Shown piece after piece: positions 1-60,229 of a stretch of 60,229 nucleotides of DNA. The stretch lies in the NCBI GenBank assembly GCA_964579435.1, contig CAZOGI010000009.1, positions 1 through 60,229 on the forward strand. Direction: 5' to 3'. Position numbers and translations under genes: made by a program. Numbering within the stretch: position 1 is the first letter of the stretch; the number at the start of each line of letters is the position of its first letter. The DNA is from an uncultured Planctomycetales bacterium. Lineage in GTDB: Bacteria; Omnitrophota; Gorgyraeia; Gygaellales; Profunditerraquicolaceae. The notes below the pieces were generated by a model. It did not search any database and had not been told where the DNA came from. It worked only from the letters and a program-made list of their open reading frames with translations.

Positions 1-39
1 CCAGCAACCGAAGGTTCTTGAGAGAAAAATGCAGGGATC

Positions 40-1278
40 TTATGCCTGAACCGTCAGAATCTTCGTTGCAATATCCGGATAGGTTGCAAGAAAACGCAGT
101 TCATCATCGGTCAGCGGTTTCTGGGTATGCAGATTGGCAAGCTGCACAAGCTCAAGAACACGGCGGGCCGCTTCGTCACTTTCAAAACTGATTCCCAGTT
201 TTTCGTACACATGGCGAAAGCCTTTCATCCCGCCATATGCACCGGTGGTAATGATGCGTCCGGTTTCGCGCATCACGGGAGTGCCGCGACCAATCTCTTC
301 GGGCTGAAACAGTTCGTACGTCCCGGCGCTCTTGAGCGTGCTGTCCACATGGATTCCGGACTCGTGGGCAAAGATATTGTCACCGACTCCCGGCTGGTTG
401 ATCGGTATGGGCACCCCGAAGGCGTAGGAGGCATACTTGCTCAGTTTCCATGCCGCCTTCAGATTCACCCGCTCGTCGAGCCGGTACCCCTGCAGGCCGC
501 TGCCGTAGCGCAGGGCAAGGATCACCGAGACCAGGTCGGCGTTACCCGCGCGCTCCCCCATCCCGTTGACGCAGGTATTGATGTAGGCGTCCTGCCCGCC
601 GTCGAGAGCCGCCTTCGCCCCGGCGACCGACGTCGCCACGACCATACCCAGGTCGTTATGGCAATGGATCTCTACCGGCATCTTCACCGCCGCCACCAGC
701 GCCGCGATGCGTTCGTACATGCTAAAGGGCGTGTCGTAGCCGAGGGTGTCGCAGTAGCGGATCCGGTCGGCTCCCGCCGCCTTTGCCGCCGCCGAGAACT
801 CGATCAGGTATTCCATGCGCGTGCGCGAAGCGTCCTCCGCATTGACGCCGATGGAGACCGCCCCGGCCGTGCGCGCCGCCGCGACCGCGTCGGCCATCTC
901 TTTGATAACCGAGGCGTGGTCGAGCTTGCCCTTGAATTTATGCACGATCATCTGGTCGGAGGTCGAGATCGAAAGATTGACGTGGCGCAGCTTCGGCACG
1001 AGGGCGAACGCCGCGCGCACGTCCTCGTCCGTCGCCCTCAGCCAGCCGCCCAGCCGTATCGGCTGCAGCGCGCCCCTCTCGACCAGTTCAAGGTTGGCAT
1101 TGAGGTAATTCGTCTCATGGTGGGTCAGGGGAAAACCGAACTCCGACTGAAAAACCCCCAGGTCGTTGAGCATGAGGTTGAGCATCGTCTTTTCCAGCTT
1201 CGAGAGACAGATGCGGGAGGTTTGCACCCCGTCCCGGTTCGTGACGTCGAGCAGATAGATCGTGTTCTGTCTTGCCAT
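40..1278 (-). CDS. HMGL-like enzyme of the 2-isopropylmalate / homocitrate / citramalate synthase family
   Basis: 412-aa ORF. 'LLDVTNRDGVQT' is a variant of the DTTLRDGxQ loop. 'EIHCHNDLGM' and 'NGMGERAGNA' are metal-site motifs typical of the family. AAGGAG lies 7 nt upstream of the ATG. Substrate not assignable by eye. Confidence 0.75.
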   Translation of the reverse strand: MARQNTIYLLDVTNRDGVQTSRICLSKLEKTMLNLMLNDLGVFQSEFGFPLTHHETNYLNANLELVERGALQPIRLGGWLRATDEDVRAAFALVPKLRHVNLSISTSDQMIVHKFKGKLDHASVIKEMADAVAAARTAGAVSIGVNAEDASRTRMEYLIEFSAAAKAAGADRIRYCDTLGYDTPFSMYERIAALVAAVKMPVEIHCHNDLGMVVATSVAGAKAALDGGQDAYINTCVNGMGERAGNADLVSVILALRYGSGLQGYRLDERVNLKAAWKLSKYASYAFGVPIPINQPGVGDNIFAHESGIHVDSTLKSAGTYELFQPEEIGRGTPVMRETGRIITTGAYGGMKGFRHVYEKLGISFESDEAARRVLELVQLANLHTQKPLTDDELRFLATYPDIATKILTVQA

Positions 1279-1303
1279 AGGGTCACTCCTTGTTATACGA
1301 TGA

Positions 1304-3082
1304 TCAACGTTTCTTTTGCGGGCCGAAAAGCCGTTTGAACTCCGCGGGGTTGGGATCCCCGCGCGTGGTAAAAATCTCCCGGTTATCGATAAGGTATGCC
1401 GGGCCGAAAAGTACGCCGATCTCCCGGTTCAGGAAGATCGATTCCTTCAGCAGCGCCGCCCCTTCAGGAGAACGCGCGCAGGCACGCACCGCCGCCGGCG
1501 CGCCCGGCGGAAGGCACTCCTCCCACCAGGTGCTTTCGATCGAAGCGCTGCGGCAGATCAGGTACCGCCAGAAAGCGTCGGGGAAATGTTTCTGCACGCA
1601 GACGGCGCGCAGATACTCCTCGGTCTCGCGCAACCCCTGCTTGGTGTCGAAACCGTCCTTTGTCTCGGTGGCGAGGAAATGGACCGAAGGCCGGTACTCC
1701 TGAATGCTCTCCAGGACGCGCGGGGTTACCGCGTCGAAGAGACTGACGAACAAATCCAGCGCCCCGGTGCGCAGCGGCCGCGCGGTGAAAAAGGTCACCC
1801 CGCCGTATTCGGGCTTCAGGACATACCAGGCGCCCTTGCGGTCAAACTGCGCCTTGATCTTTTCAAAGACCGGCTCGGTTTCGGCCGAGCTGCTCAGCAG
1901 GAACGCCGGCAGGGTGTTCATGCCGACTGAGCGCAGGAGCTGTTCGCTGCGCGCCCCGGGATACGCCACGGTCGTCACCTTGAGGCCCGGAAAGAGCGAC
2001 TGCAACATCTGCACGATCTGCTGCGGATCGCCGGTGCGGGCGGCTTTGGGCAGCACGACCGTCAGATCGACGGCAGCGGGCTTAACGAACGAACAGGCCG
2101 CCTGCGGAGTGCCGGAGCCGCTGCAGGCGCCGCGGAACCCTTTTTTACGGCAGTCCGCATCCGAAAAACACTGCGGCAGGATCTGCTGTATGTCGGGATC
2201 CGGGAGTACCGCATCCGACAGGCGCACCTCTTCGACGGTGCACTCCTGTATCCGCTCCTGCGCATCGAGCTGAAGATGCATCACGCCCAGACGCCGGCCC
2301 TGCCAACTCGCCTTGGCAATGAACGAATTGCCGCGCTTGAGCGCGGGCTTTCCTTCGGGCAGAGCGCCGTGGCTGGAGATGAGCACCTCGATACCTTTCA
2401 CCTCATCGACCAAAGCCTCATCCGCCCCTTCATCGAGCTGACTGAGCACGATCACCAACTGCGCCCCCTCAGCGCGGGCCGCTTCGACCGTTTCCCTGAC
2501 CGAGCGCACCGGCTCAAAAAAGGTGAGCTCCGGGGCACGGCGCATCGCCGAGAGGGCGGTCACGCCGATGAGGGCAACTTTGACCCCGGCTACCTCTTTG
2601 ATCACGAAGGGCTTGACCGCCTCGCTCAAACCCTTGATATTGCAGGAGACAAAGGTAAAATCCGCCTCCCGTGCACGGGCCGAAAAGAATTCCGTCCCGA
2701 AGGAAAACTCCTCCTCCGTCACGTTGGCCGCGTCATACCCCATCAGCCGCATGGCCGTCAGCTGCACGCGCGTGCGCGTCTCGTCGAGATCGGCGTTGAC
2801 GCTGTGCTCGTCGAAGGCCCCCCCCGCGAAACTGGCCCCCGCATCGACGAGAAGCGCCTGGGGATATTTTTGGCGCAGCTGTTTCAGGAGCGTGGCGCGG
2901 CGGGCGATCCCGCCGTCGGGCTCCAGCGGGCAGTTGCACTGATAGAGCATCGCGTGCGTCTCACCGGTAAAGAAAACGGTCAGCTCCTTCGCCTCAAGCC
3001 TCGCCCACCCCATCCCTGCCAGGAGACAGGCGACAAACAATGCCCTTATTCCTTGTGTCCGGTGCCTGGTGTCTTGTGTCAT
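1304..3082 (-). CDS. Exported 5'-nucleotidase/metallophosphoesterase-like protein with substituted metal-binding motifs, Cys-rich linker and thioredoxin-like C-terminal region
   Basis: 592 aa. N-terminal signal peptide 'ALFVACLLAGMGWARLEA'. UshA-like layout: 'VFFTGETHAM', 'LLVDAGASFAG', 'MGYDAANVTEEEF'. C-terminal 'YLIDNREIF' resembles a DsbA/thioredoxin fold. Starts 7 nt after the serA stop. Confidence 0.6.
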   Translation of the reverse strand: MTQDTRHRTQGIRALFVACLLAGMGWARLEAKELTVFFTGETHAMLYQCNCPLEPDGGIARRATLLKQLRQKYPQALLVDAGASFAGGAFDEHSVNADLDETRTRVQLTAMRLMGYDAANVTEEEFSFGTEFFSARAREADFTFVSCNIKGLSEAVKPFVIKEVAGVKVALIGVTALSAMRRAPELTFFEPVRSVRETVEAARAEGAQLVIVLSQLDEGADEALVDEVKGIEVLISSHGALPEGKPALKRGNSFIAKASWQGRRLGVMHLQLDAQERIQECTVEEVRLSDAVLPDPDIQQILPQCFSDADCRKKGFRGACSGSGTPQAACSFVKPAAVDLTVVLPKAARTGDPQQIVQMLQSLFPGLKVTTVAYPGARSEQLLRSVGMNTLPAFLLSSSAETEPVFEKIKAQFDRKGAWYVLKPEYGGVTFFTARPLRTGALDLFVSLFDAVTPRVLESIQEYRPSVHFLATETKDGFDTKQGLRETEEYLRAVCVQKHFPDAFWRYLICRSASIESTWWEECLPPGAPAAVRACARSPEGAALLKESIFLNREIGVLFGPAYLIDNREIFTTRGDPNPAEFKRLFGPQKKR

Positions 3083-3089
3083 GTCGCCT

Positions 3090-4676
3090 TCAGAGCCTGA
3101 TCACCTTCGCATCGAGGATATTCTCGATCTTCTTGACCTTCTCCAGGAGCTCCGGAGAAATGACGCTGTCGACGTTCAGGACGCTGATCGCCTTGCCCCC
3201 CGGCGTCTGCCTGCCGAAGGTCATCGCGGCGATATTGACCCCGTGGTTGCCCATGAGGGTGCCGAGGTTGCCGATGATGCCGGGACGATCCCAGTTCTGT
3301 ATCGTAATCATCTCTTTCGAGGGGGAAACTTCCACGTAATAGCCGTCGATCTTGACGATGCGCGGCTGTTTGTTCGCCGAGAGCGTGCCGCAGATGCTGC
3401 GCACCCCCTTGTCGGTGCGCACCTCCAACTGCACGAGCGAAACGAACTCCTGCTCGCTCGAAGACTTCGCCTCGCGCACGATGATCCCGCGTTCCTTGGC
3501 CAATGCGGTGGCGTTGACGAAATTGACCGTCTCCTTGAGTATAGGCGCCAGAACCCCCTTGACCAGCGCCATCGTCAGGGCGCTCAGGTCGTACTGGACG
3601 ATATCCCCGCCGTAGGTAATGGAGAGCTCCTGGAAACGCCCGTCGACCATCTGGCTGGCGAAAAGCCCCAGCTTCTCGCAGAGCGTGACATACGGGTCCA
3701 GCGCCCGGCTGACGTCGGCCTCCAGGCACGGGTAATTCGCCGCATTGCGTATCCCCCGCCCCAGGAGCGCGTCGCGCACGATCTCGGCCACCTCGATGGC
3801 GACATTAACCTGCGCCTCTTCGGTCGATGCCCCCAAATGCGGCGTCACCACCACCTGATCCAGCTTCAACAGCTCCAGGTCCGGGGGAACCGGCTCTTTC
3901 TCGAAAACGTCCAGCGCCGCCCCGGCGACGGTGCCGTCCTTGAGCGCCGCCGCGAGGGCCGCCTCATCGACGATACCGCCGCGCGCGCAATTGATGATGC
4001 GCACCCCCCGCTTCATGCGCGCGAAGGCGTCGGTTGAGATCATGTGCCGCGTTTCGTCGGTCAGCGGCGTGTGCACGGTAATGTAGTCCGAACGCGCCAG
4101 GAGCTCGTTCAGATCGACGATCTCGATGCCCAGCGAATCGGCGACCTGCCGGGAGAGGAACGGGTCGAAGGCAAGCACCTGCATCCCGAAGGAGAGCGCG
4201 CGCTTGACGACTTCGGTGCCGATACGGCCCAGCCCGACCACGCCCAGCGTCTTGCCGTACAGCTCCACCCCCATGAATTTCGAGCGCTTCCACTCCCCTT
4301 TTTTCGTCGAGGCGCTGGCCTGCGGGATATTACGGGAAAGCGAGAGGATCATGCTCACCGTATGCTCGGCGGTCGATATCGTATTGCCTGCGGGCGTATT
4401 CATGACGATGACGCCCTTTTGGGTCGCGGCATCCAAATCGACGTTATCCAGCCCCACCCCCGCCCTGCCGATGACGCGCAGGCGCGATGCTGCGGCGATG
4501 ACATCCTTGGTCACCTTGGTGGCGCTGCGTACGACGAGCGCATCGTAGCTGCCGATCTCCTCCTTCAAGGTTTCGGGTTTCAGGTCGGTCTTGACCGTCA
4601 CCTCAAACTCGGGCACCTCCCGCAGGATCTTAAGCCCTTCATCCGACAACGGATCGCTAACCAGTATCTTCATCAT
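3090..4676 (-). CDS. serA: D-3-phosphoglycerate dehydrogenase (long form with C-terminal ACT-type regulatory domain)
   Basis: 528 aa. Rossmann motif 'GVVGLGRIGTEV', D-2-hydroxyacid dehydrogenase core, ACT-like tail 'GIIGNLGTLMGNHGVNIAAM'. AAAGGAG upstream. Confidence 0.9.
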   Translation of the reverse strand: MMKILVSDPLSDEGLKILREVPEFEVTVKTDLKPETLKEEIGSYDALVVRSATKVTKDVIAAASRLRVIGRAGVGLDNVDLDAATQKGVIVMNTPAGNTISTAEHTVSMILSLSRNIPQASASTKKGEWKRSKFMGVELYGKTLGVVGLGRIGTEVVKRALSFGMQVLAFDPFLSRQVADSLGIEIVDLNELLARSDYITVHTPLTDETRHMISTDAFARMKRGVRIINCARGGIVDEAALAAALKDGTVAGAALDVFEKEPVPPDLELLKLDQVVVTPHLGASTEEAQVNVAIEVAEIVRDALLGRGIRNAANYPCLEADVSRALDPYVTLCEKLGLFASQMVDGRFQELSITYGGDIVQYDLSALTMALVKGVLAPILKETVNFVNATALAKERGIIVREAKSSSEQEFVSLVQLEVRTDKGVRSICGTLSANKQPRIVKIDGYYVEVSPSKEMITIQNWDRPGIIGNLGTLMGNHGVNIAAMTFGRQTPGGKAISVLNVDSVISPELLEKVKKIENILDAKVIRL

Positions 4677-4744
4677 AGAGGAAATGCTCCTTTTGCCCGC
4701 CTCAATCAGTTCCAGGCATAATAAATCGGAACTTCGATTTTACC

Positions 4745-4779
4745 TGTGTCTTGTGTCAAGTGAAACGTATCCCGTATCC
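4745..4779. repeat. Two heptanucleotide duplets in the serA upstream spacer
   Basis: TGTGTCT TGTGTCA (4745-4758), then a 7-nt gap, then CGTATCC CGTATCC (4766-4779). Confidence 0.75.
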
Positions 4780-4792
4780 GGGTTCTTCGTTG

Positions 4793-6178
4793 CTACTCTC
4801 TGCTCCCCAGCTCGGTCCCCTTCTGCTGCTGCGCCAAAACCTCTTCGCTGATCTGCCCCTGCTCATAGAGGTGGCGCACCGCGTCGTGCATCAGCAACAT
4901 CTTGAATTTAGCGCCGGTCTGCATCGTCGTCTCGATCTGCGAGAAATTCCGGCTCACCAGCCCCCGCTTGACCGCGATATTGGCCATACAGACCTCGCAG
5001 GCCAGTACGCGCCGCCCCCCCTCCTTGTGCGGCAGCAGCTTCTGCACGATGACCGCCCGCAGGACATACGCCAGGCGGTTACAGATAAACTCCTGCTGCA
5101 GGGCGGGAAAGAAGCTCATCATCCGTTCGAAAACCTGCAGGGTATCGATCCCGTGCACCGAAGCGATGACGAGGTGCCCGGTCTCCGCCGCCTGAAGCGC
5201 CGCCTCGACGCTTTCCGGATCGCGCAGCTCCCCGATCGCGATGACATCCGGATCCTGGCGCAGGGCAGCGCGTATCCCGTCGGAAAAACTGCGCACGTCA
5301 ATGCCGACCTCGCGCTGCTTGATGAGGCTCTTGACGTTATCGTGCAGGTACTCGATCGGCTGTTCCAGGGTCACGATAACGGCGCTGCGCTGCCGGTTGA
5401 TCTGGTCGATCATCGCCGTCAGCGTCGTGGTCTTGCCCGCATTCGTCGGCCCGCCGATGAGGATGAGCCCGTCGCCGAGCAGGCACAGCTCATCCACCAC
5501 CTCCGGCAGCCCCAGCGTCCGCAGATCCTGGATCTGCGGACGGATATTGCGCACGACGATCTCGGGAAAACCGCGCTGATGATAAACGTTGATGCGGAAC
5601 CGCTGATCGGGAACCGGAGAATAGGCGAAATCGATATCCCGGGACTCCTCGAACAGCTGCCGCTGAGACGGCGTCAGGAGCCCCGAGATGAGCGTGCGAA
5701 TCTCCTCCGCCCCGAACGGCTCCGCCTCCAGAGGCACCAGGCCCGCGGCCGTCCTGACCATCGCCGGGGCATTGACGGTCAAATGCAGGTCAGAGTAGTT
5801 TCCCGCGACGAGCTTGCCGAGCAGCCGGTCGATATCCATCCGGTCGAAGCGCTGGCGCAATTCATGCTGACATTTTTCGGCGACATCGACGAAATTCAGG
5901 CCGATGACGAATCTGGTTTCTGCAATACGCTCCAGGCGCGAAACGCACGCCTGCAGCGGGATCTCGCACGCCTTCGCCGCGGGAACGAAAAGGATGACCG
6001 CCAGGCGCGTATCCAGGGCAAGCGGCGTATCGCTCTCAAAGAGCAGGCCGCTTGAGCTGATGTTGCGGGTCACGGCCTTAACCGCGACCGCTTGGGGATC
6101 GGCAAGCTGATAGCGAAACCGGATACTTAAGGCAAAACGGGATTCCTTGCGGCGTTCCTGTTCCGGGGCGTTACGCAT
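4793..6178 (-). CDS. PilZ-domain / PilT-type retraction ATPase fusion
   Basis: 461 aa. N-terminal PilZ motifs 'RRKESR' (RxxxR) and 'NISSSG' ([DN]xSxxG). PilT core: Walker A 'GPTNAGKTTT', Asp box 'DVIAIGELRD', His box 'GHLVIASVHG'. AAGGAGG lies 7 nt upstream of the ATG. Confidence 0.85.
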   Translation of the reverse strand: MRNAPEQERRKESRFALSIRFRYQLADPQAVAVKAVTRNISSSGLLFESDTPLALDTRLAVILFVPAAKACEIPLQACVSRLERIAETRFVIGLNFVDVAEKCQHELRQRFDRMDIDRLLGKLVAGNYSDLHLTVNAPAMVRTAAGLVPLEAEPFGAEEIRTLISGLLTPSQRQLFEESRDIDFAYSPVPDQRFRINVYHQRGFPEIVVRNIRPQIQDLRTLGLPEVVDELCLLGDGLILIGGPTNAGKTTTLTAMIDQINRQRSAVIVTLEQPIEYLHDNVKSLIKQREVGIDVRSFSDGIRAALRQDPDVIAIGELRDPESVEAALQAAETGHLVIASVHGIDTLQVFERMMSFFPALQQEFICNRLAYVLRAVIVQKLLPHKEGGRRVLACEVCMANIAVKRGLVSRNFSQIETTMQTGAKFKMLLMHDAVRHLYEQGQISEEVLAQQQKGTELGSRE

Positions 6179-6223
6179 CCCAGGACCTCCTTGCCGTTTT
6201 AAACGGCGGCACTCAAAAAGGAG

Positions 6224-7369
6224 CTACTCCCCGCTTTTAAGGAAAACCTCCTGCGCGGCCCTGACGCCGGCGCCGAGCGCAAAAGAATACCCCATGCGCG
6301 CCAAAACCTTTTCCAGACAGGAGATCCCGACGATGATATCGAACTCTTCGATGAAACCCATATGGGCGAAACGAAAGATCTTGCCCTTCATCTCCGCCTG
6401 CCCCCCGGCGATGGTGACCCCGTGGGTATCGCGCATCGTCTTGACCAGCTTCTCTCCGTCAATGCCGTCGGGAACGACGACCGCGGTCACGACATCGGAG
6501 GCGGCGTCCGGCGCAAAGAGCTTCAGACCCAGAGCCTTCAGCGCGGCGCGCGTCGCCTCGGCCATCGTATGGTGGCGCGCGAAGACCGCCGCCAGCCCGT
6601 CCTGACGCATCATCTTGAGGCTCTCGTTAAGGGCAATCACCAGCGAGATAGCCGGCGTGAACGGGGTATCGGTGCTCTTCCATGCCTTCTGCGCGGCCTT
6701 GAGGCTGAAATAGTAGCGGGGCGATTTCGAGAGCTCGACCAGCTTCCAGGCCTTGGGGGAAACGCTGATGAATCCCAGGCCCGGCGGCATCATCAGCCCC
6801 TTCTGCGAACCCGAGACGCAGACGTCGACCTGCCACTCATCTGCCTTCAGGTCGATAGCGCCGAGGCCGCTGATCGCGTCAACCACCAAAACCGCGGCGG
6901 TCTCTTTGACCACCGCCCCGAGCGCGCGGATATCGCTCGCCGCGCCGGTGGAGGTCTCACAGAGCGTCGAGAAAACGGCCTTGATCGCGGGATTGGCCTT
7001 GAGGCGCCGCGCCACTTCCTGCGGATCGACCGCCTGCCCCCAGGGGACGCTGATCACCTCCACGCCTATCCCGTAGGCCTTGCACAGCTCGGTCCATCGC
7101 TCCCCGAACTTACCGCCCTCGATACTTAAGGCCGTATCCCCCGCAGAGAGGAGATTGACCACCGACGCCTCCATCGCGCCGGTGCCGGAAGAGGTCAGGA
7201 TAAAGACGTCGTTCTTGGTCTGAAAGACATACTGCAAGCCCGCCGCCGCTTCCTTGAGTATCTCCTGGAATTGCGGCGTGCGGTGGTGGATGATCGGCTG
7301 CGCCTCAGCCGCCAGCACCTGCGGCGGGACCGGCGTCGGTCCGGGCGTCAAAAGGTATTTTTTCCTCAT
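6224..7369 (-). CDS. Class V aminotransferase (serine-glyoxylate / phosphoserine aminotransferase type)
   Basis: 381 aa. 'LLTPGPTPVP' N-terminus and PLP-lysine motif 'SGSQKGLMMPPGLGF'. Two genes from serA, so a phosphoserine aminotransferase role is plausible but unproven. Confidence 0.8.
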   Translation of the reverse strand: MRKKYLLTPGPTPVPPQVLAAEAQPIIHHRTPQFQEILKEAAAGLQYVFQTKNDVFILTSSGTGAMEASVVNLLSAGDTALSIEGGKFGERWTELCKAYGIGVEVISVPWGQAVDPQEVARRLKANPAIKAVFSTLCETSTGAASDIRALGAVVKETAAVLVVDAISGLGAIDLKADEWQVDVCVSGSQKGLMMPPGLGFISVSPKAWKLVELSKSPRYYFSLKAAQKAWKSTDTPFTPAISLVIALNESLKMMRQDGLAAVFARHHTMAEATRAALKALGLKLFAPDAASDVVTAVVVPDGIDGEKLVKTMRDTHGVTIAGGQAEMKGKIFRFAHMGFIEEFDIIVGISCLEKVLARMGYSFALGAGVRAAQEVFLKSGE

Positions 7370-7390
7370 GGCAAAAACTCCGTCGTTTTC

Positions 7391-8002
7391 CTACGCTTTC
7401 TTCTTCTGGTCGCTGATCACTCCGTCGGTGATGCCGTACTCGAAGGCCTCCTGCGCGGACATGAAGTAGTCGCGGTCGGTGTCTTTCTGGATGCGCTCCA
7501 GCGGCTGGCCCGTATGGTGCGCGAGGATCTCGTTGATGCGGTCGCGCATCTTCAGGATCTCTTTGGCGTGGCGGGAGATATCTTCCGCCTGCCCCTGTAT
7601 GCCGCCCCAGGGCTGATGGATCATGATCCGGGAGTTCGGCAGCGAAAGCCGCTTCCCCTTGGTCCCGGCCGCCAGCAGCAGCGCCCCCATACTGGAGGCC
7701 TGCCCGACGCAGTAGGTGGCGACGTCGCACTTGACGAACTGCATCGTGTCGTAGATCGCCAGACCCGCCGTGACCGAGCCGCCGGGGGAGTTGATGTAAA
7801 CGTTGATCTCCTTGTTGACGTCTTCCATCTGCAGGAAGAGCATCTGGGCGATGATCAGGTTGGCGATCATATCGTCGATCGGGGTGCCGATGAAGATGAT
7901 GCGGTCCTTCAGGAGCCGCGAGTAGATGTCGTAGGCGCGCTCATACCCGCGCGAGGTCTGCTCGATCACCATCGGCACGAGCGTCTGATTGCGAACGGTC
8001 AT
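7391..8002 (-). CDS. clpP: ATP-dependent Clp protease proteolytic subunit
   Basis: 203 aa. Catalytic Ser 'GQASSMGA', His 'IMIHQP', Asp '[11 protein letters not shown]'. GAGGAGG lies 7 nt upstream. Confidence 0.95.
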
Positions 8003-8032
8003 GGGAAAACCTCCTCGTTGTAAGACGAACCC

Positions 8033-8908
8033 TTATTCGCTCTTCCACTGGGCATGACGCAGCAGGAATTCCATCACCCGCCGCATCATCTGATCGTCCT
8101 GCGCGATACCCTCTTTCTTGGCGATGGCCGAAAAGAGCAGGTACACCTTGACCTGAGCGCGGGCCTGCGGTTCGATCTCGGCGCGCAGCTGGCTTTCGCG
8201 TTCTTCTATCTTTTCCTTCGGTATGCCCTTGAGTGCGAAATCGATCTTGGTGCTCTCCAGCGTCTCCTGCGTCTGGCGTTTCACCAGCGACTCGGGCAGC
8301 TGCAGCTCCAGCCCTTTGGTGAGGGCCTCGACGATCTGCGCCTCCAGCTTCTGGCGCTGGGCATTTTCTTTCTGCAGGAAAAGCTGGGCCTGGATGGTCT
8401 GCTCCAGGACCTCCACCGAAGGATACCCCAGGCTGCGGGCAAACCCCTCATCCACCGCCTCGGCCTTGCGCATCTCCTTGAGCGAATCGATGCTGCGCTT
8501 GACCTCATCGGCGGAAACGGAAACCGCCGCATACGTCATCGGTATCCCGCGGTACTCCCGCAGCTTGATCTCCGGGCTGACCTCGACGGTCGCCTTGAAA
8601 GAGAGCGCCGTCGCCTCAAGCTTCACCTCCGAGATGTCCGGCAGCTCGACGACCTCCAACCCTTCCTGCTCCAGGGCCTTCCCGTAGAGCTCGGGGATCA
8701 GCTCCCGGACGACCTGTTCATGGGCAGCCGCGGAAAAATTCTTCTGCAGGATATCGCGCGGCACATGCCCGGGACGGAACCCCGGCACCTTCGCCTCTTT
8801 ACCGAGTTTTTCGTAGACCTGGCTGAATTTATCTTTGACGACCTGGCCGTCAACGGATATGGTCAGCTCCCTTTTGACACTGTCGAGCTTCTTCACTTCG
8901 GTTTTCAT
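8033..8908 (-). CDS. tig: Trigger factor lacking the PPIase (FKBP) domain
   Basis: 291 aa. Ribosome-binding signature 'GFRPGHVP'. The N-domain runs straight into the C-terminal arm region ('...LKEMRKAEAVDEGFARSLGYPSVEVLEQ...'). Canonical tig-clpP order. Confidence 0.85.
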   Translation of the reverse strand: MKTEVKKLDSVKRELTISVDGQVVKDKFSQVYEKLGKEAKVPGFRPGHVPRDILQKNFSAAAHEQVVRELIPELYGKALEQEGLEVVELPDISEVKLEATALSFKATVEVSPEIKLREYRGIPMTYAAVSVSADEVKRSIDSLKEMRKAEAVDEGFARSLGYPSVEVLEQTIQAQLFLQKENAQRQKLEAQIVEALTKGLELQLPESLVKRQTQETLESTKIDFALKGIPKEKIEERESQLRAEIEPQARAQVKVYLLFSAIAKKEGIAQDDQMMRRVMEFLLRHAQWKSE

Positions 8909-8950
8909 TGCAATACCTTTCTGTATCGTGTTGCCGGTTCCTGTTGCCTG

Positions 8951-9700
8951 TTACATGCGGAAATTCTCCCCCAGGTACAGGGTGCGCGCCTGAGGGTTGT
9001 TGATCAATTCGCCTGCGGTCCCGGAGATAAGTATCCGTCCATCGGCGATGAGGTACGCACGGTCGGTGATCGAGAGGGTTTCCCGGACGTTGTGGTCGGT
9101 CAGGAGGATCCCCAACCCTTTCTCCTTGAGCTCCTTGATGATCTCCTGCGCCTCGCTCACCACGATCGGATCGATCCCCGAGAAAGGCTCATCCAGGAGA
9201 ATGAACGAAGGATTCGTCACCAGCGCCCGCGTGATCTCCAACCTCCGGCGCTCCCCTCCCGAGAGGGTATAAGCCCGGCTCTTGGCCAGATGGGCGATAT
9301 TGAGCTCCTCCAGCAGGCTGCTCAATCGCCGGCGGCGCTGGCTCTTGCTCAGAGGCAGCGTCTCCAGGATCGCCAGTATATTCTCTTCGACGGTCAGCTT
9401 GCGGAAGATCGACGGCTCCTGCGAAAGATAGCCGATGCCGAAGCGGCACCGCTCGTGGATCGGCAGGTTGGTGATATTTTCGTTGTCGAAGACGATCTCT
9501 CCCCGCTGCGGCGGGATGATGCCCACGACCATATAGAACGTCGTCGTCTTGCCGGCGCCGTTGGGCCCCAGGAGCCCGACGATCTCGCCGCGCTTCACCA
9601 AAAGGTTCACCCCTTTGACGACTTCGCGGCCGCCGTAGGATTTAGCCAGGTCTTTGGTTTCGAGTAAGTGCATAGTTTCTACGATAGCAAAGCGTGCCAC
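8951..9700 (-). CDS. lptB: LPS export ABC transporter ATP-binding protein
   Basis: Walker A 'GPNGAGKTT', signature 'LSGGERRR', Walker B 'ILLDEPF'. The longest ORF starts at GTG 9700. ATG at 9673 ('MHLLETKDL') fits LptB length better. Confidence 0.9.
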   Translation of the reverse strand: MARFAIVETMHLLETKDLAKSYGGREVVKGVNLLVKRGEIVGLLGPNGAGKTTTFYMVVGIIPPQRGEIVFDNENITNLPIHERCRFGIGYLSQEPSIFRKLTVEENILAILETLPLSKSQRRRRLSSLLEELNIAHLAKSRAYTLSGGERRRLEITRALVTNPSFILLDEPFSGIDPIVVSEAQEIIKELKEKGLGILLTDHNVRETLSITDRAYLIADGRILISGTAGELINNPQARTLYLGENFRM

Positions 9701-9784
9701 GTCACCAGAGACCGCTGCCCACTGGTCTTTAGTGTCTTGTTGTCCTTAGAATCTTGCCTTGCGATAAAACAGCAGGCGGGACTT

Positions 9785-10702
9785 TTACGGCCCGAACGCC
9801 TGTTTGAAATCTTCGGTCGAATAGATGACCAGCTTCGGCTTGCCGCGCAGGGAAATCTTCTGGTCGGCGGCATTGTACACCGCTTCCTCGCAGTAGGAGA
9901 CATTCTCCCCGCGCACGATCTTGACGTTGCCCAGGCAGACGATCTTATCGATCTTACTGTTGGAGAAAGAGCCGGAGGCCTCGGCTTTGGGCTTCGCATC
10001 CATATTCTTGCCGAAATACAGCTCCATCGCGTCGGCATAGATCGTCGAATCTTCTTTCTCCGCTTTCACGTTATTGTTGAACCGCGCCATATTCTTCTGA
10101 TAATCGATATCGAGAGGCCCGTCGCAGGTGATGACGATGCGGTCCTGACCTGTCCCCGCCGCGGGAGCAGCTTCCGGCGCTGCCCCGGTCAGCTCCGCGG
10201 GAGTCATGGTGACGGTCACGTTCTTCTCCAGGGTCATCGTGTTGAGGTTCGGATGCCCGGTCGCGCCGGTCGCCACCGTAACCATGTTCTCCTTCTGGAT
10301 ATTCACCTGATCCGGGGTACTGACAACCTGCTTCTGCCGGTCCCAATCGAGGGAATCGGTGGTCAGGCGCGCGCCTGAAGTCGTCGTGATGACGACGTTG
10401 TCTTCCAGGTGCACGGTGCCGCTGGAACGGTTGAAATCCCCCTTGTCCGCCACCAGCGTCACGTTCTCATCGGCGCCGTAGAGCTGCCCGGTCAGGTTCT
10501 TGAGCTTCACCGTCTGCTCCAGGATATCCGCCGATTCGCCTTTCAGGTCCCAGGTCTTTTTGCCTTTCTCCCCGTACCCGGCGATCGAGAAATCGCTGAT
10601 CTGCTGGTCCGCGGCCTGTTGCGGCGCCGGCTCCGGAGAAGCCCCGGCGCAGCCGAACCACACCGCAACCCCCAGCAGAAACGCCCCGCCTCTAGCGGTC
10701 AT
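9785..10702 (-). CDS. LptC-like + LptA-like (two OstA-type beta-jellyroll halves) fusion, signal/lipoprotein N-terminus
   Basis: 305 aa. N-terminal 'LLGVAVWFGCAG'. First half is LptC-like ('VTLVADKGDFNRSSGTVHLEDNVVITT'). A PEAAPAAG linker follows. Second half is LptA-like ('ITCDGPLDIDYQKNMARFNNNVKAEKEDSTIYADAMELYF...KIVCLGNVKIV'). Sits directly upstream of lptB. Confidence 0.65.
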   Translation of the reverse strand: MTARGGAFLLGVAVWFGCAGASPEPAPQQAADQQISDFSIAGYGEKGKKTWDLKGESADILEQTVKLKNLTGQLYGADENVTLVADKGDFNRSSGTVHLEDNVVITTTSGARLTTDSLDWDRQKQVVSTPDQVNIQKENMVTVATGATGHPNLNTMTLEKNVTVTMTPAELTGAAPEAAPAAGTGQDRIVITCDGPLDIDYQKNMARFNNNVKAEKEDSTIYADAMELYFGKNMDAKPKAEASGSFSNSKIDKIVCLGNVKIVRGENVSYCEEAVYNAADQKISLRGKPKLVIYSTEDFKQAFGP

Positions 10703-11219
10703 AGATCCTCATCATTTCTTCCCAGCGTCCCTGGGATTTCAGGATAAGCTCGGCCACTTCGCGCACCGCCCCCCTCCCGCCCAGCTTCAAAGTCACGTAC
10801 GAAGCCGCGCGCTTGATCTCCGGAGCGGCGTTGAAGACCGCCACCGCCAACCCCACCCGTTTCAGCAGCGCCAGATCGACCAGATCATCGGCGACAAAGC
10901 ACAACTCCTGCTCGCTCACCTTGAAGCGCTTCAGGATCTGCGGCAGGACCGCGGATTTCGGGAAGACGTTCTCGAAGACCGCGGCAACGCGCATGTCGCG
11001 CGCCCGCGGCTTTATCGCGCGGGACCCCTTGGCGGTGATCAGCACGGTCGGTATCCCGGCCTGACGCAACAGATACACTCCCAGGCCGTCGTGCACGTCA
11101 AAAAGCTTCATGTCCCTGCCACGGGAGTCGTAGATGATCCGGCCGTCGGTCAGCACCCCGTCGACGTCCAGGAGCAGCACCTTGACGCGCTTTGCCCGCT
11201 CGGCGATATGCTGGTCCAT
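10692..11219 (-). CDS. kdsC: 3-deoxy-D-manno-octulosonate 8-phosphate phosphatase
   Basis: 175 aa. HAD motif 'LLLDVDGVLTDG', 'DVHDGLG', 'DDLVDLALLKRVG'. Located in the kds operon. Confidence 0.85.
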   Translation of the reverse strand: MDQHIAERAKRVKVLLLDVDGVLTDGRIIYDSRGRDMKLFDVHDGLGVYLLRQAGIPTVLITAKGSRAIKPRARDMRVAAVFENVFPKSAVLPQILKRFKVSEQELCFVADDLVDLALLKRVGLAVAVFNAAPEIKRAASYVTLKLGGRGAVREVAELILKSQGRWEEMMRIYDR

Positions 11220-11232
11220 GTCGTCCTATTCC

Positions 11233-12231
11233 TTATACCACGCCTGCGCGCAGCAGGTCCTGCACGTCCAAAAGCCCGATCGGCACGTCGCGGTCGTCGA
11301 CCACCGGGACTTCGTCGATCTTCTTCTCTTTGAGGATCCGCAGCGCCTCCGCCGCCAGCATATGCGCGACAACGCGGACCGGCGACTTGGTCATCACGTC
11401 CCGGACCCGGCGCACCGCCAGGTTCGGATCCTCTTCCAAATGGCGCCGCAGGTCGCCGTCGGTAAAGATGCCGCTGAGGCGCCCCCGCGCGTCGACCACC
11501 GAAGCGCTCCCGGCGCGCGCCTCGGTCACCGCCATCAGCACCGCCGAGACAAGCGTATTCTCTTTGACCACGGCATGGGAGCTGCCGGTGCGCATGATAT
11601 CCTTAACCGTCAGCAGGAGCCGGCGCCCCAGCGCCCCGCCGGGATGATAGAAAGCGAAATCGTGCTCTTTGAACCCCCGCAGCTCCAGGAGGCAGACCGC
11701 CAGGGCATCGGCCATCGCCAGCGTCGCGGTCGTCGAAGCGGTCGGGGCCAAGCCCAGCGGGCAGGCCTCTTTTTCAACCGAGACATCCAGGACCACGTCG
11801 CTGTGCTCGGCGAGGACCGAGGTGCGGTTACCGGTGAGGGCGATGATCTTGGTCCCGATCTTTTTCAAAAGCGGCAGGAGCTGGCGGATCTCGACGCTGG
11901 TGCCGCTGTTGGAGAGGACCACCACCGTATCCGCCGCCGTCACCCTTCCCAGGTCCCCGTGTATCGCCTCCGCCAGATGCAAAAAAAGGCTCGGTGTTCC
12001 CGTCGAGGCTAGGGTCGCCGAAAGCTTCTGGCCGATGATGCCGGTCTTGCCCATGCCGGAAACGACCACCCTGCCCTTGGTCGCCAGCAACAGATAGAGC
12101 GCGTCGCGAAACGCCCCGCCGATGCGGCCGCGCAGGGCTTTGACCGCGCGGGCCTCGATATCGATCACCTGGCGCGCGCGCTGCAATACGTTGATTTTTT
12201 TCCGTTGGGTAGTCATCGCTTCAGCCCTCAC
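11233..12231 (-). CDS. kdsD: Arabinose-5-phosphate isomerase (SIS + tandem CBS)
   Basis: 332 aa. SIS motif 'VVVSGMGKTGIIGQK' and C-terminal CBS pair. Confidence 0.9.
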   Translation of the reverse strand: MRAEAMTTQRKKINVLQRARQVIDIEARAVKALRGRIGGAFRDALYLLLATKGRVVVSGMGKTGIIGQKLSATLASTGTPSLFLHLAEAIHGDLGRVTAADTVVVLSNSGTSVEIRQLLPLLKKIGTKIIALTGNRTSVLAEHSDVVLDVSVEKEACPLGLAPTASTTATLAMADALAVCLLELRGFKEHDFAFYHPGGALGRRLLLTVKDIMRTGSSHAVVKENTLVSAVLMAVTEARAGSASVVDARGRLSGIFTDGDLRRHLEEDPNLAVRRVRDVMTKSPVRVVAHMLAAEALRILKEKKIDEVPVVDDRDVPIGLLDVQDLLRAGVV

Positions 12232-13042
12232 CCCAGGTACCGATACGCCGCAGCTGCCGCAGCAGCCCCGGCAACGCCCGCTCGCCTATCATATTCGGCC
12301 CGTCACACGGCGCGGCATCCGGACGCGGATGCACCTCCATGAAAATGCCGTCGCAGCCGAAGGCAACCGCGGCGCGCGCCAGCGGCGCGACGAACTGGCG
12401 CTGTCCGCCGGAAGAACCGCCCTTGCCGCCGGGCAGCTGCACGCTGTGGGTGGCGTCGAAAATAACCGGATAGCCCAACGAACGCAGTATCTGCAGGCTG
12501 CGCAGGTCGGTCACCAGGTTATTGTACCCGAAACTGTACCCCCGCTCGGTGAGAATGATGCGCCGGTTGCCCGACGATTCCGCCTTGCGCACGATCGGCC
12601 CCATATCCCACGGGGCGAGGAACTGCCCCTTCTTGATATTAACCGGCAGGCCCGTCTCTGCCGCAGCCAACACCAGATCCGTTTGACGGCACAGAAGGGC
12701 GGGTATCTGTATCACATCCAGCACCGCTTTTGCCCGGGCCACCTCGCGCACGCAGTGCACGTCGCTTAAAACCGGCACCCCCACCCGGCTCTTGACCGCT
12801 GCCAGGATGTCCAGCCCCGCCAGCATCCCGGGGCCGCGGTATGACCCCAGAGAGAGGCGGTTCGCCTTATCGAAGCTGGCCTTGAAGATGAACGGGAACC
12901 CTGCGCGCCGCACGGTCTCTTTCAGGCGCCGCGCCGCCTCCAGGCACTGCCGCTGCGACTCGATAACGCAGGGCCCGGCAATGATCGTCAGACTCTTGCC
13001 TCCCACCGTCACTCCCGCGACCGGGACGCTGCGCACGCTCAT
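12221..13042 (-). CDS. kdsA: 2-dehydro-3-deoxyphosphooctonate aldolase (KDO8P synthase)
   Basis: 273 aa. 'IAGPCVIES', 'FKASFDKANR', 'DATHSVQLPGG'. ATGA overlap with kdsB. Confidence 0.9.
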   Translation of the reverse strand: MSVRSVPVAGVTVGGKSLTIIAGPCVIESQRQCLEAARRLKETVRRAGFPFIFKASFDKANRLSLGSYRGPGMLAGLDILAAVKSRVGVPVLSDVHCVREVARAKAVLDVIQIPALLCRQTDLVLAAAETGLPVNIKKGQFLAPWDMGPIVRKAESSGNRRIILTERGYSFGYNNLVTDLRSLQILRSLGYPVIFDATHSVQLPGGKGGSSGGQRQFVAPLARAAVAFGCDGIFMEVHPRPDAAPCDGPNMIGERALPGLLRQLRRIGTWGEG

Positions 13043-13791
13043 TCGCCGCTCTCCTTCTGCATCAGCCGCTCCAGGTGCTGCCGCGCCTTTTCCAGGTCCT
13101 GCGGCGTATCGACCCCCACGCTCTCAGAGGCGGTTTCGATCGTCTTGATGCGAAACCCCCCTTCCAGCACCCGCAGCTGCTCCAGCTTTTCCGTCGCCTC
13201 CAGGGCCGACGCGGGCAGGTTGCGGTAGGTAAAGAGGAAATCCTTCGTATACGCGTACATACCCATATGCTTGAAATAGACCGGCGAGGCCGAAGCGCCG
13301 TGCGCCAAGAACGGTATCGGGGCGCGCGAAAAATAGAGCGCGAACCCGTGGCGGTCGACGACCGCTTTGACAACGTTCGGGTCGGCGATCTCGCCCGGAT
13401 CCTCTATCTTCTTGATGACCGTGGCCATCGCCACGGAGGCATCATCCAAGAGGGCCTGCCCCAGCGCGTCGATCACCCGCGGCTGAACGAGCGGTTCGTC
13501 GCCCTGGATGTTGACGATAACCTCCACGTCCAGCGGCTGCACCACCTCGGCGATACGATCGCTGCCGGAGGCATGACCCCGCGCGGTCATCGCCACATGC
13601 GCCCCGAAAGAGCGGCACACCGAAAAGACCCGCTCATCGTCGCAGGCAATGATCAGGTCCTCCAGGAGGCGCGCCTGGCGGGCGCGCTCCCAGACATGCT
13701 GGATCATCGGCTTGCCGCAGAGCTCGGCAAGGATCTTGCCCTCGAAACGGGTCGAAGAATACCGCGCCGGAATGATACCGATGACCTTCAT
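13039..13791 (-). CDS. kdsB: 3-deoxy-manno-octulosonate cytidylyltransferase (CMP-Kdo synthetase)
   Basis: 'MKVIGIIPARYSSTRFEGK', 'NIQGDEP'. Start moved to the internal ATG at 13791, which forms an ATGA overlap with the upstream stop. The 21-codon extension to 13854 is Arg-rich and unsupported. Confidence 0.9.
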   Translation of the reverse strand: MKVIGIIPARYSSTRFEGKILAELCGKPMIQHVWERARQARLLEDLIIACDDERVFSVCRSFGAHVAMTARGHASGSDRIAEVVQPLDVEVIVNIQGDEPLVQPRVIDALGQALLDDASVAMATVIKKIEDPGEIADPNVVKAVVDRHGFALYFSRAPIPFLAHGASASPVYFKHMGMYAYTKDFLFTYRNLPASALEATEKLEQLRVLEGGFRIKTIETASESVGVDTPQDLEKARQHLERLMQKESGE

Positions 13792-14855
13792 GCGCGCCTG
13801 CCCCCTGCCGCAAAGACCGCGGGCACGGATTGAGCGTTGCGGATGCGCGCGCACAGCTCCTGCGGGGTCGTTACCGCGGTGCCGACCTTGCCGACGACGA
13901 TGCCGGCGGCGAAATTGGCGATATGGGCTGCCTGCAGCTTGCTTGCCTTGCAGGCCAGCGCCAGAGAGAACGTCGAGATCACCGTATCCCCGGCGCCGGA
14001 GACGTCAAAGACCTCCTGGGCAACGGTCGGGATGTGCGTGCGTTTCCCGGAACGCTCGAAAAGCCGCATCCCCGCCTCCCCGAGGGTGACCAGTATCGAA
14101 TCCAACCCCAGGTACTCCATCACCTGGACCGCGGCGCGGTCGATGTCCGCGTCGGTAAAGAGCCGGTCGGTGTCCAGGGAAAAACGCTGTGTCTTATCGC
14201 TCAACTTAAGGCTGCGCACCGCATTCTCCAGCTCTTTGCGGTTCGGGGTAATGCACGTCACCCCCCGGTAATACTGGAAATGCTCCAGCTTCGGGTCAAC
14301 CGTCAGCACCGTGCCGCGGGCCCGGGCCAAATCCCTGACCGCTTCCAGGAGCGCGCGGTTGATCACGCCTTTGCCGTAATCCTCGATGATCACCGCGTCG
14401 ACGCTGCGCATCTGCCGCTGGATGAACGCAAGGATCGAGCGGTTCGTCGCCGCTTTAAGCGGCTCGGTATGCTCCCAGTCGACGCGCACCACCTGCTGAT
14501 GTCCCGCGATGATGCGGGTTTTCAGCGTCGTATGGCGGGAGGCCTCGGCACGGATCCCGGCGATGGAGACCCCGCGCGCCTTGAGCGCGGCGCGCAAAAG
14601 ATGCGCGTGGGAGTCCGTCCCGGTCACCCCGACGAGCGAAACCGCAGCCCCGAGGGAACGGATGTTAAAGGCGACGTTTGCCGCCCCGCCGGGGACGAAA
14701 TTCCGGCGCTGGGCCCAGACAACCGGCACCGGCGCTTCGGGGGAGATGCGCTCGACACTGCCCCAGACATACTCATCCAGCATCACGTCCCCGATAACCA
14801 GGACCCGGGCTTTCGGGAAACGCCCGATCGTGCGCGTCAGTTCTCGTGCGTTCAT
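13788..14855 (-). CDS. hldA: D-glycero-beta-D-manno-heptose-7-phosphate kinase (RfaE domain I only, PfkB family)
   Basis: 355 aa. 'VLVIGDVMLDEYVWG', 'SPEAPVPV', 'GGAANVA', 'DVSGAGDTV'. No adenylyltransferase domain attached. Confidence 0.8.
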   Translation of the reverse strand: MNARELTRTIGRFPKARVLVIGDVMLDEYVWGSVERISPEAPVPVVWAQRRNFVPGGAANVAFNIRSLGAAVSLVGVTGTDSHAHLLRAALKARGVSIAGIRAEASRHTTLKTRIIAGHQQVVRVDWEHTEPLKAATNRSILAFIQRQMRSVDAVIIEDYGKGVINRALLEAVRDLARARGTVLTVDPKLEHFQYYRGVTCITPNRKELENAVRSLKLSDKTQRFSLDTDRLFTDADIDRAAVQVMEYLGLDSILVTLGEAGMRLFERSGKRTHIPTVAQEVFDVSGAGDTVISTFSLALACKASKLQAAHIANFAAGIVVGKVGTAVTTPQELCARIRNAQSVPAVFAAGGRRA

Positions 14856-15814
14856 CTGCGCAGCGCCCCCTCATCGATGAGTGCCTGGGCCAGCAGCGGC
14901 AGCATGATCTCGTGATGACCGGTAAAGGTGTACCCGTTGCCGCCGCCCTGGACCGGACGCGTCACCACGTTCTGGAACGGACGGTACTGCTGGATCATGT
15001 CGAAATTGGCCGTCGTAAAATGCGTCACCGGCCCGGCGACGTTACGGGTGATATTGAGGGCCTTGAGGAAAACCTCGGGCAGCACCACCGCCGAGCCGAA
15101 GTTGAGCGCCACCCCTCCCCGGTGCAGGAGCCGCACCTGCGCGGCGAACGACGAAAAGTCGCGGGCGCAGGCCGCGCCGACCGCGGCGCCGTCGAAAGAG
15201 GGATGCTGATGGATGATATCGGCCCCGATCGTCACAAAGACAAAAACCGGGATCGACAACTGCGCGGCCTGGCAGAGGAGGCTCGCCTGCCGGTGCGGCA
15301 GGTGCGCGCGCACCATTGCCGCGCAGACCGCCTGGCCGAATCCCTGTCCGCGCGCCGCCCCGTCGGAAACCGCCCGGTTCAGGAAATCGGCGGTCTCCCT
15401 GCCCATGCCGAAGCTGCCGTTGAGCAGGTTCTCGGCGACATCCTCGGAGGTCTGGGCCTGAAAGGCGATCTCAAAATCATGGATGACCCCGGCGCCGTTG
15501 AGGCAGACGCAGGAAATAAACCCCTGGCGCATCAACTCGATCACCACCGGGTTGAGCCCGCACTTGATGACGTGCGCCCCGGCCATAAAGATGCGCGCCT
15601 TGCCCCTGCGGCGCGCCTCGAGCAGCGCCCCGACCACCGCGCGCAGATCGGCGGCCTTCAGGATATCCGGCAGCCCTTTCAGGAATGCGCCGCAACTCTT
15701 TCCCCGCCGGGGTGGCTGGGCAAAATCCTGCGCCCGCACCTTGCTGCGGCGCTTACGCACGGAATAGGTCTTCACGTTCTGGGCGGTAATCATGGAAGTC
15801 TTGAATTTTAACAC
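14852..15814 (-). CDS. Deoxyhypusine-synthase-like (DS-fold) protein, function unknown
   Basis: 320 aa. 'IFMAGAHVIKCGLNPVVIELMRQGFISCVCLNGAGVIHDFEIA' and 'IPVFVFVTIGADIIH' line up with the DHS segments 'IFLGYTSNLISSG...TTAGGVEEDLIK' and 'IPVFSPALTDGSLGD'. No 'WGK' catalytic-lysine motif seen. GTG start at 15814 (ATG alternative at 15793). ATGA overlap with hldA. Confidence 0.5.
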   Translation of the reverse strand: MLKFKTSMITAQNVKTYSVRKRRSKVRAQDFAQPPRRGKSCGAFLKGLPDILKAADLRAVVGALLEARRRGKARIFMAGAHVIKCGLNPVVIELMRQGFISCVCLNGAGVIHDFEIAFQAQTSEDVAENLLNGSFGMGRETADFLNRAVSDGAARGQGFGQAVCAAMVRAHLPHRQASLLCQAAQLSIPVFVFVTIGADIIHQHPSFDGAAVGAACARDFSSFAAQVRLLHRGGVALNFGSAVVLPEVFLKALNITRNVAGPVTHFTTANFDMIQQYRPFQNVVTRPVQGGGNGYTFTGHHEIMLPLLAQALIDEGALRR

Positions 15815-15840
15815 GCTTTTATCCCGATTGCAACCGTATT

Positions 15841-17988
15841 TTATGCGGTTTCCGGGCGGAAAACGGGGAGCGTAAAAAGGAACCTGGTGCCTTTGCCGAC
15901 TTCACTCTCTACCCAGATCTTGCCTCCGTGCAATTCCACGATCTCCTTGGAAACGGTCAGCCCGATGCCGGTCCCGTGCACCTCGGTCTGCACCGCACCT
16001 TTGACCTGGAAAAATTTCTCAAAAAGCCGTGGCAGGTCCTCCGGCGGGATCCCGGGACCGGTATCCGAGACCGTCACCTCGATCATTCCTTCCCCTGTCC
16101 GGCGAGCACCGACGGTTATCGTGCCTCCCTCGGGAGTGAACTTCAGGGCATTGCTGATCAGATTGTTGAAGACCTGGATAAGACGGTTCTGATCGCCAAA
16201 GACCTGCGGCAACCCCTCTTCCAGCACAGAAGAGAGCGTAATCGCTTTCGATCCTGCCCAACTCTGGAAAACCTTGATCGGCTCGCTCACCACCGAAACC
16301 ACCTCCAGCGGCTGCGACACGATCTGCATCTTGCCCGCCTCTAATTTCGCCATGTCCAAAAGATCGTTGATCAGCGCATACAGCCGCTTGGTGTTGCGCT
16401 CGACGATGGTCAGGAACTGCTCCTGATCGGGGGAGAGCGGGCCGGTCGCCTTGCTCAGGATCAGGGTAACCGCCTTGTCGGCGGCAACCAGGGGGCTGCG
16501 CAACTCATGGGTCACTTTCGCGAAAAAGTCCATCCGCTCCTGGTTGATCTGGTGTATCCGGGCGATATCCGGCAGCGCGGTGAGCATGCCGACGGTGCGG
16601 CCGTTGGCATCCTCGATGACCACGGCATTGGAGGTGAGGGTGCGCATGGTCTCCTGGCTCTTGCTGAAAAATTCGACCTGCTTTTTCGAGCCCTTCTCGC
16701 CCTCCGCGGAGAGCGCGCGCAGCATGGTGAGCATATGCTCGTTCTGCACGATATCCTTGATGTTTTTGCCGACGGCTCCCGTATCGATTCCCAGAAGCGT
16801 CTGGGCCGCGGGGTTGGCCATCAAAAGCACGCCGGCGCGGTCCACGACCAGAACCCCGTCGGTCAGGTGATGGACAATGCGTTCGATCTCCTCGCGCTCC
16901 CGCTCTACCGTCTCCAGTTTCTGCTTGAAAGACGCGACGTTCTCCTGCGCGCCGCCGGAGCCTTCGGACCGCGCCGAGAGCTGCGCGCGCAACTGCCGGT
17001 TCTCCTCCTGCAGCTTCTGCACGAGCGCGGCATCCGCCGCGGCTGCCTCCCCGCCGGCTGGCTCCTGCGGCGGCGAAACGGCACCCGCATCCGCCGCAAT
17101 CCCGGCGCCGGCGAGCGCGCGATCCAGCTCCCCAACCCGGCGGCGCAATTCTTCGTTCTCCTTAAGCAGCGCCTCCTGGCCGACGGATGAAACGCGCTTC
17201 TTGTGCGGCTTCGGCGGCTCACTCAGCTCTTTGCGGATCTTCTCGACGAAAGAAGAAACATCCTCGGCGGCCACACCGGCGCGCTGGATCTCTTCGTGCA
17301 ATGCCGCCAGCGCCGCTTCGCGGTCAGGCTGGGAGATGAGCACTTTTTTGAGGAAATTGCGCGTGGCGATCGCCGGATACTTCTTCTCCTTGATATCCTT
17401 GCCGACATGACCGAAGAGCTGACGCTGCAGATCCGTTACCTCCGCGGCGCTCACCACCGCTCCCTCCGCGGCGCTCTTGAGTTTCTCCTTGATCGTCTCC
17501 AGGTCGGCCAGGCTCACCTTCTCGACAAGCATCTCCTCGTCTTTCTTGATCTTGACGTAGGAGAACTGGTTGATCCCGATATGCGCGATCGAGCGCTCGG
17601 CGAGGATGTTCTTGAGCTCCCCCATAGCCTTGAGCTTGGCCGGATCCATGAGCAGCAGCTGCAGGAAACTCTCCAGCTCTGCCTCCGCAAGGCCGGCGCT
17701 GAAAGAGATACTGTCCATCTGGGTTTTCTTCAGGAAGGGGACATTCTCCTTGATCACCGCGCTCTTCTCATCCACCGCTTCGCCGTCGACGAGGATATGC
17801 TCATCCGGGGTGATGTCGATCGTCACCGAATCCTTCTGTTTCAGGATCTGATCGAGCACCCCGAAGACCTCCTTGATCGCACCGATAACCGTCGGGTGCT
17901 TCGCCGGATAGAACGAGGCGCGGCGCAGGGTCGTGACGAAAAGGAGCACCAGCTTCGTGAAAAGGGGTTTGAGCGATTGCGTTTCCAT
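15841..17988 (-). CDS. Soluble sensor histidine kinase (helical N-domain, coiled coil, PAS-like, HisKA, HATPase_c)
   Basis: 715 aa. H-box 'THELRSPL', N-box '[10 protein letters not shown]', G1 'DTGPGI', G2 'GTGIGL'. No hydrophobic TM segment. No response regulator adjacent. Confidence 0.85.
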
Positions 17989-18019
17989 CGGATCCCTCGG
18001 CGATTATGCGCCGCTGCGG

Positions 18020-19582
18020 CTAACGGACGTCGTCTTCGGTTGCGGATGCCCCGTCCGGCCCCAGCGAGAAAAGGTCATAGTGGCGGTTTCTGCTGCCCGG
18101 CGAAAAATACTGATAGGGCTTTCCCCAGGCATCCAGCGGCACCGACTGCAGGTACGGCCCTTCCCACGCGCGGGGCCGGGGTTTCTGGTGCGGCCGCGAG
18201 ACCAGGGCAGCAAGGCCCTGCTCGCTGGTCGGATACGTTCCCGCATCCATGCGGTAGAGGTCCAAGGCCGTTGCGATATTCTCCATGCTGACCTTGACCA
18301 TCTCGCGTTTTGCCGCGTTCACCCGGCCGCTCAGGCGGGAAAAATCGATTGCCGCGACCGTCTCTTGCGTATTGAAAACGTTCTCGACCGGCGCAGGGAG
18401 AGCGACTGCCGCAGCGCTGCTGAGCGCGGGGCGGGGGCGCGGCTCCGCCTCCGCCGCAGGCACGCGCGTAGCGGCGGGAAGCGATACCGCGGCCGCAGGG
18501 ACGGCTGCGACAGGAGCACTCCGGCGAACGACCGGAGCAACAGGCGGTTGTGGCGCAGCGACCGCGGGAGCCACAGCAACGGCGGCGGCCGGCTGAGGAA
18601 CCTCTGCGGCGTCAGGCGCCGCAGGATGGCGCCGGGCCTGCCACAATTCTTTCTTGATATTGGCGGGCAACTCGAAGAGATCGGCGGCCATAGGCAGATC
18701 CTCCTCGACGCTGACCGCCTGCAGGATGACGATCCCGGAATCATCCGCTTGCTGCTTCAGGACGACTCCCGCATAGACCCAACTCGTCAGGTTGCCCGTA
18801 CGGTATACCTGGCAGGGCTTGCCTAAAAACTCCTCCTGCCGCTGCGGCGTCGCCGCCGGGAATAAATCACGGGGAACCACGAGAGCCCGTGCCTCGACCG
18901 TGGCCTTGCCCTGGACGAGATCCAGGTCATACCAGGTCTTGGAATCGAACAACCGCAGGAGCTCCTTGCGCATGCCGCTGCCCGAGACAGGGACAACCGT
19001 CTCTTCTTCGCGCAGACGATTGTTCTGGGCATCGATATAGAGCGTCTTCTGGAGCGTATACGGCGCAGCGTCTACGGTGATCGCATTTTCGTAAAATACC
19101 TTGATGGTCTTGAAGGAACCTCCCTCGGCGCGCGGGGCGGCGGCGAGCGACTCCGCCGGTTCAGGCCGTAACGGCGGGGAGGGCGCGGATGCGTCAGACA
19201 AAGCGGCAGCCGCGGATTCCGGCGGCGACGGCAACTCCTTCCCCAGCGCGGAAGGAACAGGAGCCGCAGGGACCGGATCGATTGCCGCAGGAGGCACGGC
19301 GGCGAGCGCAGCCGGCGCAGAGGCCGGGACAAAAGATGCACTGCCGCCGGCTTCGGCGTTCAACCGCTCTTCTTCTTCCGGCGTCAGCTCCAAGCGCTGC
19401 AGGGTTTTCAAAAAATAAATACTCGGGCCCTTACGGGGCTGGTCAATCTTTATGTATTTGTCGGTCTTCTTTACCGCCGCGCCTTCGACAATCTGGCCGC
19501 TCTCCAGAACCAGGCGCGCGGCCTCGGCGCCTGACGGGAGACTGGCGCATACGGCCATACAGATAAAAAGGATTCTCTTCAT
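18020..19582 (-). CDS. Exported protein with C-terminal type II secretion GspG-like globular domain, Pro/Ala-rich linkers and unknown N-terminal domains
   Basis: C-terminus 'ALDLYRMDAGTYPTSEQGLAALV...WEGPYL...DAWGKPYQYFSPG...YDLFSLGPDG' is a near-textbook GspG head. N-terminus 'MKRILFICMAVCASLPSGAEA' is a Sec-type signal, not a prepilin leader. Start set to ATG 19582 (ATGA overlap with the upstream stop). Confidence 0.7.
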   Translation of the reverse strand: MKRILFICMAVCASLPSGAEAARLVLESGQIVEGAAVKKTDKYIKIDQPRKGPSIYFLKTLQRLELTPEEEERLNAEAGGSASFVPASAPAALAAVPPAAIDPVPAAPVPSALGKELPSPPESAAAALSDASAPSPPLRPEPAESLAAAPRAEGGSFKTIKVFYENAITVDAAPYTLQKTLYIDAQNNRLREEETVVPVSGSGMRKELLRLFDSKTWYDLDLVQGKATVEARALVVPRDLFPAATPQRQEEFLGKPCQVYRTGNLTSWVYAGVVLKQQADDSGIVILQAVSVEEDLPMAADLFELPANIKKELWQARRHPAAPDAAEVPQPAAAVAVAPAVAAPQPPVAPVVRRSAPVAAVPAAAVSLPAATRVPAAEAEPRPRPALSSAAAVALPAPVENVFNTQETVAAIDFSRLSGRVNAAKREMVKVSMENIATALDLYRMDAGTYPTSEQGLAALVSRPHQKPRPRAWEGPYLQSVPLDAWGKPYQYFSPGSRNRHYDLFSLGPDGASATEDDVR

Positions 19583-21627
19583 GGGCCCCTTCCCTCGAGC
19601 GCTTCTTGCGCCGCTTTCAACACGTCGGAAACGCTCACCGCATCCAGACATACCCACCCTTTGGTGCAGTCATGCGCACGGCATTCGACGCACCCAGCAT
19701 CCCTGTGCACGAAACGATCGTGCCGGTTCAGCGGCCCCCAGCGCCGCGGGCTCAGTCCCGGCTGCTTGCGCCCGAAGATCGAAACAACGGGCGTGTTGAC
19801 CGCGGAGGCGACGTGCACCGGCCCCGAATCGTTGGAAATCAGGAGCGCGCAGCGCCTCAGGACGCTCGCCAGTTGCGCGACGCTGGTCCTGCCGCAAAGA
19901 TTAAGCGCCCCGGGACCCAGACGCCCGGCAATGCCTGCGGCGGATGCCGCGTCCTGTCTACCTCCGACGATAACCGTCTTCAGCCGGTACGTGCGCATGA
20001 GCGCCTCGGCTGCCTCGGCAAAACGTTCCGCAGGCCAGCGTTTCGAGCGGCAGCTGGCTCCCGGATGCAGGGCCAACACCCGTTCCCCCGGCCCGATCCC
20101 GGCACCCTCCAAAACCTGACGCGCCCACTCCTCGGCCGCCGGGGAAAACGGCATGTACAGCGGCGGCCGTTCGCGCGTCAGTCCCGCGCGCTCCACCACA
20201 TCAAGATTATAGTCCAATTCGTGTTTTTCACCAAGATGTTTCGCGTGCGCCAGCCTGCGGTTCAGGAGGAAGCCGAGCTTACGGTTATAGCCGAAGCGCA
20301 GCCGGATCCCCGCGAAAAAAACGATCAGATGGACGCGGTTCGTCGGATGAAGGATAAACGCGGCATCGAACCGGCGCCGGCGCAGCGAAAGCGCAAAACG
20401 CATCGACGCCAACCACCCCCGATGGCTCCCGTCTTTATCGTACACCAAGACTTCGTCGACAAACGGGTTCCCCTCCACCACGTCGCGGGCGGCGGGCCCG
20501 ACCATGACGGCGCAATAGGCATTGGGGTAGGCGCCGCGCAGGGCCTGCAGAACCGGGGTCGAAAGGACCACATCGCCGATACGGTCGGTGCGCACGACCA
20601 GGATCCGGCGCAGCGCCGGAAGCGCACGCTCCTGCCGGGGCGCGGGAGAGAGCACCCGCCGGATCGCGTCGGTAACGGCAGAGACGCCGATCAGCGCAAG
20701 GCACTCCCTGGTCTTAAACCGGCACTGGGCCCGGCTACAAGGACGGCAAAAGATATCGCGCGAGACCGCCGCCGACGAACGCGACCAGGGACCGTAGCGC
20801 GCCTCATCCGTCGGCCCGAAGAGAGCCACGACCGGACGATCCCAATAGCTGGCAAGATGCATCAGAGCGCTGTCGTTGGTCACGACCAGGTCCGCCTGCC
20901 GCAGGATCTGCCCGGCCTCGGCAAGGTTCGTGCGGCCGCAGAGATTACACACCGGCGCCTTGGCGTGCTCGGCAATCCAGGAAGCGGTTTGGGCATCCTC
21001 CTCATCGCCGATGATGACAAAACGCAGACGCTGCGGCTGCACCAGCCCCTCCCCGACGCCTTCGCTCAAGAGCGTATCCAGCAGCGCAACAAAGCGTTCT
21101 TTCTCCCATCGCTTGGTCGAGCTGCGGGCGCCGGGGGCAAAAACAACCAGACAATCTCCTGCCTGCAGCCCGCCCTCTTTCAATAAAAGCGCCGCTTTGC
21201 GACGCGTCCTCTCATCGGGCAAAAGGACGCACGCCGGGGGACGCTTCTCACTCGCGGCACCGGGAGAGACCGCAGCCAGGTGTTCCCCAAGCTTATGGCG
21301 CGCGCGCCGCAGCGCCGCTTTTCCCAAGCGCACCCGCGCCGGCAGAAAGCCGAAAAAACTGTTGCGCAGATCGACCACCATATCGAAACCGCGGCGCCTC
21401 AACTCCATCCACAGACGAATCTTTTCCCGCAGGCGCGCCCGCTTGTCGTAGGGGATGACTTCGCTGATCCAATCTCCGGGGGCCAGGAGCGAAGCGGCGC
21501 GTTTCCCGACGAGAACGGTGACCTTGGCCGAGGGAAAACGCTCATGCAGCCGCTCAAGCGCCGGAACGGTCAGGATAACGTCGCCGATGTTGCTTAAGGT
21601 GATGAAGAGGATCGAAGTGATAGACAT
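19579..21627 (-). CDS. Tandem double glycosyltransferase family 9 (heptosyltransferase-like) protein
   Basis: 682 aa. Two N-terminal GT9 signatures ('ILFITLSNIGDVILTVPAL', 'ILVVRTDRIGDVVLSTPVL'). Two C-terminal donor-site motifs ('TNDSALMHLA', 'SNDSGPVHVA'). Confidence 0.8.
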   Translation of the reverse strand: MSITSILFITLSNIGDVILTVPALERLHERFPSAKVTVLVGKRAASLLAPGDWISEVIPYDKRARLREKIRLWMELRRRGFDMVVDLRNSFFGFLPARVRLGKAALRRARHKLGEHLAAVSPGAASEKRPPACVLLPDERTRRKAALLLKEGGLQAGDCLVVFAPGARSSTKRWEKERFVALLDTLLSEGVGEGLVQPQRLRFVIIGDEEDAQTASWIAEHAKAPVCNLCGRTNLAEAGQILRQADLVVTNDSALMHLASYWDRPVVALFGPTDEARYGPWSRSSAAVSRDIFCRPCSRAQCRFKTRECLALIGVSAVTDAIRRVLSPAPRQERALPALRRILVVRTDRIGDVVLSTPVLQALRGAYPNAYCAVMVGPAARDVVEGNPFVDEVLVYDKDGSHRGWLASMRFALSLRRRRFDAAFILHPTNRVHLIVFFAGIRLRFGYNRKLGFLLNRRLAHAKHLGEKHELDYNLDVVERAGLTRERPPLYMPFSPAAEEWARQVLEGAGIGPGERVLALHPGASCRSKRWPAERFAEAAEALMRTYRLKTVIVGGRQDAASAAGIAGRLGPGALNLCGRTSVAQLASVLRRCALLISNDSGPVHVASAVNTPVVSIFGRKQPGLSPRRWGPLNRHDRFVHRDAGCVECRAHDCTKGWVCLDAVSVSDVLKAAQEALEGRGP

Positions 21628-21633
21628 AAGTAG

Positions 21634-21711
21634 TTTGGAGTTTGGAGTAGGGAATGTGGAGCGGCAAAACTCCGCACTCCCTACTCCCTACTCCCTACTC
21701 CTGGCTCCTGA
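21634..21711. repeat. Self-complementary heptad-repeat element: (NNNGGAG)4 - CGGCAAAA - (CTCCNNN)6
   Basis: Plus strand: TTTGGAG TTTGGAG TAGGGAA TGTGGAG | CGGCAAAA | CTCCGCA CTCCCTA CTCCCTA CTCCCTA CTCCTGG CTCCTGA. It fills the 85-nt spacer between the GT9 stop (21713) and the GT9-GT9 start (21627). Confidence 0.85.
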
Positions 21712-21712
21712 C

Positions 21713-22738
21713 TCAATACTCGACACTGCCCTTGACCGCCTCGAATACGCGATCGACGCAAATGGAACGCATACACCGGTTATCCGGACAATCAACCCGA
21801 TAGCAGGGAAGGGCACAGTCAACCGGCGCCCGGATGATTTTGACGCGCTGCGCGGGCCGCGGACCGGTGAGCCGGGGGTCGGTCGGCCCGAAGAGCCCCA
21901 CAAGGGCGCGCGCGCCGGCGGCATTGGCAATGTGCAGCGGCCCGCTGTCTGCGCTCACCAAACAGTCCAGGAGCGTCGTCATCGCGATAAAGATACGCAA
22001 GGAAAGCTCGCCGCAGGCGATGACCGGCGCGGGAGATATCCCCCCGGCGATCTCCCGGGCAAGGCGCTGGTCCTGCGCCCCGCCGCTGATAACGATTCGG
22101 GCGTTGCACTCCCGGGCGAGCCGGCGCGCCAGGAGGGCCCAGGACTCTTTCGGCCAGCGTTTCGGCCCCCAATTGCCTCCGGGATTGATGCCGATAAGCG
22201 GCCCCGGCGCAGAAACCAGCCGTGACTGCAGGAAAGAGCGGGCTGCGGTTTTCTCTTCGTCGGAGACGAAAATCTCCGGCGTGCGCGCGGTCACCGCAAC
22301 ACCCGCGCGGGACAGGACTTCAAGATAATAATCGATACGGTGCACGGCGTCGATCTGCGGCGCCTCCAGCGGCTGCGTCAGAAGCCAGGAACGGTTTTTT
22401 GCCTGAAAACCGACGCGTTGCGGGATCCCGGCAAGTGCGCTGAGAAGGGCGCGGGTAAAGGAACGGTGCAGGAGAAAGACGCAGTCAAACCTCCTGCGGC
22501 GCAGGGCCCGGACCAGGCGCAGCGCCCGCAGCGGCCCCCGGTCGGACGTGCGCTCATCAAAAGGGAGTATCTCATCCACGGACGGGTTGCCCTGCAGCAG
22601 CGGGACGCAGCGCGGCGGGACAAGGCAGGCGACAAAGCTTCCCGGAAACGCCTCCTTGAGGCTGCGCATGACGGGGGTGGAAAAAAGGACGTCCCCCAGC
22701 CAGTTCACGCCGAAGACCAAAATCCGCTTTCTCTGCAT
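21713..22738 (-). CDS. Glycosyltransferase family 9 (LPS heptosyltransferase-like)
   Basis: 341 aa. 'ILVFGVNWLGDVLFSTPVM' and 'VSADSGPLHIANA'. Confidence 0.85.
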   Translation of the reverse strand: MQRKRILVFGVNWLGDVLFSTPVMRSLKEAFPGSFVACLVPPRCVPLLQGNPSVDEILPFDERTSDRGPLRALRLVRALRRRRFDCVFLLHRSFTRALLSALAGIPQRVGFQAKNRSWLLTQPLEAPQIDAVHRIDYYLEVLSRAGVAVTARTPEIFVSDEEKTAARSFLQSRLVSAPGPLIGINPGGNWGPKRWPKESWALLARRLARECNARIVISGGAQDQRLAREIAGGISPAPVIACGELSLRIFIAMTTLLDCLVSADSGPLHIANAAGARALVGLFGPTDPRLTGPRPAQRVKIIRAPVDCALPCYRVDCPDNRCMRSICVDRVFEAVKGSVEY

Positions 22739-22753
22739 TTTTCTCGACGCCCT

Positions 22754-23545
22754 TTATTTATGGCGGCGCTCCTTGAAAAATGAGTACCAGCCCGAAGATT
22801 CGAACCAGAAGACAAAAAGGTTCTTGGCGTTCTCGGAGATGCGCAGGCGTTTGAGCGCGAAGATATCGTCGTTAGCAGCGCCCCTGCCCGGATTCGTCGC
22901 AACCGCCGCCTCGTATCCGGCTTCTTTGACGAGCAAGCGGATTGCGGCGGTGTAACGGCCTTCGGGATAACTGAAGAGCCGCACCGGCACGCCGAGTCGG
23001 CCCTGGAGCATCTCTTTCGATTCGAAGATCTGCCGGCGCACCTCCCGGGCATCGGTTATATTGATCAGCGGTTCGGGGCCGATGGTGTGGCTGCCGAATT
23101 CGACGAGCCCGGAATCCCGCATCTGCGTTATTTCCTCCCAGGAGAGACGATCGCCCTGCGGCCGGCCCACTTCCTGGACGATGATGAAGACCGTCGCGGG
23201 GATCGCGTATTTTTTGAGCACGGCAAAAGCGTAGGTGAAATTGTCCTTGTATCCGTCGTCGAAGGTTATCGCGACGGTGCCCAGCGGCAGGCGCCTGCCT
23301 TCACGCACCAGGGCCGCCAGCTGCGACAGGGGGATGACGTTGTAGCGGTGACGCCGCAGGAATGCCATCTGGCGCTCGAAGGTCTGGGTCGAGACGGCAA
23401 GCCGGTTCGCATAGGGCGCATCCGGATAGACGGAATGGTACATCAAGATCGGAGGCACATACGCCCGCCGCAATCCGACGGCAAGGGCGCCGCAGCCCAC
23501 AAGTACCGCCAGAAGAATACCGAACCGCTTCAGTTCCCGACGCAT
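22754..23545 (-). CDS. Membrane-anchored polysaccharide deacetylase (NodB homology domain)
   Basis: 263 aa. TM 'FGILLAVLVGCGALAVGL'. NodB motifs 'ITFDDGY', 'FGSHT', 'LFSYPEG'. Confidence 0.8.
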   Translation of the reverse strand: MRRELKRFGILLAVLVGCGALAVGLRRAYVPPILMYHSVYPDAPYANRLAVSTQTFERQMAFLRRHRYNVIPLSQLAALVREGRRLPLGTVAITFDDGYKDNFTYAFAVLKKYAIPATVFIIVQEVGRPQGDRLSWEEITQMRDSGLVEFGSHTIGPEPLINITDAREVRRQIFESKEMLQGRLGVPVRLFSYPEGRYTAAIRLLVKEAGYEAAVATNPGRGAANDDIFALKRLRISENAKNLFVFWFESSGWYSFFKERRHK

Positions 23546-24621
23546 AGCGAATAGACCCTTTCGGTTTCCTGAACCATCTGTTCCTGGGAAAAATCACGCT
23601 CGATCCGTTCGCGGGCTGCCGCGCCGAGGCGCTCGCGCGCCGCCGGATCCCGCAAGAGGCTCAGGATAGCGCCTGCCAGCGCGTCGCTGTCGCGCGGCTC
23701 AACCAGCAAACCGCTGCGCCCATCCTCGATGAGCGTACGGATACCGCCGACGGATGAACCGACGACGGCGCGGGAAGCGGCCATCGCCTCCATCAACGCC
23801 AACCCCAACCCCTCCTGCAGCGAAGGCAAAACGAAGACATCCATCGCCGAGAGCGCCCGGGCGGTATCGGTTACTGTCGGCAAAAGAAACGCCCTCCCCT
23901 GCAAGCCTAATTCCCGGATAAGCCCCAGCAGCTGCGGGCGCATTTTGCCTTCTCCGATAATGACCAGGCGCGCCTGCGGCTGGGCGCGGCAAACCTGCGG
24001 CATCGCCCGGACCAGATACTCCAGCCCCTTGACGTCGGAAAGACGCGCGATGCAGCCGACGACCGGACCGGTGCCGCCGATCCCCAGCGCCTCCGCGGCG
24101 CCGGCGCAGGGCGCATCGCAGAAACGCCGCAGGTCGATCCCGTTATGGACCAGACTGATTCTTCCGGGAGGAAGCGAAAAATCGGCGCGCAGATGTTCGG
24201 CGACCTGGCTGCTTATGGCGATCGTGCGCTCTCCCCAGCAGGGGAAAAACCGCCGATGCCATGAAGGACGGAAAAACCCGTGGCAGGTCGTCAGATACGG
24301 GATCCCGCTGAAGCGGCTCGCCCATGCGGCAGCAACCGCGGCGACGCGGGTCTGCGCATGGATGAGGTTCACGCCTTCTCTTTTAACCCACCCCGCAAGC
24401 CGCAGGGCGCTTACCAAAACCAAAGGATGCGCCTCCGCTTTAAGGCGCAGCGGCAGCCGCAGAAGCCGCACCCCGTCTGCGCAAAAGGCATCTTGCAGCG
24501 CGCCGCCTCCGGAAGCCAGAGAGACGCTGTGGCCGTGCCGCAGGAGACCGCGCGACAGCGTCAGCAGGTAACTGGCAATACCTCCGGTATCCAGGTGCGA
24601 CGTCACCAAAACGATCTTCAT
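23530..24621 (-). CDS. Glycosyltransferase family 4
   Basis: 'MKIVLVTSHLDTGGIASY' and 'PSLQEGLGLALMEAMA' (EX7E region). Start set to ATG 24621 (ATGA overlap with the upstream stop). The 40-codon extension to 24741 is unsupported. Confidence 0.8.
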   Translation of the reverse strand: MKIVLVTSHLDTGGIASYLLTLSRGLLRHGHSVSLASGGGALQDAFCADGVRLLRLPLRLKAEAHPLVLVSALRLAGWVKREGVNLIHAQTRVAAVAAAWASRFSGIPYLTTCHGFFRPSWHRRFFPCWGERTIAISSQVAEHLRADFSLPPGRISLVHNGIDLRRFCDAPCAGAAEALGIGGTGPVVGCIARLSDVKGLEYLVRAMPQVCRAQPQARLVIIGEGKMRPQLLGLIRELGLQGRAFLLPTVTDTARALSAMDVFVLPSLQEGLGLALMEAMAASRAVVGSSVGGIRTLIEDGRSGLLVEPRDSDALAGAILSLLRDPAARERLGAAARERIERDFSQEQMVQETERVYSLCVGN

Positions 24622-26732
24622 GACCGAGACATACCCTCCTCCGGCTGCAGGAGCCGGTTCACGGCTTCCCGCACCTCCTCGGCGCTTATCTGACGCATGC
24701 AACGCCGATGCGCGCAGCTGGGGCGGTAACAACGCCGGCAAGGGATATCCTGTTCAAGCACGACCGCGCGCGATGACGGCGGCATGTGCCGTTTCGGGTC
24801 GGTAGGACCGAAGAGCGCCACAAGCGGCACCCCCATCGCCGCCGCCACGTGCAGCGGCGCCGAATCCCCCGAAATGAAACAGACGCAGCGCCGGATAAGG
24901 CAGGCGAGCTGATTGACCGTCGTCTTGCCGCAGGCATTGATCGGCGCATACTCTTTCAGTTGGGACAGGAGCGCATTGGCCGGGGCAGCGTCGGCCGCGG
25001 TCCCGGTCAGCACCATACGGATGCCGCGCGGCGCCAGCAAACCGCAGAGGCGCGCTACCTGTTCGACAGGCCAGCGCTTGGTCTGCCACCTGCTGCTTGC
25101 CCCCAGATTGATGCCGACGAGACGCTGGGTGCCGCTGAGCCATTGGCCGCCGAGGAATTCCCGGACATACTCCTCATCCTGCGGCGACGGCCACAGGCTC
25201 AATCGCTCTCCCGCGTATTCGATCCCGAGGCTTTTGAGCACGCGGAACTGGTGGCGCACCGGCTCCAGAGGGACCCGGTCATCCTGTATCCCCCGGTTCA
25301 GCAGGAACCCCCATTTGCGGTCGGCATAGCCGAAACGCTGCGGCGCCGCGCTCAACCAGGAGAGCAGATGGCTGTCGCGGTTGTTCTGCAGATCGACGCA
25401 GATATCGAATCCCTTCCTGCTCAGGCGCCGTCCCAGCCGCCATAAACCGCGCCACCCCCCCTCCCCCTTGGAGCCGCAGACAATCACCTCGTCGACGTAA
25501 GGAGAGCGCAGGAGCACGTCCTGGAACTCGTCGCGCACGAGAACGCTTATATGGTTGTTTCCCGCGGGGAACTTCTTGCGCAGCGCCTGCAGCGATGCGC
25601 CCGCCAGGATGATATCGCCCAGGGACCCCAGCTTGATGACGAGTATCCGCCGCGTTGCCAGCGTCTCTTCATATACCGCAAGCGTGCGGCTCACCATTTC
25701 CTCCAGCGTAAAACGCCGCTCGACGATCTCCCGTCCGGCCTGCGCCAGCGAAACGGCCAGCTGCGGATCGCGCCAGACGCGCGCCGCCGCCGTCGCGATC
25801 GCAGCCGGATCCGCAGGAGGCACGAGGATGCCGCTCTGTGCGTCCCTGATGATATCGACCACCCCGCCGACTTCGGTTGCCACCACCGGCACCCCGCAGG
25901 ACTGTGCTTCGATGATCACCCGGCCGAACGCTTCCTGCGTCGTCGTGGCCAGGACCAACAGGTCCAGATGGCGCAGCAGCCCGGGGATATCGCGCTGGAC
26001 GCCGAGGAACTGGGTTACCCCCTGCAGGCCAAGGCGGTTCACCAGGATCTTAAGCTGCTCCTTGTAGGCCTGCTTCGACGCAGGGGCGTCGCCGATGATC
26101 CAGACCTTCAGGCCCGGAATTTCGCGCGCCAGCAGGGCCATGGCCTTGATGAAAAAAGAGTGGCCCTTCAGCGGCGTGATCCTGCCGATGATGCCGACAT
26201 TGAACTCGGCGGTGCGCTTTTCTGTCGGGTCGCAATAGGGGAATCGCTGCGCGTCGACGCTGCGGGGGATGAGGCGGATACGTTCCTGTGGCACGCCGAA
26301 ATCGTCGATCATGTGGCGGGCGATGGCGTTGGAGAGGACGATGACCCGTTTGCCCCAGCCCATCACGAAGCTGAACGGATGCACGCGGTAATAGCCGTGG
26401 CAGGTCGTGACGAAAGCGACGTTCTCGCTGCGGGCGGCAAAAAAAGCCGGCCAGGCAGGCACGCGCGAGCGGGCGTGCACGATATCCGGTTTTTCGGCAC
26501 GGATGATCTCCCGAAGCCGCCGGTATGCCTGCAGCATCGCCGGGAGCGACTTATGGTTGACCGGCACCTGGTAGTGCCGCGCCCCGCAGGAAACCAGCTC
26601 GCGGACCAGTTCCCCTCCCGCCGAAACAACGGCGCAGGAATGCCCCCGCTGTATAAGCTGACGGGCCAGGTCGAGCGTGCCGGTCTCCACACCGCCGACG
26701 TTGAGCTCAGGAAGCACCTGAAGTATTTTCAT
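24618..26732 (-). CDS. GT4 glycosyltransferase fused to GT9 (heptosyltransferase-like) domain
   Basis: 704 aa. N-half is paralogous to the neighbouring GT4 ('MKILQVLPELNVGGVETG', 'TTTQEAFGRVIIEAQ'). C-half is GT9 ('ILVIKLGSLGDIILAGASL', 'ISGDSAPLHVAAA'). Confidence 0.8.
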   Translation of the reverse strand: MKILQVLPELNVGGVETGTLDLARQLIQRGHSCAVVSAGGELVRELVSCGARHYQVPVNHKSLPAMLQAYRRLREIIRAEKPDIVHARSRVPAWPAFFAARSENVAFVTTCHGYYRVHPFSFVMGWGKRVIVLSNAIARHMIDDFGVPQERIRLIPRSVDAQRFPYCDPTEKRTAEFNVGIIGRITPLKGHSFFIKAMALLAREIPGLKVWIIGDAPASKQAYKEQLKILVNRLGLQGVTQFLGVQRDIPGLLRHLDLLVLATTTQEAFGRVIIEAQSCGVPVVATEVGGVVDIIRDAQSGILVPPADPAAIATAAARVWRDPQLAVSLAQAGREIVERRFTLEEMVSRTLAVYEETLATRRILVIKLGSLGDIILAGASLQALRKKFPAGNNHISVLVRDEFQDVLLRSPYVDEVIVCGSKGEGGWRGLWRLGRRLSRKGFDICVDLQNNRDSHLLSWLSAAPQRFGYADRKWGFLLNRGIQDDRVPLEPVRHQFRVLKSLGIEYAGERLSLWPSPQDEEYVREFLGGQWLSGTQRLVGINLGASSRWQTKRWPVEQVARLCGLLAPRGIRMVLTGTAADAAPANALLSQLKEYAPINACGKTTVNQLACLIRRCVCFISGDSAPLHVAAAMGVPLVALFGPTDPKRHMPPSSRAVVLEQDIPCRRCYRPSCAHRRCMRQISAEEVREAVNRLLQPEEGMSRS

Positions 26733-26741
26733 ACGCTAATC

Positions 26742-26769
26742 TTGCAAGGATACGCTTTTCTGATATAAT
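26742..26769 (+). promoter_or_regulatory. Sigma70-type promoter TTGCAA-16-TATAAT; predicted start at the A of ATG 26776 (leaderless)
   Basis: -35 box at 26742-26747. Perfect -10 box at 26764-26769. Six nt (TCAACC) separate it from the ATG. Confidence 0.6.
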
Positions 26770-26775
26770 TCAACC

Positions 26776-27159
26776 ATGAGCGAAAGCACCAAAGAGCGGA
26801 CCTTGATCACCCTGCTCATTATCATAACCTCTGTCATCTTCGTCATCGCACTCGCCTCTTCGATCGTCTCGACGATACGCTCCCGCTTCACCGGCGAAAA
26901 CACCGTCCTGCCGGGAGAAGACGCGGCGACCGTCTGGGGCCAGACACCGGCGGCCGCAGGAGAGACAACACTGTTGCCCGGCACCAACACCACGGTGCCC
27001 GACACTACCGCCACCTATACGCCGCAGGAGCTGCAACGCCTTCAGCCGCAGCAGCCGGATTACCGGCGCGTGATCGACGGCAGCAAAGAAGAATACCGGG
27101 ATTTCATGGACCGCACCAGGAAGAAACAGGCCCTTTCTCCCGCAAACACCCTGCCCTAA
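26776..27159 (+). CDS. Small single-pass membrane protein, Pro/Thr-rich, unknown function (only plus-strand gene)
   Basis: 127 aa. TM 'LITLLIIITSVIFVIALASSIV'. Preceded by TTGCAA-16 nt-TATAAT with the ATG 6 nt after the -10 box. Its stop codon overlaps the stop of the convergent LpxL-like gene. Confidence 0.5.
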   Translation: MSESTKERTLITLLIIITSVIFVIALASSIVSTIRSRFTGENTVLPGEDAATVWGQTPAAAGETTLLPGTNTTVPDTTATYTPQELQRLQPQQPDYRRVIDGSKEEYRDFMDRTRKKQALSPANTLP

Positions 27160-29105
27160 GGCAAGACCCGTCCGAGCGCTTTTTCCAGGCGCAAGCGGTT
27201 TTCCTCTAACAGCTGCGGCACGGGTGCCCCCCATGCCGCCTCGAGCGCTTCCTGCAGACGCTCTACCGGGGCAATACGCACATACCCCCGCTGGACGAAC
27301 TCTTCAAGGAACCGTCGATGTTTTCCGCCCGGGCCTCCTTCGAAAGAGACCACCCGGCATCCGGCGCTTGCGGCCTCGGAGATCATCGAGATGCTTTCGG
27401 GGGAAACCACCGCAACGCGGCACAGCCCCATTATCCCCCCTGCGGCAAACGGCCAATTCTGTTCGTTGGCGATCACGCTCAGCGCGCAGCGCTCATGGGC
27501 GCGGCACTCCTCTTTGACCGCCTTTTCCACTGAGGCGCTGGAGCGCCGGGAAGTCGACACCAGGACCTTTGCCTGCAGCCTTTCGGCGGCGGCAAAAGCC
27601 TGACACAGCACCCGTCGGGCGAGGATTTCATCAAGGCAAAACCCCCGCGCATCCCCGCCCAACAGAACACCCACGTAGGCGCCGGACTCCTGCAGGACGC
27701 CTGCAGTTGAGGCACACAGCTGCCGGGCCTGTGCCCGCGCCACTTCGGGATCGAAAGTGCTCAACGCCCCGAAGGTCTTCACCACATTAGCCCGTTGGGG
27801 CGCACGGTCATGCTGCGGGACCACTGCAAGGTCGAACCGGGAGAGCCCCAACAAGGACGGCCGCATCACGACGATCGAGCAGGCGTCGTGGAAACGGGAG
27901 ATCTGAACATTGACCGCGGCTACCGACTGCCCGCAGGATACGACGACATCCGGACACACCCCGCTGACGGCCCGCTGCGTCTGCGCATCCAAAGCCCAGC
28001 TCACGCACCGCTGGCACCCCTGGCAGCGATACCTGCCGGCCCCGAGGCAGCCGAGCGAAAAGAGCCGCTCTCGCCAGCGGCTGCGGAAACGCACCGGCAC
28101 CGTCACCAGCGCACACCGGATCTTGCGCTGCGCATAGAGACGCCCGACCTCCGCGGCAACCGCTTCCGCCTGACGCTGATGGCCGGCCTTTGAGTCGCTT
28201 AAAACCAGAACCGTGCGCTGCGAGGAATATTTCCAGATCTTGTACGGCCAATAGTACTCTGCGGGGTAACGGCGGATGAACCCCTCGTAAATGCGCGCGA
28301 GAGCCTGAACGTTGGCACGGATATCGGCCTCTTCCTCGCCCGAGCGCGAGACGACAAAGGCGGGGGCGATGATCGTTTTGATGCGGGGGCCGCTTTCCCT
28401 CGTGTAGTACGCCGGCAGAATCGTCGCTCCGTAACGCAGGGCCAGCTTCACCGCACCGGTGGCGAAGGAGGCCGTACGGCCCAGAAAATCGACGAGAACG
28501 CCGTTCTTACCCCCCTGGTCCAACGTCATGCCGATCGCCTCGTTGCGCCGCAGCGCCGAGACGAGCGTTCGAAGCTGGCTCTCCCGTTCGATGAGCCGGC
28601 ATCCCTTCTGGCTGCGGTAACGGTTCAGCAGCTCGTTGAGGAGGCTGGAGCGCTGCCCGCGCACAAAAAGATAAAAAGGGAATCCAAGGTTGGCGCAGAT
28701 GACATTGGAGATCTCCCAGCTGCCCGCGTGTACCCCCAGGAGGATGACGCCTTTGCCCCGGCGGAAGGCCTCCTGGACATGCTCCATCCCCTCGAAAGAG
28801 ATGTAGCGGCGGATGTACGCGGTGGTGATCGCGGGCAAAAAGAGCATCTCCACGATGCTCTGGCCGAAATGACGGTAAAACCGGCGCGTGAGCCCGTCTA
28901 TCTGCCGGGGCGAGCGGCCGTCGCCGCAGGCGCGGTTAATCTGGGCGAAGACGCGTGCCTTGTGCCGGACGTCAAAAAAGAAAAGAAGATCCCCGATCCG
29001 CCTGCCGCACCAGAGACGCAGGCCTACCGGCAGCGCACGGATGCAGGCGCTGAAAAATTTAAAGAACGCCAAGAGCGCGTATTCGGCTATGGAATGCTTC
29101 GGCAT
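27156..29105 (-). CDS. Lipid A late (LpxL/HtrB-type) acyltransferase fused to ELM1/DUF1022-like domain
   Basis: 649 aa. N-half has the LpxL layout ('GKGVILLGVHAGSWE', 'IGMTLDQGG', 'GAVKLALRYGATILP'). C-half is ELM1-like ('VLSDSKAGHQRQAEAVA', 'FDLAVVPQHD', 'VGVLLGGD', 'VSTSRRSS', 'VSPESISMISEAASAG'). Overlaps the lpxK 3' end by 47 nt. Confidence 0.75.
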   Translation of the reverse strand: MPKHSIAEYALLAFFKFFSACIRALPVGLRLWCGRRIGDLLFFFDVRHKARVFAQINRACGDGRSPRQIDGLTRRFYRHFGQSIVEMLFLPAITTAYIRRYISFEGMEHVQEAFRRGKGVILLGVHAGSWEISNVICANLGFPFYLFVRGQRSSLLNELLNRYRSQKGCRLIERESQLRTLVSALRRNEAIGMTLDQGGKNGVLVDFLGRTASFATGAVKLALRYGATILPAYYTRESGPRIKTIIAPAFVVSRSGEEEADIRANVQALARIYEGFIRRYPAEYYWPYKIWKYSSQRTVLVLSDSKAGHQRQAEAVAAEVGRLYAQRKIRCALVTVPVRFRSRWRERLFSLGCLGAGRYRCQGCQRCVSWALDAQTQRAVSGVCPDVVVSCGQSVAAVNVQISRFHDACSIVVMRPSLLGLSRFDLAVVPQHDRAPQRANVVKTFGALSTFDPEVARAQARQLCASTAGVLQESGAYVGVLLGGDARGFCLDEILARRVLCQAFAAAERLQAKVLVSTSRRSSASVEKAVKEECRAHERCALSVIANEQNWPFAAGGIMGLCRVAVVSPESISMISEAASAGCRVVSFEGGPGGKHRRFLEEFVQRGYVRIAPVERLQEALEAAWGAPVPQLLEENRLRLEKALGRVLP

Positions 29106-30138
29106 TGTCGATTATTTTCAGTTGCACGCGCAGGAACCACAGTGAAACCCCCGGGCCCAGGGCAGCCAGGTCTTGCGGCCGTATGCGGACCGCGTCTTTC
29201 TGGGTCATCACGATCTTAGTGATCCCCATCTCCCGGCACCGCCGCAGGGCCGACTCCAGATCGCGCGCAGAGAACCGGTGGTGGTCGGGAAAAATAAATC
29301 GCTCCCCCACGGACAGACCCTGGCGCTGCAGGAGCCGTTCGAACGAAGACGGATCCGCGATACCGCACAGGAGCGCAACTGGCGCTTGCGTTAGGACCGT
29401 TATCCCCTGCAGCTTCTTCTCTGCGCCGAGGCGCTGCACGCCGACGGGTTCATACACCGCACGCACGATAAGCGCCTGCGGGCAACGTGACTTAAGCAAC
29501 GAGAGCAACCCGAACAGATCGCCGGCGCCGTCGACTTTCGTCACCACCACAACGGATGCCCGCCGCAGCGCCGAGAGCGGCTCGCGCAGAAAGCCGCGCG
29601 GCAGGAGGAAACCGTTGCCAAAAGGCCCCGTCGCGTCAATGCAGACGATCTCCAGGTCCTTCCTGAGATGCCACTGCTGGAATCCGTCATCGAGCAGGAA
29701 GACATCGGGCCGGGCTTCGGCGAACGCCCGCCGGGCGGCGCGAGCCCGGTCTTTATCCACGCACACCCGAACCTGGGGAAGGTTCTGCTGGAGCATGTAC
29801 GCCTCATCCCCCATCGTTTCGCTGGTGCTCCTGTGCTCCTGTGCTCTTGTGCTCCCCTTATATCCCCGGGTAAGGATAACGACCGTGCGCCCCTGGGAGA
29901 TCAGATCCTCTGCGATAACCTGGACCAAAGAAGTCTTTCCGGTCCCGCCGACCGTAATGTTGCCGACGCTTATAAGGGGGGCGGGCAGGCTTTGGCGGCG
30001 CAGCCACGCGTACCCGCGGGCGAGAAAGACGCCGCCCCGATACAACAGGGAGAGCACCCGGAGTACGGCCCGCAGGCACACCCCATCGAGGCCGGTGCGT
30101 TCTCCGGTAACCACTGCATAAAGGTAAGACACTATCAT
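29059..30138 (-). CDS. lpxK: Tetraacyldisaccharide 4'-kinase
   Basis: 359 aa. 'ISVGNITVGGTGKTS' P-loop, 'LTRGYKG', 'LLDDGFQ'. Confidence 0.9.
   Translation of the reverse strand: MIVSYLYAVVTGERTGLDGVCLRAVLRVLSLLYRGGVFLARGYAWLRRQSLPAPLISVGNITVGGTGKTSLVQVIAEDLISQGRTVVILTRGYKGSTRAQEHRSTSETMGDEAYMLQQNLPQVRVCVDKDRARAARRAFAEARPDVFLLDDGFQQWHLRKDLEIVCIDATGPFGNGFLLPRGFLREPLSALRRASVVVVTKVDGAGDLFGLLSLLKSRCPQALIVRAVYEPVGVQRLGAEKKLQGITVLTQAPVALLCGIADPSSFERLLQRQGLSVGERFIFPDHHRFSARDLESALRRCREMGITKIVMTQKDAVRIRPQDLAALGPGVSLWFLRVQLKIIDNAEAFHSRIRALGVL
29825..29856. repeat. Octanucleotide tandem repeat inside lpxK coding sequence
   Basis: GTGCTCCT GTGCTCCT GTGCTCTT GTGCTCCC on the plus strand. Encodes 'STRAQEHRSTS' just after the 'RGYKG' motif. 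Confidence 0.8.
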
Positions 30139-30197
30139 TCTGTTTGGGTTTAAACTCCAACTGGGTAAAAGAGTTAGCCGGAAAGACAGAATGTATA

Positions 30198-30226
30198 ATT
30201 ATATCTCGAAAAATAAAAAATCCCAA
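30198..30226 (-). promoter_or_regulatory. Sigma70-type promoter TTGGGA-17-TATAAT upstream of lpxK
   Basis: On the minus strand: -35 TTGGGA (30221-30226, which is also the 3' arm of the trpB2 terminator) and perfect TATAAT (30198-30203). About 55-nt leader to ATG 30138. Confidence 0.55.
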
Positions 30227-30242
30227 GCTTTTTTGCCCGGGA
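30209..30242 (-). terminator. Rho-independent terminator after trpB2
   Basis: Minus-strand RNA: UCCCGGGC-AAAAAA-GCUUGGGA (8-bp stem including two G.U pairs) followed by UUUUUUAUUUUU. Confidence 0.8.
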
Positions 30243-30263
30243 TGAGGGAATAGATTGCCGCTC

Positions 30264-31610
30264 TTACGCGACCGGAGGCAGATCCTGGAGAGCGCGCGCT
30301 ATTTCGTGCTCGGGGTAGGCGTAATTCTTGAGTTCGCCGGAGAAAAATTTATCGTAGGAGGCCATATCGAGGAACCCGTGTCCGCTGAAGTTAAAGAGCA
30401 CACAACACGATTTGCGCGCGCTGCGGGCAACGTCGATTGCCGCCTTCACCGCGTGCGCGGTCTCCGGTGCCGGCACGATACCTTCGCACTGGGCGAAAAG
30501 ACGGGCAGCCTCGAAAACCTCTATCTGCGGATAGGCGAGTGCCTCAATGACTTTCTCGTGGTGCAGGGTGCTGACGATCGGCGAGCAGCCGTGGTAACGC
30601 AAGCCTCCGGCATGTATGCCCGGCGGAATGAAACGGTGCCCGAGGGTACACATCTTCAAGAGCGGCGTCAGGCACGCGGTATCGCCGAAATCATACCGGT
30701 ACAGGCCCTTGGTAAGGCTGGGGCAGGCAGTCGGCTCTACGGCAATGATGCGGATCCGGGGATCGCGCAACCGGTCCTTGACGAACGGCAGGACCAGCCC
30801 GCCGAAATTGCTCCCCCCCCCGACGCACCCGATGAGGATATCGGGTTTTTCCCCGATCTTCTTGAGCTGCTTTTTTGCCTCCAGGCCGATGACCGTCTGG
30901 TGCAAGAGTACATGATTCAAGACGCTGCCGAGGGAATAATTGGCCTCTTTATTCTTGGCCGCCTCCTCGACCGCTTCCGAAATGGCAATACCCAGGCTGC
31001 CCTGGCAGTGCGGGTCCTCTTTGAGGATCGACCGGCCGGATTCGGTCAGCTCCGAGGGGGAAGCGATGACGTCGGCGCCCCAGAGGTGCATGAGGGATTT
31101 ACGGAACGGCTTCTGGTGGAAACTCACCTTCACCATATACACCTTGCACCCGAGGCCGAACTTGTGGCAGGCGAAGCTCAGGGCCGAACCCCACTGCCCT
31201 GCCCCGGTCTCGGTGGTCAGGCGCTTGACGCCTTCTTTTTTATTGTAATAGGCCTGCGCAACCGCGGTATTGGTCTTGTGGCTGCCGGTCGGAGAAACGC
31301 TCTCGTCCTTGTAGTAGATGCGCGCCTTGGTTTTCAGGGCCTTTTCCAGATTGAGAGCCCGGCGCAGGGGCGTCGGCCGCCAGAGGCGGATGATGTCCAT
31401 GACTTCTGCGGGGATATCGATCCATCGCTCCCGGCTCATCTCCTGGGCGATCAGGCCGAGCGGAAAGATCGCCTGGAGGTCCTCTTTCTTGAGCGGCTGC
31501 TTTGTCCCGGGGTGGATCGGCGGCGGCAGCGGGAACGGCAGGTCGGCCAAGACGTTATACCAGGCCGGCGGGATGTCTTTTTCGGGGAGGAAAATTTTGA
31601 AGTCAGGCAT
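30264..31610 (-). CDS. trpB: Tryptophan synthase beta-like protein, TrpB2 type, standalone
   Basis: '[18 protein letters not shown]' (PLP lysine), '[11 protein letters not shown]', TrpB2-type N-terminal extension. Start set to ATG 31610 because a TTGCAT-17-TATAAT promoter ends 6 nt upstream of it. The 18-codon extension to 31664 would contain that promoter. Confidence 0.9.
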
Positions 31611-31616
31611 GGGGGT

Positions 31617-31645
31617 ATTATAGTCGGGAGAGAGGAGGAATGCAA
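31617..31645 (-). promoter_or_regulatory. Sigma70-type promoter TTGCAT-17-TATAAT for trpB2; ATG 6 nt after the -10 box (leaderless)
   Basis: On the minus strand: -35 TTGCAT (31640-31645), perfect TATAAT (31617-31622), ACCCCC, then ATG at 31610. Confidence 0.6.
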
Positions 31646-31680
31646 TAGAAAAGTGACAGGGCACCTGGTGATTAGAAAAA

Positions 31681-31742
31681 GAGCGCGCCGCTTAGTGGGG
31701 ATCTGTTCGGCTGACATACCTTTTGGGCAGGACGCGCTCTCT
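31681..31742 (-). terminator. Candidate terminator / structured element directly after the giant ORF
   Basis: GAGCGCG (31733-31739) pairs with CGCGCUC (31681-31687) and is followed by UUUUUCU. The enclosed loop is ~40 nt, which is atypical. Confidence 0.35.
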
Positions 31743-34700
31743 TTATTTCCTGACGAATTTTTGTACTTCGGGCGCCGTGGCGCCTGATTCGATGAACAAC
31801 AACACCTCCTCGATATCTTTATCCGTCGCGCAGCAGCGTTCCTCTTCGCTGCGCAGGATGTCGGCGGCGCACGCCAACACCTTGGCCATATCCGCAGGGG
31901 CGACGTTATTGCCGAAACAAGAAGCGACGTAGCGCTTGAGCCGCTCTCCCGACGGAGCAATGCCGCCGGCCCAGAGCTGTTCGATCTGCCGCCATTCACC
32001 GCTCAGTTGCTGGGCAGAAACGGCGTCGCAGGCAGCGGAAAGATGCGCGATCGATAACACTGCCTGTTGCGTCACCACCGGCAGCGAACGGAAATCGATA
32101 CCCCCGGTCCGGTCCGGGGTTACGCCGTCAAGGGGAGCCAGCGGGGCAACCGGGCCCGAAGAAGACGGCCCCCGACGCTCCTGTCTTTCATCTCCCGGAT
32201 TCCCGCCCCCCTGCCGGTACGCAGCTTCCAGGTCGGCGCGCGACACTTCGGCCAACACAACAGAAGCCTGCAGCATGGCGCGCAACTCCTCAAGGGCAGA
32301 AACCGTATTGGCGTTGCCAAAATCGATGAACCGGACGTTCCCGGCCTCATCAATAAAGATATTCCCGGTCTGCAGCACGCCGTGATCCACCAAGTCCCCG
32401 TGGGTCAGTCCCAAGGCGTGCAGCGCCCCCAGCGCACGCATTACCTGCAAAGCGTACGTCCGCCGCTCCTGCGCAGATTCAACCTGCAGCAGCAGCTCCC
32501 GCAGCGCCACACCCGGCGCCGGGGCGGTATAAAGGACCCTGCGGCCGGCGGCATTGCGCAGGACGGCTGCCGGAACCGACAAACCCGCCTGGGCCGCCTG
32601 ATTCATCGCCGCCGCTTCCTCTTCAAACCCCGCCTCGATCATATCCGCCACCGCTTCAAAGCGCCGCAGGTCCGCAGACTTGACAAAGAACCGGCGCGTC
32701 CCGGCCTGCTCAAAACGCAGCGTCCCCTGCTCGACGATCCTGCCCTGATTTTCTTTGACCTTTACCAGAACCGCACCCTCCCGCAGCGGGTCGGAGGCAG
32801 CCACTCCCAGCAATGCGCGTAACGGTGCCTCGGCCTGAGGCGCCGCCGCAGGAAGCTCCTGCTCAGGCGGCTTTGCGCTCTTAAGCTCTGCCAGCAGCGC
32901 GGCAAGCGTCTCGGCGGCAGCTCCCTCCTGCCACAGCAACACTCCCCCTTCCAGGAGCGCCCATACCGCATCGTCCTTGAGACCGCCGAGAACGCCGGTT
33001 AAAGCCGCATGCTCCTGACGGCGCAATTCCGGATGCAGCAACACCGCGAATATGCTTTCCAGCAGCTGCATCCGTGTCGCCGCATCCTGCGCCGTTACTG
33101 CTTCATGCGGGGACCGCAGGAAATGCGAGATCAACTCGTTCTGGCGGGTCACGTCTATCATGCCCATACCCAGCGGTACCGGGCGGGGCTCATCCGAGGC
33201 GCCCTGCGTGGGCTGCGGATACGCTGCCGCCGGTTTCGCGGCGCCGGCCGCAGCGGCAACACGCATCGCCTGATGCCGCTCCTGCGCCCTGCGGCGCGTC
33301 TCTTCCCGCCGCTGGCTTATCGCCTGCTGCGCCTTGGAGGAGAGCGCCGCGAGGGCTCCCCGCAAATCGCCGTTGAGCTTTCCTTTGACCTGCAGATAGG
33401 CGATCTTAAAAAGCGCCTCCAGATACGTCTCGGCGGAAACTTCACTCTCAAGCGGCATATAACAGGGATAGTTCTCGGCCAGCGCTCCGGCTTCGGCCGA
33501 ATCCTCGATGCCGATAAAGGCCATGTCGACCTTGTACTTGCGCGGCCGCTGCGCCGGGGCTCCCCGCGCGTCCGGCTTCTGGTATTTGCCGTTACGAAAC
33601 GCGGCTATTTCCTGTTTCAGCTTCTCGCCCGTGCCCCGGCTTCCCGTCTCCTGTCCGTCGGTGAAAACAAGGACCAGATTCTTGGTCCGTTTGCCGGAAA
33701 CCGAGGGGAATTCGGTCTCGCTGAGGGTATCCAGAAGCGCGGGAGTCTCAATGCCGCCGCCGTCGCCGGTCGTCCAGATCCGGGAGAGGGCCTTTTCGAT
33801 AAGCGCCTTCTTCTGCCGGTGACCTTTTGCCCGCTGCCACTCCCTGAAATCGAAGAGCCGGGTCGTCTTGGTGCTGATCGTCATCAGGCCGATATTGAGG
33901 TCCGGGTTCTTGCGCGAAAGGGCCAGGAGCAGGGAAACGTACTGGTAGAGCATATCCTCGATCGCCTGCCGCAAGACGGTATTGCCCTGGATGCTGCCGC
34001 TGACATCGACCACGAAGAGCACGTTCTGCGCCAGGCCCTTGACCTCATCCTCGTACTGCGGGGCCAGGAACATGCGCGCCGGATCCCCCGCCAGCACCCC
34101 TTCGGGGTCGATCGCCACGCCGCCTTCGGTAACGTTGCGCATCCCGACGCTGTCGTCGGTGGCGTCGCGGCTGAAAAGACGGGCATACCGCTGCATCCAT
34201 TTCTGGACCGCAAGCGGCAGTTGCCGGCGCTGGGAAACCTCCATCTTCTTCTGCGGGTTCTGCTCGTCATCCACCAGCTTCTTGCCGCCTTCGAATTCAG
34301 GGACCTGCGCATCGGTCTCGGCGATCACCTCATCCTTGACATGCGGGGAAAAAGCCGGGCCGTACGAGAGGGGGATCTCGCTGACGTCCCCTTTGATATT
34401 GACCCTGACCGTCTTGGTGCGGTAATAACCGCGGTCAACGTGCGGGTAGTACTGTGCCGGATCCCGCCAGAAAGAGATCCCGCAGCGCCGCAATTCTTCG
34501 GAGGAAACCGATTCGACCGCGGAGACGATCGCACGGATACGGTCATCCTCGTAGCGCTCGATCAGCCGCAGGTTGAAACGGATCGCAAAGGCGTTCAGCA
34601 GCTCCCGCGTTGCCAGGGCATAGGCATCGTCGTGGGCCGACTTGTTCTTCTGAACCGGCGTGATGAAATTGGCGATGCTCGCTTTCAGGTAGGCCGCGGG

Positions 34701-37700
34701 GTCGGGAATCAACAGCACCGGGAACAGCACCGAGTAGAGCTCGACGTTTTGCTTGAGCCGCTTCGCTATCTCCCGGGAGAATTCCGTATGGCCCAGGCCG
34801 GTCTTTTCGGAGATGAAATGTCCCAGCTCGTGCGCCGCCACCTCAAGCTCGCGCGCCGCATCCCCGAGACCGATGACGACGATATTCTGGCCGTCGAAAT
34901 AACCGATCGCCCCGTCGGGCTTGCGGTCGATGACGACGATCTCGGGGACGACGTTATCCTTAAAGACCGCCCCGTAGACCTCATCGCCGAGGACCTCTTT
35001 GAGCTGGGCGCGGTCAAAGGAAACCGTGCGCAGGATCGGGGTCGCCCGAAAGCGGATAAAGTGGCTTCCCGCATACTGCACCCGGGTGATATTTTCCAGC
35101 AACACCCCGTTCTCCCGGGCGTTACGCTCTATCTTCTGCGTCGCTGCCAGGAGCTGCTCGACCGACTCGGCGGCGTTATATTCCTGAATGAGCTCGGCGA
35201 GCCGCACATCCAGCAGTGCCGCAACTTCCGCGGTGCGCGCCAGGAGCCGGGCATCAACCTGGTTCATGGCGATCCCCTTGAAGAGCTCCACGAGGACCTC
35301 TTCGGCAAAGAAGGCGTAGCATTTCGCCTTCTCAGGCGCGGTCTGGGCCCGGTCATAGGCCTTCTGTGCCGCATCCAGCGCCTTCTGCATTACTTGCGCA
35401 TCGAAGGAAAACTTTTCGGCCAGTTCCTGCGTTATCCGTTCCCGCTCCTCTTCGCTTATCTTTTTTTCCTCTTCCTCCTCTTTGCGTCGTTCCTCAGTAT
35501 CTTCGGCGACGCGGAAACGTTCCCTGATCTCGCCGGCCAGGGCGGAGAGCGGACGCGCCGCAGAAGGCGCCGGGATCTTCTGTACGCGCGCCGGCTCAAG
35601 CGGCACCTCGAAATACCCGCCGGACGCCGGGACGATATCGATCCCCTCCAGCGCCTTCTCCCGCGCGAAATACCCCTCGCCGCGGCGATACAACTCGTCG
35701 ATAATCCTGAGGATCTCCTCCCGGCTGAAGGTCTTCAGTGGTTCCCCGACATAAACCTTGCAGGCCTTGGCGCTGATCGCCGCCGGATAGTTAAAACGGT
35801 TCCCGGAGGCGCCGGAGCCGCCGTAGCGCTCGGCGGGGTTATAGGTAAGGATCACGCTCACTTCGGCGTCGACCTCGACGCGCAGCGTCTCCCCGTCGGG
35901 AGACGGGACGCTGAAAACGCGTTCGCCGCGGGCCAGGGCGTCGAGCAAATACCAGACATCGCGGGTGATATTGGCTTCGTCGATCAAGAGGCGCACGCGG
36001 TTGGAGGTCGCAAACCCTGCCGAGAGACGCCTACCGTTGACGGTGCCGACACTCAACAGGAATTCCTGTATGTTCATCTGCGCCTCGCCGGCGAAGGAGA
36101 GGCTTGCCGTCATATGCGAATCGCGCATCTGGCGGTGCGGGTTCAGGCGCACCACCGGCACGCCCTGAGCCCGGCTGAGCATATTGACGACGCTGGTCTT
36201 ACCGCTACCGGTCTCCCCCGGGACAAGAATCAGCCGGCTGGGAATGAGCCGGCCGCTTGCGGAGACCATCGTGCGCTCGGCTTCCAGGATCGCCCCGATC
36301 GCCTCCCGCAGTTCGGCAGCCGGATACATGACGTCCTCGGCGCCCATCTCCTGCCAGGGGAGGGCTCGTTTCTTGTTCGCCTCGGCCATCGGAAGCGGCA
36401 CACCGCCGACGGCGCTCATCAACTGCAGGCGCAATACGAGCGTTCTGCCCGTGCGGTAGACCGCCAGCCCAGGCGAAAGCTCAAGCGCCTTATCCGCCCG
36501 ATCGGGAAGCTTGGCGCCTTGCAAACGGTAGACATTCGCCGGGGTGATGACGGAAAACGAATCGCCGTCCTGGCGCACGATGATCCCGTTCTCCAGATGC
36601 GTCACCGCGCTTGCCCCGTCCTTAACCGCAACGGCGATATCATAAGCGGCGACCTCGGCCGCGGTGAAGGCCTTGCTCAGGGCCGCGGAGAGCTGCGTAT
36701 AATAGCGCTTCAGGGCCGCTGGTTTGATATCCGGGAAGAGCCCGCCCAAGAATCCTTTGAGCAGGATCTCCTCCTCGAAAAGCATCCGGTCGTCGGGATA
36801 GAGGCCGCGCAGATAAAAACTGCGCACCGCCCGCATCACGTACCATAACGGGTCCGTCTGTTTCTGTCCGGACGCCGCATCGTGCTGCTTGGCCAACTGC
36901 ACGCGCGCGGCCAGCTCCAGGATATCACGCAGGGAATAATGGTTGTCGGAAAGTTCAAACCGTTTCTCCCGGGTAAACTCCGCCGCCGCAGAGGCGATTC
37001 GCAGAAGCAACTGCACCTCATCGGCCGAAACATCGGGGAACTCATGCCGGATCACCTGCGTAACCTCCGCCGGATCCTGCGGGAACGCAAGGGCCAGTTT
37101 TTTGAAACGGTTCGCAAAAGGAGAGGAAAGCCGCTCGATATCGGAGGTGATCACCACGATATGCACCCACGAAGGCAGCGTGTATTCGACGAGCCTTCCC
37201 GACTCGTCTTTCATGACCACGGTATGCGTGGTCTGGAGGCGGTTAAGCTTTACCAGTTCGCTGGCGGGTATCGATTCAATGTTGGTGATCGCGATCACCG
37301 TCTCCTGGCCCGGGGTTTTCAGGGAGGCCAGCTCCGCGCTCTTGACCAGATGCCTGCCGATCTCGCCTCTGATCCGGCGGAACGTATCGGTGCGCGCCGT
37401 GCGCCGGCCGGCGCCGTCGAACTCGCCCGGAAACTCGAAGGATTCGCTCTCGAAGAGATGCTTTGCGGTGACGAACGGATGCCCTTCGACGATCTCCAGT
37501 CGCTTGCCGAAACGCAGGCACATGAGCTTGACCGCTTCCAGCCCGAATCCGCCTGCCGGCTGATTCACCAGCACCTGCCTGCCGCCGGCATCGACCATAT
37601 GCGCCAGGATGCTTACCGCATCGCGCATGCGCGCGGAGTTCTCCCAGAAAGCGACCTGCGTTTCATCGACAAAACGGGAACGTGCAGCCGTTACGGGCGC

Positions 37701-40700
37701 CTTGCGGGGACTGAGGGGGCGGTAATCGGGGAAAAATTCCCTCACGATTCGTGTAACTTCCTGGCGTTCGGCAGGATCGAGCAGGCCTTCCGCATAATTG
37801 ACCGTAATCTGCTCATACAGAGCCTGCTTGATCCGCCGGGGTTCCCGGCGCAGCTGCTGCACGATCTCGATGAGGTCGCGCGGGCTGATCGTGCGTTTCT
37901 GGGGATGGGAAAGGCTCAGCTTATTATGAAGGTGGGCCAGCTGCATCTTCAGCTCCGCAGGGAACACGGCCCCCTCGAGGTAATAATCGATGAGTGAGCG
38001 AGCGTCCTCATAGCTGAGGATATTGTCGACGCGGATCTTGCCGCAGAGCTCATCCGCCGATTGCGGCAACTCTTTGCGGCCTTCGGTCTTGAAATGGTAA
38101 TTCTGCGTGATCACGAAGCTGAACCGCGGGTGGCGTTTGATCACTACCCCCTGAAGGCCGGGATGGAAATCACCGAGGTCGATCGCATCCTGGCGCGCTA
38201 CCGTCACCAGCCAGCGCAAAAGATGCCCGGCGGCATCCGAGACGCGCCCTTCATCCGCGATATAGACGCCTCCTTCGCTGTAGGCCCGCAGGAAATCGAG
38301 CAGGTACCTGCCCGATGCGTCTTTATCGAGCGCGTTGAGGGCGATCTCCCTGCCGCGCAGCGTCACCGCGCCCAGAAGCGCGGAAAGATCGATCCATTTG
38401 TACATTCCTTCTTCGAACGATTCCCGCGCGCTCACCAGCGCTATTTCGTGCGAAGAGGTGGTCTTGCCGCCGCCGGGATCGCCTTCCAGGACCACCGGCA
38501 ATCCCGCGCGCTCAAAGAGCAGCTTCGCCGCTTCCTGCGCCAAGAGATTCTGCAAGGGCGCCTGGAGCCGCACGCGCTCGGCAACGCCGTCCCTGATGAA
38601 TTCGTAGCGGCCGTATTCGTCGAGCTGCCGTGCCGATGCGTACGGAGTCTGGACCTCGCCGAGACGGTACGTGCGTCCGCCCAGCGTCGCGGTAATGCCG
38701 TACCAGACGCGGCGCTCTCCCGGACGCAACGCCGACTCCCGCAGCGCGAACTCCCGCTGGTAGCGCACCGCCCCGGCTTCCAAGCCGATCCGGTCGAGGA
38801 ACTCCTTGCGGAAATCGCGCGGCGCAGCTCCTTCCCCGGCAGCCTCCTCTTCCGCGGCAAGGCCGCTGCCCAGCAGATGGTACGCCAGCAGCCGCAGGAG
38901 CACTTCATCGAGCGAGCCTTCCTCTGCCCTGCGGTTGATCTCCGCAAGAAAAGCGTCGACATTCGGCGCGCCGAGACGGTTGTACGCATACAACCCGGCA
39001 TCCTTCTGCGCCTCAAAAAGTTCCCAGGCCGCACGGGCGCATGCCGCCGCCGCAGTGCGCAGGCGCGCCGGTACGGCCCCGGAAAATCCCGCTTCGAGGC
39101 GCGAGGCGATCCACGGCCCGTCGATCGTCTGGGCGAGATTGACCGCAAAGAACCGGTCGACATCGGCCGGATGCAGGGTGATCTCTTCGTTGGCCTCGCC
39201 CAGAATGACAAAACGCAGGTTCGACGGCTTGAACCCGATGAGGTAGCGCACCAGCGAACGGCGCTCTGCGGCAAAGAGCGCTTCAAGGCTTACCGCCAGG
39301 GTAGTGCCCGTCGCCTGCTCATACGCGCCGCGGACCCGCTCGAAAGCGCCGGATACGCCCAGACGGCCGATAACCGAATCGATCAGATCATCGTCGATAA
39401 TATCGTCGACCTGCAGCCAGTTGGTCTGGAAGAATTCGTTCAGGAGCGGGGCGACTTGCGGATTGAGGTCGAGGTACCCCTGCACCCAGGCGCAGTGCTG
39501 GCGCTCATCCAGATGCGCCTGCAGGATCAGCGAGCTTAAAACCCCCAGCTTGTTTGACGGCTCCCCGTCTTCGGGGGTTTTGCTCAGGCCGCCGATGAGC
39601 TTTGCTTTGGTATGGAAACGGCTGATATTGACCGTATGCTCCCGCACCGTCCCTGCCTGCGGGAGGATCGCCGCGCGGATGCGCGGGAAGCCGACGGTCT
39701 GGTTATCGAAGACCAAAAGCGGGATATCGAGGGAAAAATCGCGCAGGAACGAAAGGAGTTCCGCTTCGGTCGGCGGCGCCAGGTCGCCGGTCACCCCGGC
39801 CAGGATCCCTGCGGCAACCATACGGTCAAACTCATTCTCCCACATCCGCACAAAAACCACCTGAAGCAGAATTTCAAACGCCCGCTGCGCCGGCATCCCG
39901 TTCGCGAGCAGAGAAGCGTACAAGGCACAGAAACGCTCGACCTGCCGGGGAGTGATCTCGCGGGAGGAGACAAACTCGCCTTCCAGGACCCCGCGATTGA
40001 ACCGGTTATAGACCGCGGCAAGCGATTGGGAATGGCGCCTGGTCTCGGCGGAAGACTCAGCGATGCCGGATTTGCGCAACCAGCTCTCCATCAGACGCAG
40101 GGTGATCTCATTCATCTCCTCGGCCGAACGCTCCATACTGTAGACCGCAGGCATCATCGCAGCCACCGCCCCGGATATCCCGTCTTCGCGCATATTTCCG
40201 GTGGCGATATGCAGCTGGTCCCGGCCGAACGCCACCGCTTCAAGGGGATCGTCCGGATCGAAACCCTGCCCAGGGAATTCGGCGCCGAAACGCACCCTGC
40301 GCCCGGCCAGGGTGGGCCAGAGCCACTGCAGGAAGAAAACGCGGGTATCTGCCTCGTTATAAATGAAGAACGCGTTATCCTCGCCCTGTGCGCGCCAATA
40401 GTCCGGCACCCGCAAACTGATGCCCTGGCGGCTCAAACCCAGCCCGCCGCGGAAGAACCCCAAATCGATCTCCTTGTTCAGGGTATATTCGTACGGCTGC
40501 GCTCCCACGACATCGGCGAATACACGGGCAATGGTTGTCTTGCCGCCGCCGGGGGAACCCATCAGAAAGATGAATTTGGATGGCGCAAAGCGGTGCACGC
40601 GCGCCAGGAGACAGAAGATCCTCTCTTCGGTAGGCGTCATAAAATAATCCCGCTTGCCGCCGCTTGCCTGACTGACAAAACCTTCAAGCGCGTCCTTGAA

Positions 40701-43700
40701 CGGGATCCCGCGATGCCGGGAAAGGAATTGCCCGAAGGCGCTTTCCGGACTGACCGGGATACTGATGCCGCCTGCATCTATCCGATCCCCTGACGGGGAG
40801 AGGCCGACCGTAAAACCGGGCGTCTCTTTAAGGCCCAGCAGAGACCGCAATTCGGGAAAGATTTCTTCCTGCTCCGGTGCCGGGACTTTGGAACTCAAAT
40901 GCAGCCACGCCTCCTGCTTGATGAGACCGGACAGCGCGCTCTCGGGCGCACCCTCCTGCAGGCGTCCGGCGACGTACGAAGCTATCTGTATGACATCCTG
41001 CAGCAGGTACCGTTCCCGGAGCACCGGATGCCCCTGCAGATCTTCCCACAACCCGACGAGCGTCTCCGCCGCTTTGCCGGAGAGCTTAAAGCGCCGGGCC
41101 AGATACGCGCGTATCTCCTTGGTCCCCGGGACGCCGAGGAAAAACCCGGAAGAACGGTCCATGAATGACTCGTCGCCGATATCGGCATCCTCGTGCATCG
41201 TCATGACGATCTGCAGGTTCTTGGGCAACGGCTGCTCCCCGATCATTCTGCCGTCAGCAGCTTTCTCGTTTGAAAGGGTGACCTTGCGCTCCAGGAGCAC
41301 CTGGTGAAGCGCCATGCGCAAATCCCCGGAGGCATACTCGATATTCTCCAGGACCAGATACACCTGTTGATCGGGATTCTGCCGCGCCACTTCCATCATC
41401 CGGGCAATGATGCCGCGGCTCCACTGCGGCCGGTGGGTAGCCGGATCCGGCAGGCTCCTGCCGAAGAATTCGCCCACCTGGGAGAACCCGCTCATCGGTA
41501 CGGCAAATACAAGGGTATTGTCCTGGAGGGAGAGCGACTCAGCCGCCATGTTGGCAAAATGATTCGACGGGGTAAAGAGCATCAGGGGCAGCCCGCAGGC
41601 GCTCGCCCGCTGGGCGGCGACGATAACCTGGCTCTGCGATTCCAGCGCCGACGGCGGCAGCGGCGTCCTCTCGAACGTCCCGCGCGAAAACAAATCCGTC
41701 AGCTTGCTGCCGGTCAGCTCTCCGCGATTGGAAACGCTGGCGGTGACATAGAGCGGCGCATACTGCTTGCGCAGGAAGACCTCGCGCATAACCGCCCCGA
41801 ACATATGCTCTTCCCCGCGGCCGATGTAGCGGCCGTACACCGTCCAGGCAGTCAGCTGGAAGAGATCGAAGAGACGGGAAACCGCCTCTTCCGGATTCTG
41901 CAGGTAGTAGCGGCTGAAGACCTTGTTGAAACGGTGCACCTCGCGGAAGGTTATGCTCCCGCGCAGATGCAACCGTCCGCTCTCGGCCGCTTCCTGCAGG
42001 GTCTCGGCGATCTCTTTGCTCAAGAGTTGTATCGCCTTGAACTCGTGGGCGCTGACTTTGGGTTTAAGCAGCGCCTCGAAACGCGGATACTGCTGGCGCA
42101 AGCTCTGGCGCAGGTCGCGGTAGAGCAGGATCGCATGCTGCGGGAGCATCTTCTTGGCCGCGTTTGGATCGCGCGCGACGCGCTTGGCTTCTTCCTTGAA
42201 GGCGACAAAGTCCATGCCTTCGGTAACGCCGCTGTAGCGCATGCCGATATCGATGTAGTAATAGAGCAGCCGGTCGGGATCTCCGTTCTTTCCGGCGCCG
42301 CAGAGCCGGTCCAGCTCCTGATCGATGAGCCTATCGAGCTCTTGTGCCAGCGCCTCTTCAGCGGCCTTTGCCGATGCTGTCTGGTCTATGGCTGATACGG
42401 GCGAGAGCCTGGGCTGAGCCTGCTCTATCTGCGCCCGGTATTTCTGAAGGGCACCCTGCGGGTCGCGGTGGATAAGGACGAAATCTTGCTGCATAAGGGC
42501 GCAAAATTCCTTCCACGGCAGCCGGTAAAAAGCAAGCAGGACTTCGCGTTTTGAAGCCGGAAGCTTATCCAGAACCGACGTTTTGGGCGGCCGATCGTGC
42601 ATGACCGTCTCGTAATAGATATCCAGTTTCAGGCGCATGGCGCGACGGACGTCTCCGGCAATCGCCGTCTCGATATACTCCCCCTGCCCCCACCACTGAC
42701 GCAGGTCCGCAAACGGCGCATCCCCGAACACAAGCGCCCAATCCTCCTGGAGCGAATCGCCGTGCAGGGAATTCCCGGGCTTGCGCAGATGTTGTTTGGC
42801 TGCCTCCTTCGCCACGTCGAGCATCTTTGCCTTTGCCAGGCCGCGCACGAAACGCAGCGCTGCCTGTGCAGGCAGGCGCATACTTTCCAGCGCACTCTGG
42901 AGCACATGGGCATGGAACGTTCTGACCTCATTTGAGGCATCTGCATCCTCGATGAGCCGCAGCGATTCCTCGGCCAACGCCGGATTGTTCACCACCGCAG
43001 CGACACAAAAAGACCGATAATATGACCGACCCTGCTCGTCCTGGTCCTCGGGCCGCAACATCTCCAGGGCATCCCGGTCCAGGACGATCCCCGGATTACC
43101 CGTAAGACCTCCTGCCAGCATATGCAGGACCGCAATCCGCAGCGCGGTATTGGAAGGATCCTGACGCACCGCCTGCAGGCAGATCTGTGCCAAGGCCGGT
43201 GTATGGGCGATGCCATACTTAAGCGCATCGGCCAGCAACATCCATGCCCAATTCGCGTCGGGCTTAAAGAAAGAGAGGAGCGTGCGGAACCGATCCTCGG
43301 GGAAACGGAAATTTTTCTGACGGCTGAGCGCCTCCCCGAGGGCGCCGGCATAATCAGTAGCGACCGTTCTCTGCGCGATGATCGCCCCGATCAACATCAT
43401 GATGTCCGCGTCGCTGACGGTAATCTCTTGATTGCGGTTGAGCCCGCTCCTGAGCGCATCACCTAAGCCGTGGCGGACATACAGCGGCTGATCGTGCCGC
43501 AGCAGCTGCAGGATCCGGCCAATCAGCTCAGGACGTTCAGACGCAGCTATCCCCACCGCCTCACTCACGTATTGCGAGACATCATCGAGATGATATTCAA
43601 TCGCATCACCTTTCAAGGCAACAACGACCCGGTCCAGGAGATCGGGGTTGCGCGCCAGCGCAAGAGCTACCACCCGCCGCAGCGCTTCCTTGGAGGAATT

Positions 43701-46700
43701 GTCTCCCCGGTACCCGCGCACCAGCATCGACAGCAGCGTATCCAGATGAGCCGGAGTAATCTCGCAACGCCCCGCCCCTTCAAGCGCCCGCTCCAGAGGA
43801 CCGGTCATTTTGTAAATAGAGCTGCCGCCTTGACGGAGCGAATTGACCAGCAAGGTCGTCTCCGCTTCGTTTAACCGGACCGACTCATGTGCCGTAAGAA
43901 CACGCGCCAAACCTTCATGGAAGAGCGAACGCTCGAAGCTGCCGGTCGTCAGCTTCTCGATAGCATGCAAAAGCAGCGGCGCCAGTTCTACATTGTTGAC
44001 CGCAGCCTCGCTCAACGCCTCGACGAACATGGAATACGCCATGTGCACGGTAACGTTGGTCTCCAGACAAACATTCAGCAGCACCGTTGCTTCCTCCCTC
44101 GTCAGTTGCACCCCGCGCTGCGCCTTAAGCAGAGCCAGAAGCTCTTTTGCCTTTTCGCTTGCCGCATCCACATCGCGGGAAGCACCCAGGGCATCCGCGG
44201 CCATCTGCTGCAGGAGCTGATGTGCCCGGGCATGCTCGGGGCTTGAAAAAACGGCCTGCGGCACCAAGGGCGCGTCCGCGGGCTTCTTTGACGTCTCCTG
44301 CGTCTGAGGCGGCTCAACGGTCACGGGCGCCGGCGTCGTCTGAGAAAACCGCTCCCAGGCAGCCCGCGGCTCTTGGTGTACCGCCTCGAAATCGTTGCGC
44401 ATGAACCGGCAAAACTCTTTCCAGGGGATACGGTAGAAGATCAGCGCTTCGGGCACGACAGGCTGCGCCGAAAGAAGCTCTCGGGTTTCGCGGGCATGCT
44501 TCAACCGGTATACTTTTTGTTTAAACGCCGCAGCGGCCGCGTCGGTTTCGGCGAAAACCGCCGCCTGATACTCGGCTTCCAAATCGCCGGTTATCTCGGA
44601 GACGAAATCAGGATCGACCAGGAGGATCTCAATGACGTTCGGCAGTATCAGCCGGTTATCCTTTAAACGCTCCAACAGATACGCCTTATCCTGAGCACTG
44701 ACAAACCCGGCAAGGGCCCCGAGATTTCCGGGGCGAAGGTTCGCAAAACGAAGCAACGCCTCGATAACGGATTTCCAGGCGCCAAGCGTTTCTGCCGTGA
44801 CCAGCCCGTATTCGGCAGCCAACGCCAAGATGCTATACGCTTCAAAACCTTTATTGGCGCTCTTCTCTGCGATGAGACGCAACAGCCCCAGGTCAAGGAC
44901 GCTTCGGTCCAATCTTTTGCCGGCAACATCATTCACCAGACCTTCCAAGCGCATATATGCCTCATCTGCCTCGAAATCTGCCGCCCCCTGCCTGACTGCC
45001 GACACCAAAAGCTCCTGCAACTCCCCGATATGCTCGCGCACCGGAAACCCCGCCCTGGCCATTGCCGTCAAAACCCTTAACGGCGCAAAGGCAAATCCCC
45101 GGTTTTCGATAATAACCGTCGCGATCATCTTCGTAACCGCGTCCCGGTTCGCCGCATCGGCTGCGCCGCTCTCAACCAGCGCATCCGCGCATTCTCTTAA
45201 CCTGCGTTGTCCTTCAACAGCATCCGGCGATATTTCGCCTGCGTCAACGCTGCCCTCAAGGCTGCGGTAGAATTCATCTTTATCCACCGCCAAAGGATTG
45301 GCCGGTACCGGTAGCGCCAGGACCTGCGGATTGCGGTGGATTGCATCATATCCGTGCTCCTCGATCGCCTTACAGAACTGGCTCCAAGGCGACCGGTACA
45401 GGCCGATGAGTGCCGCCAAGACAGCCGGGTTTGCGTATTCCTTAAGCTTCCGGCCGGCGCTGCGACGCTGTATTTGGCAATATTTGCGCTGCTTAAAGAG
45501 CATTGCCTTATGCGCATCAGGTGAGAGGAGGGCATCGATATACGCCTCCTCATCCCCGGATATGATCGCGAAATCGCCGCCGCTGCGCTCCTGCGACAGG
45601 AGAATGAGTTGGACATCGGAATTAAAAACAGCGCCCGCGGCAAGCTCGGCCGCAGAAAGCGTTTCTGCGCGGGACGTCAAAGCCCCGAAATTCCACTCGG
45701 GAACCCCGGCACGCAACCCTTTGAACAACGCCAGCACCTGCGGCACATTTCCTGCGGTTGCCGCCCCCGAGCGCACCAGACTCCCCAGCGCAACATTCGC
45801 CGCAAGCAAGACATTCGAATCGCGGTAACGGAAAAGTTCCTTGAACAACTCCGCGACCTCGGAAAGATTGGCCGGGGTGATATACCGCGCTTCGGCCAGA
45901 TTACTCATGAGATTATAGATCTGGAGAGCGTCGGCCTCCGCAATGCCCTTGAGGATATCCTCAAGGAAAGCCTGTATTGCGGCAAAATTATTTACGGTGA
46001 CCGCTCCGTTGTACGCCAGGACATTCAGCATCCCCAACCCGTGACGATGCTTCTCCCCTTGCGCGATATTGAGCATCGTAAATAACCGCTCGATTGCAGG
46101 AAGGGTATCCGGCGTCACGAGCTGTTTGTCTGCGAGAAACCGAAAGACAAGAATCACATCAAGAAGGTTCGTCCCCGGCTGTTTCCCGAGAGCTGCGAAC
46201 ATCCGGATCACCTGTTGGCGATTCTCAACGGTCAGGGCCCCGTTATTGATCATCGGCACGACATAGCGTTCCCTAAAGGTCGCGCGATCTTCGGGCGTAA
46301 GATATTTTTGGACCGCCTTGAAAAATTCCTCTACTACCTGTTCTTGGGAGACAGCCCCCGGAGCCGCTTTGATGAGTTGAGAGGGGTTACGGTGCCCCGT
46401 CTCATAACCCTTTCCCTCCATCACCGTGCAAAACTCATCCCAGGGAAGGCCGTAGATGCGCACCATTTGTGCCAGAAGCGTCGGCTCCTCGTGCGCGGCA
46501 AGAATCCTCCCTTTTGATGCCTGCGACTGCCGATACAAACGTTGTTTTAAGATCATTGCCGCAACGGCATCTTTGGAAAAGAGCGCCTCGGTATAAAGTG
46601 CCTCATAGCGGTCATCGAGAGGCATCCCTCCGAATGCCTGTTCACGCAGCAGGATGAGACGAACATCGGGATGGATCACGGTTTCATCCGTGATCATCTG

Positions 46701-49700
46701 GGCGGTGACTGTGTGTGCCGCCGGAATGCCAAAGGCGGAGAAATTCCAGTCAGGGCGAGTGACACAGAGCGCTTCAAAGAGTTTTTGGACCTGCGGCAGA
46801 TTATCCGGGGTAACCGCTCCTGACGCCGCCAGCCGCCGCAAACAATCGTTTGCAAAAAACGAGTTCCTGCGTGCCCTTTCCGAAATCAAAGCAATGAGTG
46901 CTTTCACCCGGTCAAAGCTTGCCTCGGTAATGACCCCTGCTTCTGCCAAAGCACCCAATGATTGGTAGTCATCCGAAGCGGCTCCTTTCTGTGCAAGAGA
47001 TAGCAGGTACGCACGATCAAGTACGAGTCGATCCAACCCCTTGCTCCGCACCTTTTCAGCGAGCTGTTGTAAAGCACTATAATAGAGGAAAGAATCCGAC
47101 GTGAAAGAAGCGAAAGTAGACAGAAGCGTAAGATCCAACACCACCGGATCCAGTTGTCGCTGCCTGACACCTCTGGCCAGATCCGCAAAGGCCTTGAGAT
47201 TAGCCTGTACACTCCCCTGCGGGATCGACTCATCGGTCATGGAGGAAAACAGAGCGGCAACGGCCTGCCCATCGCTCTCTTTGATGCTGCCGCTGCGCAC
47301 CAATTCCGCTATTGCCGCACGCATAGCTTCATGATACGACACGCCAACTCTCGAGCGCGCCAGCTCAAACAGTACGCTTGTCAAAGACTCTTCCGGCGCC
47401 TGAGCGGACACCGGACCAACGGCACCAGAGACCTTCTGGTCAAAACGGGAAAACAGGGCCGGATCCTGATGCACCGCTTCGTACCCCTTTTCCTCCATGA
47501 CCTTGCAGAATTCAGCCCAGGGCAAACGATAGATCGGCAATAAAAACTCCCGGGTAGTTATATCCAGCGCCTTGAAATCGGTCTCTGCCAATCCCGGTTT
47601 CTGCGCCTGCATCAGATACAGCTTCTGTTTCAGGGAAAGCGCCAAGGCGACATCCCCCGTTGCCAAAGCACGGGCATACAGCTCCCCGAACTCCGCTCCC
47701 TCGAGCAACTCGTCGTAATCCTGATCGAGCGGTTCGGGAGGCAACGTTTTTATGAGCATCAAAAAGACATCGGGAGAAAAGAGCGTGTTGTTTTTGATCT
47801 TATCTGCGGTAATCGTCTGTGCCTCAAGCATCAGGTCAAGGGCGCCGAGGCTCGCTGCCGGCCTACCTGATGCGGCAAGCGAAGCGCTCAAGGCCGCTGC
47901 TTCCCCAATATTATCCGCAGAAACCGCCCCGGCTTCCGAGAGTATCTGCAACGCCTGCAGCGCATACCCCGGCCTGCCGCCGCTGTGAGCGATCATATCC
48001 TTCAGGAGCGCCGGCGTCAGCGCCCCCGGGACAAGACGTGCGATCCCCGGATCCAGAAGGAGCAGCTTAAGCGACTGCAAGGAATTAGCTGCCTTCTTCC
48101 CATCGATCCTGATGAGAGCAGTCAAAAGCTCCTTCTCCAGGAAATCTCCCGGGATCTTGCCGGTGGATACCGCCTCGCCGAGATTGAAGAGCTCGGTCAA
48201 AGCCGGATGAATGCCGGTTGCCGTATGCGCCCCCATCTCGGCAAGCACCGCCGGATCAATACAGCGGACGTCAACCTGGCCTTTGGCTGCCGCCATGCCT
48301 AACACCCCCAGGAATGCATAGGTTGCGGAAGCGTCATCCCCGGAATGTTCGGCAATGGCATATAACAAAGGAAAGGAAAAAACGGCGGGAGATGCTTCAT
48401 GGGTATTCACTTTTTGCGACAACTCTCCCAGCGCGCGCAAACTCGCAGCGGCAACATGCGGCCTTGTATAAATTATGCCGAAGAGCTTCTCGATATCCGC
48501 CGGCCCGACACTGCGCCCGCGCAAGGCTTGCGCAAGATGCAAAAAGCTCTCGAAAGAGATCCTGCAGAAGACCTCGTTGTGCCGGGCAAGACCGGTTAAA
48601 AACTCCAGCTTCGCCAACGCAGGATCGATTCTTCCCCCCGCGATCGCGTAGGCAATTTCGGCCACCTGTTCGATCGATTCCGTGGCAAAGACAAAGTTAA
48701 CCCCCTGGTCTACATTGGCAAGGACCGCGCGCATCAAGGAAACGACCTGCGCCCGTGTCTGCGGCGTCAAGAGACGAGCACCGGCTAAGGCGTCAAGCGC
48801 GGCAAGAATACTATCTTTATACGCAAGGCTCTTGGCATCGCTGGAGAGCTCTTCCCACACCTCCTGCGCCATCCCCGGGGCAGCCGGGGGAACAGGCCGA
48901 GTCACTGCTGTTGCAACCGGAGCCAGGCGCGCCTGCGCCTGGCGAGGAGCGGTATGCACCAGCTCAAAGTGCTTGTCCATGACTTCGCAGAATTGCTGCC
49001 ACGGCAAGCGGTAGAATGGCAAGGCCTCCCGCAGCACCGCGGGATCCTCATATGCAGGCAGAGAGCTGCCGCGGGTTGTTTCTTGCAAGGCGCGGTACAC
49101 CCGCTGTTTCAGGATCATCGCCCGGACCATATCGGGCTCACAGAGCACGCCGAGATAGGCCTGGCGCCGCGCATCGTCCTCGGTCAGCTCCGGGGTATCG
49201 CCGAGGATCCTGGCCCACTCCTCATCCTGCAGATGCTCGTGCAACGGCTTTTTGCTTATCTCCAGATAATTCTTGAGGCCGTTCTTGATCCCCAGGGTAT
49301 CGCCCGCCGCGTACAGGGTTCTGACAATCCGCAGCGCATCCTGCGGCGACGGCAGAGGAGGCGCTTCTTCGAAGGTCAACCGGGCGAATTCAAGCGAGGC
49401 GCCGAGTGCATACAGGAAAAACCGGCGGGCATCGGCGGAGAGCGCAGGATCCCCGGACCGCTCGATATATTCGTCGATCAAGGCCGGATTGAATTGCGCG
49501 GCATGGCCAAAGGCACGGGAGAGCCCCCAGATCTGACTGAACGCATCGGCCCCGGCAAACAAACGCAACGCTTTTTCGCGTAATGCCTGGCTCTGGGACA
49601 GAGAGCGCGCCAGCGCCAGCCCCAACAGAGGACTGTCGGTTGAGGTGGATTGCAGCCGTTCTTTCAACGTCTGCAGAAGGATCTGTGCCGTCTCCCCGCT

Positions 49701-52700
49701 GTTGCACGCTGCCCGGCCCAGGATCCCGGCAAGCGCCACCCGCGGGCGGACATTCTGCGTATTATCGAACAGCGCCAACACGCGCCTGACCTGTTCCGGC
49801 GTCAACCGCAAGGCAGGATTGCGCGCCAGAGCGCCCCGCAACGCAACCTGATACAACAGTTTCATCCCCGGATCCCTATTGTCTCTTTCGATAAGAACAA
49901 TCAGCCGTTCAGGCTGTATCCCGCTCTGAGCAATGGCTTCTCCGATCGCTTCGCCCAACGCAAGTTCGATCCCTTCGGAGAACGTAAATGTGGCTTCGGC
50001 GATCGCGCCCAATACCGCCTCGATCAGGGCAGGATGGTTGAGCATGGCCCGCCTGAGCGTCTCCGTGACGATCGAGCGCTCCGCCTCCAGGGACATGCCG
50101 CCGCGCGAACCCAGGAAGACGATCAAGGGATTGATCTGTTCCGGAGCCGGGCTCAATGCGGGATTTCGCTCAAGCATCAATCCGGCCAGCTCGGTAAAGG
50201 CAAGCAGCGCGCCGTCAGAGCCGAGCTGCCCGAAAACAAACGTTGCGTCCTGCTCGGAAACGCCCAATGCCGGATCATCCCGGATAATCCGCATCCACAG
50301 CTGCGCATCCCGCGCTCCCGCATCTTTACCTTTCTGGCGGATCGCATCGATAATTGCCGCCTGCGCCTGCGGCGGCACTTTCAGGCTGGTGTCGGCAGTC
50401 AAAGCCAGGTGCACCAGCGTCGAGACCTTCCCCCACGCGAAACGGGGATCCGAGACCAGGGCCAGGATCTTTTCCAGTTGGCCCGCTGAGACGCGCAAAT
50501 CCGCGTTAAACGAAAACGCCCCTTCCAAAGCCGAGGCGATACTTCCCGCCGCTTCGGGAACGCGGATACCGACTTCAAGGAGCGCGTTAACCTGCTCCTG
50601 GGAAAAGCGAAGCTTCATCTCGTAGATATCGTAAAAGAGAGCCCAGGCAAGCACCTTGACCGTGCCGGGATCATCGGCATGCCTGATCAATGCATCGAGA
50701 ATGAGGGGAACCAGAAGCGGGTTACTCACCGCTGCATTGGCCGCCACCGTGGTCAAGCTGAATTTCTCCTTATCGCTTGCGGCACGCCTGATGAAAGAAA
50801 CGAGCGTCTCCAGCTCCGGAGAACTCAGCTTGATCCCTCGATCGGCTTTCATCCTTTCGACTAAGCTCTTACAACGCAGATCCAGGCCCGTTTCGTTGCC
50901 CAGCAGCATCTTTAGTCCTTGGATCTGCGCTGCCAGGACACTTTCCGCTTCCTGCCCCATCGCCGGACTGCTCCCGGGAAGCGACAGGACGGCGCCTGGA
51001 TCCCGGTGCAGCGCCTCGTATCCTCTCTCCTCCATCACCTTGCAGAATTCGTTCCAGGGAAGGCTATAGATGCGCACCATCTGCGCCAGGATCAGCGGAT
51101 CCTCATGCGCAGCGAATTCTTTGCCTTGTTGCGCCTGCCACTGGCGGTACACCCGCTGTTTCATGACCATCGCCTGATGCGCATCGCGGGAAAAAAGAGC
51201 CTCCTGATAGAGCGCTCCGTGACCGTCACCGATCGCCGCGCCGCCGAAGGCCCCCTCCCTCAGCAGGATCAACCGCACATCGGCATTAACAAAGTTTTCT
51301 TCCGTGAGCCTTTCCGGGGTGATCTGCGCCGCCTGCCGCAGGAATGCCTCCAGGTTCCACCTGGCGTTTGCGATTCCGAACATATGGAAGATCTGCCTGA
51401 GCGCAGGAAGCGTCTTTGGGGTCAAGGCTTTCCTGCGTATAAGCTCTGCGCATATCCGAAAAGCCAGATCCGCATCCGCCGTAAACTCTTCGGCAAGAGC
51501 GGTCAGAAAAACGATATCAAACATCCCCTCGGCTCCGGTCTCGACGACCGCACCGAACACCAGTTGCAACGACGAAAATGCCCGATAGGTATTTTCTCCT
51601 GATTTATCGACGAGTACGGTAAAGAGCTTTTTAAGCTGCGCCTGCTCGCCTTCGGATATCTTTTCGTCAGTGAGCATATCCACCCACATACCCAAGACCT
51701 CCGAAAGCCGCCCTTGGGCACCCTCGGCCAGACGGACCAAAAACCCGGGATCCAACCACCCGGGATCAAGGTTGCGCTCTTTGACCTGCTCGGCCAGAAG
51801 GACCAGTGCGGCGTATGCGTCGCCCCCTGAGCTCGCGTGTCTGGCAAAACCCGACAGCAGGGAAGGATCGAACAGGCGTTGATCAAGTTCTTTCTGCTTC
51901 ACCTGCTCGGCCATCTTTGAAAGCTGCCAGAAGACATCCGCATCAGCCTCTTGGGCGACGCAGGCAATGAGCTCCAGATCAAGCACCGCAGGATTCAGCC
52001 CTTGTTCTTTCACCGTGGAAGCAAGATCACGCAGGCGCGAAAATCCCTCCCGCCCCGCATTATCATTGATGGCCACGATGACCCGGTCAATAACCGAAGA
52101 GAGATTGTTCCGCGTTACCGCACCGGCAGTGACGAGCCCGTGCAAGGCCGCAAATGCCCACAGCACCGTATCCCAATCCGCATCGACTCCCGCCCGCCTG
52201 CCCCTTATCAGCTTATCGACGAGCGAGGTCATAAGCTGCTGCGCGGCCTGCGGCTCCTGAGCGGAGATCACCCCGCTGACCAGAAACTCATGGAAATAGC
52301 GCCTCAAATGGACGTGGAATTTCTTCCCCGCCCCAAGCGCGCGCATGGCACCCAACAGCCGCTTCTCCGACTGCTGCATCGCAACCGCAGCTTGACCGTC
52401 CGCAACCCGTTGCTCACCCGCTGCGCCGCCTTCCTTGTGCAAAACCTCATACCCCTGCTCCTCCATCACCTTGCAGAACTCCTCCCAGGGGAGACTGTAG
52501 ATGCGCACGATCTTTGCCAAGGCCTCCCTATCCTCATGCGCAGCCAGCGACTTCTTCTCCCTGCTCAGAATCCAGCGCCGGTAGAGACGCTGCTTCATGA
52601 CCATCGCCTGATAGGGATCGCGGCTGAAGAGCGCCTCCTGATACAACCGGGCATCTCCTTCGGCATCCTTTGCATCCCCGTCAACCCCCAACCACCACCT

Positions 52701-55700
52701 GTCCCCGCCGATAACCGCCCCCGTGCGCAAAAGGATCAACTCGACATCCGGGGAAATGACCGTTCCCTCTTTGATCTGTTGGGGGGTAATCTCCTGCGCA
52801 TGAGCCTCTAAAGCGGCAAAATTCCATTGCTGTTGTCCATGATAAAGTTTACGCAGCAGCGCGATCGTCTCCGGGATTGTATCGGCGGTTACGGCCTTTG
52901 CCTTTACCAGGGCAAACAACGCCCCGCCTGCCGCAGGTGAATAGGCAATCCCGTTCTCATCCTGCGTATTCGAAACCAATTCCCTGATGAGCTGCTGTAT
53001 CGACGAAACATTCGCGGAGGTAGCGACTCCTTCCTTAGCCAGGGCAGTGATTGCCGGCAGGAGCCGGTACGTCTCCTGAGCGGCCCGGCCGCGGGTACAG
53101 CTCATATAGAGCGACCGCACCGCATCGAGGTTATCCGGGGAAACCAAAAGCCGTTGCGAAGCAAGCTTCCCGAGTTCGGCGTACGCTTGCGCGCGATTCT
53201 CTCCCTCGATCGAGGCAAGCCCCGCCAACAGCGCACGCACCGCCTTCAGATTACCGGCGGTAACGCATTCGGCGCTGATCAGGCCATCCAGAGCCAAAAG
53301 CGCATTCGTTGCGTGCTTGCCGGGAAGAGCAGCAAGCGTTTCAACGAGAGAACACACCTCCCGCACATTCGCTTCAGTCACCACCCCCGAGCTCACCAGC
53401 TGCTTATACCCGTCGGCGAGAAACTCAATGCTTTGCTCGGGCCGGTTGAAAGCCCGTTTGCTGGCTGCCGCAACCAGCTCGGCAACCAGATCGCGGCGCG
53501 TACCCGCAACCGGCTTCTTTGGCTGAACACCGGTATGCACCGCATCGTATCCCTGCTCCTCCATTACCTTGCAGAATTCGTTCCAGGGAAGGCTGTAGAT
53601 GCGCACCAGCTTCGCCAGCGCTGCCTTATCCTCATACGCCGGCAGCTCCTGTTTTTTCCGCTGCCATGCCCAACGCCGGTAAAGCAGCTGTTTCATGACC
53701 ATCGCCAGGTGCGGGTCCCGGCTCAACACTGCACGCCCGTAGAGCTCTTCATCGCTCTCCAGATCGCCTTCATCTTCGTCCAAACCCGAAGGGGCCAGCC
53801 ACCACCGCTGATCGGTGGGCACCGCTCCTTTACGCAGGAGGATCAGCTCGACATCCGGATTGATCAGCGTCCCGTCCTTGATCTGCTGCGCAGTGATCTC
53901 TGCGGCATGCTCCGCAAGGGCCCTGAAGTTCCATTTCGGCTGTACCAGGGAGAGCTTCCTGAACAACGCGATCGTTTCGGGAATGTTATCGGCGGTGACC
54001 GCTTTGGCTTTTGCCAGGGGCAGCAGCGCATCGTCCGCAGCATAAGGATCATCCAGACCGCTGCGATCTCCCGTATTATTGATCAACTCTTCCATGAGCG
54101 CCTGTACCTGCGCCACGTTCCCCGCGGTTGCGACACCGGCCTCGGCCAGTTCGCCGATATAATCGAAAAGGTGGCTTGCATCCCCTGCGGCACTGCCTTT
54201 TGCACAACTCAAGAAAAGCCTCCGGACCAAGATCAAATTATCCGCGGCAACAATCTGCTTTTTGTGTGCTAGGTCGGCCAGTTTTGAATACGCCCAAAGA
54301 CGGGCATCATCCTTGAGGGCGGCAAGGCCGGTGAGCAGGGATTTCACCTCCTTAAGATTCCCCTTCGTGACGCACCCGGCAAGCACCAGATAGTGGAATG
54401 CAAACAGGGCCTCACCGCCGAGTTCACCGGCTTTTTCGGTGACCTCGGTGAGCAACGAGCGGATCTCATCCACAGTGTCCGCAGTGACGATCCCGCGCCT
54501 GACAAGCTCTTGATACCCCGGCTTCAAAAAATCAATGGTCTGCTCTTGGAGGCCGAATTTCTTTAAGGAGACGACCGCAACCAGCTCAGCGGCCAGATCG
54601 CGGCGCGTTCCTGCAACCGGCTTCTTCGGCTGCGCACCGGCATGCAGCGAATCATAACCCTGCTCCTCCATCACCTTGCAGAATTCGTTCCAGGGCAGGC
54701 TGTAGATGCGCGCCAGCGGCCGCAGGATATCTGCCCCTTCGTACTCTTTAAGCTGCTTGCGCCGGCTCGCCTGCATCTGGCGGTACACCCGCTGCTTGAG
54801 CCGCATCGCAGGCAAGGCATCTTCGGCAAACAGCGCCTCCAGGTACAGTTCGCGGTTGGAATCATCCACCGTCACCGGCCCGAATGCCTGCTCGCGCAGC
54901 ATGATGAGCGCGACATCGGGATGAATGACGTCACTGCCCTGACTCAGCCGTTGCGCGATGGTCTCGCGATACCCCTGCAGCCGCTTTTCGAATATCCAAT
55001 CCGTGCGTCCGGCGCCGAGCGCCTTGAACAAAGACTCCACCGCCGCAAGATTCGCCGCGGTTACCGCGCCAGCCTTAACCAGCTCATTGAGCGTATTGAA
55101 CGCTTGTCCCGTATCGGGTTCTTTACGGGTACCGATGACCGCCACCAACAAGTGAGACGCCTGCTCGGCAGTATCCGCTGTCACCACCCCTGCGCTCGCC
55201 AGAATCCCGAGTGTCTGATACGCGAAACCGGCGTATTGCTGCGCCTGTTTTGCCAACCGGGTAAACAGAGTCTGAATCTGGCGTATGTTCTCCCCGGATA
55301 TCAATCCTGCCCCGGCAAACGCCTGTACGGCAGCAAACCCTTCTTCCGCGCTGCTGGCACCTGCTTCGGCGATCGCCGCCAGGAACACAAGGTCAAGGCA
55401 GGAGCGATCGAGCTTCTTCTTGCGGACCGCTTCGGCGAGCTCTCCGAGCTGGTGATAAACCGCCCAGGCGCGCATCGGCGCCGTGCGATGTATGGTCATC
55501 AAAAGCGCTTCGGCTGCCTTAAGGTTCTTATCGTTCACCGCGCCTGCTGTTACAAGCCCATGGATAGCGAAGCGAAGCTTATCATGGAAATTAATGCCGA
55601 TGCGGTCCTGGACCGCATCGAACAATGCCTTTTCCCACTGGACGGTGGCCGCAGCACGTGATCGAGTCCGTGGCTGCGTTGCCGCGGGGAGCCGCACGAC

Positions 55701-58700
55701 CTCGGTGTTACGGTGCAGCGCCTCATACCCCTTTTCCTCCATGACCTTGCAGAACTCTTTCCACGGCAGGCGATACAACGGCACCAGTTGCATCAGCGTC
55801 GACTCCTGTTCGAAAGCGGGGAGTGAAACGCCGCTTTTTCGTCCATCCGGCCGCTCGCCCCTGACAAGGCGGTAGAGCCGCTGCTTATAGATCATCGCCT
55901 CAAGCGGCCCCTCGGCAAAAAGTGCTTTTTTGAATTCCTCCTCCAGGACCATCGTCCGCTCGGCGAGTGTGCTATCCTTCAGGAGTATCAGCATAACATC
56001 CGGATGTATAAGGGTCCCCGCCTTGATCCTCCTGACTAATTCCTCCGCCGGCTGTGCGGCAACCAGCTCGCGCAATGCCTTGAGTGAACTATTCGCAAAC
56101 AGCGCCGGCCGGTTACGCGTCTCTCCCAAGAGCTCGACCAAAGACAGGAACGGCTCAAACGTCTGCGGCAACAGGATCTCGTGCTCAAGACAGTCCTTGA
56201 TCAATTCAAATCTGAGCCATTCGTTTCCGTTTTGCTGGCGGATAAAAGCGAATAATCTGCGCATGAGCCCTGTTTGTTGCCGGCTCACCATGCCGGCCTT
56301 GGCCAACGCGACAAACGTCGAATAATAACGGGCATCGAACGGTTGATTGCCGGTAAGCTCTTTTAAAAAGGAAACGTCTAAAAACCCGAGACCAAGCTTC
56401 TCTTCGAGCACCACATCGACCAATTCCGCGAACGAGCGCACCGGATCCCGGTACTGCAGAGAGATCAGGAAAGACTCGTAGGCCTTGCGATTCTTCTCGG
56501 TTATCACTCCCGCCTTGACCAGTTTCTGTATCGCGGAGAGTAGACCCTCATGCATATCGAGGGAACCGGCGACAGTATTGAAAACCAGATTGGCCAGCGC
56601 CCTGCCGCGTGCGGTCCGGGCAGGAGGAGTTACCTTCTTACGCAGCGGTTCGACGGCCTTTTCGATCCTCTCTTTTATGCCCCGGACTGCTGCAGGCCGC
56701 GCGTCAGATTGGGCCTTTGCGCCAATAGCCCGCAGCGCCTCTTGCGGCGACTCATGCACCTGGCGGTACTGCTTGTCCATGATGGCACAGAACTCTTTCC
56801 AAGGAAGACGGTAGATGACCGCCAGATCGGGGGAAAGCTTCTTGCCGGTATAAGCTGGTAACGATTTCTTGCCTTCCTGCATACGGTAGGTGCGCTGTTT
56901 CAACTCCATTGCCTTAAGCGTATCAGCGCTCAGCACCGCCTCGGCATAAACCCCACTGATGTCCTCATCCCCTCGTGCGAATGGAGTATCTCCCAGGATC
57001 AAAGCCCAATCCTGGTCGTGGACATCGGCATGGAAAGAAGCACCTTGACGTTCAAGATAAGCGTTGACCGCATAGAGAACCTCCGACCATTGGTCGGAAT
57101 CATGCAGCGTCTGAATGACCGCGCGCGCCAGCGCAGGCGGCAAGACAGGCGGACTGCCATAACAGAACACATACGAACTGTCCAGGACAAAGGTCAGTAT
57201 CTCGGGCAAGAGAGCGTTTCCCTCATAAAGTTCCATCAGCTGTTCAAGGAGCTTTGGATTCCAGCAGGCTGCGATGCCCAGGATCGCCCCAGACTTATCA
57301 TCCAGGTGGATCTTTTCCCCTTTCAAAACGCCCGGCAGCACCTGATTCAATACGGCGGTGTTTGAAGCGGCGATCTTAGCCAGGGCAGGGTAGAAATAAG
57401 TACTGATATTGGCCGTCAAATTCAGGTTGCTTGACGATATTCCGGCGCCAAGGCGCCGTGAAAACAGCTGTTCGAGCAACAATCTGCCATCTTCTTTTGT
57501 CGGGGTCAGAGGCACAGGGTTTTTTGCCAGCGCCGCCTGCAGGAGGACCGCGGATTTAAACGCCGCATCTTCGCGGATTTCATCAACCGCGTCGCCGTTT
57601 ATGTAATTGAGGATCGTGATATCGCTGCGGCAGACCGCGGCAACGAGCCTGGAGAGCAGGACGCCGCGCTCGGTGCCGCGATAGGGATAGACTGCTTCGG
57701 CAAACAGCGCGGAGAATGCATTGACCGTCACCTCCGCCAGGCGGGAGTCCCGCTCATAGGCGGCTGCGAGCGCCTGGGCGAGTGCGTACTTGAGCCGCGC
57801 ATCATCGGTACTCACCAGGCAATCGCTCAAAACAACGGCATCGGACACCGATACGGCTGCGGCACGGTCTTGAGCGAGGAGAGCGTTGAGCTGTTTGGCA
57901 AGGACTAATGCGGCTGCGGGATTCTTAAGCGAACCGCGGATCCGCTTTATCACAGCGGAGGCCGTCGTTGCTTGCGAAGCCGTTCTGGTTGGCCGGGCCG
58001 TCCCTGCGTTCATAGAACCGTCGGGCTGCCGCTCTAAAGCGTCGATAAACGGATTCTGGCGTAACGAAACGAGCGCCCCTAAAGCCTGGCGCAACTCTTG
58101 AATCGGACGCTTTGACTGGCTGAGCAACCGCGCGCACAGCGCCGCTTCTGCGGCCATGCTCTTTTCATTGACCCGCTCTCCCGCCTCATGGCGCAGCTCA
58201 TGGAATAACCCGGTAACGAACAAGGCGCGGGCAAGTACGGGATCCATGGAAAAGAGCGCCTTGTTGACCCCGATAAAACCGTTTTTGCGGCAATCCTCAA
58301 AAAGATGCTGCGACTTGTTTTCATCGAGGAGCGCAAGCATGATCTTTTTGCCGCGCAAACCGGTCAAGTCAATCCGGGATTTGCTGCCCGATGCCTCAGC
58401 CCATCGCTCCAAGGCCGCAAATGCCTCCTGAAGGAGCCCGGCCAGCTCTGTGCGGCCCACCCCCAGCTTCTGACGCAGCAGTTTTTCCTCATCGGCAGTC
58501 ACGGTAAAAGCAACCGCTTTTGCCCCGCGTGAGGTCGAGATCTCGATAACCTGCTGCGCCTTGCCGGCGCGCGAGGCCTGCTCCCGGCGGACGTCAACCG
58601 CAGAGGCGGCTTTGGTGAGCTTCAGGGCTTCGAAGTGTTCGGCCGCGGGCGATTCCTCATCGCTTTGCCGGGGAGGTGCCGGTAACGGCGCCGCTGCCCC

Positions 58701-59906
58701 GGGCGCCGCACGGGGCGCGTCCGCAGGACCGAGGGAAACGCCGCGCGCCGAATAATCGGCCGCGCTTCCGCCGGTGGCAGAAGCCCCCCGCAGATGCGGG
58801 CGCTGATTCAAAACCGCAGGCAATGCCCCGGTCACCGGGCCCGGCAATTGGTGCATCGAAGGGATAAGCCCTTCGGCCAGATCGATGCCGCCGGAAAAAT
58901 AGGTGCGCACGGTCTTGCCGTACGGGGTGGAGTGGTTTTCGGTAAGCTTGTATTCGCCCCGGCTGAACGATTCCCGGTAGGCGTTAAAGTAGGAAGCGGC
59001 CTGATAGGGCGTCTGCGCGCCCAATCCGCTGAGGTTGCGCGAATCGATGAGCGAGCCGTAGACAGAGCGGTTCCCCCGGTATTTATCCTTGAACCACTGC
59101 GCCAGGATCAGAGAATAATACACCTGCCGCAAAAGCGCATACTCAGGCGCGGTATTCACCCGCTTGGTGAGCTTGGGCAGGATCAGCTCGCGCATCAGGC
59201 GGGCAGAATAATCGTTGAGCGTTTTGAGGCGCTCATCGTCGAATGCGTACACCGCCGAGTCCTTGAGGTGATCCTGCTCAAGGAGCACCTTGAGGGTCGC
59301 CTTGTAAATATAGGCGTTCTGCGGCGTCTCCCGGATGACGATCTCGGCGGGCACGATCCAGGGACGCGCCAGGGTGGGGATGGAAAGCTCGGTCCCGGCA
59401 AAAAGCTCTCCTGCCTTGTCATAAAGCTTCTTCCAGTACTCTTTGCCTTCAATGCTCGCAGGATTCGTGAAGGAGGCCGTGTCTTTTTTAAGCTGCAGGT
59501 CCGCCTCAAGCAGGATACGGCCGGCTTCTGTCCTGGCGAGAGAAGGATCGATAATCGAATCGGCGGAATCCGGACGAAGGTTTACCCAAAAACTTTCTTT
59601 GGGGAGGCTGACGCCGACAAAAAAATGCTCCAGCAGCTGCGGGATAGCCGTCTCAAGATCCTTGTCCTTGAGCATCGCGGTGCCGCGGTCAAGGAGAAGG
59701 GAAAAACTGTTTTCCCGGGAGTCGTACGAAAGAAAACGCAAATGCGGCGGGCGGAATGTCTTCTGGGTAAGATCCCGATGGAGAGCCTGAAGATGCAAGG
59801 CGACGTTAAGCTCTGCGGCAACCTGGGCAAAGCCGGTTTGCTGAAACGAGAGCACGCCGCACAAAACGGCGGAAATGATTTTTGTAATAATAGAATGTCG
59901 GCGCAT
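31743..59906 (-). CDS. Giant 9,387-aa multidomain protein: signal-like N-terminus, HExxH, 12 helical super-repeats, 6x AAA+ (MoxR/midasin-type), HExxH, vWA/MIDAS, kinase-like domain
   Basis: Single open frame of 28,164 nt with no stop. Recognisable motifs occur along its entire length (see sub-features). All other-frame ORFs in this span are short or Arg/Pro-rich shadows. Confidence 0.9.
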   Translation of the reverse strand: MRRHSIITKIISAVLCGVLSFQQTGFAQVAAELNVALHLQALHRDLTQKTFRPPHLRFLSYDSRENSFSLLLDRGTAMLKDKDLETAIPQLLEHFFVGVSLPKESFWVNLRPDSADSIIDPSLARTEAGRILLEADLQLKKDTASFTNPASIEGKEYWKKLYDKAGELFAGTELSIPTLARPWIVPAEIVIRETPQNAYIYKATLKVLLEQDHLKDSAVYAFDDERLKTLNDYSARLMRELILPKLTKRVNTAPEYALLRQVYYSLILAQWFKDKYRGNRSVYGSLIDSRNLSGLGAQTPYQAASYFNAYRESFSRGEYKLTENHSTPYGKTVRTYFSGGIDLAEGLIPSMHQLPGPVTGALPAVLNQRPHLRGASATGGSAADYSARGVSLGPADAPRAAPGAAAPLPAPPRQSDEESPAAEHFEALKLTKAASAVDVRREQASRAGKAQQVIEISTSRGAKAVAFTVTADEEKLLRQKLGVGRTELAGLLQEAFAALERWAEASGSKSRIDLTGLRGKKIMLALLDENKSQHLFEDCRKNGFIGVNKALFSMDPVLARALFVTGLFHELRHEAGERVNEKSMAAEAALCARLLSQSKRPIQELRQALGALVSLRQNPFIDALERQPDGSMNAGTARPTRTASQATTASAVIKRIRGSLKNPAAALVLAKQLNALLAQDRAAAVSVSDAVVLSDCLVSTDDARLKYALAQALAAAYERDSRLAEVTVNAFSALFAEAVYPYRGTERGVLLSRLVAAVCRSDITILNYINGDAVDEIREDAAFKSAVLLQAALAKNPVPLTPTKEDGRLLLEQLFSRRLGAGISSSNLNLTANISTYFYPALAKIAASNTAVLNQVLPGVLKGEKIHLDDKSGAILGIAACWNPKLLEQLMELYEGNALLPEILTFVLDSSYVFCYGSPPVLPPALARAVIQTLHDSDQWSEVLYAVNAYLERQGASFHADVHDQDWALILGDTPFARGDEDISGVYAEAVLSADTLKAMELKQRTYRMQEGKKSLPAYTGKKLSPDLAVIYRLPWKEFCAIMDKQYRQVHESPQEALRAIGAKAQSDARPAAVRGIKERIEKAVEPLRKKVTPPARTARGRALANLVFNTVAGSLDMHEGLLSAIQKLVKAGVITEKNRKAYESFLISLQYRDPVRSFAELVDVVLEEKLGLGFLDVSFLKELTGNQPFDARYYSTFVALAKAGMVSRQQTGLMRRLFAFIRQQNGNEWLRFELIKDCLEHEILLPQTFEPFLSLVELLGETRNRPALFANSSLKALRELVAAQPAEELVRRIKAGTLIHPDVMLILLKDSTLAERTMVLEEEFKKALFAEGPLEAMIYKQRLYRLVRGERPDGRKSGVSLPAFEQESTLMQLVPLYRLPWKEFCKVMEEKGYEALHRNTEVVRLPAATQPRTRSRAAATVQWEKALFDAVQDRIGINFHDKLRFAIHGLVTAGAVNDKNLKAAEALLMTIHRTAPMRAWAVYHQLGELAEAVRKKKLDRSCLDLVFLAAIAEAGASSAEEGFAAVQAFAGAGLISGENIRQIQTLFTRLAKQAQQYAGFAYQTLGILASAGVVTADTAEQASHLLVAVIGTRKEPDTGQAFNTLNELVKAGAVTAANLAAVESLFKALGAGRTDWIFEKRLQGYRETIAQRLSQGSDVIHPDVALIMLREQAFGPVTVDDSNRELYLEALFAEDALPAMRLKQRVYRQMQASRRKQLKEYEGADILRPLARIYSLPWNEFCKVMEEQGYDSLHAGAQPKKPVAGTRRDLAAELVAVVSLKKFGLQEQTIDFLKPGYQELVRRGIVTADTVDEIRSLLTEVTEKAGELGGEALFAFHYLVLAGCVTKGNLKEVKSLLTGLAALKDDARLWAYSKLADLAHKKQIVAADNLILVRRLFLSCAKGSAAGDASHLFDYIGELAEAGVATAGNVAQVQALMEELINNTGDRSGLDDPYAADDALLPLAKAKAVTADNIPETIALFRKLSLVQPKWNFRALAEHAAEITAQQIKDGTLINPDVELILLRKGAVPTDQRWWLAPSGLDEDEGDLESDEELYGRAVLSRDPHLAMVMKQLLYRRWAWQRKKQELPAYEDKAALAKLVRIYSLPWNEFCKVMEEQGYDAVHTGVQPKKPVAGTRRDLVAELVAAASKRAFNRPEQSIEFLADGYKQLVSSGVVTEANVREVCSLVETLAALPGKHATNALLALDGLISAECVTAGNLKAVRALLAGLASIEGENRAQAYAELGKLASQRLLVSPDNLDAVRSLYMSCTRGRAAQETYRLLPAITALAKEGVATSANVSSIQQLIRELVSNTQDENGIAYSPAAGGALFALVKAKAVTADTIPETIALLRKLYHGQQQWNFAALEAHAQEITPQQIKEGTVISPDVELILLRTGAVIGGDRWWLGVDGDAKDAEGDARLYQEALFSRDPYQAMVMKQRLYRRWILSREKKSLAAHEDREALAKIVRIYSLPWEEFCKVMEEQGYEVLHKEGGAAGEQRVADGQAAVAMQQSEKRLLGAMRALGAGKKFHVHLRRYFHEFLVSGVISAQEPQAAQQLMTSLVDKLIRGRRAGVDADWDTVLWAFAALHGLVTAGAVTRNNLSSVIDRVIVAINDNAGREGFSRLRDLASTVKEQGLNPAVLDLELIACVAQEADADVFWQLSKMAEQVKQKELDQRLFDPSLLSGFARHASSGGDAYAALVLLAEQVKERNLDPGWLDPGFLVRLAEGAQGRLSEVLGMWVDMLTDEKISEGEQAQLKKLFTVLVDKSGENTYRAFSSLQLVFGAVVETGAEGMFDIVFLTALAEEFTADADLAFRICAELIRRKALTPKTLPALRQIFHMFGIANARWNLEAFLRQAAQITPERLTEENFVNADVRLILLREGAFGGAAIGDGHGALYQEALFSRDAHQAMVMKQRVYRQWQAQQGKEFAAHEDPLILAQMVRIYSLPWNEFCKVMEERGYEALHRDPGAVLSLPGSSPAMGQEAESVLAAQIQGLKMLLGNETGLDLRCKSLVERMKADRGIKLSSPELETLVSFIRRAASDKEKFSLTTVAANAAVSNPLLVPLILDALIRHADDPGTVKVLAWALFYDIYEMKLRFSQEQVNALLEVGIRVPEAAGSIASALEGAFSFNADLRVSAGQLEKILALVSDPRFAWGKVSTLVHLALTADTSLKVPPQAQAAIIDAIRQKGKDAGARDAQLWMRIIRDDPALGVSEQDATFVFGQLGSDGALLAFTELAGLMLERNPALSPAPEQINPLIVFLGSRGGMSLEAERSIVTETLRRAMLNHPALIEAVLGAIAEATFTFSEGIELALGEAIGEAIAQSGIQPERLIVLIERDNRDPGMKLLYQVALRGALARNPALRLTPEQVRRVLALFDNTQNVRPRVALAGILGRAACNSGETAQILLQTLKERLQSTSTDSPLLGLALARSLSQSQALREKALRLFAGADAFSQIWGLSRAFGHAAQFNPALIDEYIERSGDPALSADARRFFLYALGASLEFARLTFEEAPPLPSPQDALRIVRTLYAAGDTLGIKNGLKNYLEISKKPLHEHLQDEEWARILGDTPELTEDDARRQAYLGVLCEPDMVRAMILKQRVYRALQETTRGSSLPAYEDPAVLREALPFYRLPWQQFCEVMDKHFELVHTAPRQAQARLAPVATAVTRPVPPAAPGMAQEVWEELSSDAKSLAYKDSILAALDALAGARLLTPQTRAQVVSLMRAVLANVDQGVNFVFATESIEQVAEIAYAIAGGRIDPALAKLEFLTGLARHNEVFCRISFESFLHLAQALRGRSVGPADIEKLFGIIYTRPHVAAASLRALGELSQKVNTHEASPAVFSFPLLYAIAEHSGDDASATYAFLGVLGMAAAKGQVDVRCIDPAVLAEMGAHTATGIHPALTELFNLGEAVSTGKIPGDFLEKELLTALIRIDGKKAANSLQSLKLLLLDPGIARLVPGALTPALLKDMIAHSGGRPGYALQALQILSEAGAVSADNIGEAAALSASLAASGRPAASLGALDLMLEAQTITADKIKNNTLFSPDVFLMLIKTLPPEPLDQDYDELLEGAEFGELYARALATGDVALALSLKQKLYLMQAQKPGLAETDFKALDITTREFLLPIYRLPWAEFCKVMEEKGYEAVHQDPALFSRFDQKVSGAVGPVSAQAPEESLTSVLFELARSRVGVSYHEAMRAAIAELVRSGSIKESDGQAVAALFSSMTDESIPQGSVQANLKAFADLARGVRQRQLDPVVLDLTLLSTFASFTSDSFLYYSALQQLAEKVRSKGLDRLVLDRAYLLSLAQKGAASDDYQSLGALAEAGVITEASFDRVKALIALISERARRNSFFANDCLRRLAASGAVTPDNLPQVQKLFEALCVTRPDWNFSAFGIPAAHTVTAQMITDETVIHPDVRLILLREQAFGGMPLDDRYEALYTEALFSKDAVAAMILKQRLYRQSQASKGRILAAHEEPTLLAQMVRIYGLPWDEFCTVMEGKGYETGHRNPSQLIKAAPGAVSQEQVVEEFFKAVQKYLTPEDRATFRERYVVPMINNGALTVENRQQVIRMFAALGKQPGTNLLDVILVFRFLADKQLVTPDTLPAIERLFTMLNIAQGEKHRHGLGMLNVLAYNGAVTVNNFAAIQAFLEDILKGIAEADALQIYNLMSNLAEARYITPANLSEVAELFKELFRYRDSNVLLAANVALGSLVRSGAATAGNVPQVLALFKGLRAGVPEWNFGALTSRAETLSAAELAAGAVFNSDVQLILLSQERSGGDFAIISGDEEAYIDALLSPDAHKAMLFKQRKYCQIQRRSAGRKLKEYANPAVLAALIGLYRSPWSQFCKAIEEHGYDAIHRNPQVLALPVPANPLAVDKDEFYRSLEGSVDAGEISPDAVEGQRRLRECADALVESGAADAANRDAVTKMIATVIIENRGFAFAPLRVLTAMARAGFPVREHIGELQELLVSAVRQGAADFEADEAYMRLEGLVNDVAGKRLDRSVLDLGLLRLIAEKSANKGFEAYSILALAAEYGLVTAETLGAWKSVIEALLRFANLRPGNLGALAGFVSAQDKAYLLERLKDNRLILPNVIEILLVDPDFVSEITGDLEAEYQAAVFAETDAAAAAFKQKVYRLKHARETRELLSAQPVVPEALIFYRIPWKEFCRFMRNDFEAVHQEPRAAWERFSQTTPAPVTVEPPQTQETSKKPADAPLVPQAVFSSPEHARAHQLLQQMAADALGASRDVDAASEKAKELLALLKAQRGVQLTREEATVLLNVCLETNVTVHMAYSMFVEALSEAAVNNVELAPLLLHAIEKLTTGSFERSLFHEGLARVLTAHESVRLNEAETTLLVNSLRQGGSSIYKMTGPLERALEGAGRCEITPAHLDTLLSMLVRGYRGDNSSKEALRRVVALALARNPDLLDRVVVALKGDAIEYHLDDVSQYVSEAVGIAASERPELIGRILQLLRHDQPLYVRHGLGDALRSGLNRNQEITVSDADIMMLIGAIIAQRTVATDYAGALGEALSRQKNFRFPEDRFRTLLSFFKPDANWAWMLLADALKYGIAHTPALAQICLQAVRQDPSNTALRIAVLHMLAGGLTGNPGIVLDRDALEMLRPEDQDEQGRSYYRSFCVAAVVNNPALAEESLRLIEDADASNEVRTFHAHVLQSALESMRLPAQAALRFVRGLAKAKMLDVAKEAAKQHLRKPGNSLHGDSLQEDWALVFGDAPFADLRQWWGQGEYIETAIAGDVRRAMRLKLDIYYETVMHDRPPKTSVLDKLPASKREVLLAFYRLPWKEFCALMQQDFVLIHRDPQGALQKYRAQIEQAQPRLSPVSAIDQTASAKAAEEALAQELDRLIDQELDRLCGAGKNGDPDRLLYYYIDIGMRYSGVTEGMDFVAFKEEAKRVARDPNAAKKMLPQHAILLYRDLRQSLRQQYPRFEALLKPKVSAHEFKAIQLLSKEIAETLQEAAESGRLHLRGSITFREVHRFNKVFSRYYLQNPEEAVSRLFDLFQLTAWTVYGRYIGRGEEHMFGAVMREVFLRKQYAPLYVTASVSNRGELTGSKLTDLFSRGTFERTPLPPSALESQSQVIVAAQRASACGLPLMLFTPSNHFANMAAESLSLQDNTLVFAVPMSGFSQVGEFFGRSLPDPATHRPQWSRGIIARMMEVARQNPDQQVYLVLENIEYASGDLRMALHQVLLERKVTLSNEKAADGRMIGEQPLPKNLQIVMTMHEDADIGDESFMDRSSGFFLGVPGTKEIRAYLARRFKLSGKAAETLVGLWEDLQGHPVLRERYLLQDVIQIASYVAGRLQEGAPESALSGLIKQEAWLHLSSKVPAPEQEEIFPELRSLLGLKETPGFTVGLSPSGDRIDAGGISIPVSPESAFGQFLSRHRGIPFKDALEGFVSQASGGKRDYFMTPTEERIFCLLARVHRFAPSKFIFLMGSPGGGKTTIARVFADVVGAQPYEYTLNKEIDLGFFRGGLGLSRQGISLRVPDYWRAQGEDNAFFIYNEADTRVFFLQWLWPTLAGRRVRFGAEFPGQGFDPDDPLEAVAFGRDQLHIATGNMREDGISGAVAAMMPAVYSMERSAEEMNEITLRLMESWLRKSGIAESSAETRRHSQSLAAVYNRFNRGVLEGEFVSSREITPRQVERFCALYASLLANGMPAQRAFEILLQVVFVRMWENEFDRMVAAGILAGVTGDLAPPTEAELLSFLRDFSLDIPLLVFDNQTVGFPRIRAAILPQAGTVREHTVNISRFHTKAKLIGGLSKTPEDGEPSNKLGVLSSLILQAHLDERQHCAWVQGYLDLNPQVAPLLNEFFQTNWLQVDDIIDDDLIDSVIGRLGVSGAFERVRGAYEQATGTTLAVSLEALFAAERRSLVRYLIGFKPSNLRFVILGEANEEITLHPADVDRFFAVNLAQTIDGPWIASRLEAGFSGAVPARLRTAAAACARAAWELFEAQKDAGLYAYNRLGAPNVDAFLAEINRRAEEGSLDEVLLRLLAYHLLGSGLAAEEEAAGEGAAPRDFRKEFLDRIGLEAGAVRYQREFALRESALRPGERRVWYGITATLGGRTYRLGEVQTPYASARQLDEYGRYEFIRDGVAERVRLQAPLQNLLAQEAAKLLFERAGLPVVLEGDPGGGKTTSSHEIALVSARESFEEGMYKWIDLSALLGAVTLRGREIALNALDKDASGRYLLDFLRAYSEGGVYIADEGRVSDAAGHLLRWLVTVARQDAIDLGDFHPGLQGVVIKRHPRFSFVITQNYHFKTEGRKELPQSADELCGKIRVDNILSYEDARSLIDYYLEGAVFPAELKMQLAHLHNKLSLSHPQKRTISPRDLIEIVQQLRREPRRIKQALYEQITVNYAEGLLDPAERQEVTRIVREFFPDYRPLSPRKAPVTAARSRFVDETQVAFWENSARMRDAVSILAHMVDAGGRQVLVNQPAGGFGLEAVKLMCLRFGKRLEIVEGHPFVTAKHLFESESFEFPGEFDGAGRRTARTDTFRRIRGEIGRHLVKSAELASLKTPGQETVIAITNIESIPASELVKLNRLQTTHTVVMKDESGRLVEYTLPSWVHIVVITSDIERLSSPFANRFKKLALAFPQDPAEVTQVIRHEFPDVSADEVQLLLRIASAAAEFTREKRFELSDNHYSLRDILELAARVQLAKQHDAASGQKQTDPLWYVMRAVRSFYLRGLYPDDRMLFEEEILLKGFLGGLFPDIKPAALKRYYTQLSAALSKAFTAAEVAAYDIAVAVKDGASAVTHLENGIIVRQDGDSFSVITPANVYRLQGAKLPDRADKALELSPGLAVYRTGRTLVLRLQLMSAVGGVPLPMAEANKKRALPWQEMGAEDVMYPAAELREAIGAILEAERTMVSASGRLIPSRLILVPGETGSGKTSVVNMLSRAQGVPVVRLNPHRQMRDSHMTASLSFAGEAQMNIQEFLLSVGTVNGRRLSAGFATSNRVRLLIDEANITRDVWYLLDALARGERVFSVPSPDGETLRVEVDAEVSVILTYNPAERYGGSGASGNRFNYPAAISAKACKVYVGEPLKTFSREEILRIIDELYRRGEGYFAREKALEGIDIVPASGGYFEVPLEPARVQKIPAPSAARPLSALAGEIRERFRVAEDTEERRKEEEEEKKISEEERERITQELAEKFSFDAQVMQKALDAAQKAYDRAQTAPEKAKCYAFFAEEVLVELFKGIAMNQVDARLLARTAEVAALLDVRLAELIQEYNAAESVEQLLAATQKIERNARENGVLLENITRVQYAGSHFIRFRATPILRTVSFDRAQLKEVLGDEVYGAVFKDNVVPEIVVIDRKPDGAIGYFDGQNIVVIGLGDAARELEVAAHELGHFISEKTGLGHTEFSREIAKRLKQNVELYSVLFPVLLIPDPAAYLKASIANFITPVQKNKSAHDDAYALATRELLNAFAIRFNLRLIERYEDDRIRAIVSAVESVSSEELRRCGISFWRDPAQYYPHVDRGYYRTKTVRVNIKGDVSEIPLSYGPAFSPHVKDEVIAETDAQVPEFEGGKKLVDDEQNPQKKMEVSQRRQLPLAVQKWMQRYARLFSRDATDDSVGMRNVTEGGVAIDPEGVLAGDPARMFLAPQYEDEVKGLAQNVLFVVDVSGSIQGNTVLRQAIEDMLYQYVSLLLALSRKNPDLNIGLMTISTKTTRLFDFREWQRAKGHRQKKALIEKALSRIWTTGDGGGIETPALLDTLSETEFPSVSGKRTKNLVLVFTDGQETGSRGTGEKLKQEIAAFRNGKYQKPDARGAPAQRPRKYKVDMAFIGIEDSAEAGALAENYPCYMPLESEVSAETYLEALFKIAYLQVKGKLNGDLRGALAALSSKAQQAISQRREETRRRAQERHQAMRVAAAAGAAKPAAAYPQPTQGASDEPRPVPLGMGMIDVTRQNELISHFLRSPHEAVTAQDAATRMQLLESIFAVLLHPELRRQEHAALTGVLGGLKDDAVWALLEGGVLLWQEGAAAETLAALLAELKSAKPPEQELPAAAPQAEAPLRALLGVAASDPLREGAVLVKVKENQGRIVEQGTLRFEQAGTRRFFVKSADLRRFEAVADMIEAGFEEEAAAMNQAAQAGLSVPAAVLRNAAGRRVLYTAPAPGVALRELLLQVESAQERRTYALQVMRALGALHALGLTHGDLVDHGVLQTGNIFIDEAGNVRFIDFGNANTVSALEELRAMLQASVVLAEVSRADLEAAYRQGGGNPGDERQERRGPSSSGPVAPLAPLDGVTPDRTGGIDFRSLPVVTQQAVLSIAHLSAACDAVSAQQLSGEWRQIEQLWAGGIAPSGERLKRYVASCFGNNVAPADMAKVLACAADILRSEEERCCATDKDIEEVLLFIESGATAPEVQKFVRK
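32270..32740 (-). other. Minimal protein-kinase-like domain (RIO/Kdo/APH-like)
   Basis: 'RRFFVKS' (Lys codon 32679-32681), 'EEEAAAM', 'LHALGLTHGDLVDHGVLQTGNIFI' (HGDL 32391-32402), 'VRFIDFGNA' (DFG 32316-32324). Confidence 0.65.
33500..34040 (-). other. von Willebrand factor A domain with MIDAS motif
   Basis: 'VLFVVDVSGSIQG' (DxSxS at 33993-34007), 'LVLVFTDGQETGS', 'VDMAFIGIED'. Confidence 0.8.
34818..34832 (-). other. HExxH motif 2 (HELGH) in the giant protein
   Basis: '...GAIGYFDGQNIVVIGLGDAARELEVAAHELGHFISE'. Codons read directly from the sequence. Confidence 0.6.
35410..35510 (-). other. Short Glu/Lys-rich charged segment after the AAA+ array
   Basis: 'AEDTEERRKEEEEEKKISEEERERITQELAEKF'. 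Confidence 0.7.
35680..41610 (-). other. Six tandem AAA+ modules (AAA_5 / MoxR-dynein-midasin type)
   Basis: Canonical Walker A: 'GSPGGGKTT' (40533-40559), 'GDPGGGKTT' (38467-38493), 'GETGSGKTS' (36192-36218). Matching Walker B: 'FFIYNEAD', 'VYIADEG', 'LLIDEAN'. Degenerate modules sit between them: 'LMLFTPSNHF...LVLENIEYA' (~41590), 'LLVFDNQTVG' (~39700), 'VNQPAGGFGLE...IAITNIE' (~37560). Spacing is ~330-380 aa per module. Confidence 0.7.
42501..58050 (-). repeat. Protein-level super-repeat array: 12 units of 321-685 aa, each ending in a conserved junction module containing [LIS]PWxxFC
   Basis: The [LIS]PWxxFC codons lie at 56787-56807, 55749-55769, 54678-54698, 53571-53591, 52473-52493, 51042-51062, 48987-49007, 47505-47525, 46428-46448, 45372-45392, 44409-44429 and 42501-42521. 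The upstream boundary (~58050) is approximate. Confidence 0.85.
58188..58202 (-). other. HExxH motif 1 (HELRH) in the giant protein
   Basis: '...NGFIGVNKALF...ALFVTGLFHELRHEAGE'. Codons read directly from the plus strand (ATG GCG CAG CTC ATG reverse-complemented). Confidence 0.6.
59826..59906 (-). other. Signal-peptide-like / signal-anchor N-terminus of the giant protein
   Basis: 'MRRHSIITK-IISAVLCGVLSF-QQTGFA|QV': basic n-region, hydrophobic h-region, small-residue c-region. Confidence 0.6.
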
Positions 59907-60096
59907 AGAAAAAGGGGGTCGCTGAGGTTGATCGTCCGAGGGACAATAACCCCGCCTAAGGTTAAGAATCGTGTTTCTGATTGAAAAATGTGGATCCGGT
60001 GAATCAGCCGAACAGCTATTACATTATTAATATTACTGATTGGAGGCCTTGAAACAAGGTTAAAAACGGGGTTTTCGGAAAGCGGTTGCTGCGGCT

Positions 60097-60115
60097 AATG
60101 TCCAGAGTGGACATT
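60097..60115. promoter_or_regulatory. Perfect 8-3-8 palindrome AATGTCCA-GAG-TGGACATT in the AT-rich region upstream of the giant ORF
   Basis: Read directly from the sequence. About 190 nt upstream of ATG 59906. Candidate dimeric-regulator operator. Confidence 0.4.
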
Positions 60116-60209
60116 TCTAAAGTATTGCAGATGAACCAGTTGCCTATGCTACTCAAACAAACCACTAAAGAACAAGAGGGAACTAATTAAGAATTAACAA
60201 CACCCCCTT

Positions 60210-60229
60210 CATGTGTCATGTGTCATGTG
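60210..60229. repeat. (CATGTGT)n heptanucleotide tandem repeat, truncated by the window edge
   Basis: CATGTGT CATGTGT CATGTG at the last 20 nt. Same TGTGTCA heptad as at 4752-4758 and 3075-3081. Confidence 0.7.

Follow-up and report, generated by a model that had tools for sequence, protein, structure and literature searches.

Midasin (Rea1), a protein of about 4,900 aa that functions in eukaryotic ribosome assembly, carries six AAA_5-type modules in one chain, together with a MIDAS-bearing vWA domain that lies C-terminal of the ring and is reached through a charged segment. All six modules of Rea1 have P-loops, and several of them are able to bind ATP. Concatenated six-AAA rings are also present in the dynein heavy chain and in RNF213, in which catalytic motifs are found in some modules only, the active ones being AAA1-4 in dynein and AAA3-4 in RNF213. 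The single-chain rings of dynein, midasin and RNF213 are usually seen as eukaryotic inventions, and in the usual view a single-module MoxR gave rise to the six-AAA chain early in eukaryotic history (PMC3495828). The MoxR-vWA couples (RavA-ViaA, CbbQ-CbbO, NorQ-NorD and MoxR-DUF58/BatA) belong to the same AAA+ clade as the protein described here and also employ a MIDAS-bearing vWA partner, by which a substrate is gripped. These couples are single-module homohexamers with the vWA domain on a separate polypeptide; their action includes transmission through helical and charged linkers, and some of them are known to have peptidase or kinase-like effectors (PMC7159879).

Giant proteins of the Omnitrophota ('Archaeovorins' and dockerin-type proteins) have been described in 2 preprints (bioRxiv 10.1101/2023.11.21.568195 and 10.64898/2026.06.07.730766), neither of which makes mention of midasin, dynein or vWA; AAA_5 is named there as one of the frequent domains of these giants. 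The Archaeovorin and dockerin giants are of at least 30,000 aa, with many transmembrane helices and with SecA/DEAD-like or dockerin domains. In published work the Omnitrophota giants are interpreted as effectors of predatory cells, either secreted or placed at the surface, and the same topology paradox that we encounter below is noted; peptidase-mediated cleavage has been proposed for other members of this group (West-Roberts et al.).

We report here on a giant open reading frame in a 60,229-nt window (the whole stretch of DNA that was analysed), and on how its product compares with these systems.

Integrity of the gene

The ORF occupies positions 31743..59906 of the window on the minus strand, as do all features described below, and runs from an ATG through 9,387 codons to a single stop. 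The uninterrupted 28.2-kb frame of the preliminary description was thus borne out: given the ORF's own base composition, a run of 9,387 codons would be free of stops with a probability of about 1e-140, and the two remaining frames of this strand contain 282 and 307 stops. We observed GC1, GC2 and GC3 values of about 0.65, 0.43 and 0.62-0.78, respectively, along the full ORF, in agreement with the adjacent minus-strand genes. Within the ORF there is no long near-identical DNA repeat able to collapse an assembly, the best being 143 nt at 89%. Furthermore, an N-terminal domain (NTD) and a C-terminal domain (CTD) that recur in Omnitrophota proteins, as described below, are positioned at the exact N- and C-termini of the frame. 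Because the frame is open, the pattern is that of coding DNA, collapsing repeats are absent and both ends are occupied exactly by family domains, we take this ORF to be a real and complete gene from a diderm bacterium of the Omnitrophota type. Assemblers can be misled by repeats, and a chimera, or a decaying pseudogene that has stayed open by chance, might be suggested; either is scarcely credible in view of the stop-codon probability, the uniform coding signature, the exact terminal domains, the shortness of the longest DNA repeat and the presence in independent assemblies of the core of the protein, collinear at 40% identity. Neighbours of the ORF are LPS biosynthesis and housekeeping genes, and T2SS-like genes are found 12 kb and 26 kb away.

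A rare family with a common core

When 1.84 billion representatives were searched exhaustively, 69 relatives were obtained, about 25 of which have the whole collinear core. Nearly all of the named relatives are from Omnitrophota, and none is characterised. The protein is therefore a member of a rare family and not an isolated oddity. The core is about 3,000 aa in length (aa ~5884 to 8860), and in it six AAA_5-type modules are followed by a charged linker and then by an HExxH...NxE domain and a vWA domain; relatives L002, L004 and P0126 are collinear with it at 40% identity from about aa 5884. The relatives carry repeats before the core, after it, or only few, and the HExxH domain always adjoins the vWA domain.

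The architecture is not described in curated families (Pfam, NCBIfam, PADLOC) or in the literature searched. It is fair to call the protein undescribed, as had been suggested from the sequence, but there is no support for a system that is new in kind throughout. The core is recognisable as MoxR/midasin-type; the design is rare. The protein contains no GGxGxD motif, and its Pfam and NCBIfam tiles contain no Ig, cadherin, RTX, NRPS or PKS families, so that the adhesin/RTX and NRPS/PKS readings of giant genes were rejected, as they had been in the preliminary description. A known defence system was also rejected, the PADLOC matches being only to generic P-loop and kinase sequences.

The six-module AAA block

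The core opens with a conserved pre-ring segment (aa 5884-6094; 41625..42257), followed by the six modules (aa 6095-8085; 35652..41624), which we designate M0 (6095-6270), Ma (6430-6610), Mb (6720-6935), Mc (7125-7310), Md (7435-7615) and Me (7880-8060). AAA_5 and the midasin-type lids (AAA_lid_7, aa 6625-6702 and 7614-7678) scored above the Pfam cut-offs. Strict Walker A motifs occur at three positions only (aa 6450, 7142 and 7897), and M0, Mb and Md are devoid of Walker A throughout the family. The six-module motor that was originally proposed thus stands as to the number of modules, with the amendment that three P-loop modules alternate with three degenerate ones.

Homology among the modules could be detected with hhalign from a 21-sequence family alignment; a self-scan with a shallow core alignment was non-significant for the degenerate modules, and four- or five-sequence alignments of these gave no matches to PDB profiles. 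With the deeper alignment, the P-loop modules were mutually homologous at 98.6-99.3% and the degenerate ones at 95.3-98.7%, and Md and Me provided a link between the two classes (71%, E 3.6e-5). When two-module units were compared with each other, values of 99.4-99.9% were obtained over 500-570 columns, with E from 1e-31 to 3e-21. By these comparisons, the six modules are a triplication of a (degenerate + P-loop) pair. For M0, AAA_5 ranked first among Pfam families in 2 of 4 homologues, with a best E of 0.0024. An AF2 model of aa 6085-7284, made from three sequences, was of low confidence (pLDDT 50.8), and the 50 top Foldseek matches of this partial ring model, all of them dynein motors with E down to 3e-9, had TM-scores of about 0.13. 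Support for M0, Mb and Md being AAA folds is moderate, and consists of the 71% link, the weak Pfam matches and this poor model.

Among the P-loop modules, Mc and Me have kept Walker A, Walker B (DE) and sensor-1 throughout the family, and should for this reason hydrolyse ATP; in Ma, Walker A is kept but Walker B is mostly N/S-E, for which reason Ma probably binds ATP in a regulatory role. Family profiles of Mc and Me matched Midasin/Rea1 with E of 4e-49 (over positions 7-198 of 208) and 1e-38, respectively. The same P-loop module profiles reached only about 1e-6, over some 50 residues, with bacterial NorQ and CbbQ and with dynein, and the likeness to NorQ, CbbQ and the MoxR structure 2r44 is confined to the P-loop region. 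These profile comparisons place Midasin much nearer to the active modules than the PDB entries for single-module ATPases (NorQ, CbbQ and MoxR-type).

The linker, HExxH, vWA and kinase-like segments

The ring is followed by an E/K/R-rich linker (aa 8106-8188; 35343..35591) in which more than 50% of residues are charged, and then by the HExxH domain (aa 8200-8560; 34227..35309). The motif itself is HELGH (aa 8359-8363; nt 34818-34832), with NxE downstream; G..G, HExxH, NxE, P and Y are invariant in the domain, HExxH and NxE being so in 15 sequences. No significant Pfam or PDB sequence match was obtained for this domain (Zn_peptidase_2, E 0.037; oligopeptidase A, E 2). It is also found in proteins of about 1,150 aa that end in DUF58, which we take to be a Pfam family of vWA-like partners of MoxR. 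Two HExxH motifs had been noted initially, and both are present, but only the second is conserved. The other, HELRH (aa 569-573; nt 58188-58202), is located where the sequence is not conserved, and from the composition about 0.2 motifs of this kind would arise by chance; we rejected it as a functional site and regard it as probably a chance occurrence.

The vWA domain (aa 8628-8860; 33327..34025) was confirmed by its Pfam score (VWA, 38 bits against a cut-off of 23.8, E 2.7e-9) and by a complete MIDAS, of which DxSxS is at aa 8634-8638 (nt 33993-34007) and is followed by T and D. These D, S, S, T and D residues are invariant or nearly so in 12 family members. The nearest solved relatives of the domain are integrin I domains; it is no closer to the vWA domain of Midasin.

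C-terminal to the core is a segment resembling the minimal kinase fold of Bud32, RIO and Kdo (aa 9040-9225; 32232..32789), with FFVKS supplying a candidate catalytic Lys, HGD...N with a 6-residue insertion, and DFG. Its Pkinase score (28 bits) is below the cut-off of 31.7, and its Bud32 match (E 1e-7 at 31 bits) is far below the equivalog cut-off; matches to RIO, Kdo and ABC1 agree with this sub-cut-off assignment. The kinase-like domain of the preliminary description is thus present, but it occurs in the present protein only among the homologues examined, and we take it to be an accessory add-on of this family member.

The repeat array

At the protein level there is an array of units of about 355 aa between aa 962 and about 5870 (42297..57023), with about 13 copies (9 full and 4 partial) at 25-52% identity. 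Each repeat opens with a conserved head of about 80 aa (A..KQ..Y...Y..PW..FC...H), followed by variable sub-repeats of about 38 aa, and the junction motif occurs 12 times in the DNA. Sequence comparison of the repeat unit with Pfam and the PDB, as with the HExxH domain, produced nothing significant. The helical repeats that had been estimated at about 5,200 aa correspond to this array, their helical nature being suggested by composition. The array, of about 4,900 aa, may serve as a scaffold, a spacer or a docking platform. The unannotated region ahead of it (aa 346-961; 57024..58871) partly resembles two 'interrupters' of the repeats (aa ~3000-3559 and ~5240-5719).

The termini and a class of Omnitrophota proteins

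The first 27 residues (59826..59906) resemble a signal peptide, with MRRH, a hydrophobic stretch and then QQTGFA/Q; as judged by eye, the n-region, the h-region and the -3/-1 rule all fit in MRRHSIITKIISAVLCGVLSFQQTGFA/QV. The export-like signal that had been proposed is also kept nearly letter for letter among relatives, in the family form 'LCFxLxFEQSGFAQ'. No second 19-residue stretch at a Kyte-Doolittle value of 1.6 occurs in the whole protein, and thus no later transmembrane-like segment.

The NTD that follows (aa 28-345; 58872..59825), of about 320 aa, is common to Omnitrophota and is without known fold. At least 681 Omnitrophota proteins match it at 50-60% identity, in alignments that start at residue 1 and in which coverage stops at about aa 340-400; the C-terminal parts of these proteins are very diverse. 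An AF2 model of the NTD (pLDDT 76.7, pTM 0.71) gave no fold match at E<=0.001 to PDB or BFVD, and its best match, to the pore-forming toxin NheA, was rejected as non-significant (E 0.47). At the other end, the CTD (aa 9265-9387; 31746..32114), of about 120 aa and named here for its GGIDFR motif, is common to NTD-bearing Omnitrophota proteins and is present in 79 of 120 among the NTD matches listed. An HMM built from 78 CTDs scored 110 bits on aa 9265-9384; a CTD search of a 5.8-billion-protein collection gave no matches, the word index probably missing this domain.

Hundreds of Omnitrophota proteins have both ends of the present ORF around unrelated middles, which include phosphoglycerate kinase, methyltransferases, radical SAM, GGDEF and PPDK-type domains. 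We define these here as NTD...CTD cassette proteins; the present ORF has both the 'FEQSGFAQ' signal with the NTD and, in its last ~130 residues, the CTD. The signal with the NTD, and the GGIDFR CTD, may be address modules by which cargoes of very different kinds are directed to the envelope or past it. By analogy only, these proteins recall T9SS cargo of Bacteroidota, in which constant termini also surround a highly variable cargo. They differ from it by the additional conserved N-terminal domain of about 320 aa, and also in that the T9SS sorting domain is a beta-sandwich whereas the GGIDFR CTD looks, from its residues, helical and cysteine-bearing. T9SS genes were not seen.

Discussion

The present protein resembles Midasin/Rea1 in its six AAA_5-type modules in one chain, its AAA_lid_7 lids, its P-loop modules, which match Midasin over nearly the whole module, and its vWA/MIDAS domain placed C-terminal of the ring by way of a charged segment. 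It differs in that three of its six modules, as part of a triplicated pair, are without a P-loop. Rea1 has a long helical linker of ~1,700 aa and a D/E-rich region between its ring and MIDAS. No homologue of this linker was found, and Midasin was matched by the AAA modules only; from Me to the vWA domain there are about 540 aa, made up of the 83-aa E/K/R-rich segment and the HExxH domain, which Midasin does not have at this place. Ahead of the ring, the signal, the NTD and the repeats take up about 6,000 aa, and the kinase-like domain and CTD are located behind it. Moreover, Rea1 acts on pre-60S particles by way of UBL-domain assembly factors, and neither 60S nor UBL substrates are expected in a bacterial host. 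With the MoxR-vWA couples, the family shares the pairing of this AAA+ clade with a MIDAS-bearing vWA domain, and its HExxH domain is found fused to DUF58 in separate proteins; it departs from them in having six heterogeneous modules and the vWA domain on one chain. The stalk, microtubule-binding domain and linker of dynein and the E3 module of RNF213 are absent, the alternating order of degenerate and active modules is unlike that of either protein, and the structural likeness to dynein comes from the low-confidence model. The Omnitrophota giants have in common with the present protein the phylum (as judged by closest homologues), a very long ORF and an N-terminal signal, but at 9,387 aa it is shorter, and it is without a post-signal transmembrane segment and without SecA/DEAD-like or dockerin domains.

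We judge the chances to be about even that the protein is a remodelling machine of the MoxR/midasin-type AAA+-vWA kind, built as a single chain upon a giant scaffold and either directed to the envelope or exported. In such a machine, the six modules would close into one pseudo-hexameric ring, and nucleotide-driven movements of this ring would pass through the charged helical linker to a 'hand' formed by the HExxH and vWA/MIDAS domains, as in MoxR-vWA pairs and Rea1. By the same analogy, the MIDAS metal would grip an acidic residue of the target protein, which would then be pulled, remodelled or released, and the gluzincin-like HExxH...E domain may cut the target while it is gripped. In this reading, ring closure, peptidase activity, the transmission of force, the substrate and the location are inferred.

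Location presents the remodelling machine with a difficulty. A Sec-type signal without a later transmembrane segment implies export to a compartment free of ATP, which is hard to square with an ATPase and a kinase. In another explanation, the protein would be an effector that a predatory or parasitic cell exports, with the signal, NTD and CTD as secretion or translocation modules; the midasin-like machine and the kinase would then reach a prey or host, where ATP is available, and dismantle or remodel host complexes, with the same motor chemistry in another place and on another target. The almost residue-for-residue conservation of the signal-like N-terminus, the flanking of cytoplasm-type enzymes by the same NTD and CTD, the lack of a membrane anchor and the published reading of other Omnitrophota giants all point in this direction. 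Yet the export of a 1-MDa folded ATPase is without precedent, no secretion-system gene lies beside the ORF (the neighbours being of LPS biosynthesis and housekeeping, with the T2SS-like genes 12 kb and 26 kb off), and the fold match of the NTD to NheA, which would fit a toxin, has an E of 0.47; we consider an effector possible but unlikely.

Two further explanations make other use of the same domains. If the HExxH domain, with its invariant catalytic-type residues, cut at the strongly conserved ~80-aa heads ('junction modules') that open each repeat, the product would be a self-processing polyprotein that yields many helical units of about 355 aa and a separate AAA-vWA machine, in line with the cleavage proposed by West-Roberts et al. 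for other Omnitrophota giants. We find this improbable, for the repeats stand before or after the core or are few in the relatives, yet the HExxH domain always adjoins vWA, and the same domain is found in the ~1,150-aa proteins without repeats. Very improbable, in our judgement, is a biological-conflict (anti-phage or abortive) MoxR-vWA ternary system, in which AAA-vWA would be the threshold switch and the kinase or peptidase the effector. Couples of this composition are known (PMC7159879), and weak matches to bpMoxR and CATRA-C in Pfam and to kinases in PADLOC were obtained, but all of these are sub-threshold and generic (to the P-loop or the kinase catalytic loop), VMAP, iSTAND and a beta-propeller partner are absent, the neighbourhood is one of housekeeping genes, and Midasin is far nearer to the P-loop modules than are the MoxR-type ATPases with a single module that the PDB contains.

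The Omnitrophota class of signal + NTD, any cargo and GGIDFR CTD is undescribed in the literature searched, and bears on where the cytoplasm-type enzymes of Omnitrophota giants work. Because the export signal is conserved and the address domains are Omnitrophota-wide, the motor might work outside the producer cytoplasm, for example in or on prey. We suggest tentatively, as a doubtful but possible interpretation, that the family represents a lineage, among prokaryotes, of midasin-type rings made from a single six-AAA chain and fitted with a MIDAS hand, either a bacterial relative of the midasin/dynein ancestor or a convergent triplication, with a motor that perhaps acts outside the cytoplasm of its producer. 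The concatenated modules, the fused MIDAS and the history of a (degenerate + active) pair repeated three times make the origin of the ring testable by phylogenies and structures. If the family should prove to be a relative of the eukaryotic midasin/dynein ancestor, the derivation of the six-AAA chain from a single-module MoxR in early eukaryotes (PMC3495828) would be called into question.

Integrity and genomic context of the giant gene

The preliminary description reported a single uninterrupted frame of 9,387 aa, and this was borne out. The giant ORF (31743..59906, minus strand) starts with ATG and runs for 9,387 codons with one stop, the terminal one. We computed from its own base composition a probability of ~1e-140 for such a stretch without a stop, and the two remaining minus-strand frames carry 282 and 307 stops across it. 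GC1/GC2/GC3 was ~0.65/0.43/0.62-0.78 in each 1,000-codon block, a pattern shared with the window's remaining minus-strand genes, which the GC3 test marks as real. Because the longest internal repeat at the DNA level was only 143 nt, at 89% identity, collapse or expansion by the assembler is unlikely. Completeness of the gene is strongly supported, since both ends of the protein are the canonical ends of a protein class that we describe below. By eye, the sequence upstream of the start codon (window 59907-59966) showed nothing like a Shine-Dalgarno motif in the 15 nt adjoining the ATG (CCCCCTTTTTCT ATG). A weak terminator-like hairpin upstream of the start codon, at 60013-59994 (minus strand), suggests that the giant gene may begin its own transcript.

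The genes of the window all share the minus strand. Those downstream of the giant ORF encode, in order, a PLP-dependent enzyme, LpxK, a lipid A acyltransferase fused to an Elm1-like domain (27156-29105), and GT4 and GT9 glycosyltransferases (a GT4-GT9 heptosyltransferase fusion at 24618-26732 and a double GT9 at 19579-21627); the 3 fusions in this LPS cluster (19579-29105) are unusual. These are followed by a 545-aa ORF (18020-19657) with a T2SS protein G (pseudopilin) domain at its C-terminus, which has a signal-like start (after M at residue ~26), an unannotated domain and long Ala/Pro-rich stretches, and which by eye has neither the prepilin leader nor the hydrophobic helix usual at the N-terminus. 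Next come a histidine kinase, Kdo biosynthesis genes of the KdsB-, KdsA-, KdsD- and KdsC-type Pfam families, LptC/A-like and ABC-ATPase (LptB-like) genes, trigger factor and ClpP, a PilZ (c-di-GMP-binding) domain fused to a T2SS/T4P protein E-type ATPase (4793-6178), and phosphoglycerate dehydrogenase. PilZ genes directly downstream of Omnitrophota giant genes have been described (West-Roberts et al.). At 1304-3082, a 592-aa ORF begins with a signal-like stretch, contains several cysteines and matched nothing in Pfam. From this gene content it follows that the host is diderm. No dedicated partner or secretion system adjoining the giant ORF was apparent among the genes of the window.

Terminal domains shared with other proteins

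The export-like N-terminal signal noted previously is present as a set of signal-like features in aa 1-27 (MRRHSIITKIISAVLCGVLSFQQTGFA, then QV), namely a basic n-region, a hydrophobic stretch of ~16 residues and small residues at -3/-1. Outside this putative signal peptide, no 19-residue stretch of the whole giant protein reached a Kyte-Doolittle value of 1.6. The N-terminal domain that follows (NTD, aa 28-345) had no match in Pfam or NCBIfam; its structure model was fairly confident (pLDDT 76.7, pTM 0.71) and matched no fold significantly in PDB or BFVD.

A search with the first 960 aa retrieved at least 681 proteins (a lower bound, with 8,000 candidates scored), which were 50-60% identical across the first ~340-400 residues and, where named, nearly all from Omnitrophota. 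Their length is mostly 600-1,700 aa, and their C-terminal parts are unrelated to each other: methyltransferases, HEAT/TPR repeats, GGDEF, phosphoglycerate kinase, M48 peptidase, radical SAM, PPDK-type domains and metallophosphoesterase. Conservation extends to the signal region ('LCFxLxFEQSGFAQ[VI]A'), and a C-terminal domain (CTD) with the tail 'GGIDFRxLPIVTQ...EW..I...GI.PS..RIKEY...CI.DILR.EEE' was found in 79 of the 120 NTD matches listed. An HMM built from 78 such tails scored 110 bits on window protein aa 9265-9384. With the NTD at one end and the CTD at the other, the giant ORF therefore belongs to a class of NTD-cargo-CTD proteins, with which it shares both termini. In Omnitrophota (P0005-P0124) this class has an almost invariant 'FEQSGFAQ' signal, an NTD of ~320 aa and a cysteine-bearing GGIDFR CTD of ~120 aa, and the cargo between them consists of unrelated cytoplasm-type enzymes. 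The window's copies, at nt 58872-59906 (aa 1-345) and 31746-32114 (aa 9265-9387), matched no Pfam family, and we found no literature on the class or on the GGIDFR motif.

Repeat array

An unannotated region (aa 346-961) is followed by a repeat array at aa 962-5870 (window 42297-57023, minus strand). The long stretch of helical repeats proposed previously is real as regards the repeats: an iterated HMM recovered a ~355-aa unit 9 times in full and 4 times in part, with pairwise identities of 25-52%. Their putative helical character is read only from the residue content (A 13%, L 12%, E 8%, R 7%). The unit was unrecognised by Pfam and by PDB sequence profiles. Each begins with a conserved head of ~80 aa (for example aa ~1000-1060 and 1700-1760), in which the residues A, KQ, Y, Y, PW, FC and H do not vary among 9 copies and whose coding DNA motif occurs 12 times; each head has one conserved Cys and one conserved His. 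After the head, variable sub-repeats of ~38 aa were seen by eye. Two interrupters of the array (~aa 3000-3559 and 5240-5719) are like each other and like aa 658-960. The head was also found in relatives, on either side of the family core.

A rare family with a triplicated AAA block

The family that shares the core (aa 5884-8860) is rare. A word-indexed search with aa 7700-9387 returned 4 proteins, all fragments, at 31-41% identity, one of them from Candidatus Omnitrophus magneticus, and a scan of 185,579 species (one genome each) gave 4 loci, 3 from Omnitrophota and one from a MAG labelled Deltaproteobacteria. One homologous locus, L004, has an ORF of more than 8,657 aa with a hydrophobic N-terminus, an NTD 31% identical to that of the window, a core collinear with window aa 5884-8859 at 40% identity, and repeat-like units after the core, not before it. 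Homology searches had been proposed for phyletic spread; an exhaustive HMMER search of 1.84 billion representatives with aa 7860-8900 yielded 69 proteins at E<=1e-3, 28 of them at E<=1e-30, with full-length family members of 4,000-7,600 aa. Among the sequences gathered, ~25 relatives span the core collinearly. Where sources give the hits a name, it is 'AAA family ATPase' or 'hypothetical protein', and the origin is Omnitrophota save for one Chlamydiota MAG. The window-type NTD occurs in core relatives P0128, P0140, P0144, P0150 and P0188, and the window-type CTD in P0129, P0144 and P0188.

Pfam, run on coarse and fine tiles, detected AAA_5 at aa 6446 (25.5 bits, cut-off 22) and, nearly full-length, at aa 7894-8029, and AAA_lid_7 ('Midasin AAA lid') at aa 6625-6702 (25.2 bits, cut-off 22.7) and 7614-7678. 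Only 3 strict Walker A motifs were present (aa 6450, 7142 and 7897), at a spacing of ~700 aa, twice the size of an AAA module. We compared module profiles by hhalign, using a core alignment of 21 sequences from the relatives of the exhaustive HMMER search. The P-loop modules Ma, Mc and Me matched each other (Ma-Mc 99.1%, E 4.5e-19; Ma-Me 98.6%, E 6.8e-16; Mc-Me 99.3%, E 4e-20), as did the degenerate modules M0, Mb and Md (M0-Mb 98.7%, E 1.8e-16; M0-Md 97.3%, E 2.3e-11; Mb-Md 95.3%, E 2.4e-8), and Md-Me linked the 2 classes (71%, E 3.6e-5, 156 columns). In 2 of 4 homologues AAA_5 was the top Pfam family for M0 (best E 0.0024), and the window's own M0 match covers positions 24-125 of the 139 in the profile. 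When paired, the modules form units (6095-6719, 6720-7434 and 7435-8085) that align with each other (500-570 columns, 99.4-99.9%, E 1e-31 to 3e-21), and we therefore read the block as 6 AAA_5-type modules that derive from a triplicated pair, one degenerate and one P-loop. The six-module motor of the preliminary description stands in its number of modules, but only 3 have Walker A and the other 3 are degenerate. Catalytic motifs are conserved family-wide in Mc (GGGKT, DEG, sensor-1 N) and Me (G.TG.[GA]K[TS], DEAN, NP.E); Ma keeps Walker A, with a Walker B that is mostly N/S-E.

An AF2 model of aa 6085-7284 from 3 sequences was poor (mean pLDDT 50.8); in its best-resolved part, M0, the beta-alpha-beta order typical of AAA cores can be seen. 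All top 50 Foldseek matches in PDB were dynein motor domains (E down to 3e-9), over ~1,200 aligned columns at a TM-score of only ~0.13; we take this as weak support for serial AAA modules, not for a ring.

Affinity to midasin

In a single-sequence PDB search with aa 6301-8334, Midasin chains were the only AAA+ matches, and weak ones (E 9e-5). Profiles of Mc and Me, built from 12 family sequences each, were decisive and matched Midasin at E 4e-49 (6 stretches, best 7-198 of 208 positions) and 1.3e-38 (best 12-167 of 200), values that partly sum several modules. The next best matches were, for Mc, CbbQ and NorQ (~3e-6) and the MoxR-type structure 2r44 (1e-3), each over ~50 residues, and for Me, NorQ (1e-6) and dynein (5e-6), each over ~40-50 residues. 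Midasin was alone in aligning across the whole module, and it is to midasin that the P-loop modules have their affinity. In contrast, the nearest solved relatives of the vWA domain are integrin I domains (E 1e-6), not the MIDAS domain of Midasin. We also noted a protein of 4,005 aa, P0165, annotated as 'AAA family ATPase [Thermoproteota archaeon]'. It matches AAA_5 in full 6 times (E 3e-132) and has Midasin lid domains and, C-terminally, a vWA. This is the canonical architecture of midasin-like proteins, here under an archaeal label, and P0165 could be either a relative of midasin in archaea or a contaminant of eukaryotic origin. No relevant literature came from searches for midasin in bacteria, prokaryotes or archaea, or for COG5271.

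Domains following the AAA block

A charged linker (aa 8106-8188, >50% charged residues) precedes the HExxH domain (aa ~8200-8560), in which G..G, HExxH, NxE, P and Y are invariant across 15 sequences. Both HExxH motifs of the preliminary description exist, the other being HELRH at aa 569; invariance in the family was seen for the domain at aa ~8200-8560. Since this domain had no significant Pfam or PDB match, 'gluzincin-like peptidase' is suggested by the motif only. The 15 sequences include proteins of ~1,150 aa (among them P0159, P0166, P0169 and P0174) that match the window protein in the HExxH stretch only (aa 8197-8550). By eye, hydrophobic segments flank the domain in these proteins, and all 4 full-length ones scanned carry DUF58 at the C-terminal end. 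DUF58 is a vWA-like partner of MoxR, and these proteins may be MoxR partners that stand alone and carry a peptidase-like domain.

The proposed vWA/MIDAS domain was recovered at aa 8628-8860 (Pfam VWA, 38 bits), with DxSxS, T and D conserved across the family; like the HExxH motif, the MIDAS motif is invariant. After the vWA, homologues carry tails other than the kinase-like region of the window protein (aa 9040-9225). This region retains DFG, HGD...N (interrupted by a six-residue insertion) and a Lys that is a candidate for the catalytic one; the matches to Pkinase, RIO1, Kdo, ABC1 and Bud32 models were each below the family cut-off. The CTD (aa 9265-9387) closes the protein.

Discussion

The observation that opened this work is confirmed, and its interpretation is supported in part: no description of the architecture exists to our knowledge, yet the machine from which it is built is of a known kind. 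In the giants described by two papers on Omnitrophota giant proteins, transmembrane helices are abundant and the content is SecA-like, dockerin or multi-enzyme. AAA_5 is listed there among frequent domains; neither paper mentions midasin, dynein or vWA (10.1101/2023.11.21.568195; 10.64898/2026.06.07.730766).

The main conflict in our data is that a Sec-type signal without a membrane anchor predicts export, yet ATPases and kinases need ATP. The same paradox has been raised for other Omnitrophota giants (10.64898/2026.06.07.730766). It would disappear if the giant protein were an effector delivered into prey, a reading that we regard as rather unlikely.

The reading with the best support, to which we give roughly even credence, is that of a remodelling machine. 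For the MoxR-vWA couple, a mechanism with transmission via helical and charged linkers has been summarised (Kaur et al., PMC7159879). The 6 modules of the giant protein would close into a ring, force would be passed to the vWA, the HExxH domain may, from its motif, act as a peptidase, and the repeat array would serve as scaffold; the location of the protein we likewise infer. On this reading, the giant protein would be a single-chain AAA+-vWA machine of MoxR/midasin type, mounted on a very long repeat scaffold and bearing address domains found throughout Omnitrophota.

What the first reader, a model, noticed from the sequence alone, without database searches (positions are those of the whole stretch)
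33500..41610. Midasin/dynein-like layout: six concatenated AAA+ modules, charged segment, then a MIDAS-containing vWA domain
Three canonical P-loops sit at 40533-40559, 38467-38493 and 36192-36218. Each has a matching hhhhDE/NE Walker B, and they alternate with three modules whose Walker A is degenerate. Spacing is ~330-380 aa, so the chain looks like six AAA+ modules, enough for a complete ring from a single polypeptide. Downstream come an E/K-rich stretch (~35410-35510) and a vWA domain with DVSGS...TDG. Six AAA in one chain followed by an acidic linker and a C-terminal MIDAS domain is the defining plan of eukaryotic midasin/Rea1. MoxR-vWA pairs are the known prokaryotic relatives, but normally as two small proteins. 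Here the plan is embedded in a giant bacterial protein with extra enzymatic domains.
Basis: partly seen in the sequence, partly recalled or inferred. Interest (0 to 1): 0.85.

Follow-up and report, generated by a model that had tools for sequence, protein, structure and literature searches.

The report
Bacterial single-chain six-AAA ring with MIDAS
A 9,387-residue bacterial protein, apparently from an Omnitrophota-type bacterium, carries six fused AAA+ motor modules (three active, three degenerate) followed by a metal-dependent adhesion (vWA/MIDAS) domain, a body plan so far credited only to eukaryotic midasin and dynein-type machines.

Summary
One ORF (31743-59906, minus strand, 9,387 aa) holds six consecutive AAA+ modules at aa 6085-8105.

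- **Active modules.** D2, D4 and D6 have canonical Walker A/B motifs.
- **Degenerate modules.** D1, D3 and D5 lack a Walker A but keep a 100%-conserved arginine at the arginine-finger position.
- **Structure.** AlphaFold models of both halves match three-module arcs of dynein rings (Foldseek E 1e-23 and 3e-17).
- **Closest relatives by sequence.** These are midasin AAA modules: a D4 profile scores 50.9 bits against Rea1 AAA5 and 32.8 bits against NorQ.
- **Downstream of D6.** A short E/K-rich helical segment, a conserved HExxH+E zincin-like domain, a vWA domain with conserved DxSxS/T/D motifs, and a Bud32/RIO-like kinase domain.
- **Family.** The pre-D1..D6-HExxH-vWA block is colinear in about 30 full-length 50%-identity cluster representatives of giant proteins, with partial contigs adding more. 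Most are Omnitrophota; single MAGs are labelled Chlamydiota and Elusimicrobia.

It is not a midasin orthologue. The modules do not map one-to-one, only three P-loops exist, and there is no long linker or acidic region. I read it as a fused MoxR/midasin-type remodelling machine with three composite ATP sites. I found no prior description.

The parts
31743..59906 (-). Giant ORF, 9,387 aa (stop codon included in the coordinates)
   Evidence: ORF list; translation
42522..56807 (-). N-terminal array (aa 1034-5795) of at least 12 divergent tandem repeats of about 350 aa. Each starts with an 'LPWxEFCxVMEE' motif. No Pfam match.
   Evidence: motif positions; pairwise BLAST 24-56% identity; no Pfam hit
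41655..42029 (-). Conserved 'pre' domain (aa 5960-6084) that precedes D1 in most full-length family members
40635..41654 (-). AAA+ module D1 (aa 6085-6424). It is degenerate: no Walker A, and the Walker B-like motif is VLEN. R6251 is invariant at the arginine-finger position.
   Evidence: AF2 and Foldseek; 25.8 bits against midasin AAA3; hhalign against midasin AAA1, E 1.8e-6; R6251 conserved in 100% of 31 members
39702..40634 (-). AAA+ module D2 (aa 6425-6735). It is active: Walker A GSPGGGKT (aa 6450-6457, nt 40536-40559), Walker B FFIYNE, and a midasin-type lid (aa 6625-6701).
   Evidence: (AAA_5, AAA_lid_7)
38580..39701 (-). AAA+ module D3 (aa 6736-7109). It is degenerate and recognisable as AAA+ only by structure. 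R6918 is invariant. It ends in a beta-rich insert (aa about 7047-7113).
   Evidence: AF2 and Foldseek; no sequence signal; R6918 conserved in 100% of 25 members
37587..38579 (-). AAA+ module D4 (aa 7110-7440). It is active: Walker A GDPGGGKT (aa 7142-7149, nt 38460-38483) and Walker B VYIADEG.
   Evidence: profile against PDB gives Rea1 AAA5 50.9 bits over the whole module; 56.6 bits mean against midasin AAA5
36357..37586 (-). AAA+ module D5 (aa 7441-7850). It is degenerate (PAGGFGLE in place of a P-loop). It has a midasin-type lid (aa 7614-7677), an invariant R7600, and ends in a beta-rich insert (aa about 7750-7833).
35592..36356 (-). AAA+ module D6 (aa 7851-8105). It is active: Walker A GETGSGKT (aa 7897-7904, nt 36195-36218) and Walker B LLIDEAN.
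   Evidence: Pfam AAA_5; NCBIfam GvpN 7e-5
35040..35591 (-). Helical linker (aa 8106-8289) that contains the E/K-rich stretch (about aa 8130-8166, nt about 35410-35518)
34407..35039 (-). Conserved HExxH+E (zincin-like) domain (aa 8290-8500). HELGH is at aa 8359-8363 (nt 34818-34832) and NVELYS at aa 8387-8392.
   Evidence: H, E, H, N and E invariant; only motif-level metallopeptidase hits
33357..34109 (-). vWA domain (aa 8600-8850) with MIDAS motifs: D8634-x-S8636-x-S8638 (nt 33993-34007), T8721 in DGGGIxT, and D8750 in TDG (nt 33654-33662)
   Evidence: Pfam VWA 4e-10; conservation; integrin I-domain alignment
32277..32654 (-). Bud32/RIO/Kdo-like small kinase fold (about aa 9085-9210) with HGDL (aa 9169) and IDFGN (aa 9194). 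Of the relatives compared, only P0001 extends far enough past the vWA domain to test, and its tail does not align to this region.
   Evidence: (regions after the vWA domain do not align between relatives)

Best explanation
Residues about 5960-8850 of the giant protein form a self-contained mechano-enzyme. It is a single polypeptide that folds into a pseudo-hexameric AAA+ ring of the MoxR/midasin/dynein (AAA_5, helix-2-insert) type, tethered through a short helical E/K-rich linker and a zincin-like HExxH domain to a vWA domain with a MIDAS site.

The ring is a trimer of two-module units (degenerate + active). ATP is bound and hydrolysed only by D2, D4 and D6. The P-loop-less modules D3, D5 and D1 each keep an invariant arginine that would reach into the neighbouring active site: D3 into D2, D5 into D4, and D1 into D6 across the ring closure. 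This gives three composite catalytic sites.

By analogy with Rea1/Mdn1 and NorQ-NorD, the MIDAS metal ion would capture an acidic residue of a target protein. ATP-driven movements of the ring would then pull or twist that target, extracting or remodelling it. The adjacent HExxH domain may cleave it.

The 6,000-aa N-terminal repeat array and the N-terminal hydrophobic segment would serve as scaffold and anchor.

Shown here: the six AAA folds, the motif pattern, the conservation, and the midasin-like sequence affinity. Inferred: ring closure, the arginine-finger role, the docking of the vWA domain, and the nature of the substrate.
For: - Six modules: AF2 and Foldseek match dynein three-module arcs (E 1.1e-23 with TM about 0.55 for D1-D3; E 3.2e-17 for D4-D6).
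- Module type: Pfam AAA_5 and midasin-lid hits.
- Midasin affinity: a D4 profile against PDB gives Rea1/Mdn1 E 1.8e-61, with the best single stretch at 50.9 bits over the whole module. NorQ scores 32.8 bits over the P-loop region only.
- Module HMMs against 45 midasins: D4 56.6, D6 38.8, D2 27.1, D1 25.8 bits.
- Motif pattern across the family: Walker A/B are conserved in D2, D4 and D6 and not in D1, D3 and D5.
- Complementary arginine pattern: Arg is 100% conserved in D1 (R6251), D3 (R6918) and D5 (R7600). It is absent in D2, 47% Trp in D4, and 76% Arg in D6.
- Unit duplication: D1+D2 aligns colinearly with D5+D6 (336 columns, 88.6% probability).
- MIDAS motifs: D and S of DxSxS and D of TDG are invariant; T is at least 90% conserved.
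- Family: colinear pre-D1..D6-HExxH-vWA in about 30 full-length cluster representatives.
- Mechanistic precedent: the vWA domain docks on the AAA+ ring in NorQD and Rea1 (PMC13036017).
Against: - Ring closure and vWA docking were not modelled, because each half was predicted separately.
- The D4-D6 model has low confidence (pLDDT 64.3), and D6 is poorly modelled.
- D3 shows no sequence similarity to any AAA+ profile and rests on the AF2 model alone.
- D2 has Asn in place of the Walker B Asp (NE), which could make it a binding-only site.
- The MIDAS Thr assignment is by motif. In the HMM alignment to integrin alpha-M, the conserved Asp of DGGGI, not T8721, falls near the integrin Thr position.
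- The N-terminus looks like a signal peptide or signal anchor, also in relatives. If the bulk of the protein were exported, an ATPase mechanism would make no sense.
- No substrate, neighbouring-gene or expression evidence exists. The neighbours are LPS biosynthesis genes and differ between loci.
Confidence: 0.7

Rival explanations
1. Common descent of the whole plan. This bacterial family and eukaryotic midasin (and dynein) would descend from one ancestral protein that already had six tandem AAA modules plus a C-terminal MIDAS domain. The fused ring would then predate eukaryotes, or have been passed between a PVC/Omnitrophota-like bacterium and the eukaryotic stem.
For: - Outside the family, the best hits in 5.8 billion proteins and 1.84 billion representatives are midasins, not single-module MoxR proteins.
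- In PDB, the D4 profile scores 50.9 bits against one Rea1 module and 32.8, 23 and 22 bits against NorQ, CbbQ and the MoxR structure 2r44.
- Both share six modules followed by a vWA/MIDAS domain.
- Both show a two-module periodicity: midasin AAA1/3/5 versus AAA2/4/6, and here active versus degenerate.
Against: - There is no diagonal in the module-by-module matrices. Every detectable module matches midasin AAA3/AAA5 best.
- Midasins have P-loops in all six modules (45 of 51 examined), whereas this family has three.
- There is no equivalent of the midasin linker or D/E-rich region.
- The vWA profile does not retrieve Rea1 MIDAS at all.
- The whole-protein searches favour long multi-module proteins, because scores from several modules add up.
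Confidence: 0.2
2. Independent (convergent) origin. A bacterial MoxR-type AAA_5 gene and its vWA partner fused, and the AAA module was duplicated into a degenerate+active pair and then triplicated inside the Omnitrophota/PVC lineage. The likeness to midasin would then reflect shared MoxR ancestry and similar constraints. This concerns origin only and is compatible with the mechanism given as best explanation.
For: - Modules are not colinear with midasin.
- There is internal unit homology: D1+D2 aligns with D5+D6, and D2, D4 and D6 detect each other.
- The vWA domain is generic.
- The family is confined to a few bacterial phyla.
- MoxR-vWA pairs are ubiquitous in prokaryotes (PMC7159879).
Against: No single-module MoxR was found that is closer to these modules than midasin is. 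The available MoxR structures are few, so this is weak evidence.
Confidence: 0.55
3. ATP-dependent protease. The ring would unfold or feed substrates recruited by the vWA domain to the HExxH domain, as proposed for MoxR-vWA-peptidase operons and as in FtsH. Proteolysis, not remodelling, would be the end point.
For: - HExxH plus a downstream Glu are invariant, and the domain always sits between D6 and the vWA domain.
- The MoxR-vWA-peptidase model is in the literature (PMC3495828).
Against: - The HExxH domain has no significant match to any peptidase family or structure beyond the motif.
- AAA_5/MoxR-clade rings are not known as processive unfoldases (established knowledge; not tested here).
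Confidence: 0.3
4. The six modules do not close into one ring. They would form an open spiral or pair with modules of other chains, or the degenerate modules would be mere spacers.
For: - Ring closure was not modelled.
- The inter-module geometry of the D4-D6 model is poor (TM about 0.3).
- One complete relative (P0002) replaces the first half of D1 with a receiver-like domain.
Against: - The D1-D3 model superposes on a dynein ring arc (TM 0.52-0.58).
- The module number is always six in full-length members.
- D1 keeps an invariant arginine that only makes sense if it contacts D6.
Confidence: 0.12
5. Anti-phage or conflict system of the MoxR-vWA ternary type, with the kinase and peptidase domains as effectors.
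For: - Weak bpMoxR hit at the D2 P-loop.
- Weak mad6, mad8 and PD-T4-6 hits.
- Omnitrophota giant proteins are linked to predation (10.1101/2023.11.21.568195).
Against: - All PADLOC hits are generic P-loop or kinase matches of 12-24 bits.
- There are no defence neighbours.
- The kinase-like domain was not seen in the one relative that extends far enough to test (P0001).
Confidence: 0.05

Closest known systems
Midasin (Rea1 in yeast, Mdn1 in fission yeast and human), the eukaryotic pre-60S remodelling AAA+ protein
   Same: - Six AAA_5-type modules in one chain, followed further downstream by a vWA domain with a MIDAS site.
- It is the nearest sequence relative of the active modules (D4 against AAA5: 50.9-56.6 bits).
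- Midasin-type lids (PF17867) are present after D2 and D5.
- Both show a two-module periodicity.
   Different: - Only three of the six modules have P-loops.
- Modules do not correspond one-to-one.
- About 185 aa of E/K-rich helix plus a zincin-like domain stand in place of the 1,700-aa linker and roughly 600-aa D/E-rich region.
- The N-terminal extension is 6,000 aa rather than about 300 aa.
- A kinase-like domain follows the vWA domain.
- The vWA domain shows no specific similarity to Rea1 MIDAS.
- The host is bacterial and lacks Rsa4/Ytm1-type ligands.
Bacterial MoxR-vWA pairs (RavA-ViaA, NorQ-NorD, CbbQ-CbbO)
   Same: - AAA_5 helix-2-insert ATPase working with a MIDAS-bearing vWA domain.
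- NorQ and CbbQ are the next-best PDB hits, and GvpN is the best NCBIfam hit for D6.
- The likely working principle is the same: the vWA domain docks on the ring and the MIDAS site holds the target.
   Different: - Those systems use a homo-hexamer of one small protein plus a separate vWA protein.
- Here there are six different fused modules with half of the sites dead, and the vWA domain is on the same chain.
Dynein heavy chain motor domain
   Same: It is the best structural match for both three-module halves (Foldseek E 1e-23 and 3e-17). It is also a single-chain ring with a mix of active and inactive modules.
   Different: - No dynein-specific Pfam family is hit, and no dynein appears in the sequence-profile hits.
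- There is no coiled-coil stalk or microtubule-binding domain between modules 4 and 5.
- Dynein has no vWA domain.
Mg-chelatase BchI/BchD (and cobaltochelatase CobS/CobT)
   Same: An active AAA+ subunit cooperates with a Walker-less AAA+ module that is linked through a charged linker to a MIDAS-bearing vWA domain (established knowledge of BchD architecture). This is the same logic of active plus degenerate AAA plus MIDAS.
   Different: - These are separate subunits that form two-tiered complexes.
- They belong to a different AAA+ family, and no Mg_chelatase hit was obtained.
- Only a marginal CobT hit appears for the vWA domain (E 0.77).
RNF213 (mysterin)
   Same: A giant single-chain protein with a dynein-like six-AAA core in which only some modules are catalytic (PMC7311170, listed).
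   Different: It is a eukaryotic E3 ligase. It has two adjacent active modules rather than alternating ones, has no vWA domain, and showed no sequence relation here.

Membership tests
Midasin / Rea1 / Mdn1 | Six tandem AAA+ modules in one polypeptide | tested here: met
   AF2 and Foldseek on both halves; motif and HMM mapping
Midasin / Rea1 / Mdn1 | Modules are of AAA_5 type and closest in sequence to midasin modules | tested here: met
   Pfam AAA_5 and AAA_lid_7. D4 profile against PDB: Rea1 50.9 bits single stretch, NorQ 32.8 bits. One search gives the matrix. D3 and D5 give little or no signal.
Midasin / Rea1 / Mdn1 | One-to-one (colinear) correspondence with AAA1-AAA6 | tested here: not met
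   hhalign and HMM matrices show every detectable module matching AAA3/AAA5 best, with no diagonal
Midasin / Rea1 / Mdn1 | P-loops in (nearly) all six modules | tested here: not met
   45 of 51 midasins examined have six GxxxxGK[ST] motifs. Here there are three, and this holds across the family.
Midasin / Rea1 / Mdn1 | Helical linker of about 1,700 aa and a long D/E-rich region between the ring and the MIDAS domain | tested here: not met
   Only about 495 aa lie between D6 and the vWA domain. They consist of a roughly 185-aa helical E/K-rich segment and a 210-aa HExxH domain.
Midasin / Rea1 / Mdn1 | C-terminal vWA domain with a complete MIDAS site (DxSxS, T, D) | tested here: met
   D8634/S8636/S8638, T8721 and D8750 are invariant or at least 90% conserved. 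This is a motif-level test only: there is no structure, and no specific similarity to Rea1 MIDAS.
Midasin / Rea1 / Mdn1 | Acts on pre-60S particles through the UBL domains of Rsa4/Ytm1 | not testable with these tools
   The host is bacterial. No such ligands are expected.
MoxR-vWA two-protein chaperone systems | Single-module AAA_5 protein that forms a homo-hexamer | tested here: not met
   Six different modules are fused in one chain
MoxR-vWA two-protein chaperone systems | vWA/MIDAS partner encoded as a separate neighbouring gene | tested here: not met
   The vWA domain is fused in the same ORF in all full-length members
MoxR-vWA two-protein chaperone systems | AAA+ core with a helix-2 beta-hairpin insert (MoxR/midasin/dynein clade) | tested here: inconclusive
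   The AF2 secondary structure shows a two-strand element between beta2 and beta3 in D1, D2 and D3. I read it from the DSSP string only; coordinates were not inspected.
Dynein heavy chain | Fold match to the six-AAA motor ring | tested here: met
   The top 50 Foldseek hits for both halves are dynein motors
Dynein heavy chain | Coiled-coil stalk with a microtubule-binding domain between AAA4 and AAA5, and dynein-specific sequence families | tested here: not met
   There is no long helical hairpin between D4 and D5 in the model. No dynein Pfam family is hit, and no dynein appears in the profile hits.
Known anti-phage defence systems (PADLOC) | Significant match to a defence-system protein model | tested here: not met
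   Only generic P-loop or kinase hits of 12-24 bits

The most novel reading that the evidence does not exclude
This family would be a surviving prokaryotic representative of the lineage that gave rise to midasin and dynein. On that reading, the single-chain six-AAA ring with a MIDAS tail existed in bacteria of the PVC/Omnitrophota neighbourhood before or during eukaryogenesis, and it was inherited or acquired by the eukaryotic stem rather than invented there.
Probability: 0.15. Interest if true: 0.95.

Novelty: new variant of a known kind. Interest (0 to 1): 0.8.

Why it matters

**What this finding adds.** It shows a sizeable bacterial family with the same solution: 65 cluster representatives at E<=1e-30, about 30 of them full-length with the complete block. 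One chain carries six AAA_5 modules and a MIDAS domain, and its active modules are closer in sequence to midasin modules than to any solved MoxR.

**Two possible readings, both useful.**
- If convergent, it shows that ring fusion with alternating dead modules is a recurrent design.
- If related by descent, it bears on the origin of two hallmark eukaryotic machines.

**Practical value.**
- It offers a compact, prokaryotic and probably expressible model (about 2,900 aa; relative P0002 is 2,810 aa in total) for studying force generation by midasin-type rings.
- It gives a first functional handle on the Pfam-dark giant proteins of Omnitrophota.
- The complementary pattern of Walker motifs in D2, D4 and D6 and invariant arginines in D1, D3 and D5 is a directly testable prediction.

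Tried and rejected
- **Single-sequence and whole-region searches against PDB sequences.** The single-sequence search found nothing. The whole-region profile found only a P-loop match to EccA. The modules are too divergent, and long profiles dilute the signal.
- **Module-versus-module hhalign.** It detects D2, D4 and D6 among themselves, but D1, D3 and D5 only weakly or not at all. The case for six folds therefore had to rest on structure prediction.
- **NCBIfam.** Only weak hits: GvpN for D6 and Bud32 for the C-terminus.
- **PADLOC.** No defence-system membership.
- **HExxH domain.** No family or structure match beyond the motif. 'Peptidase' remains an inference.
- **vWA profile.** The best hits are integrin I domains. 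Neither Rea1 MIDAS nor NorD is retrieved, so the vWA domain gives no support for a specific midasin link.
- **Gene neighbourhood.** In the window the downstream genes are a PLP enzyme, LpxK, a lipid A acyltransferase, heptosyltransferases and a T2SS-G-like protein. The neighbourhoods in L001, L002 and L003 are unrelated to it and to each other. No conserved operon partner emerged.
- **First attempt at the exhaustive search.** I repeated it with four rows.
- **Literature.** No paper in the searchable library describes a bacterial midasin-like or six-AAA single-chain protein. The two Omnitrophota giant-protein preprints mention AAA_5 only as a frequent domain, or not at all.
- **Midasin orthology or recent transfer from a eukaryote.** I consider this unlikely, because modules are non-colinear, identity within the bacterial family falls to 25-30%, and P-loop content differs.

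Full report
**1. What is there**

The finding lies inside a single open reading frame on the minus strand, 31743..59906, encoding 9,387 aa. Conversion: aa n starts at nt 59906-3(n-1).

Pfam finds nothing in the first 5,000 residues. In the last 4,900 residues it finds AAA_5, the midasin lid AAA_lid_7, VWA/VWA_2 and a protein-kinase-like region. Strict P-loops (GxxGxGK[ST]) occur only three times in the whole protein, at aa 6450, 7142 and 7897. The only DxSxS motif is at aa 8634.

**2. Six modules**

Five close relatives (38-44% identity), most labelled Omnitrophota by their source and most on short contigs, allowed an alignment. The alignment shows six conserved blocks:

| Module | Residues | Walker A | Walker B-like |
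|---|---|---|---|
| D1 | 6085-6424 | none | VLEN |
| D2 | 6425-6735 | GSPGGGKT | FFIYNE |
| D3 | 6736-7109 | degenerate | n/a |
| D4 | 7110-7440 | GDPGGGKT | VYIADEG |
| D5 | 7441-7850 | PAGGFGLE | ITNIES |
| D6 | 7851-8105 | GETGSGKT | LLIDEAN |

Sequence methods alone were not enough for the degenerate modules:
- Segment-wise Pfam gives only weak AAA_5 and lid hits.
- Profile-profile comparison links D2, D4 and D6 firmly, but D1 and D5 only weakly and D3 not at all.

I therefore spent both structure predictions on the two halves.

- **D1-D3 (aa 6085-7115).** The model has pLDDT 81.8 and pTM 0.73 from an 8-sequence alignment. Its 50 best PDB matches are all dynein motor domains, with E 1.1e-23 to 7e-21, 1,084-1,208 aligned columns and TM 0.52-0.58. 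They include the isolated AAA2-AAA4 arc 7mi3.
- **D4-D6 (aa 7100-8115).** The model is weaker, with pLDDT 64.3 and D6 poorly modelled. It again matches dynein arcs over 950-1,091 columns (E 3.2e-17). D6 is the module with the best direct Pfam AAA_5 hit.

So there are six AAA+ folds, and at least the first three sit in ring-arc geometry. The DSSP strings show a two-strand element between beta2 and beta3 in D1-D3. This is what the helix-2-insert clade (MoxR, midasin, dynein) would show, but I did not inspect coordinates.

**3. The alternating pattern is functional, not decay**

I used HMMs built from the family and the 145 new sequences returned by the exhaustive search. Walker A/B residues are conserved at 70-100% in D2, D4 and D6 and are not conserved in D1, D3 and D5.

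The converse holds for the arginine that ends helix 4 just before beta5. This is the 'DRF' position of AAA_5, which I take to be the arginine-finger position.

| Module | Residue | Conservation |
|---|---|---|
| D1 | R6251 | 100% Arg |
| D3 | R6918 | 100% Arg |
| D5 | R7600 | 100% Arg |
| D2 | n/a | Arg absent |
| D4 | n/a | 47% Trp |
| D6 | n/a | 76% Arg |

In AAA+ rings, module i+1 supplies the finger to the site of module i; this is established for dynein AAA1/AAA2. That rule gives three composite sites: D2/D3, D4/D5 and D6/D1. The last of these needs ring closure.

Unit D1+D2 aligns colinearly with D5+D6 (336 columns, 88.6% probability). This is consistent with a triplicated two-module unit. 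Each active module is also preceded by a small beta-rich insert in the models.

**4. What follows the ring**

- **Linker.** A helical stretch of about 185 aa contains the E/K-rich run. It is of mixed charge, not acidic.
- **HExxH domain (aa 8290-8500).** H8359, E8360, H8363, N8387 and E8389 are invariant. This is a gluzincin-like signature. There is no significant family or structure match, so calling it a peptidase is an inference.
- **vWA domain (aa 8600-8850).** Pfam VWA gives E 4e-10. Across 11 diverse members, D and S of DxSxS and D of TDG are invariant. The second Ser and the Thr of DGGGIxT are at least 90% conserved. This matches the five-residue MIDAS definition DxSxS-T-D (PMC13036017). 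The exact Thr assignment needs a structure, because in the HMM alignment to integrin alpha-M the loop register is ambiguous.
- **Kinase-like fold.** After the vWA domain, the window protein alone carries a Bud32/RIO-like kinase fold with HGD and DFG motifs.

**5. The family**

- **Word-indexed profile search** of 5.8 billion proteins. It found two further full-length relatives, P0007 (6,703 aa) and P0008 (6,433 aa), and otherwise only eukaryotic midasins.
- **Exhaustive HMMER search** of 1.84 billion representatives with the D4-D6 profile. It found 476 hits at E<=1e-3, 163 at E<=1e-10 and 65 at E<=1e-30. The top ~95 (E <= 1e-20) are mostly bacterial giants of 2,000-7,600 aa, with shorter fragments among them. 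Midasins follow, matched at AAA5. No short MoxR protein is among the best 150.
- **Architecture mapping.** About 30 full-length cluster representatives show the colinear block pre-D1-D2-D3-D4-D5-D6-HExxH-vWA, and partial contigs add further members.
- **Names, where present.** Omnitrophota; one Chlamydiota MAG; one Elusimicrobia MAG ('Ca. Liberimonas magnetica'). Annotations read 'AAA family ATPase', 'hypothetical protein' or 'MoxR-like ATPase'.
- **Species-representative genomes.** Eight loci were found. Seven are Omnitrophota, and none is identical to the window.

The window's organism is thus inferred to be an Omnitrophota-type bacterium. I did not test this with marker genes, and its 60% G+C should be kept in mind.

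**6. Relation to midasin, MoxR and dynein**

- **By fold**, dynein ranks first. The PDB holds hundreds of dynein entries, so Rea1 may simply be pushed out of the 50 rows shown.
- **By sequence**, the picture is clear. A 12-member D4 profile against all PDB sequences gives Rea1/Mdn1 at E 1.8e-61. The best single stretch scores 50.9 bits and covers model positions 20-293, core plus lid, on Rea1 AAA5. NorQ reaches 32.8 bits on positions 22-79 only. CbbQ scores about 23 bits and the MoxR structure 2r44 scores 22 bits. No dynein is listed.
- **Against 45 midasins**, the mean best-stretch scores are D4 56.6 (AAA5) and 42.1 (AAA3), D6 38.8 (AAA3), D2 27.1 (AAA5), D1 25.8 (AAA3), D5 7.7 and D3 0.

Every module prefers AAA3/AAA5, and there is no diagonal. 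The family is therefore nearest to midasin modules at the level of the single module. It shows no evidence of descent from a midasin-like six-module ancestor.

The whole-protein rankings are biased towards multi-module proteins, and few MoxR structures exist. A closer bacterial MoxR subfamily cannot be excluded.

The vWA domain gives no midasin-specific signal.

In passing, midasin itself shows an odd/even periodicity: AAA1/3/5 are mutually closest, and so are AAA2/4/6.

**7. Mechanism**

I commit to the following, with shown and inferred steps kept apart.

Shown:
- six AAA+ folds in one chain
- three conserved ATP sites alternating with three P-loop-less modules that keep an invariant arginine
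- a conserved MIDAS-type vWA domain on the same chain
- conservation of this block across a large family

Inferred:
- The chain closes into a pseudo-hexameric ring with three composite sites.
- The vWA domain docks on the ring, as in NorQD and Rea1.
- The MIDAS ion grips an acidic residue of a target.
- ATP turnover pulls or twists the target.
- The HExxH domain may process it.

The N-terminal 5,800 aa are at least 12 divergent repeats of about 350 aa and of unknown fold. They probably act as a scaffold.

One unresolved point concerns location. The protein and most full-length relatives begin with a signal-peptide-like or anchor-like segment. An exported location would contradict an ATP-driven machine. 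I assume an N-terminal membrane anchor with a cytoplasmic body, but this is untested.

**8. Novelty**

The literature I could search treats the fused six-AAA chain as a eukaryotic invention derived from MoxR (PMC3495828; PMC2837639).

West-Roberts et al. list AAA_5 among frequent domains of Omnitrophota giant proteins without further analysis. The 2026 Omnitrophota preprint does not mention it. Searches for bacterial or prokaryotic midasin-like proteins found nothing relevant. Subscription-only papers, for example Iyer et al. 2004, could not be read.

I rate this a new variant of a known kind: a MoxR/midasin-type AAA+-vWA remodeller in fused, half-degenerate, single-chain form in bacteria.

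**9. Verdict**

- Membership in the midasin family is not supported, because four defining features were tested and not met.
- Interest is high: the finding qualifies a textbook evolutionary statement and gives a tractable bacterial model with sharp, testable predictions.

Noticed in passing
window 42522-56807 (aa 1034-5795), minus strand: The N-terminal two thirds of the giant protein are at least 12 divergent tandem repeats of about 350-370 aa (24-56% pairwise identity). Each begins with 'LPWxEFCxVMEE(K/Q)GY'. There is no Pfam match. The same motif marks the boundary just before the AAA block (aa 5796), and in relative P0007 it recurs after the vWA domain.
   Followed up: partly
window 34407-35039 (aa 8290-8500), minus strand: A conserved HExxH + NxE domain sits between the AAA ring and the vWA domain in all family members. 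It has no significant match to any Pfam family or PDB sequence, so it may be an undescribed zincin-like domain.
   Followed up: partly
window 32277-32654 (aa ~9085-9210), minus strand: A Bud32/RIO/Kdo-like minimal kinase fold with HGD and DFG motifs lies at the C-terminus of the window protein. Only one compared relative (P0001) extends far enough past the vWA domain to test, and its tail does not align here.
   Followed up: partly
window ~59826-59906 (aa 1-27); also relatives P0007, P0008, P0030, P0041, P0044, P0062, P0075: The N-terminus looks like a signal peptide or signal anchor (basic residues followed by about 16-20 hydrophobic residues), and this is conserved as a feature among full-length relatives. 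It is hard to reconcile with an ATP-dependent machine unless it is an uncleaved anchor with the bulk of the protein in the cytoplasm.
   Followed up: partly
L002 519-8951 (P0002, 2,810 aa): This is a complete 'mini' family member with no repeat array. A response-regulator receiver-like N-terminus (ILIVDD...DIVLLDNEMP) replaces the first half of D1 and runs straight into the D1 sensor-1 strand. It is a natural minimal construct and hints at phospho-control.
   Followed up: partly
L001 10001-30112 (P0007, 6,703 aa): In this relative the long repeat region lies after the vWA domain instead of before the ring. It contains many copies of an 'F(K/Q)NFGLDPxKDKxEIxEIAKLCA' unit. The accessory repeat arrays are therefore shuffled around a constant AAA-HExxH-vWA core.
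   Followed up: no
midasin sequences P0006, P0009-P0029 (not in the window): Profile-profile comparison shows that midasin AAA1, AAA3 and AAA5 are mutually closest (E 1e-33 to 1e-45), and so are AAA2, AAA4 and AAA6 (E 1e-33 to 1e-50). Midasin thus also carries a two-module periodicity.
   Followed up: partly
window 18023-31664, minus strand: Directly downstream of the giant gene, on the same strand, lie a PLP-dependent enzyme, LpxK, a fused lipid A acyltransferase/ELM1-like protein, GT4/GT9 glycosyl- and heptosyltransferases, a polysaccharide deacetylase, and a 545-aa protein ending in a T2SS protein-G (pseudopilin) domain. This is an LPS-core biosynthesis cluster. It is not conserved next to relatives.
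   Followed up: partly
window aa ~7047-7113 (nt ~38568-38768) and aa ~7750-7833 (nt ~36408-36659): The AF2 models show beta-rich inserts of about 65-85 aa immediately before active modules D4 and D6, and a small three-strand element before D2. Each active module thus seems to have its own N-terminal beta domain.
   Followed up: no
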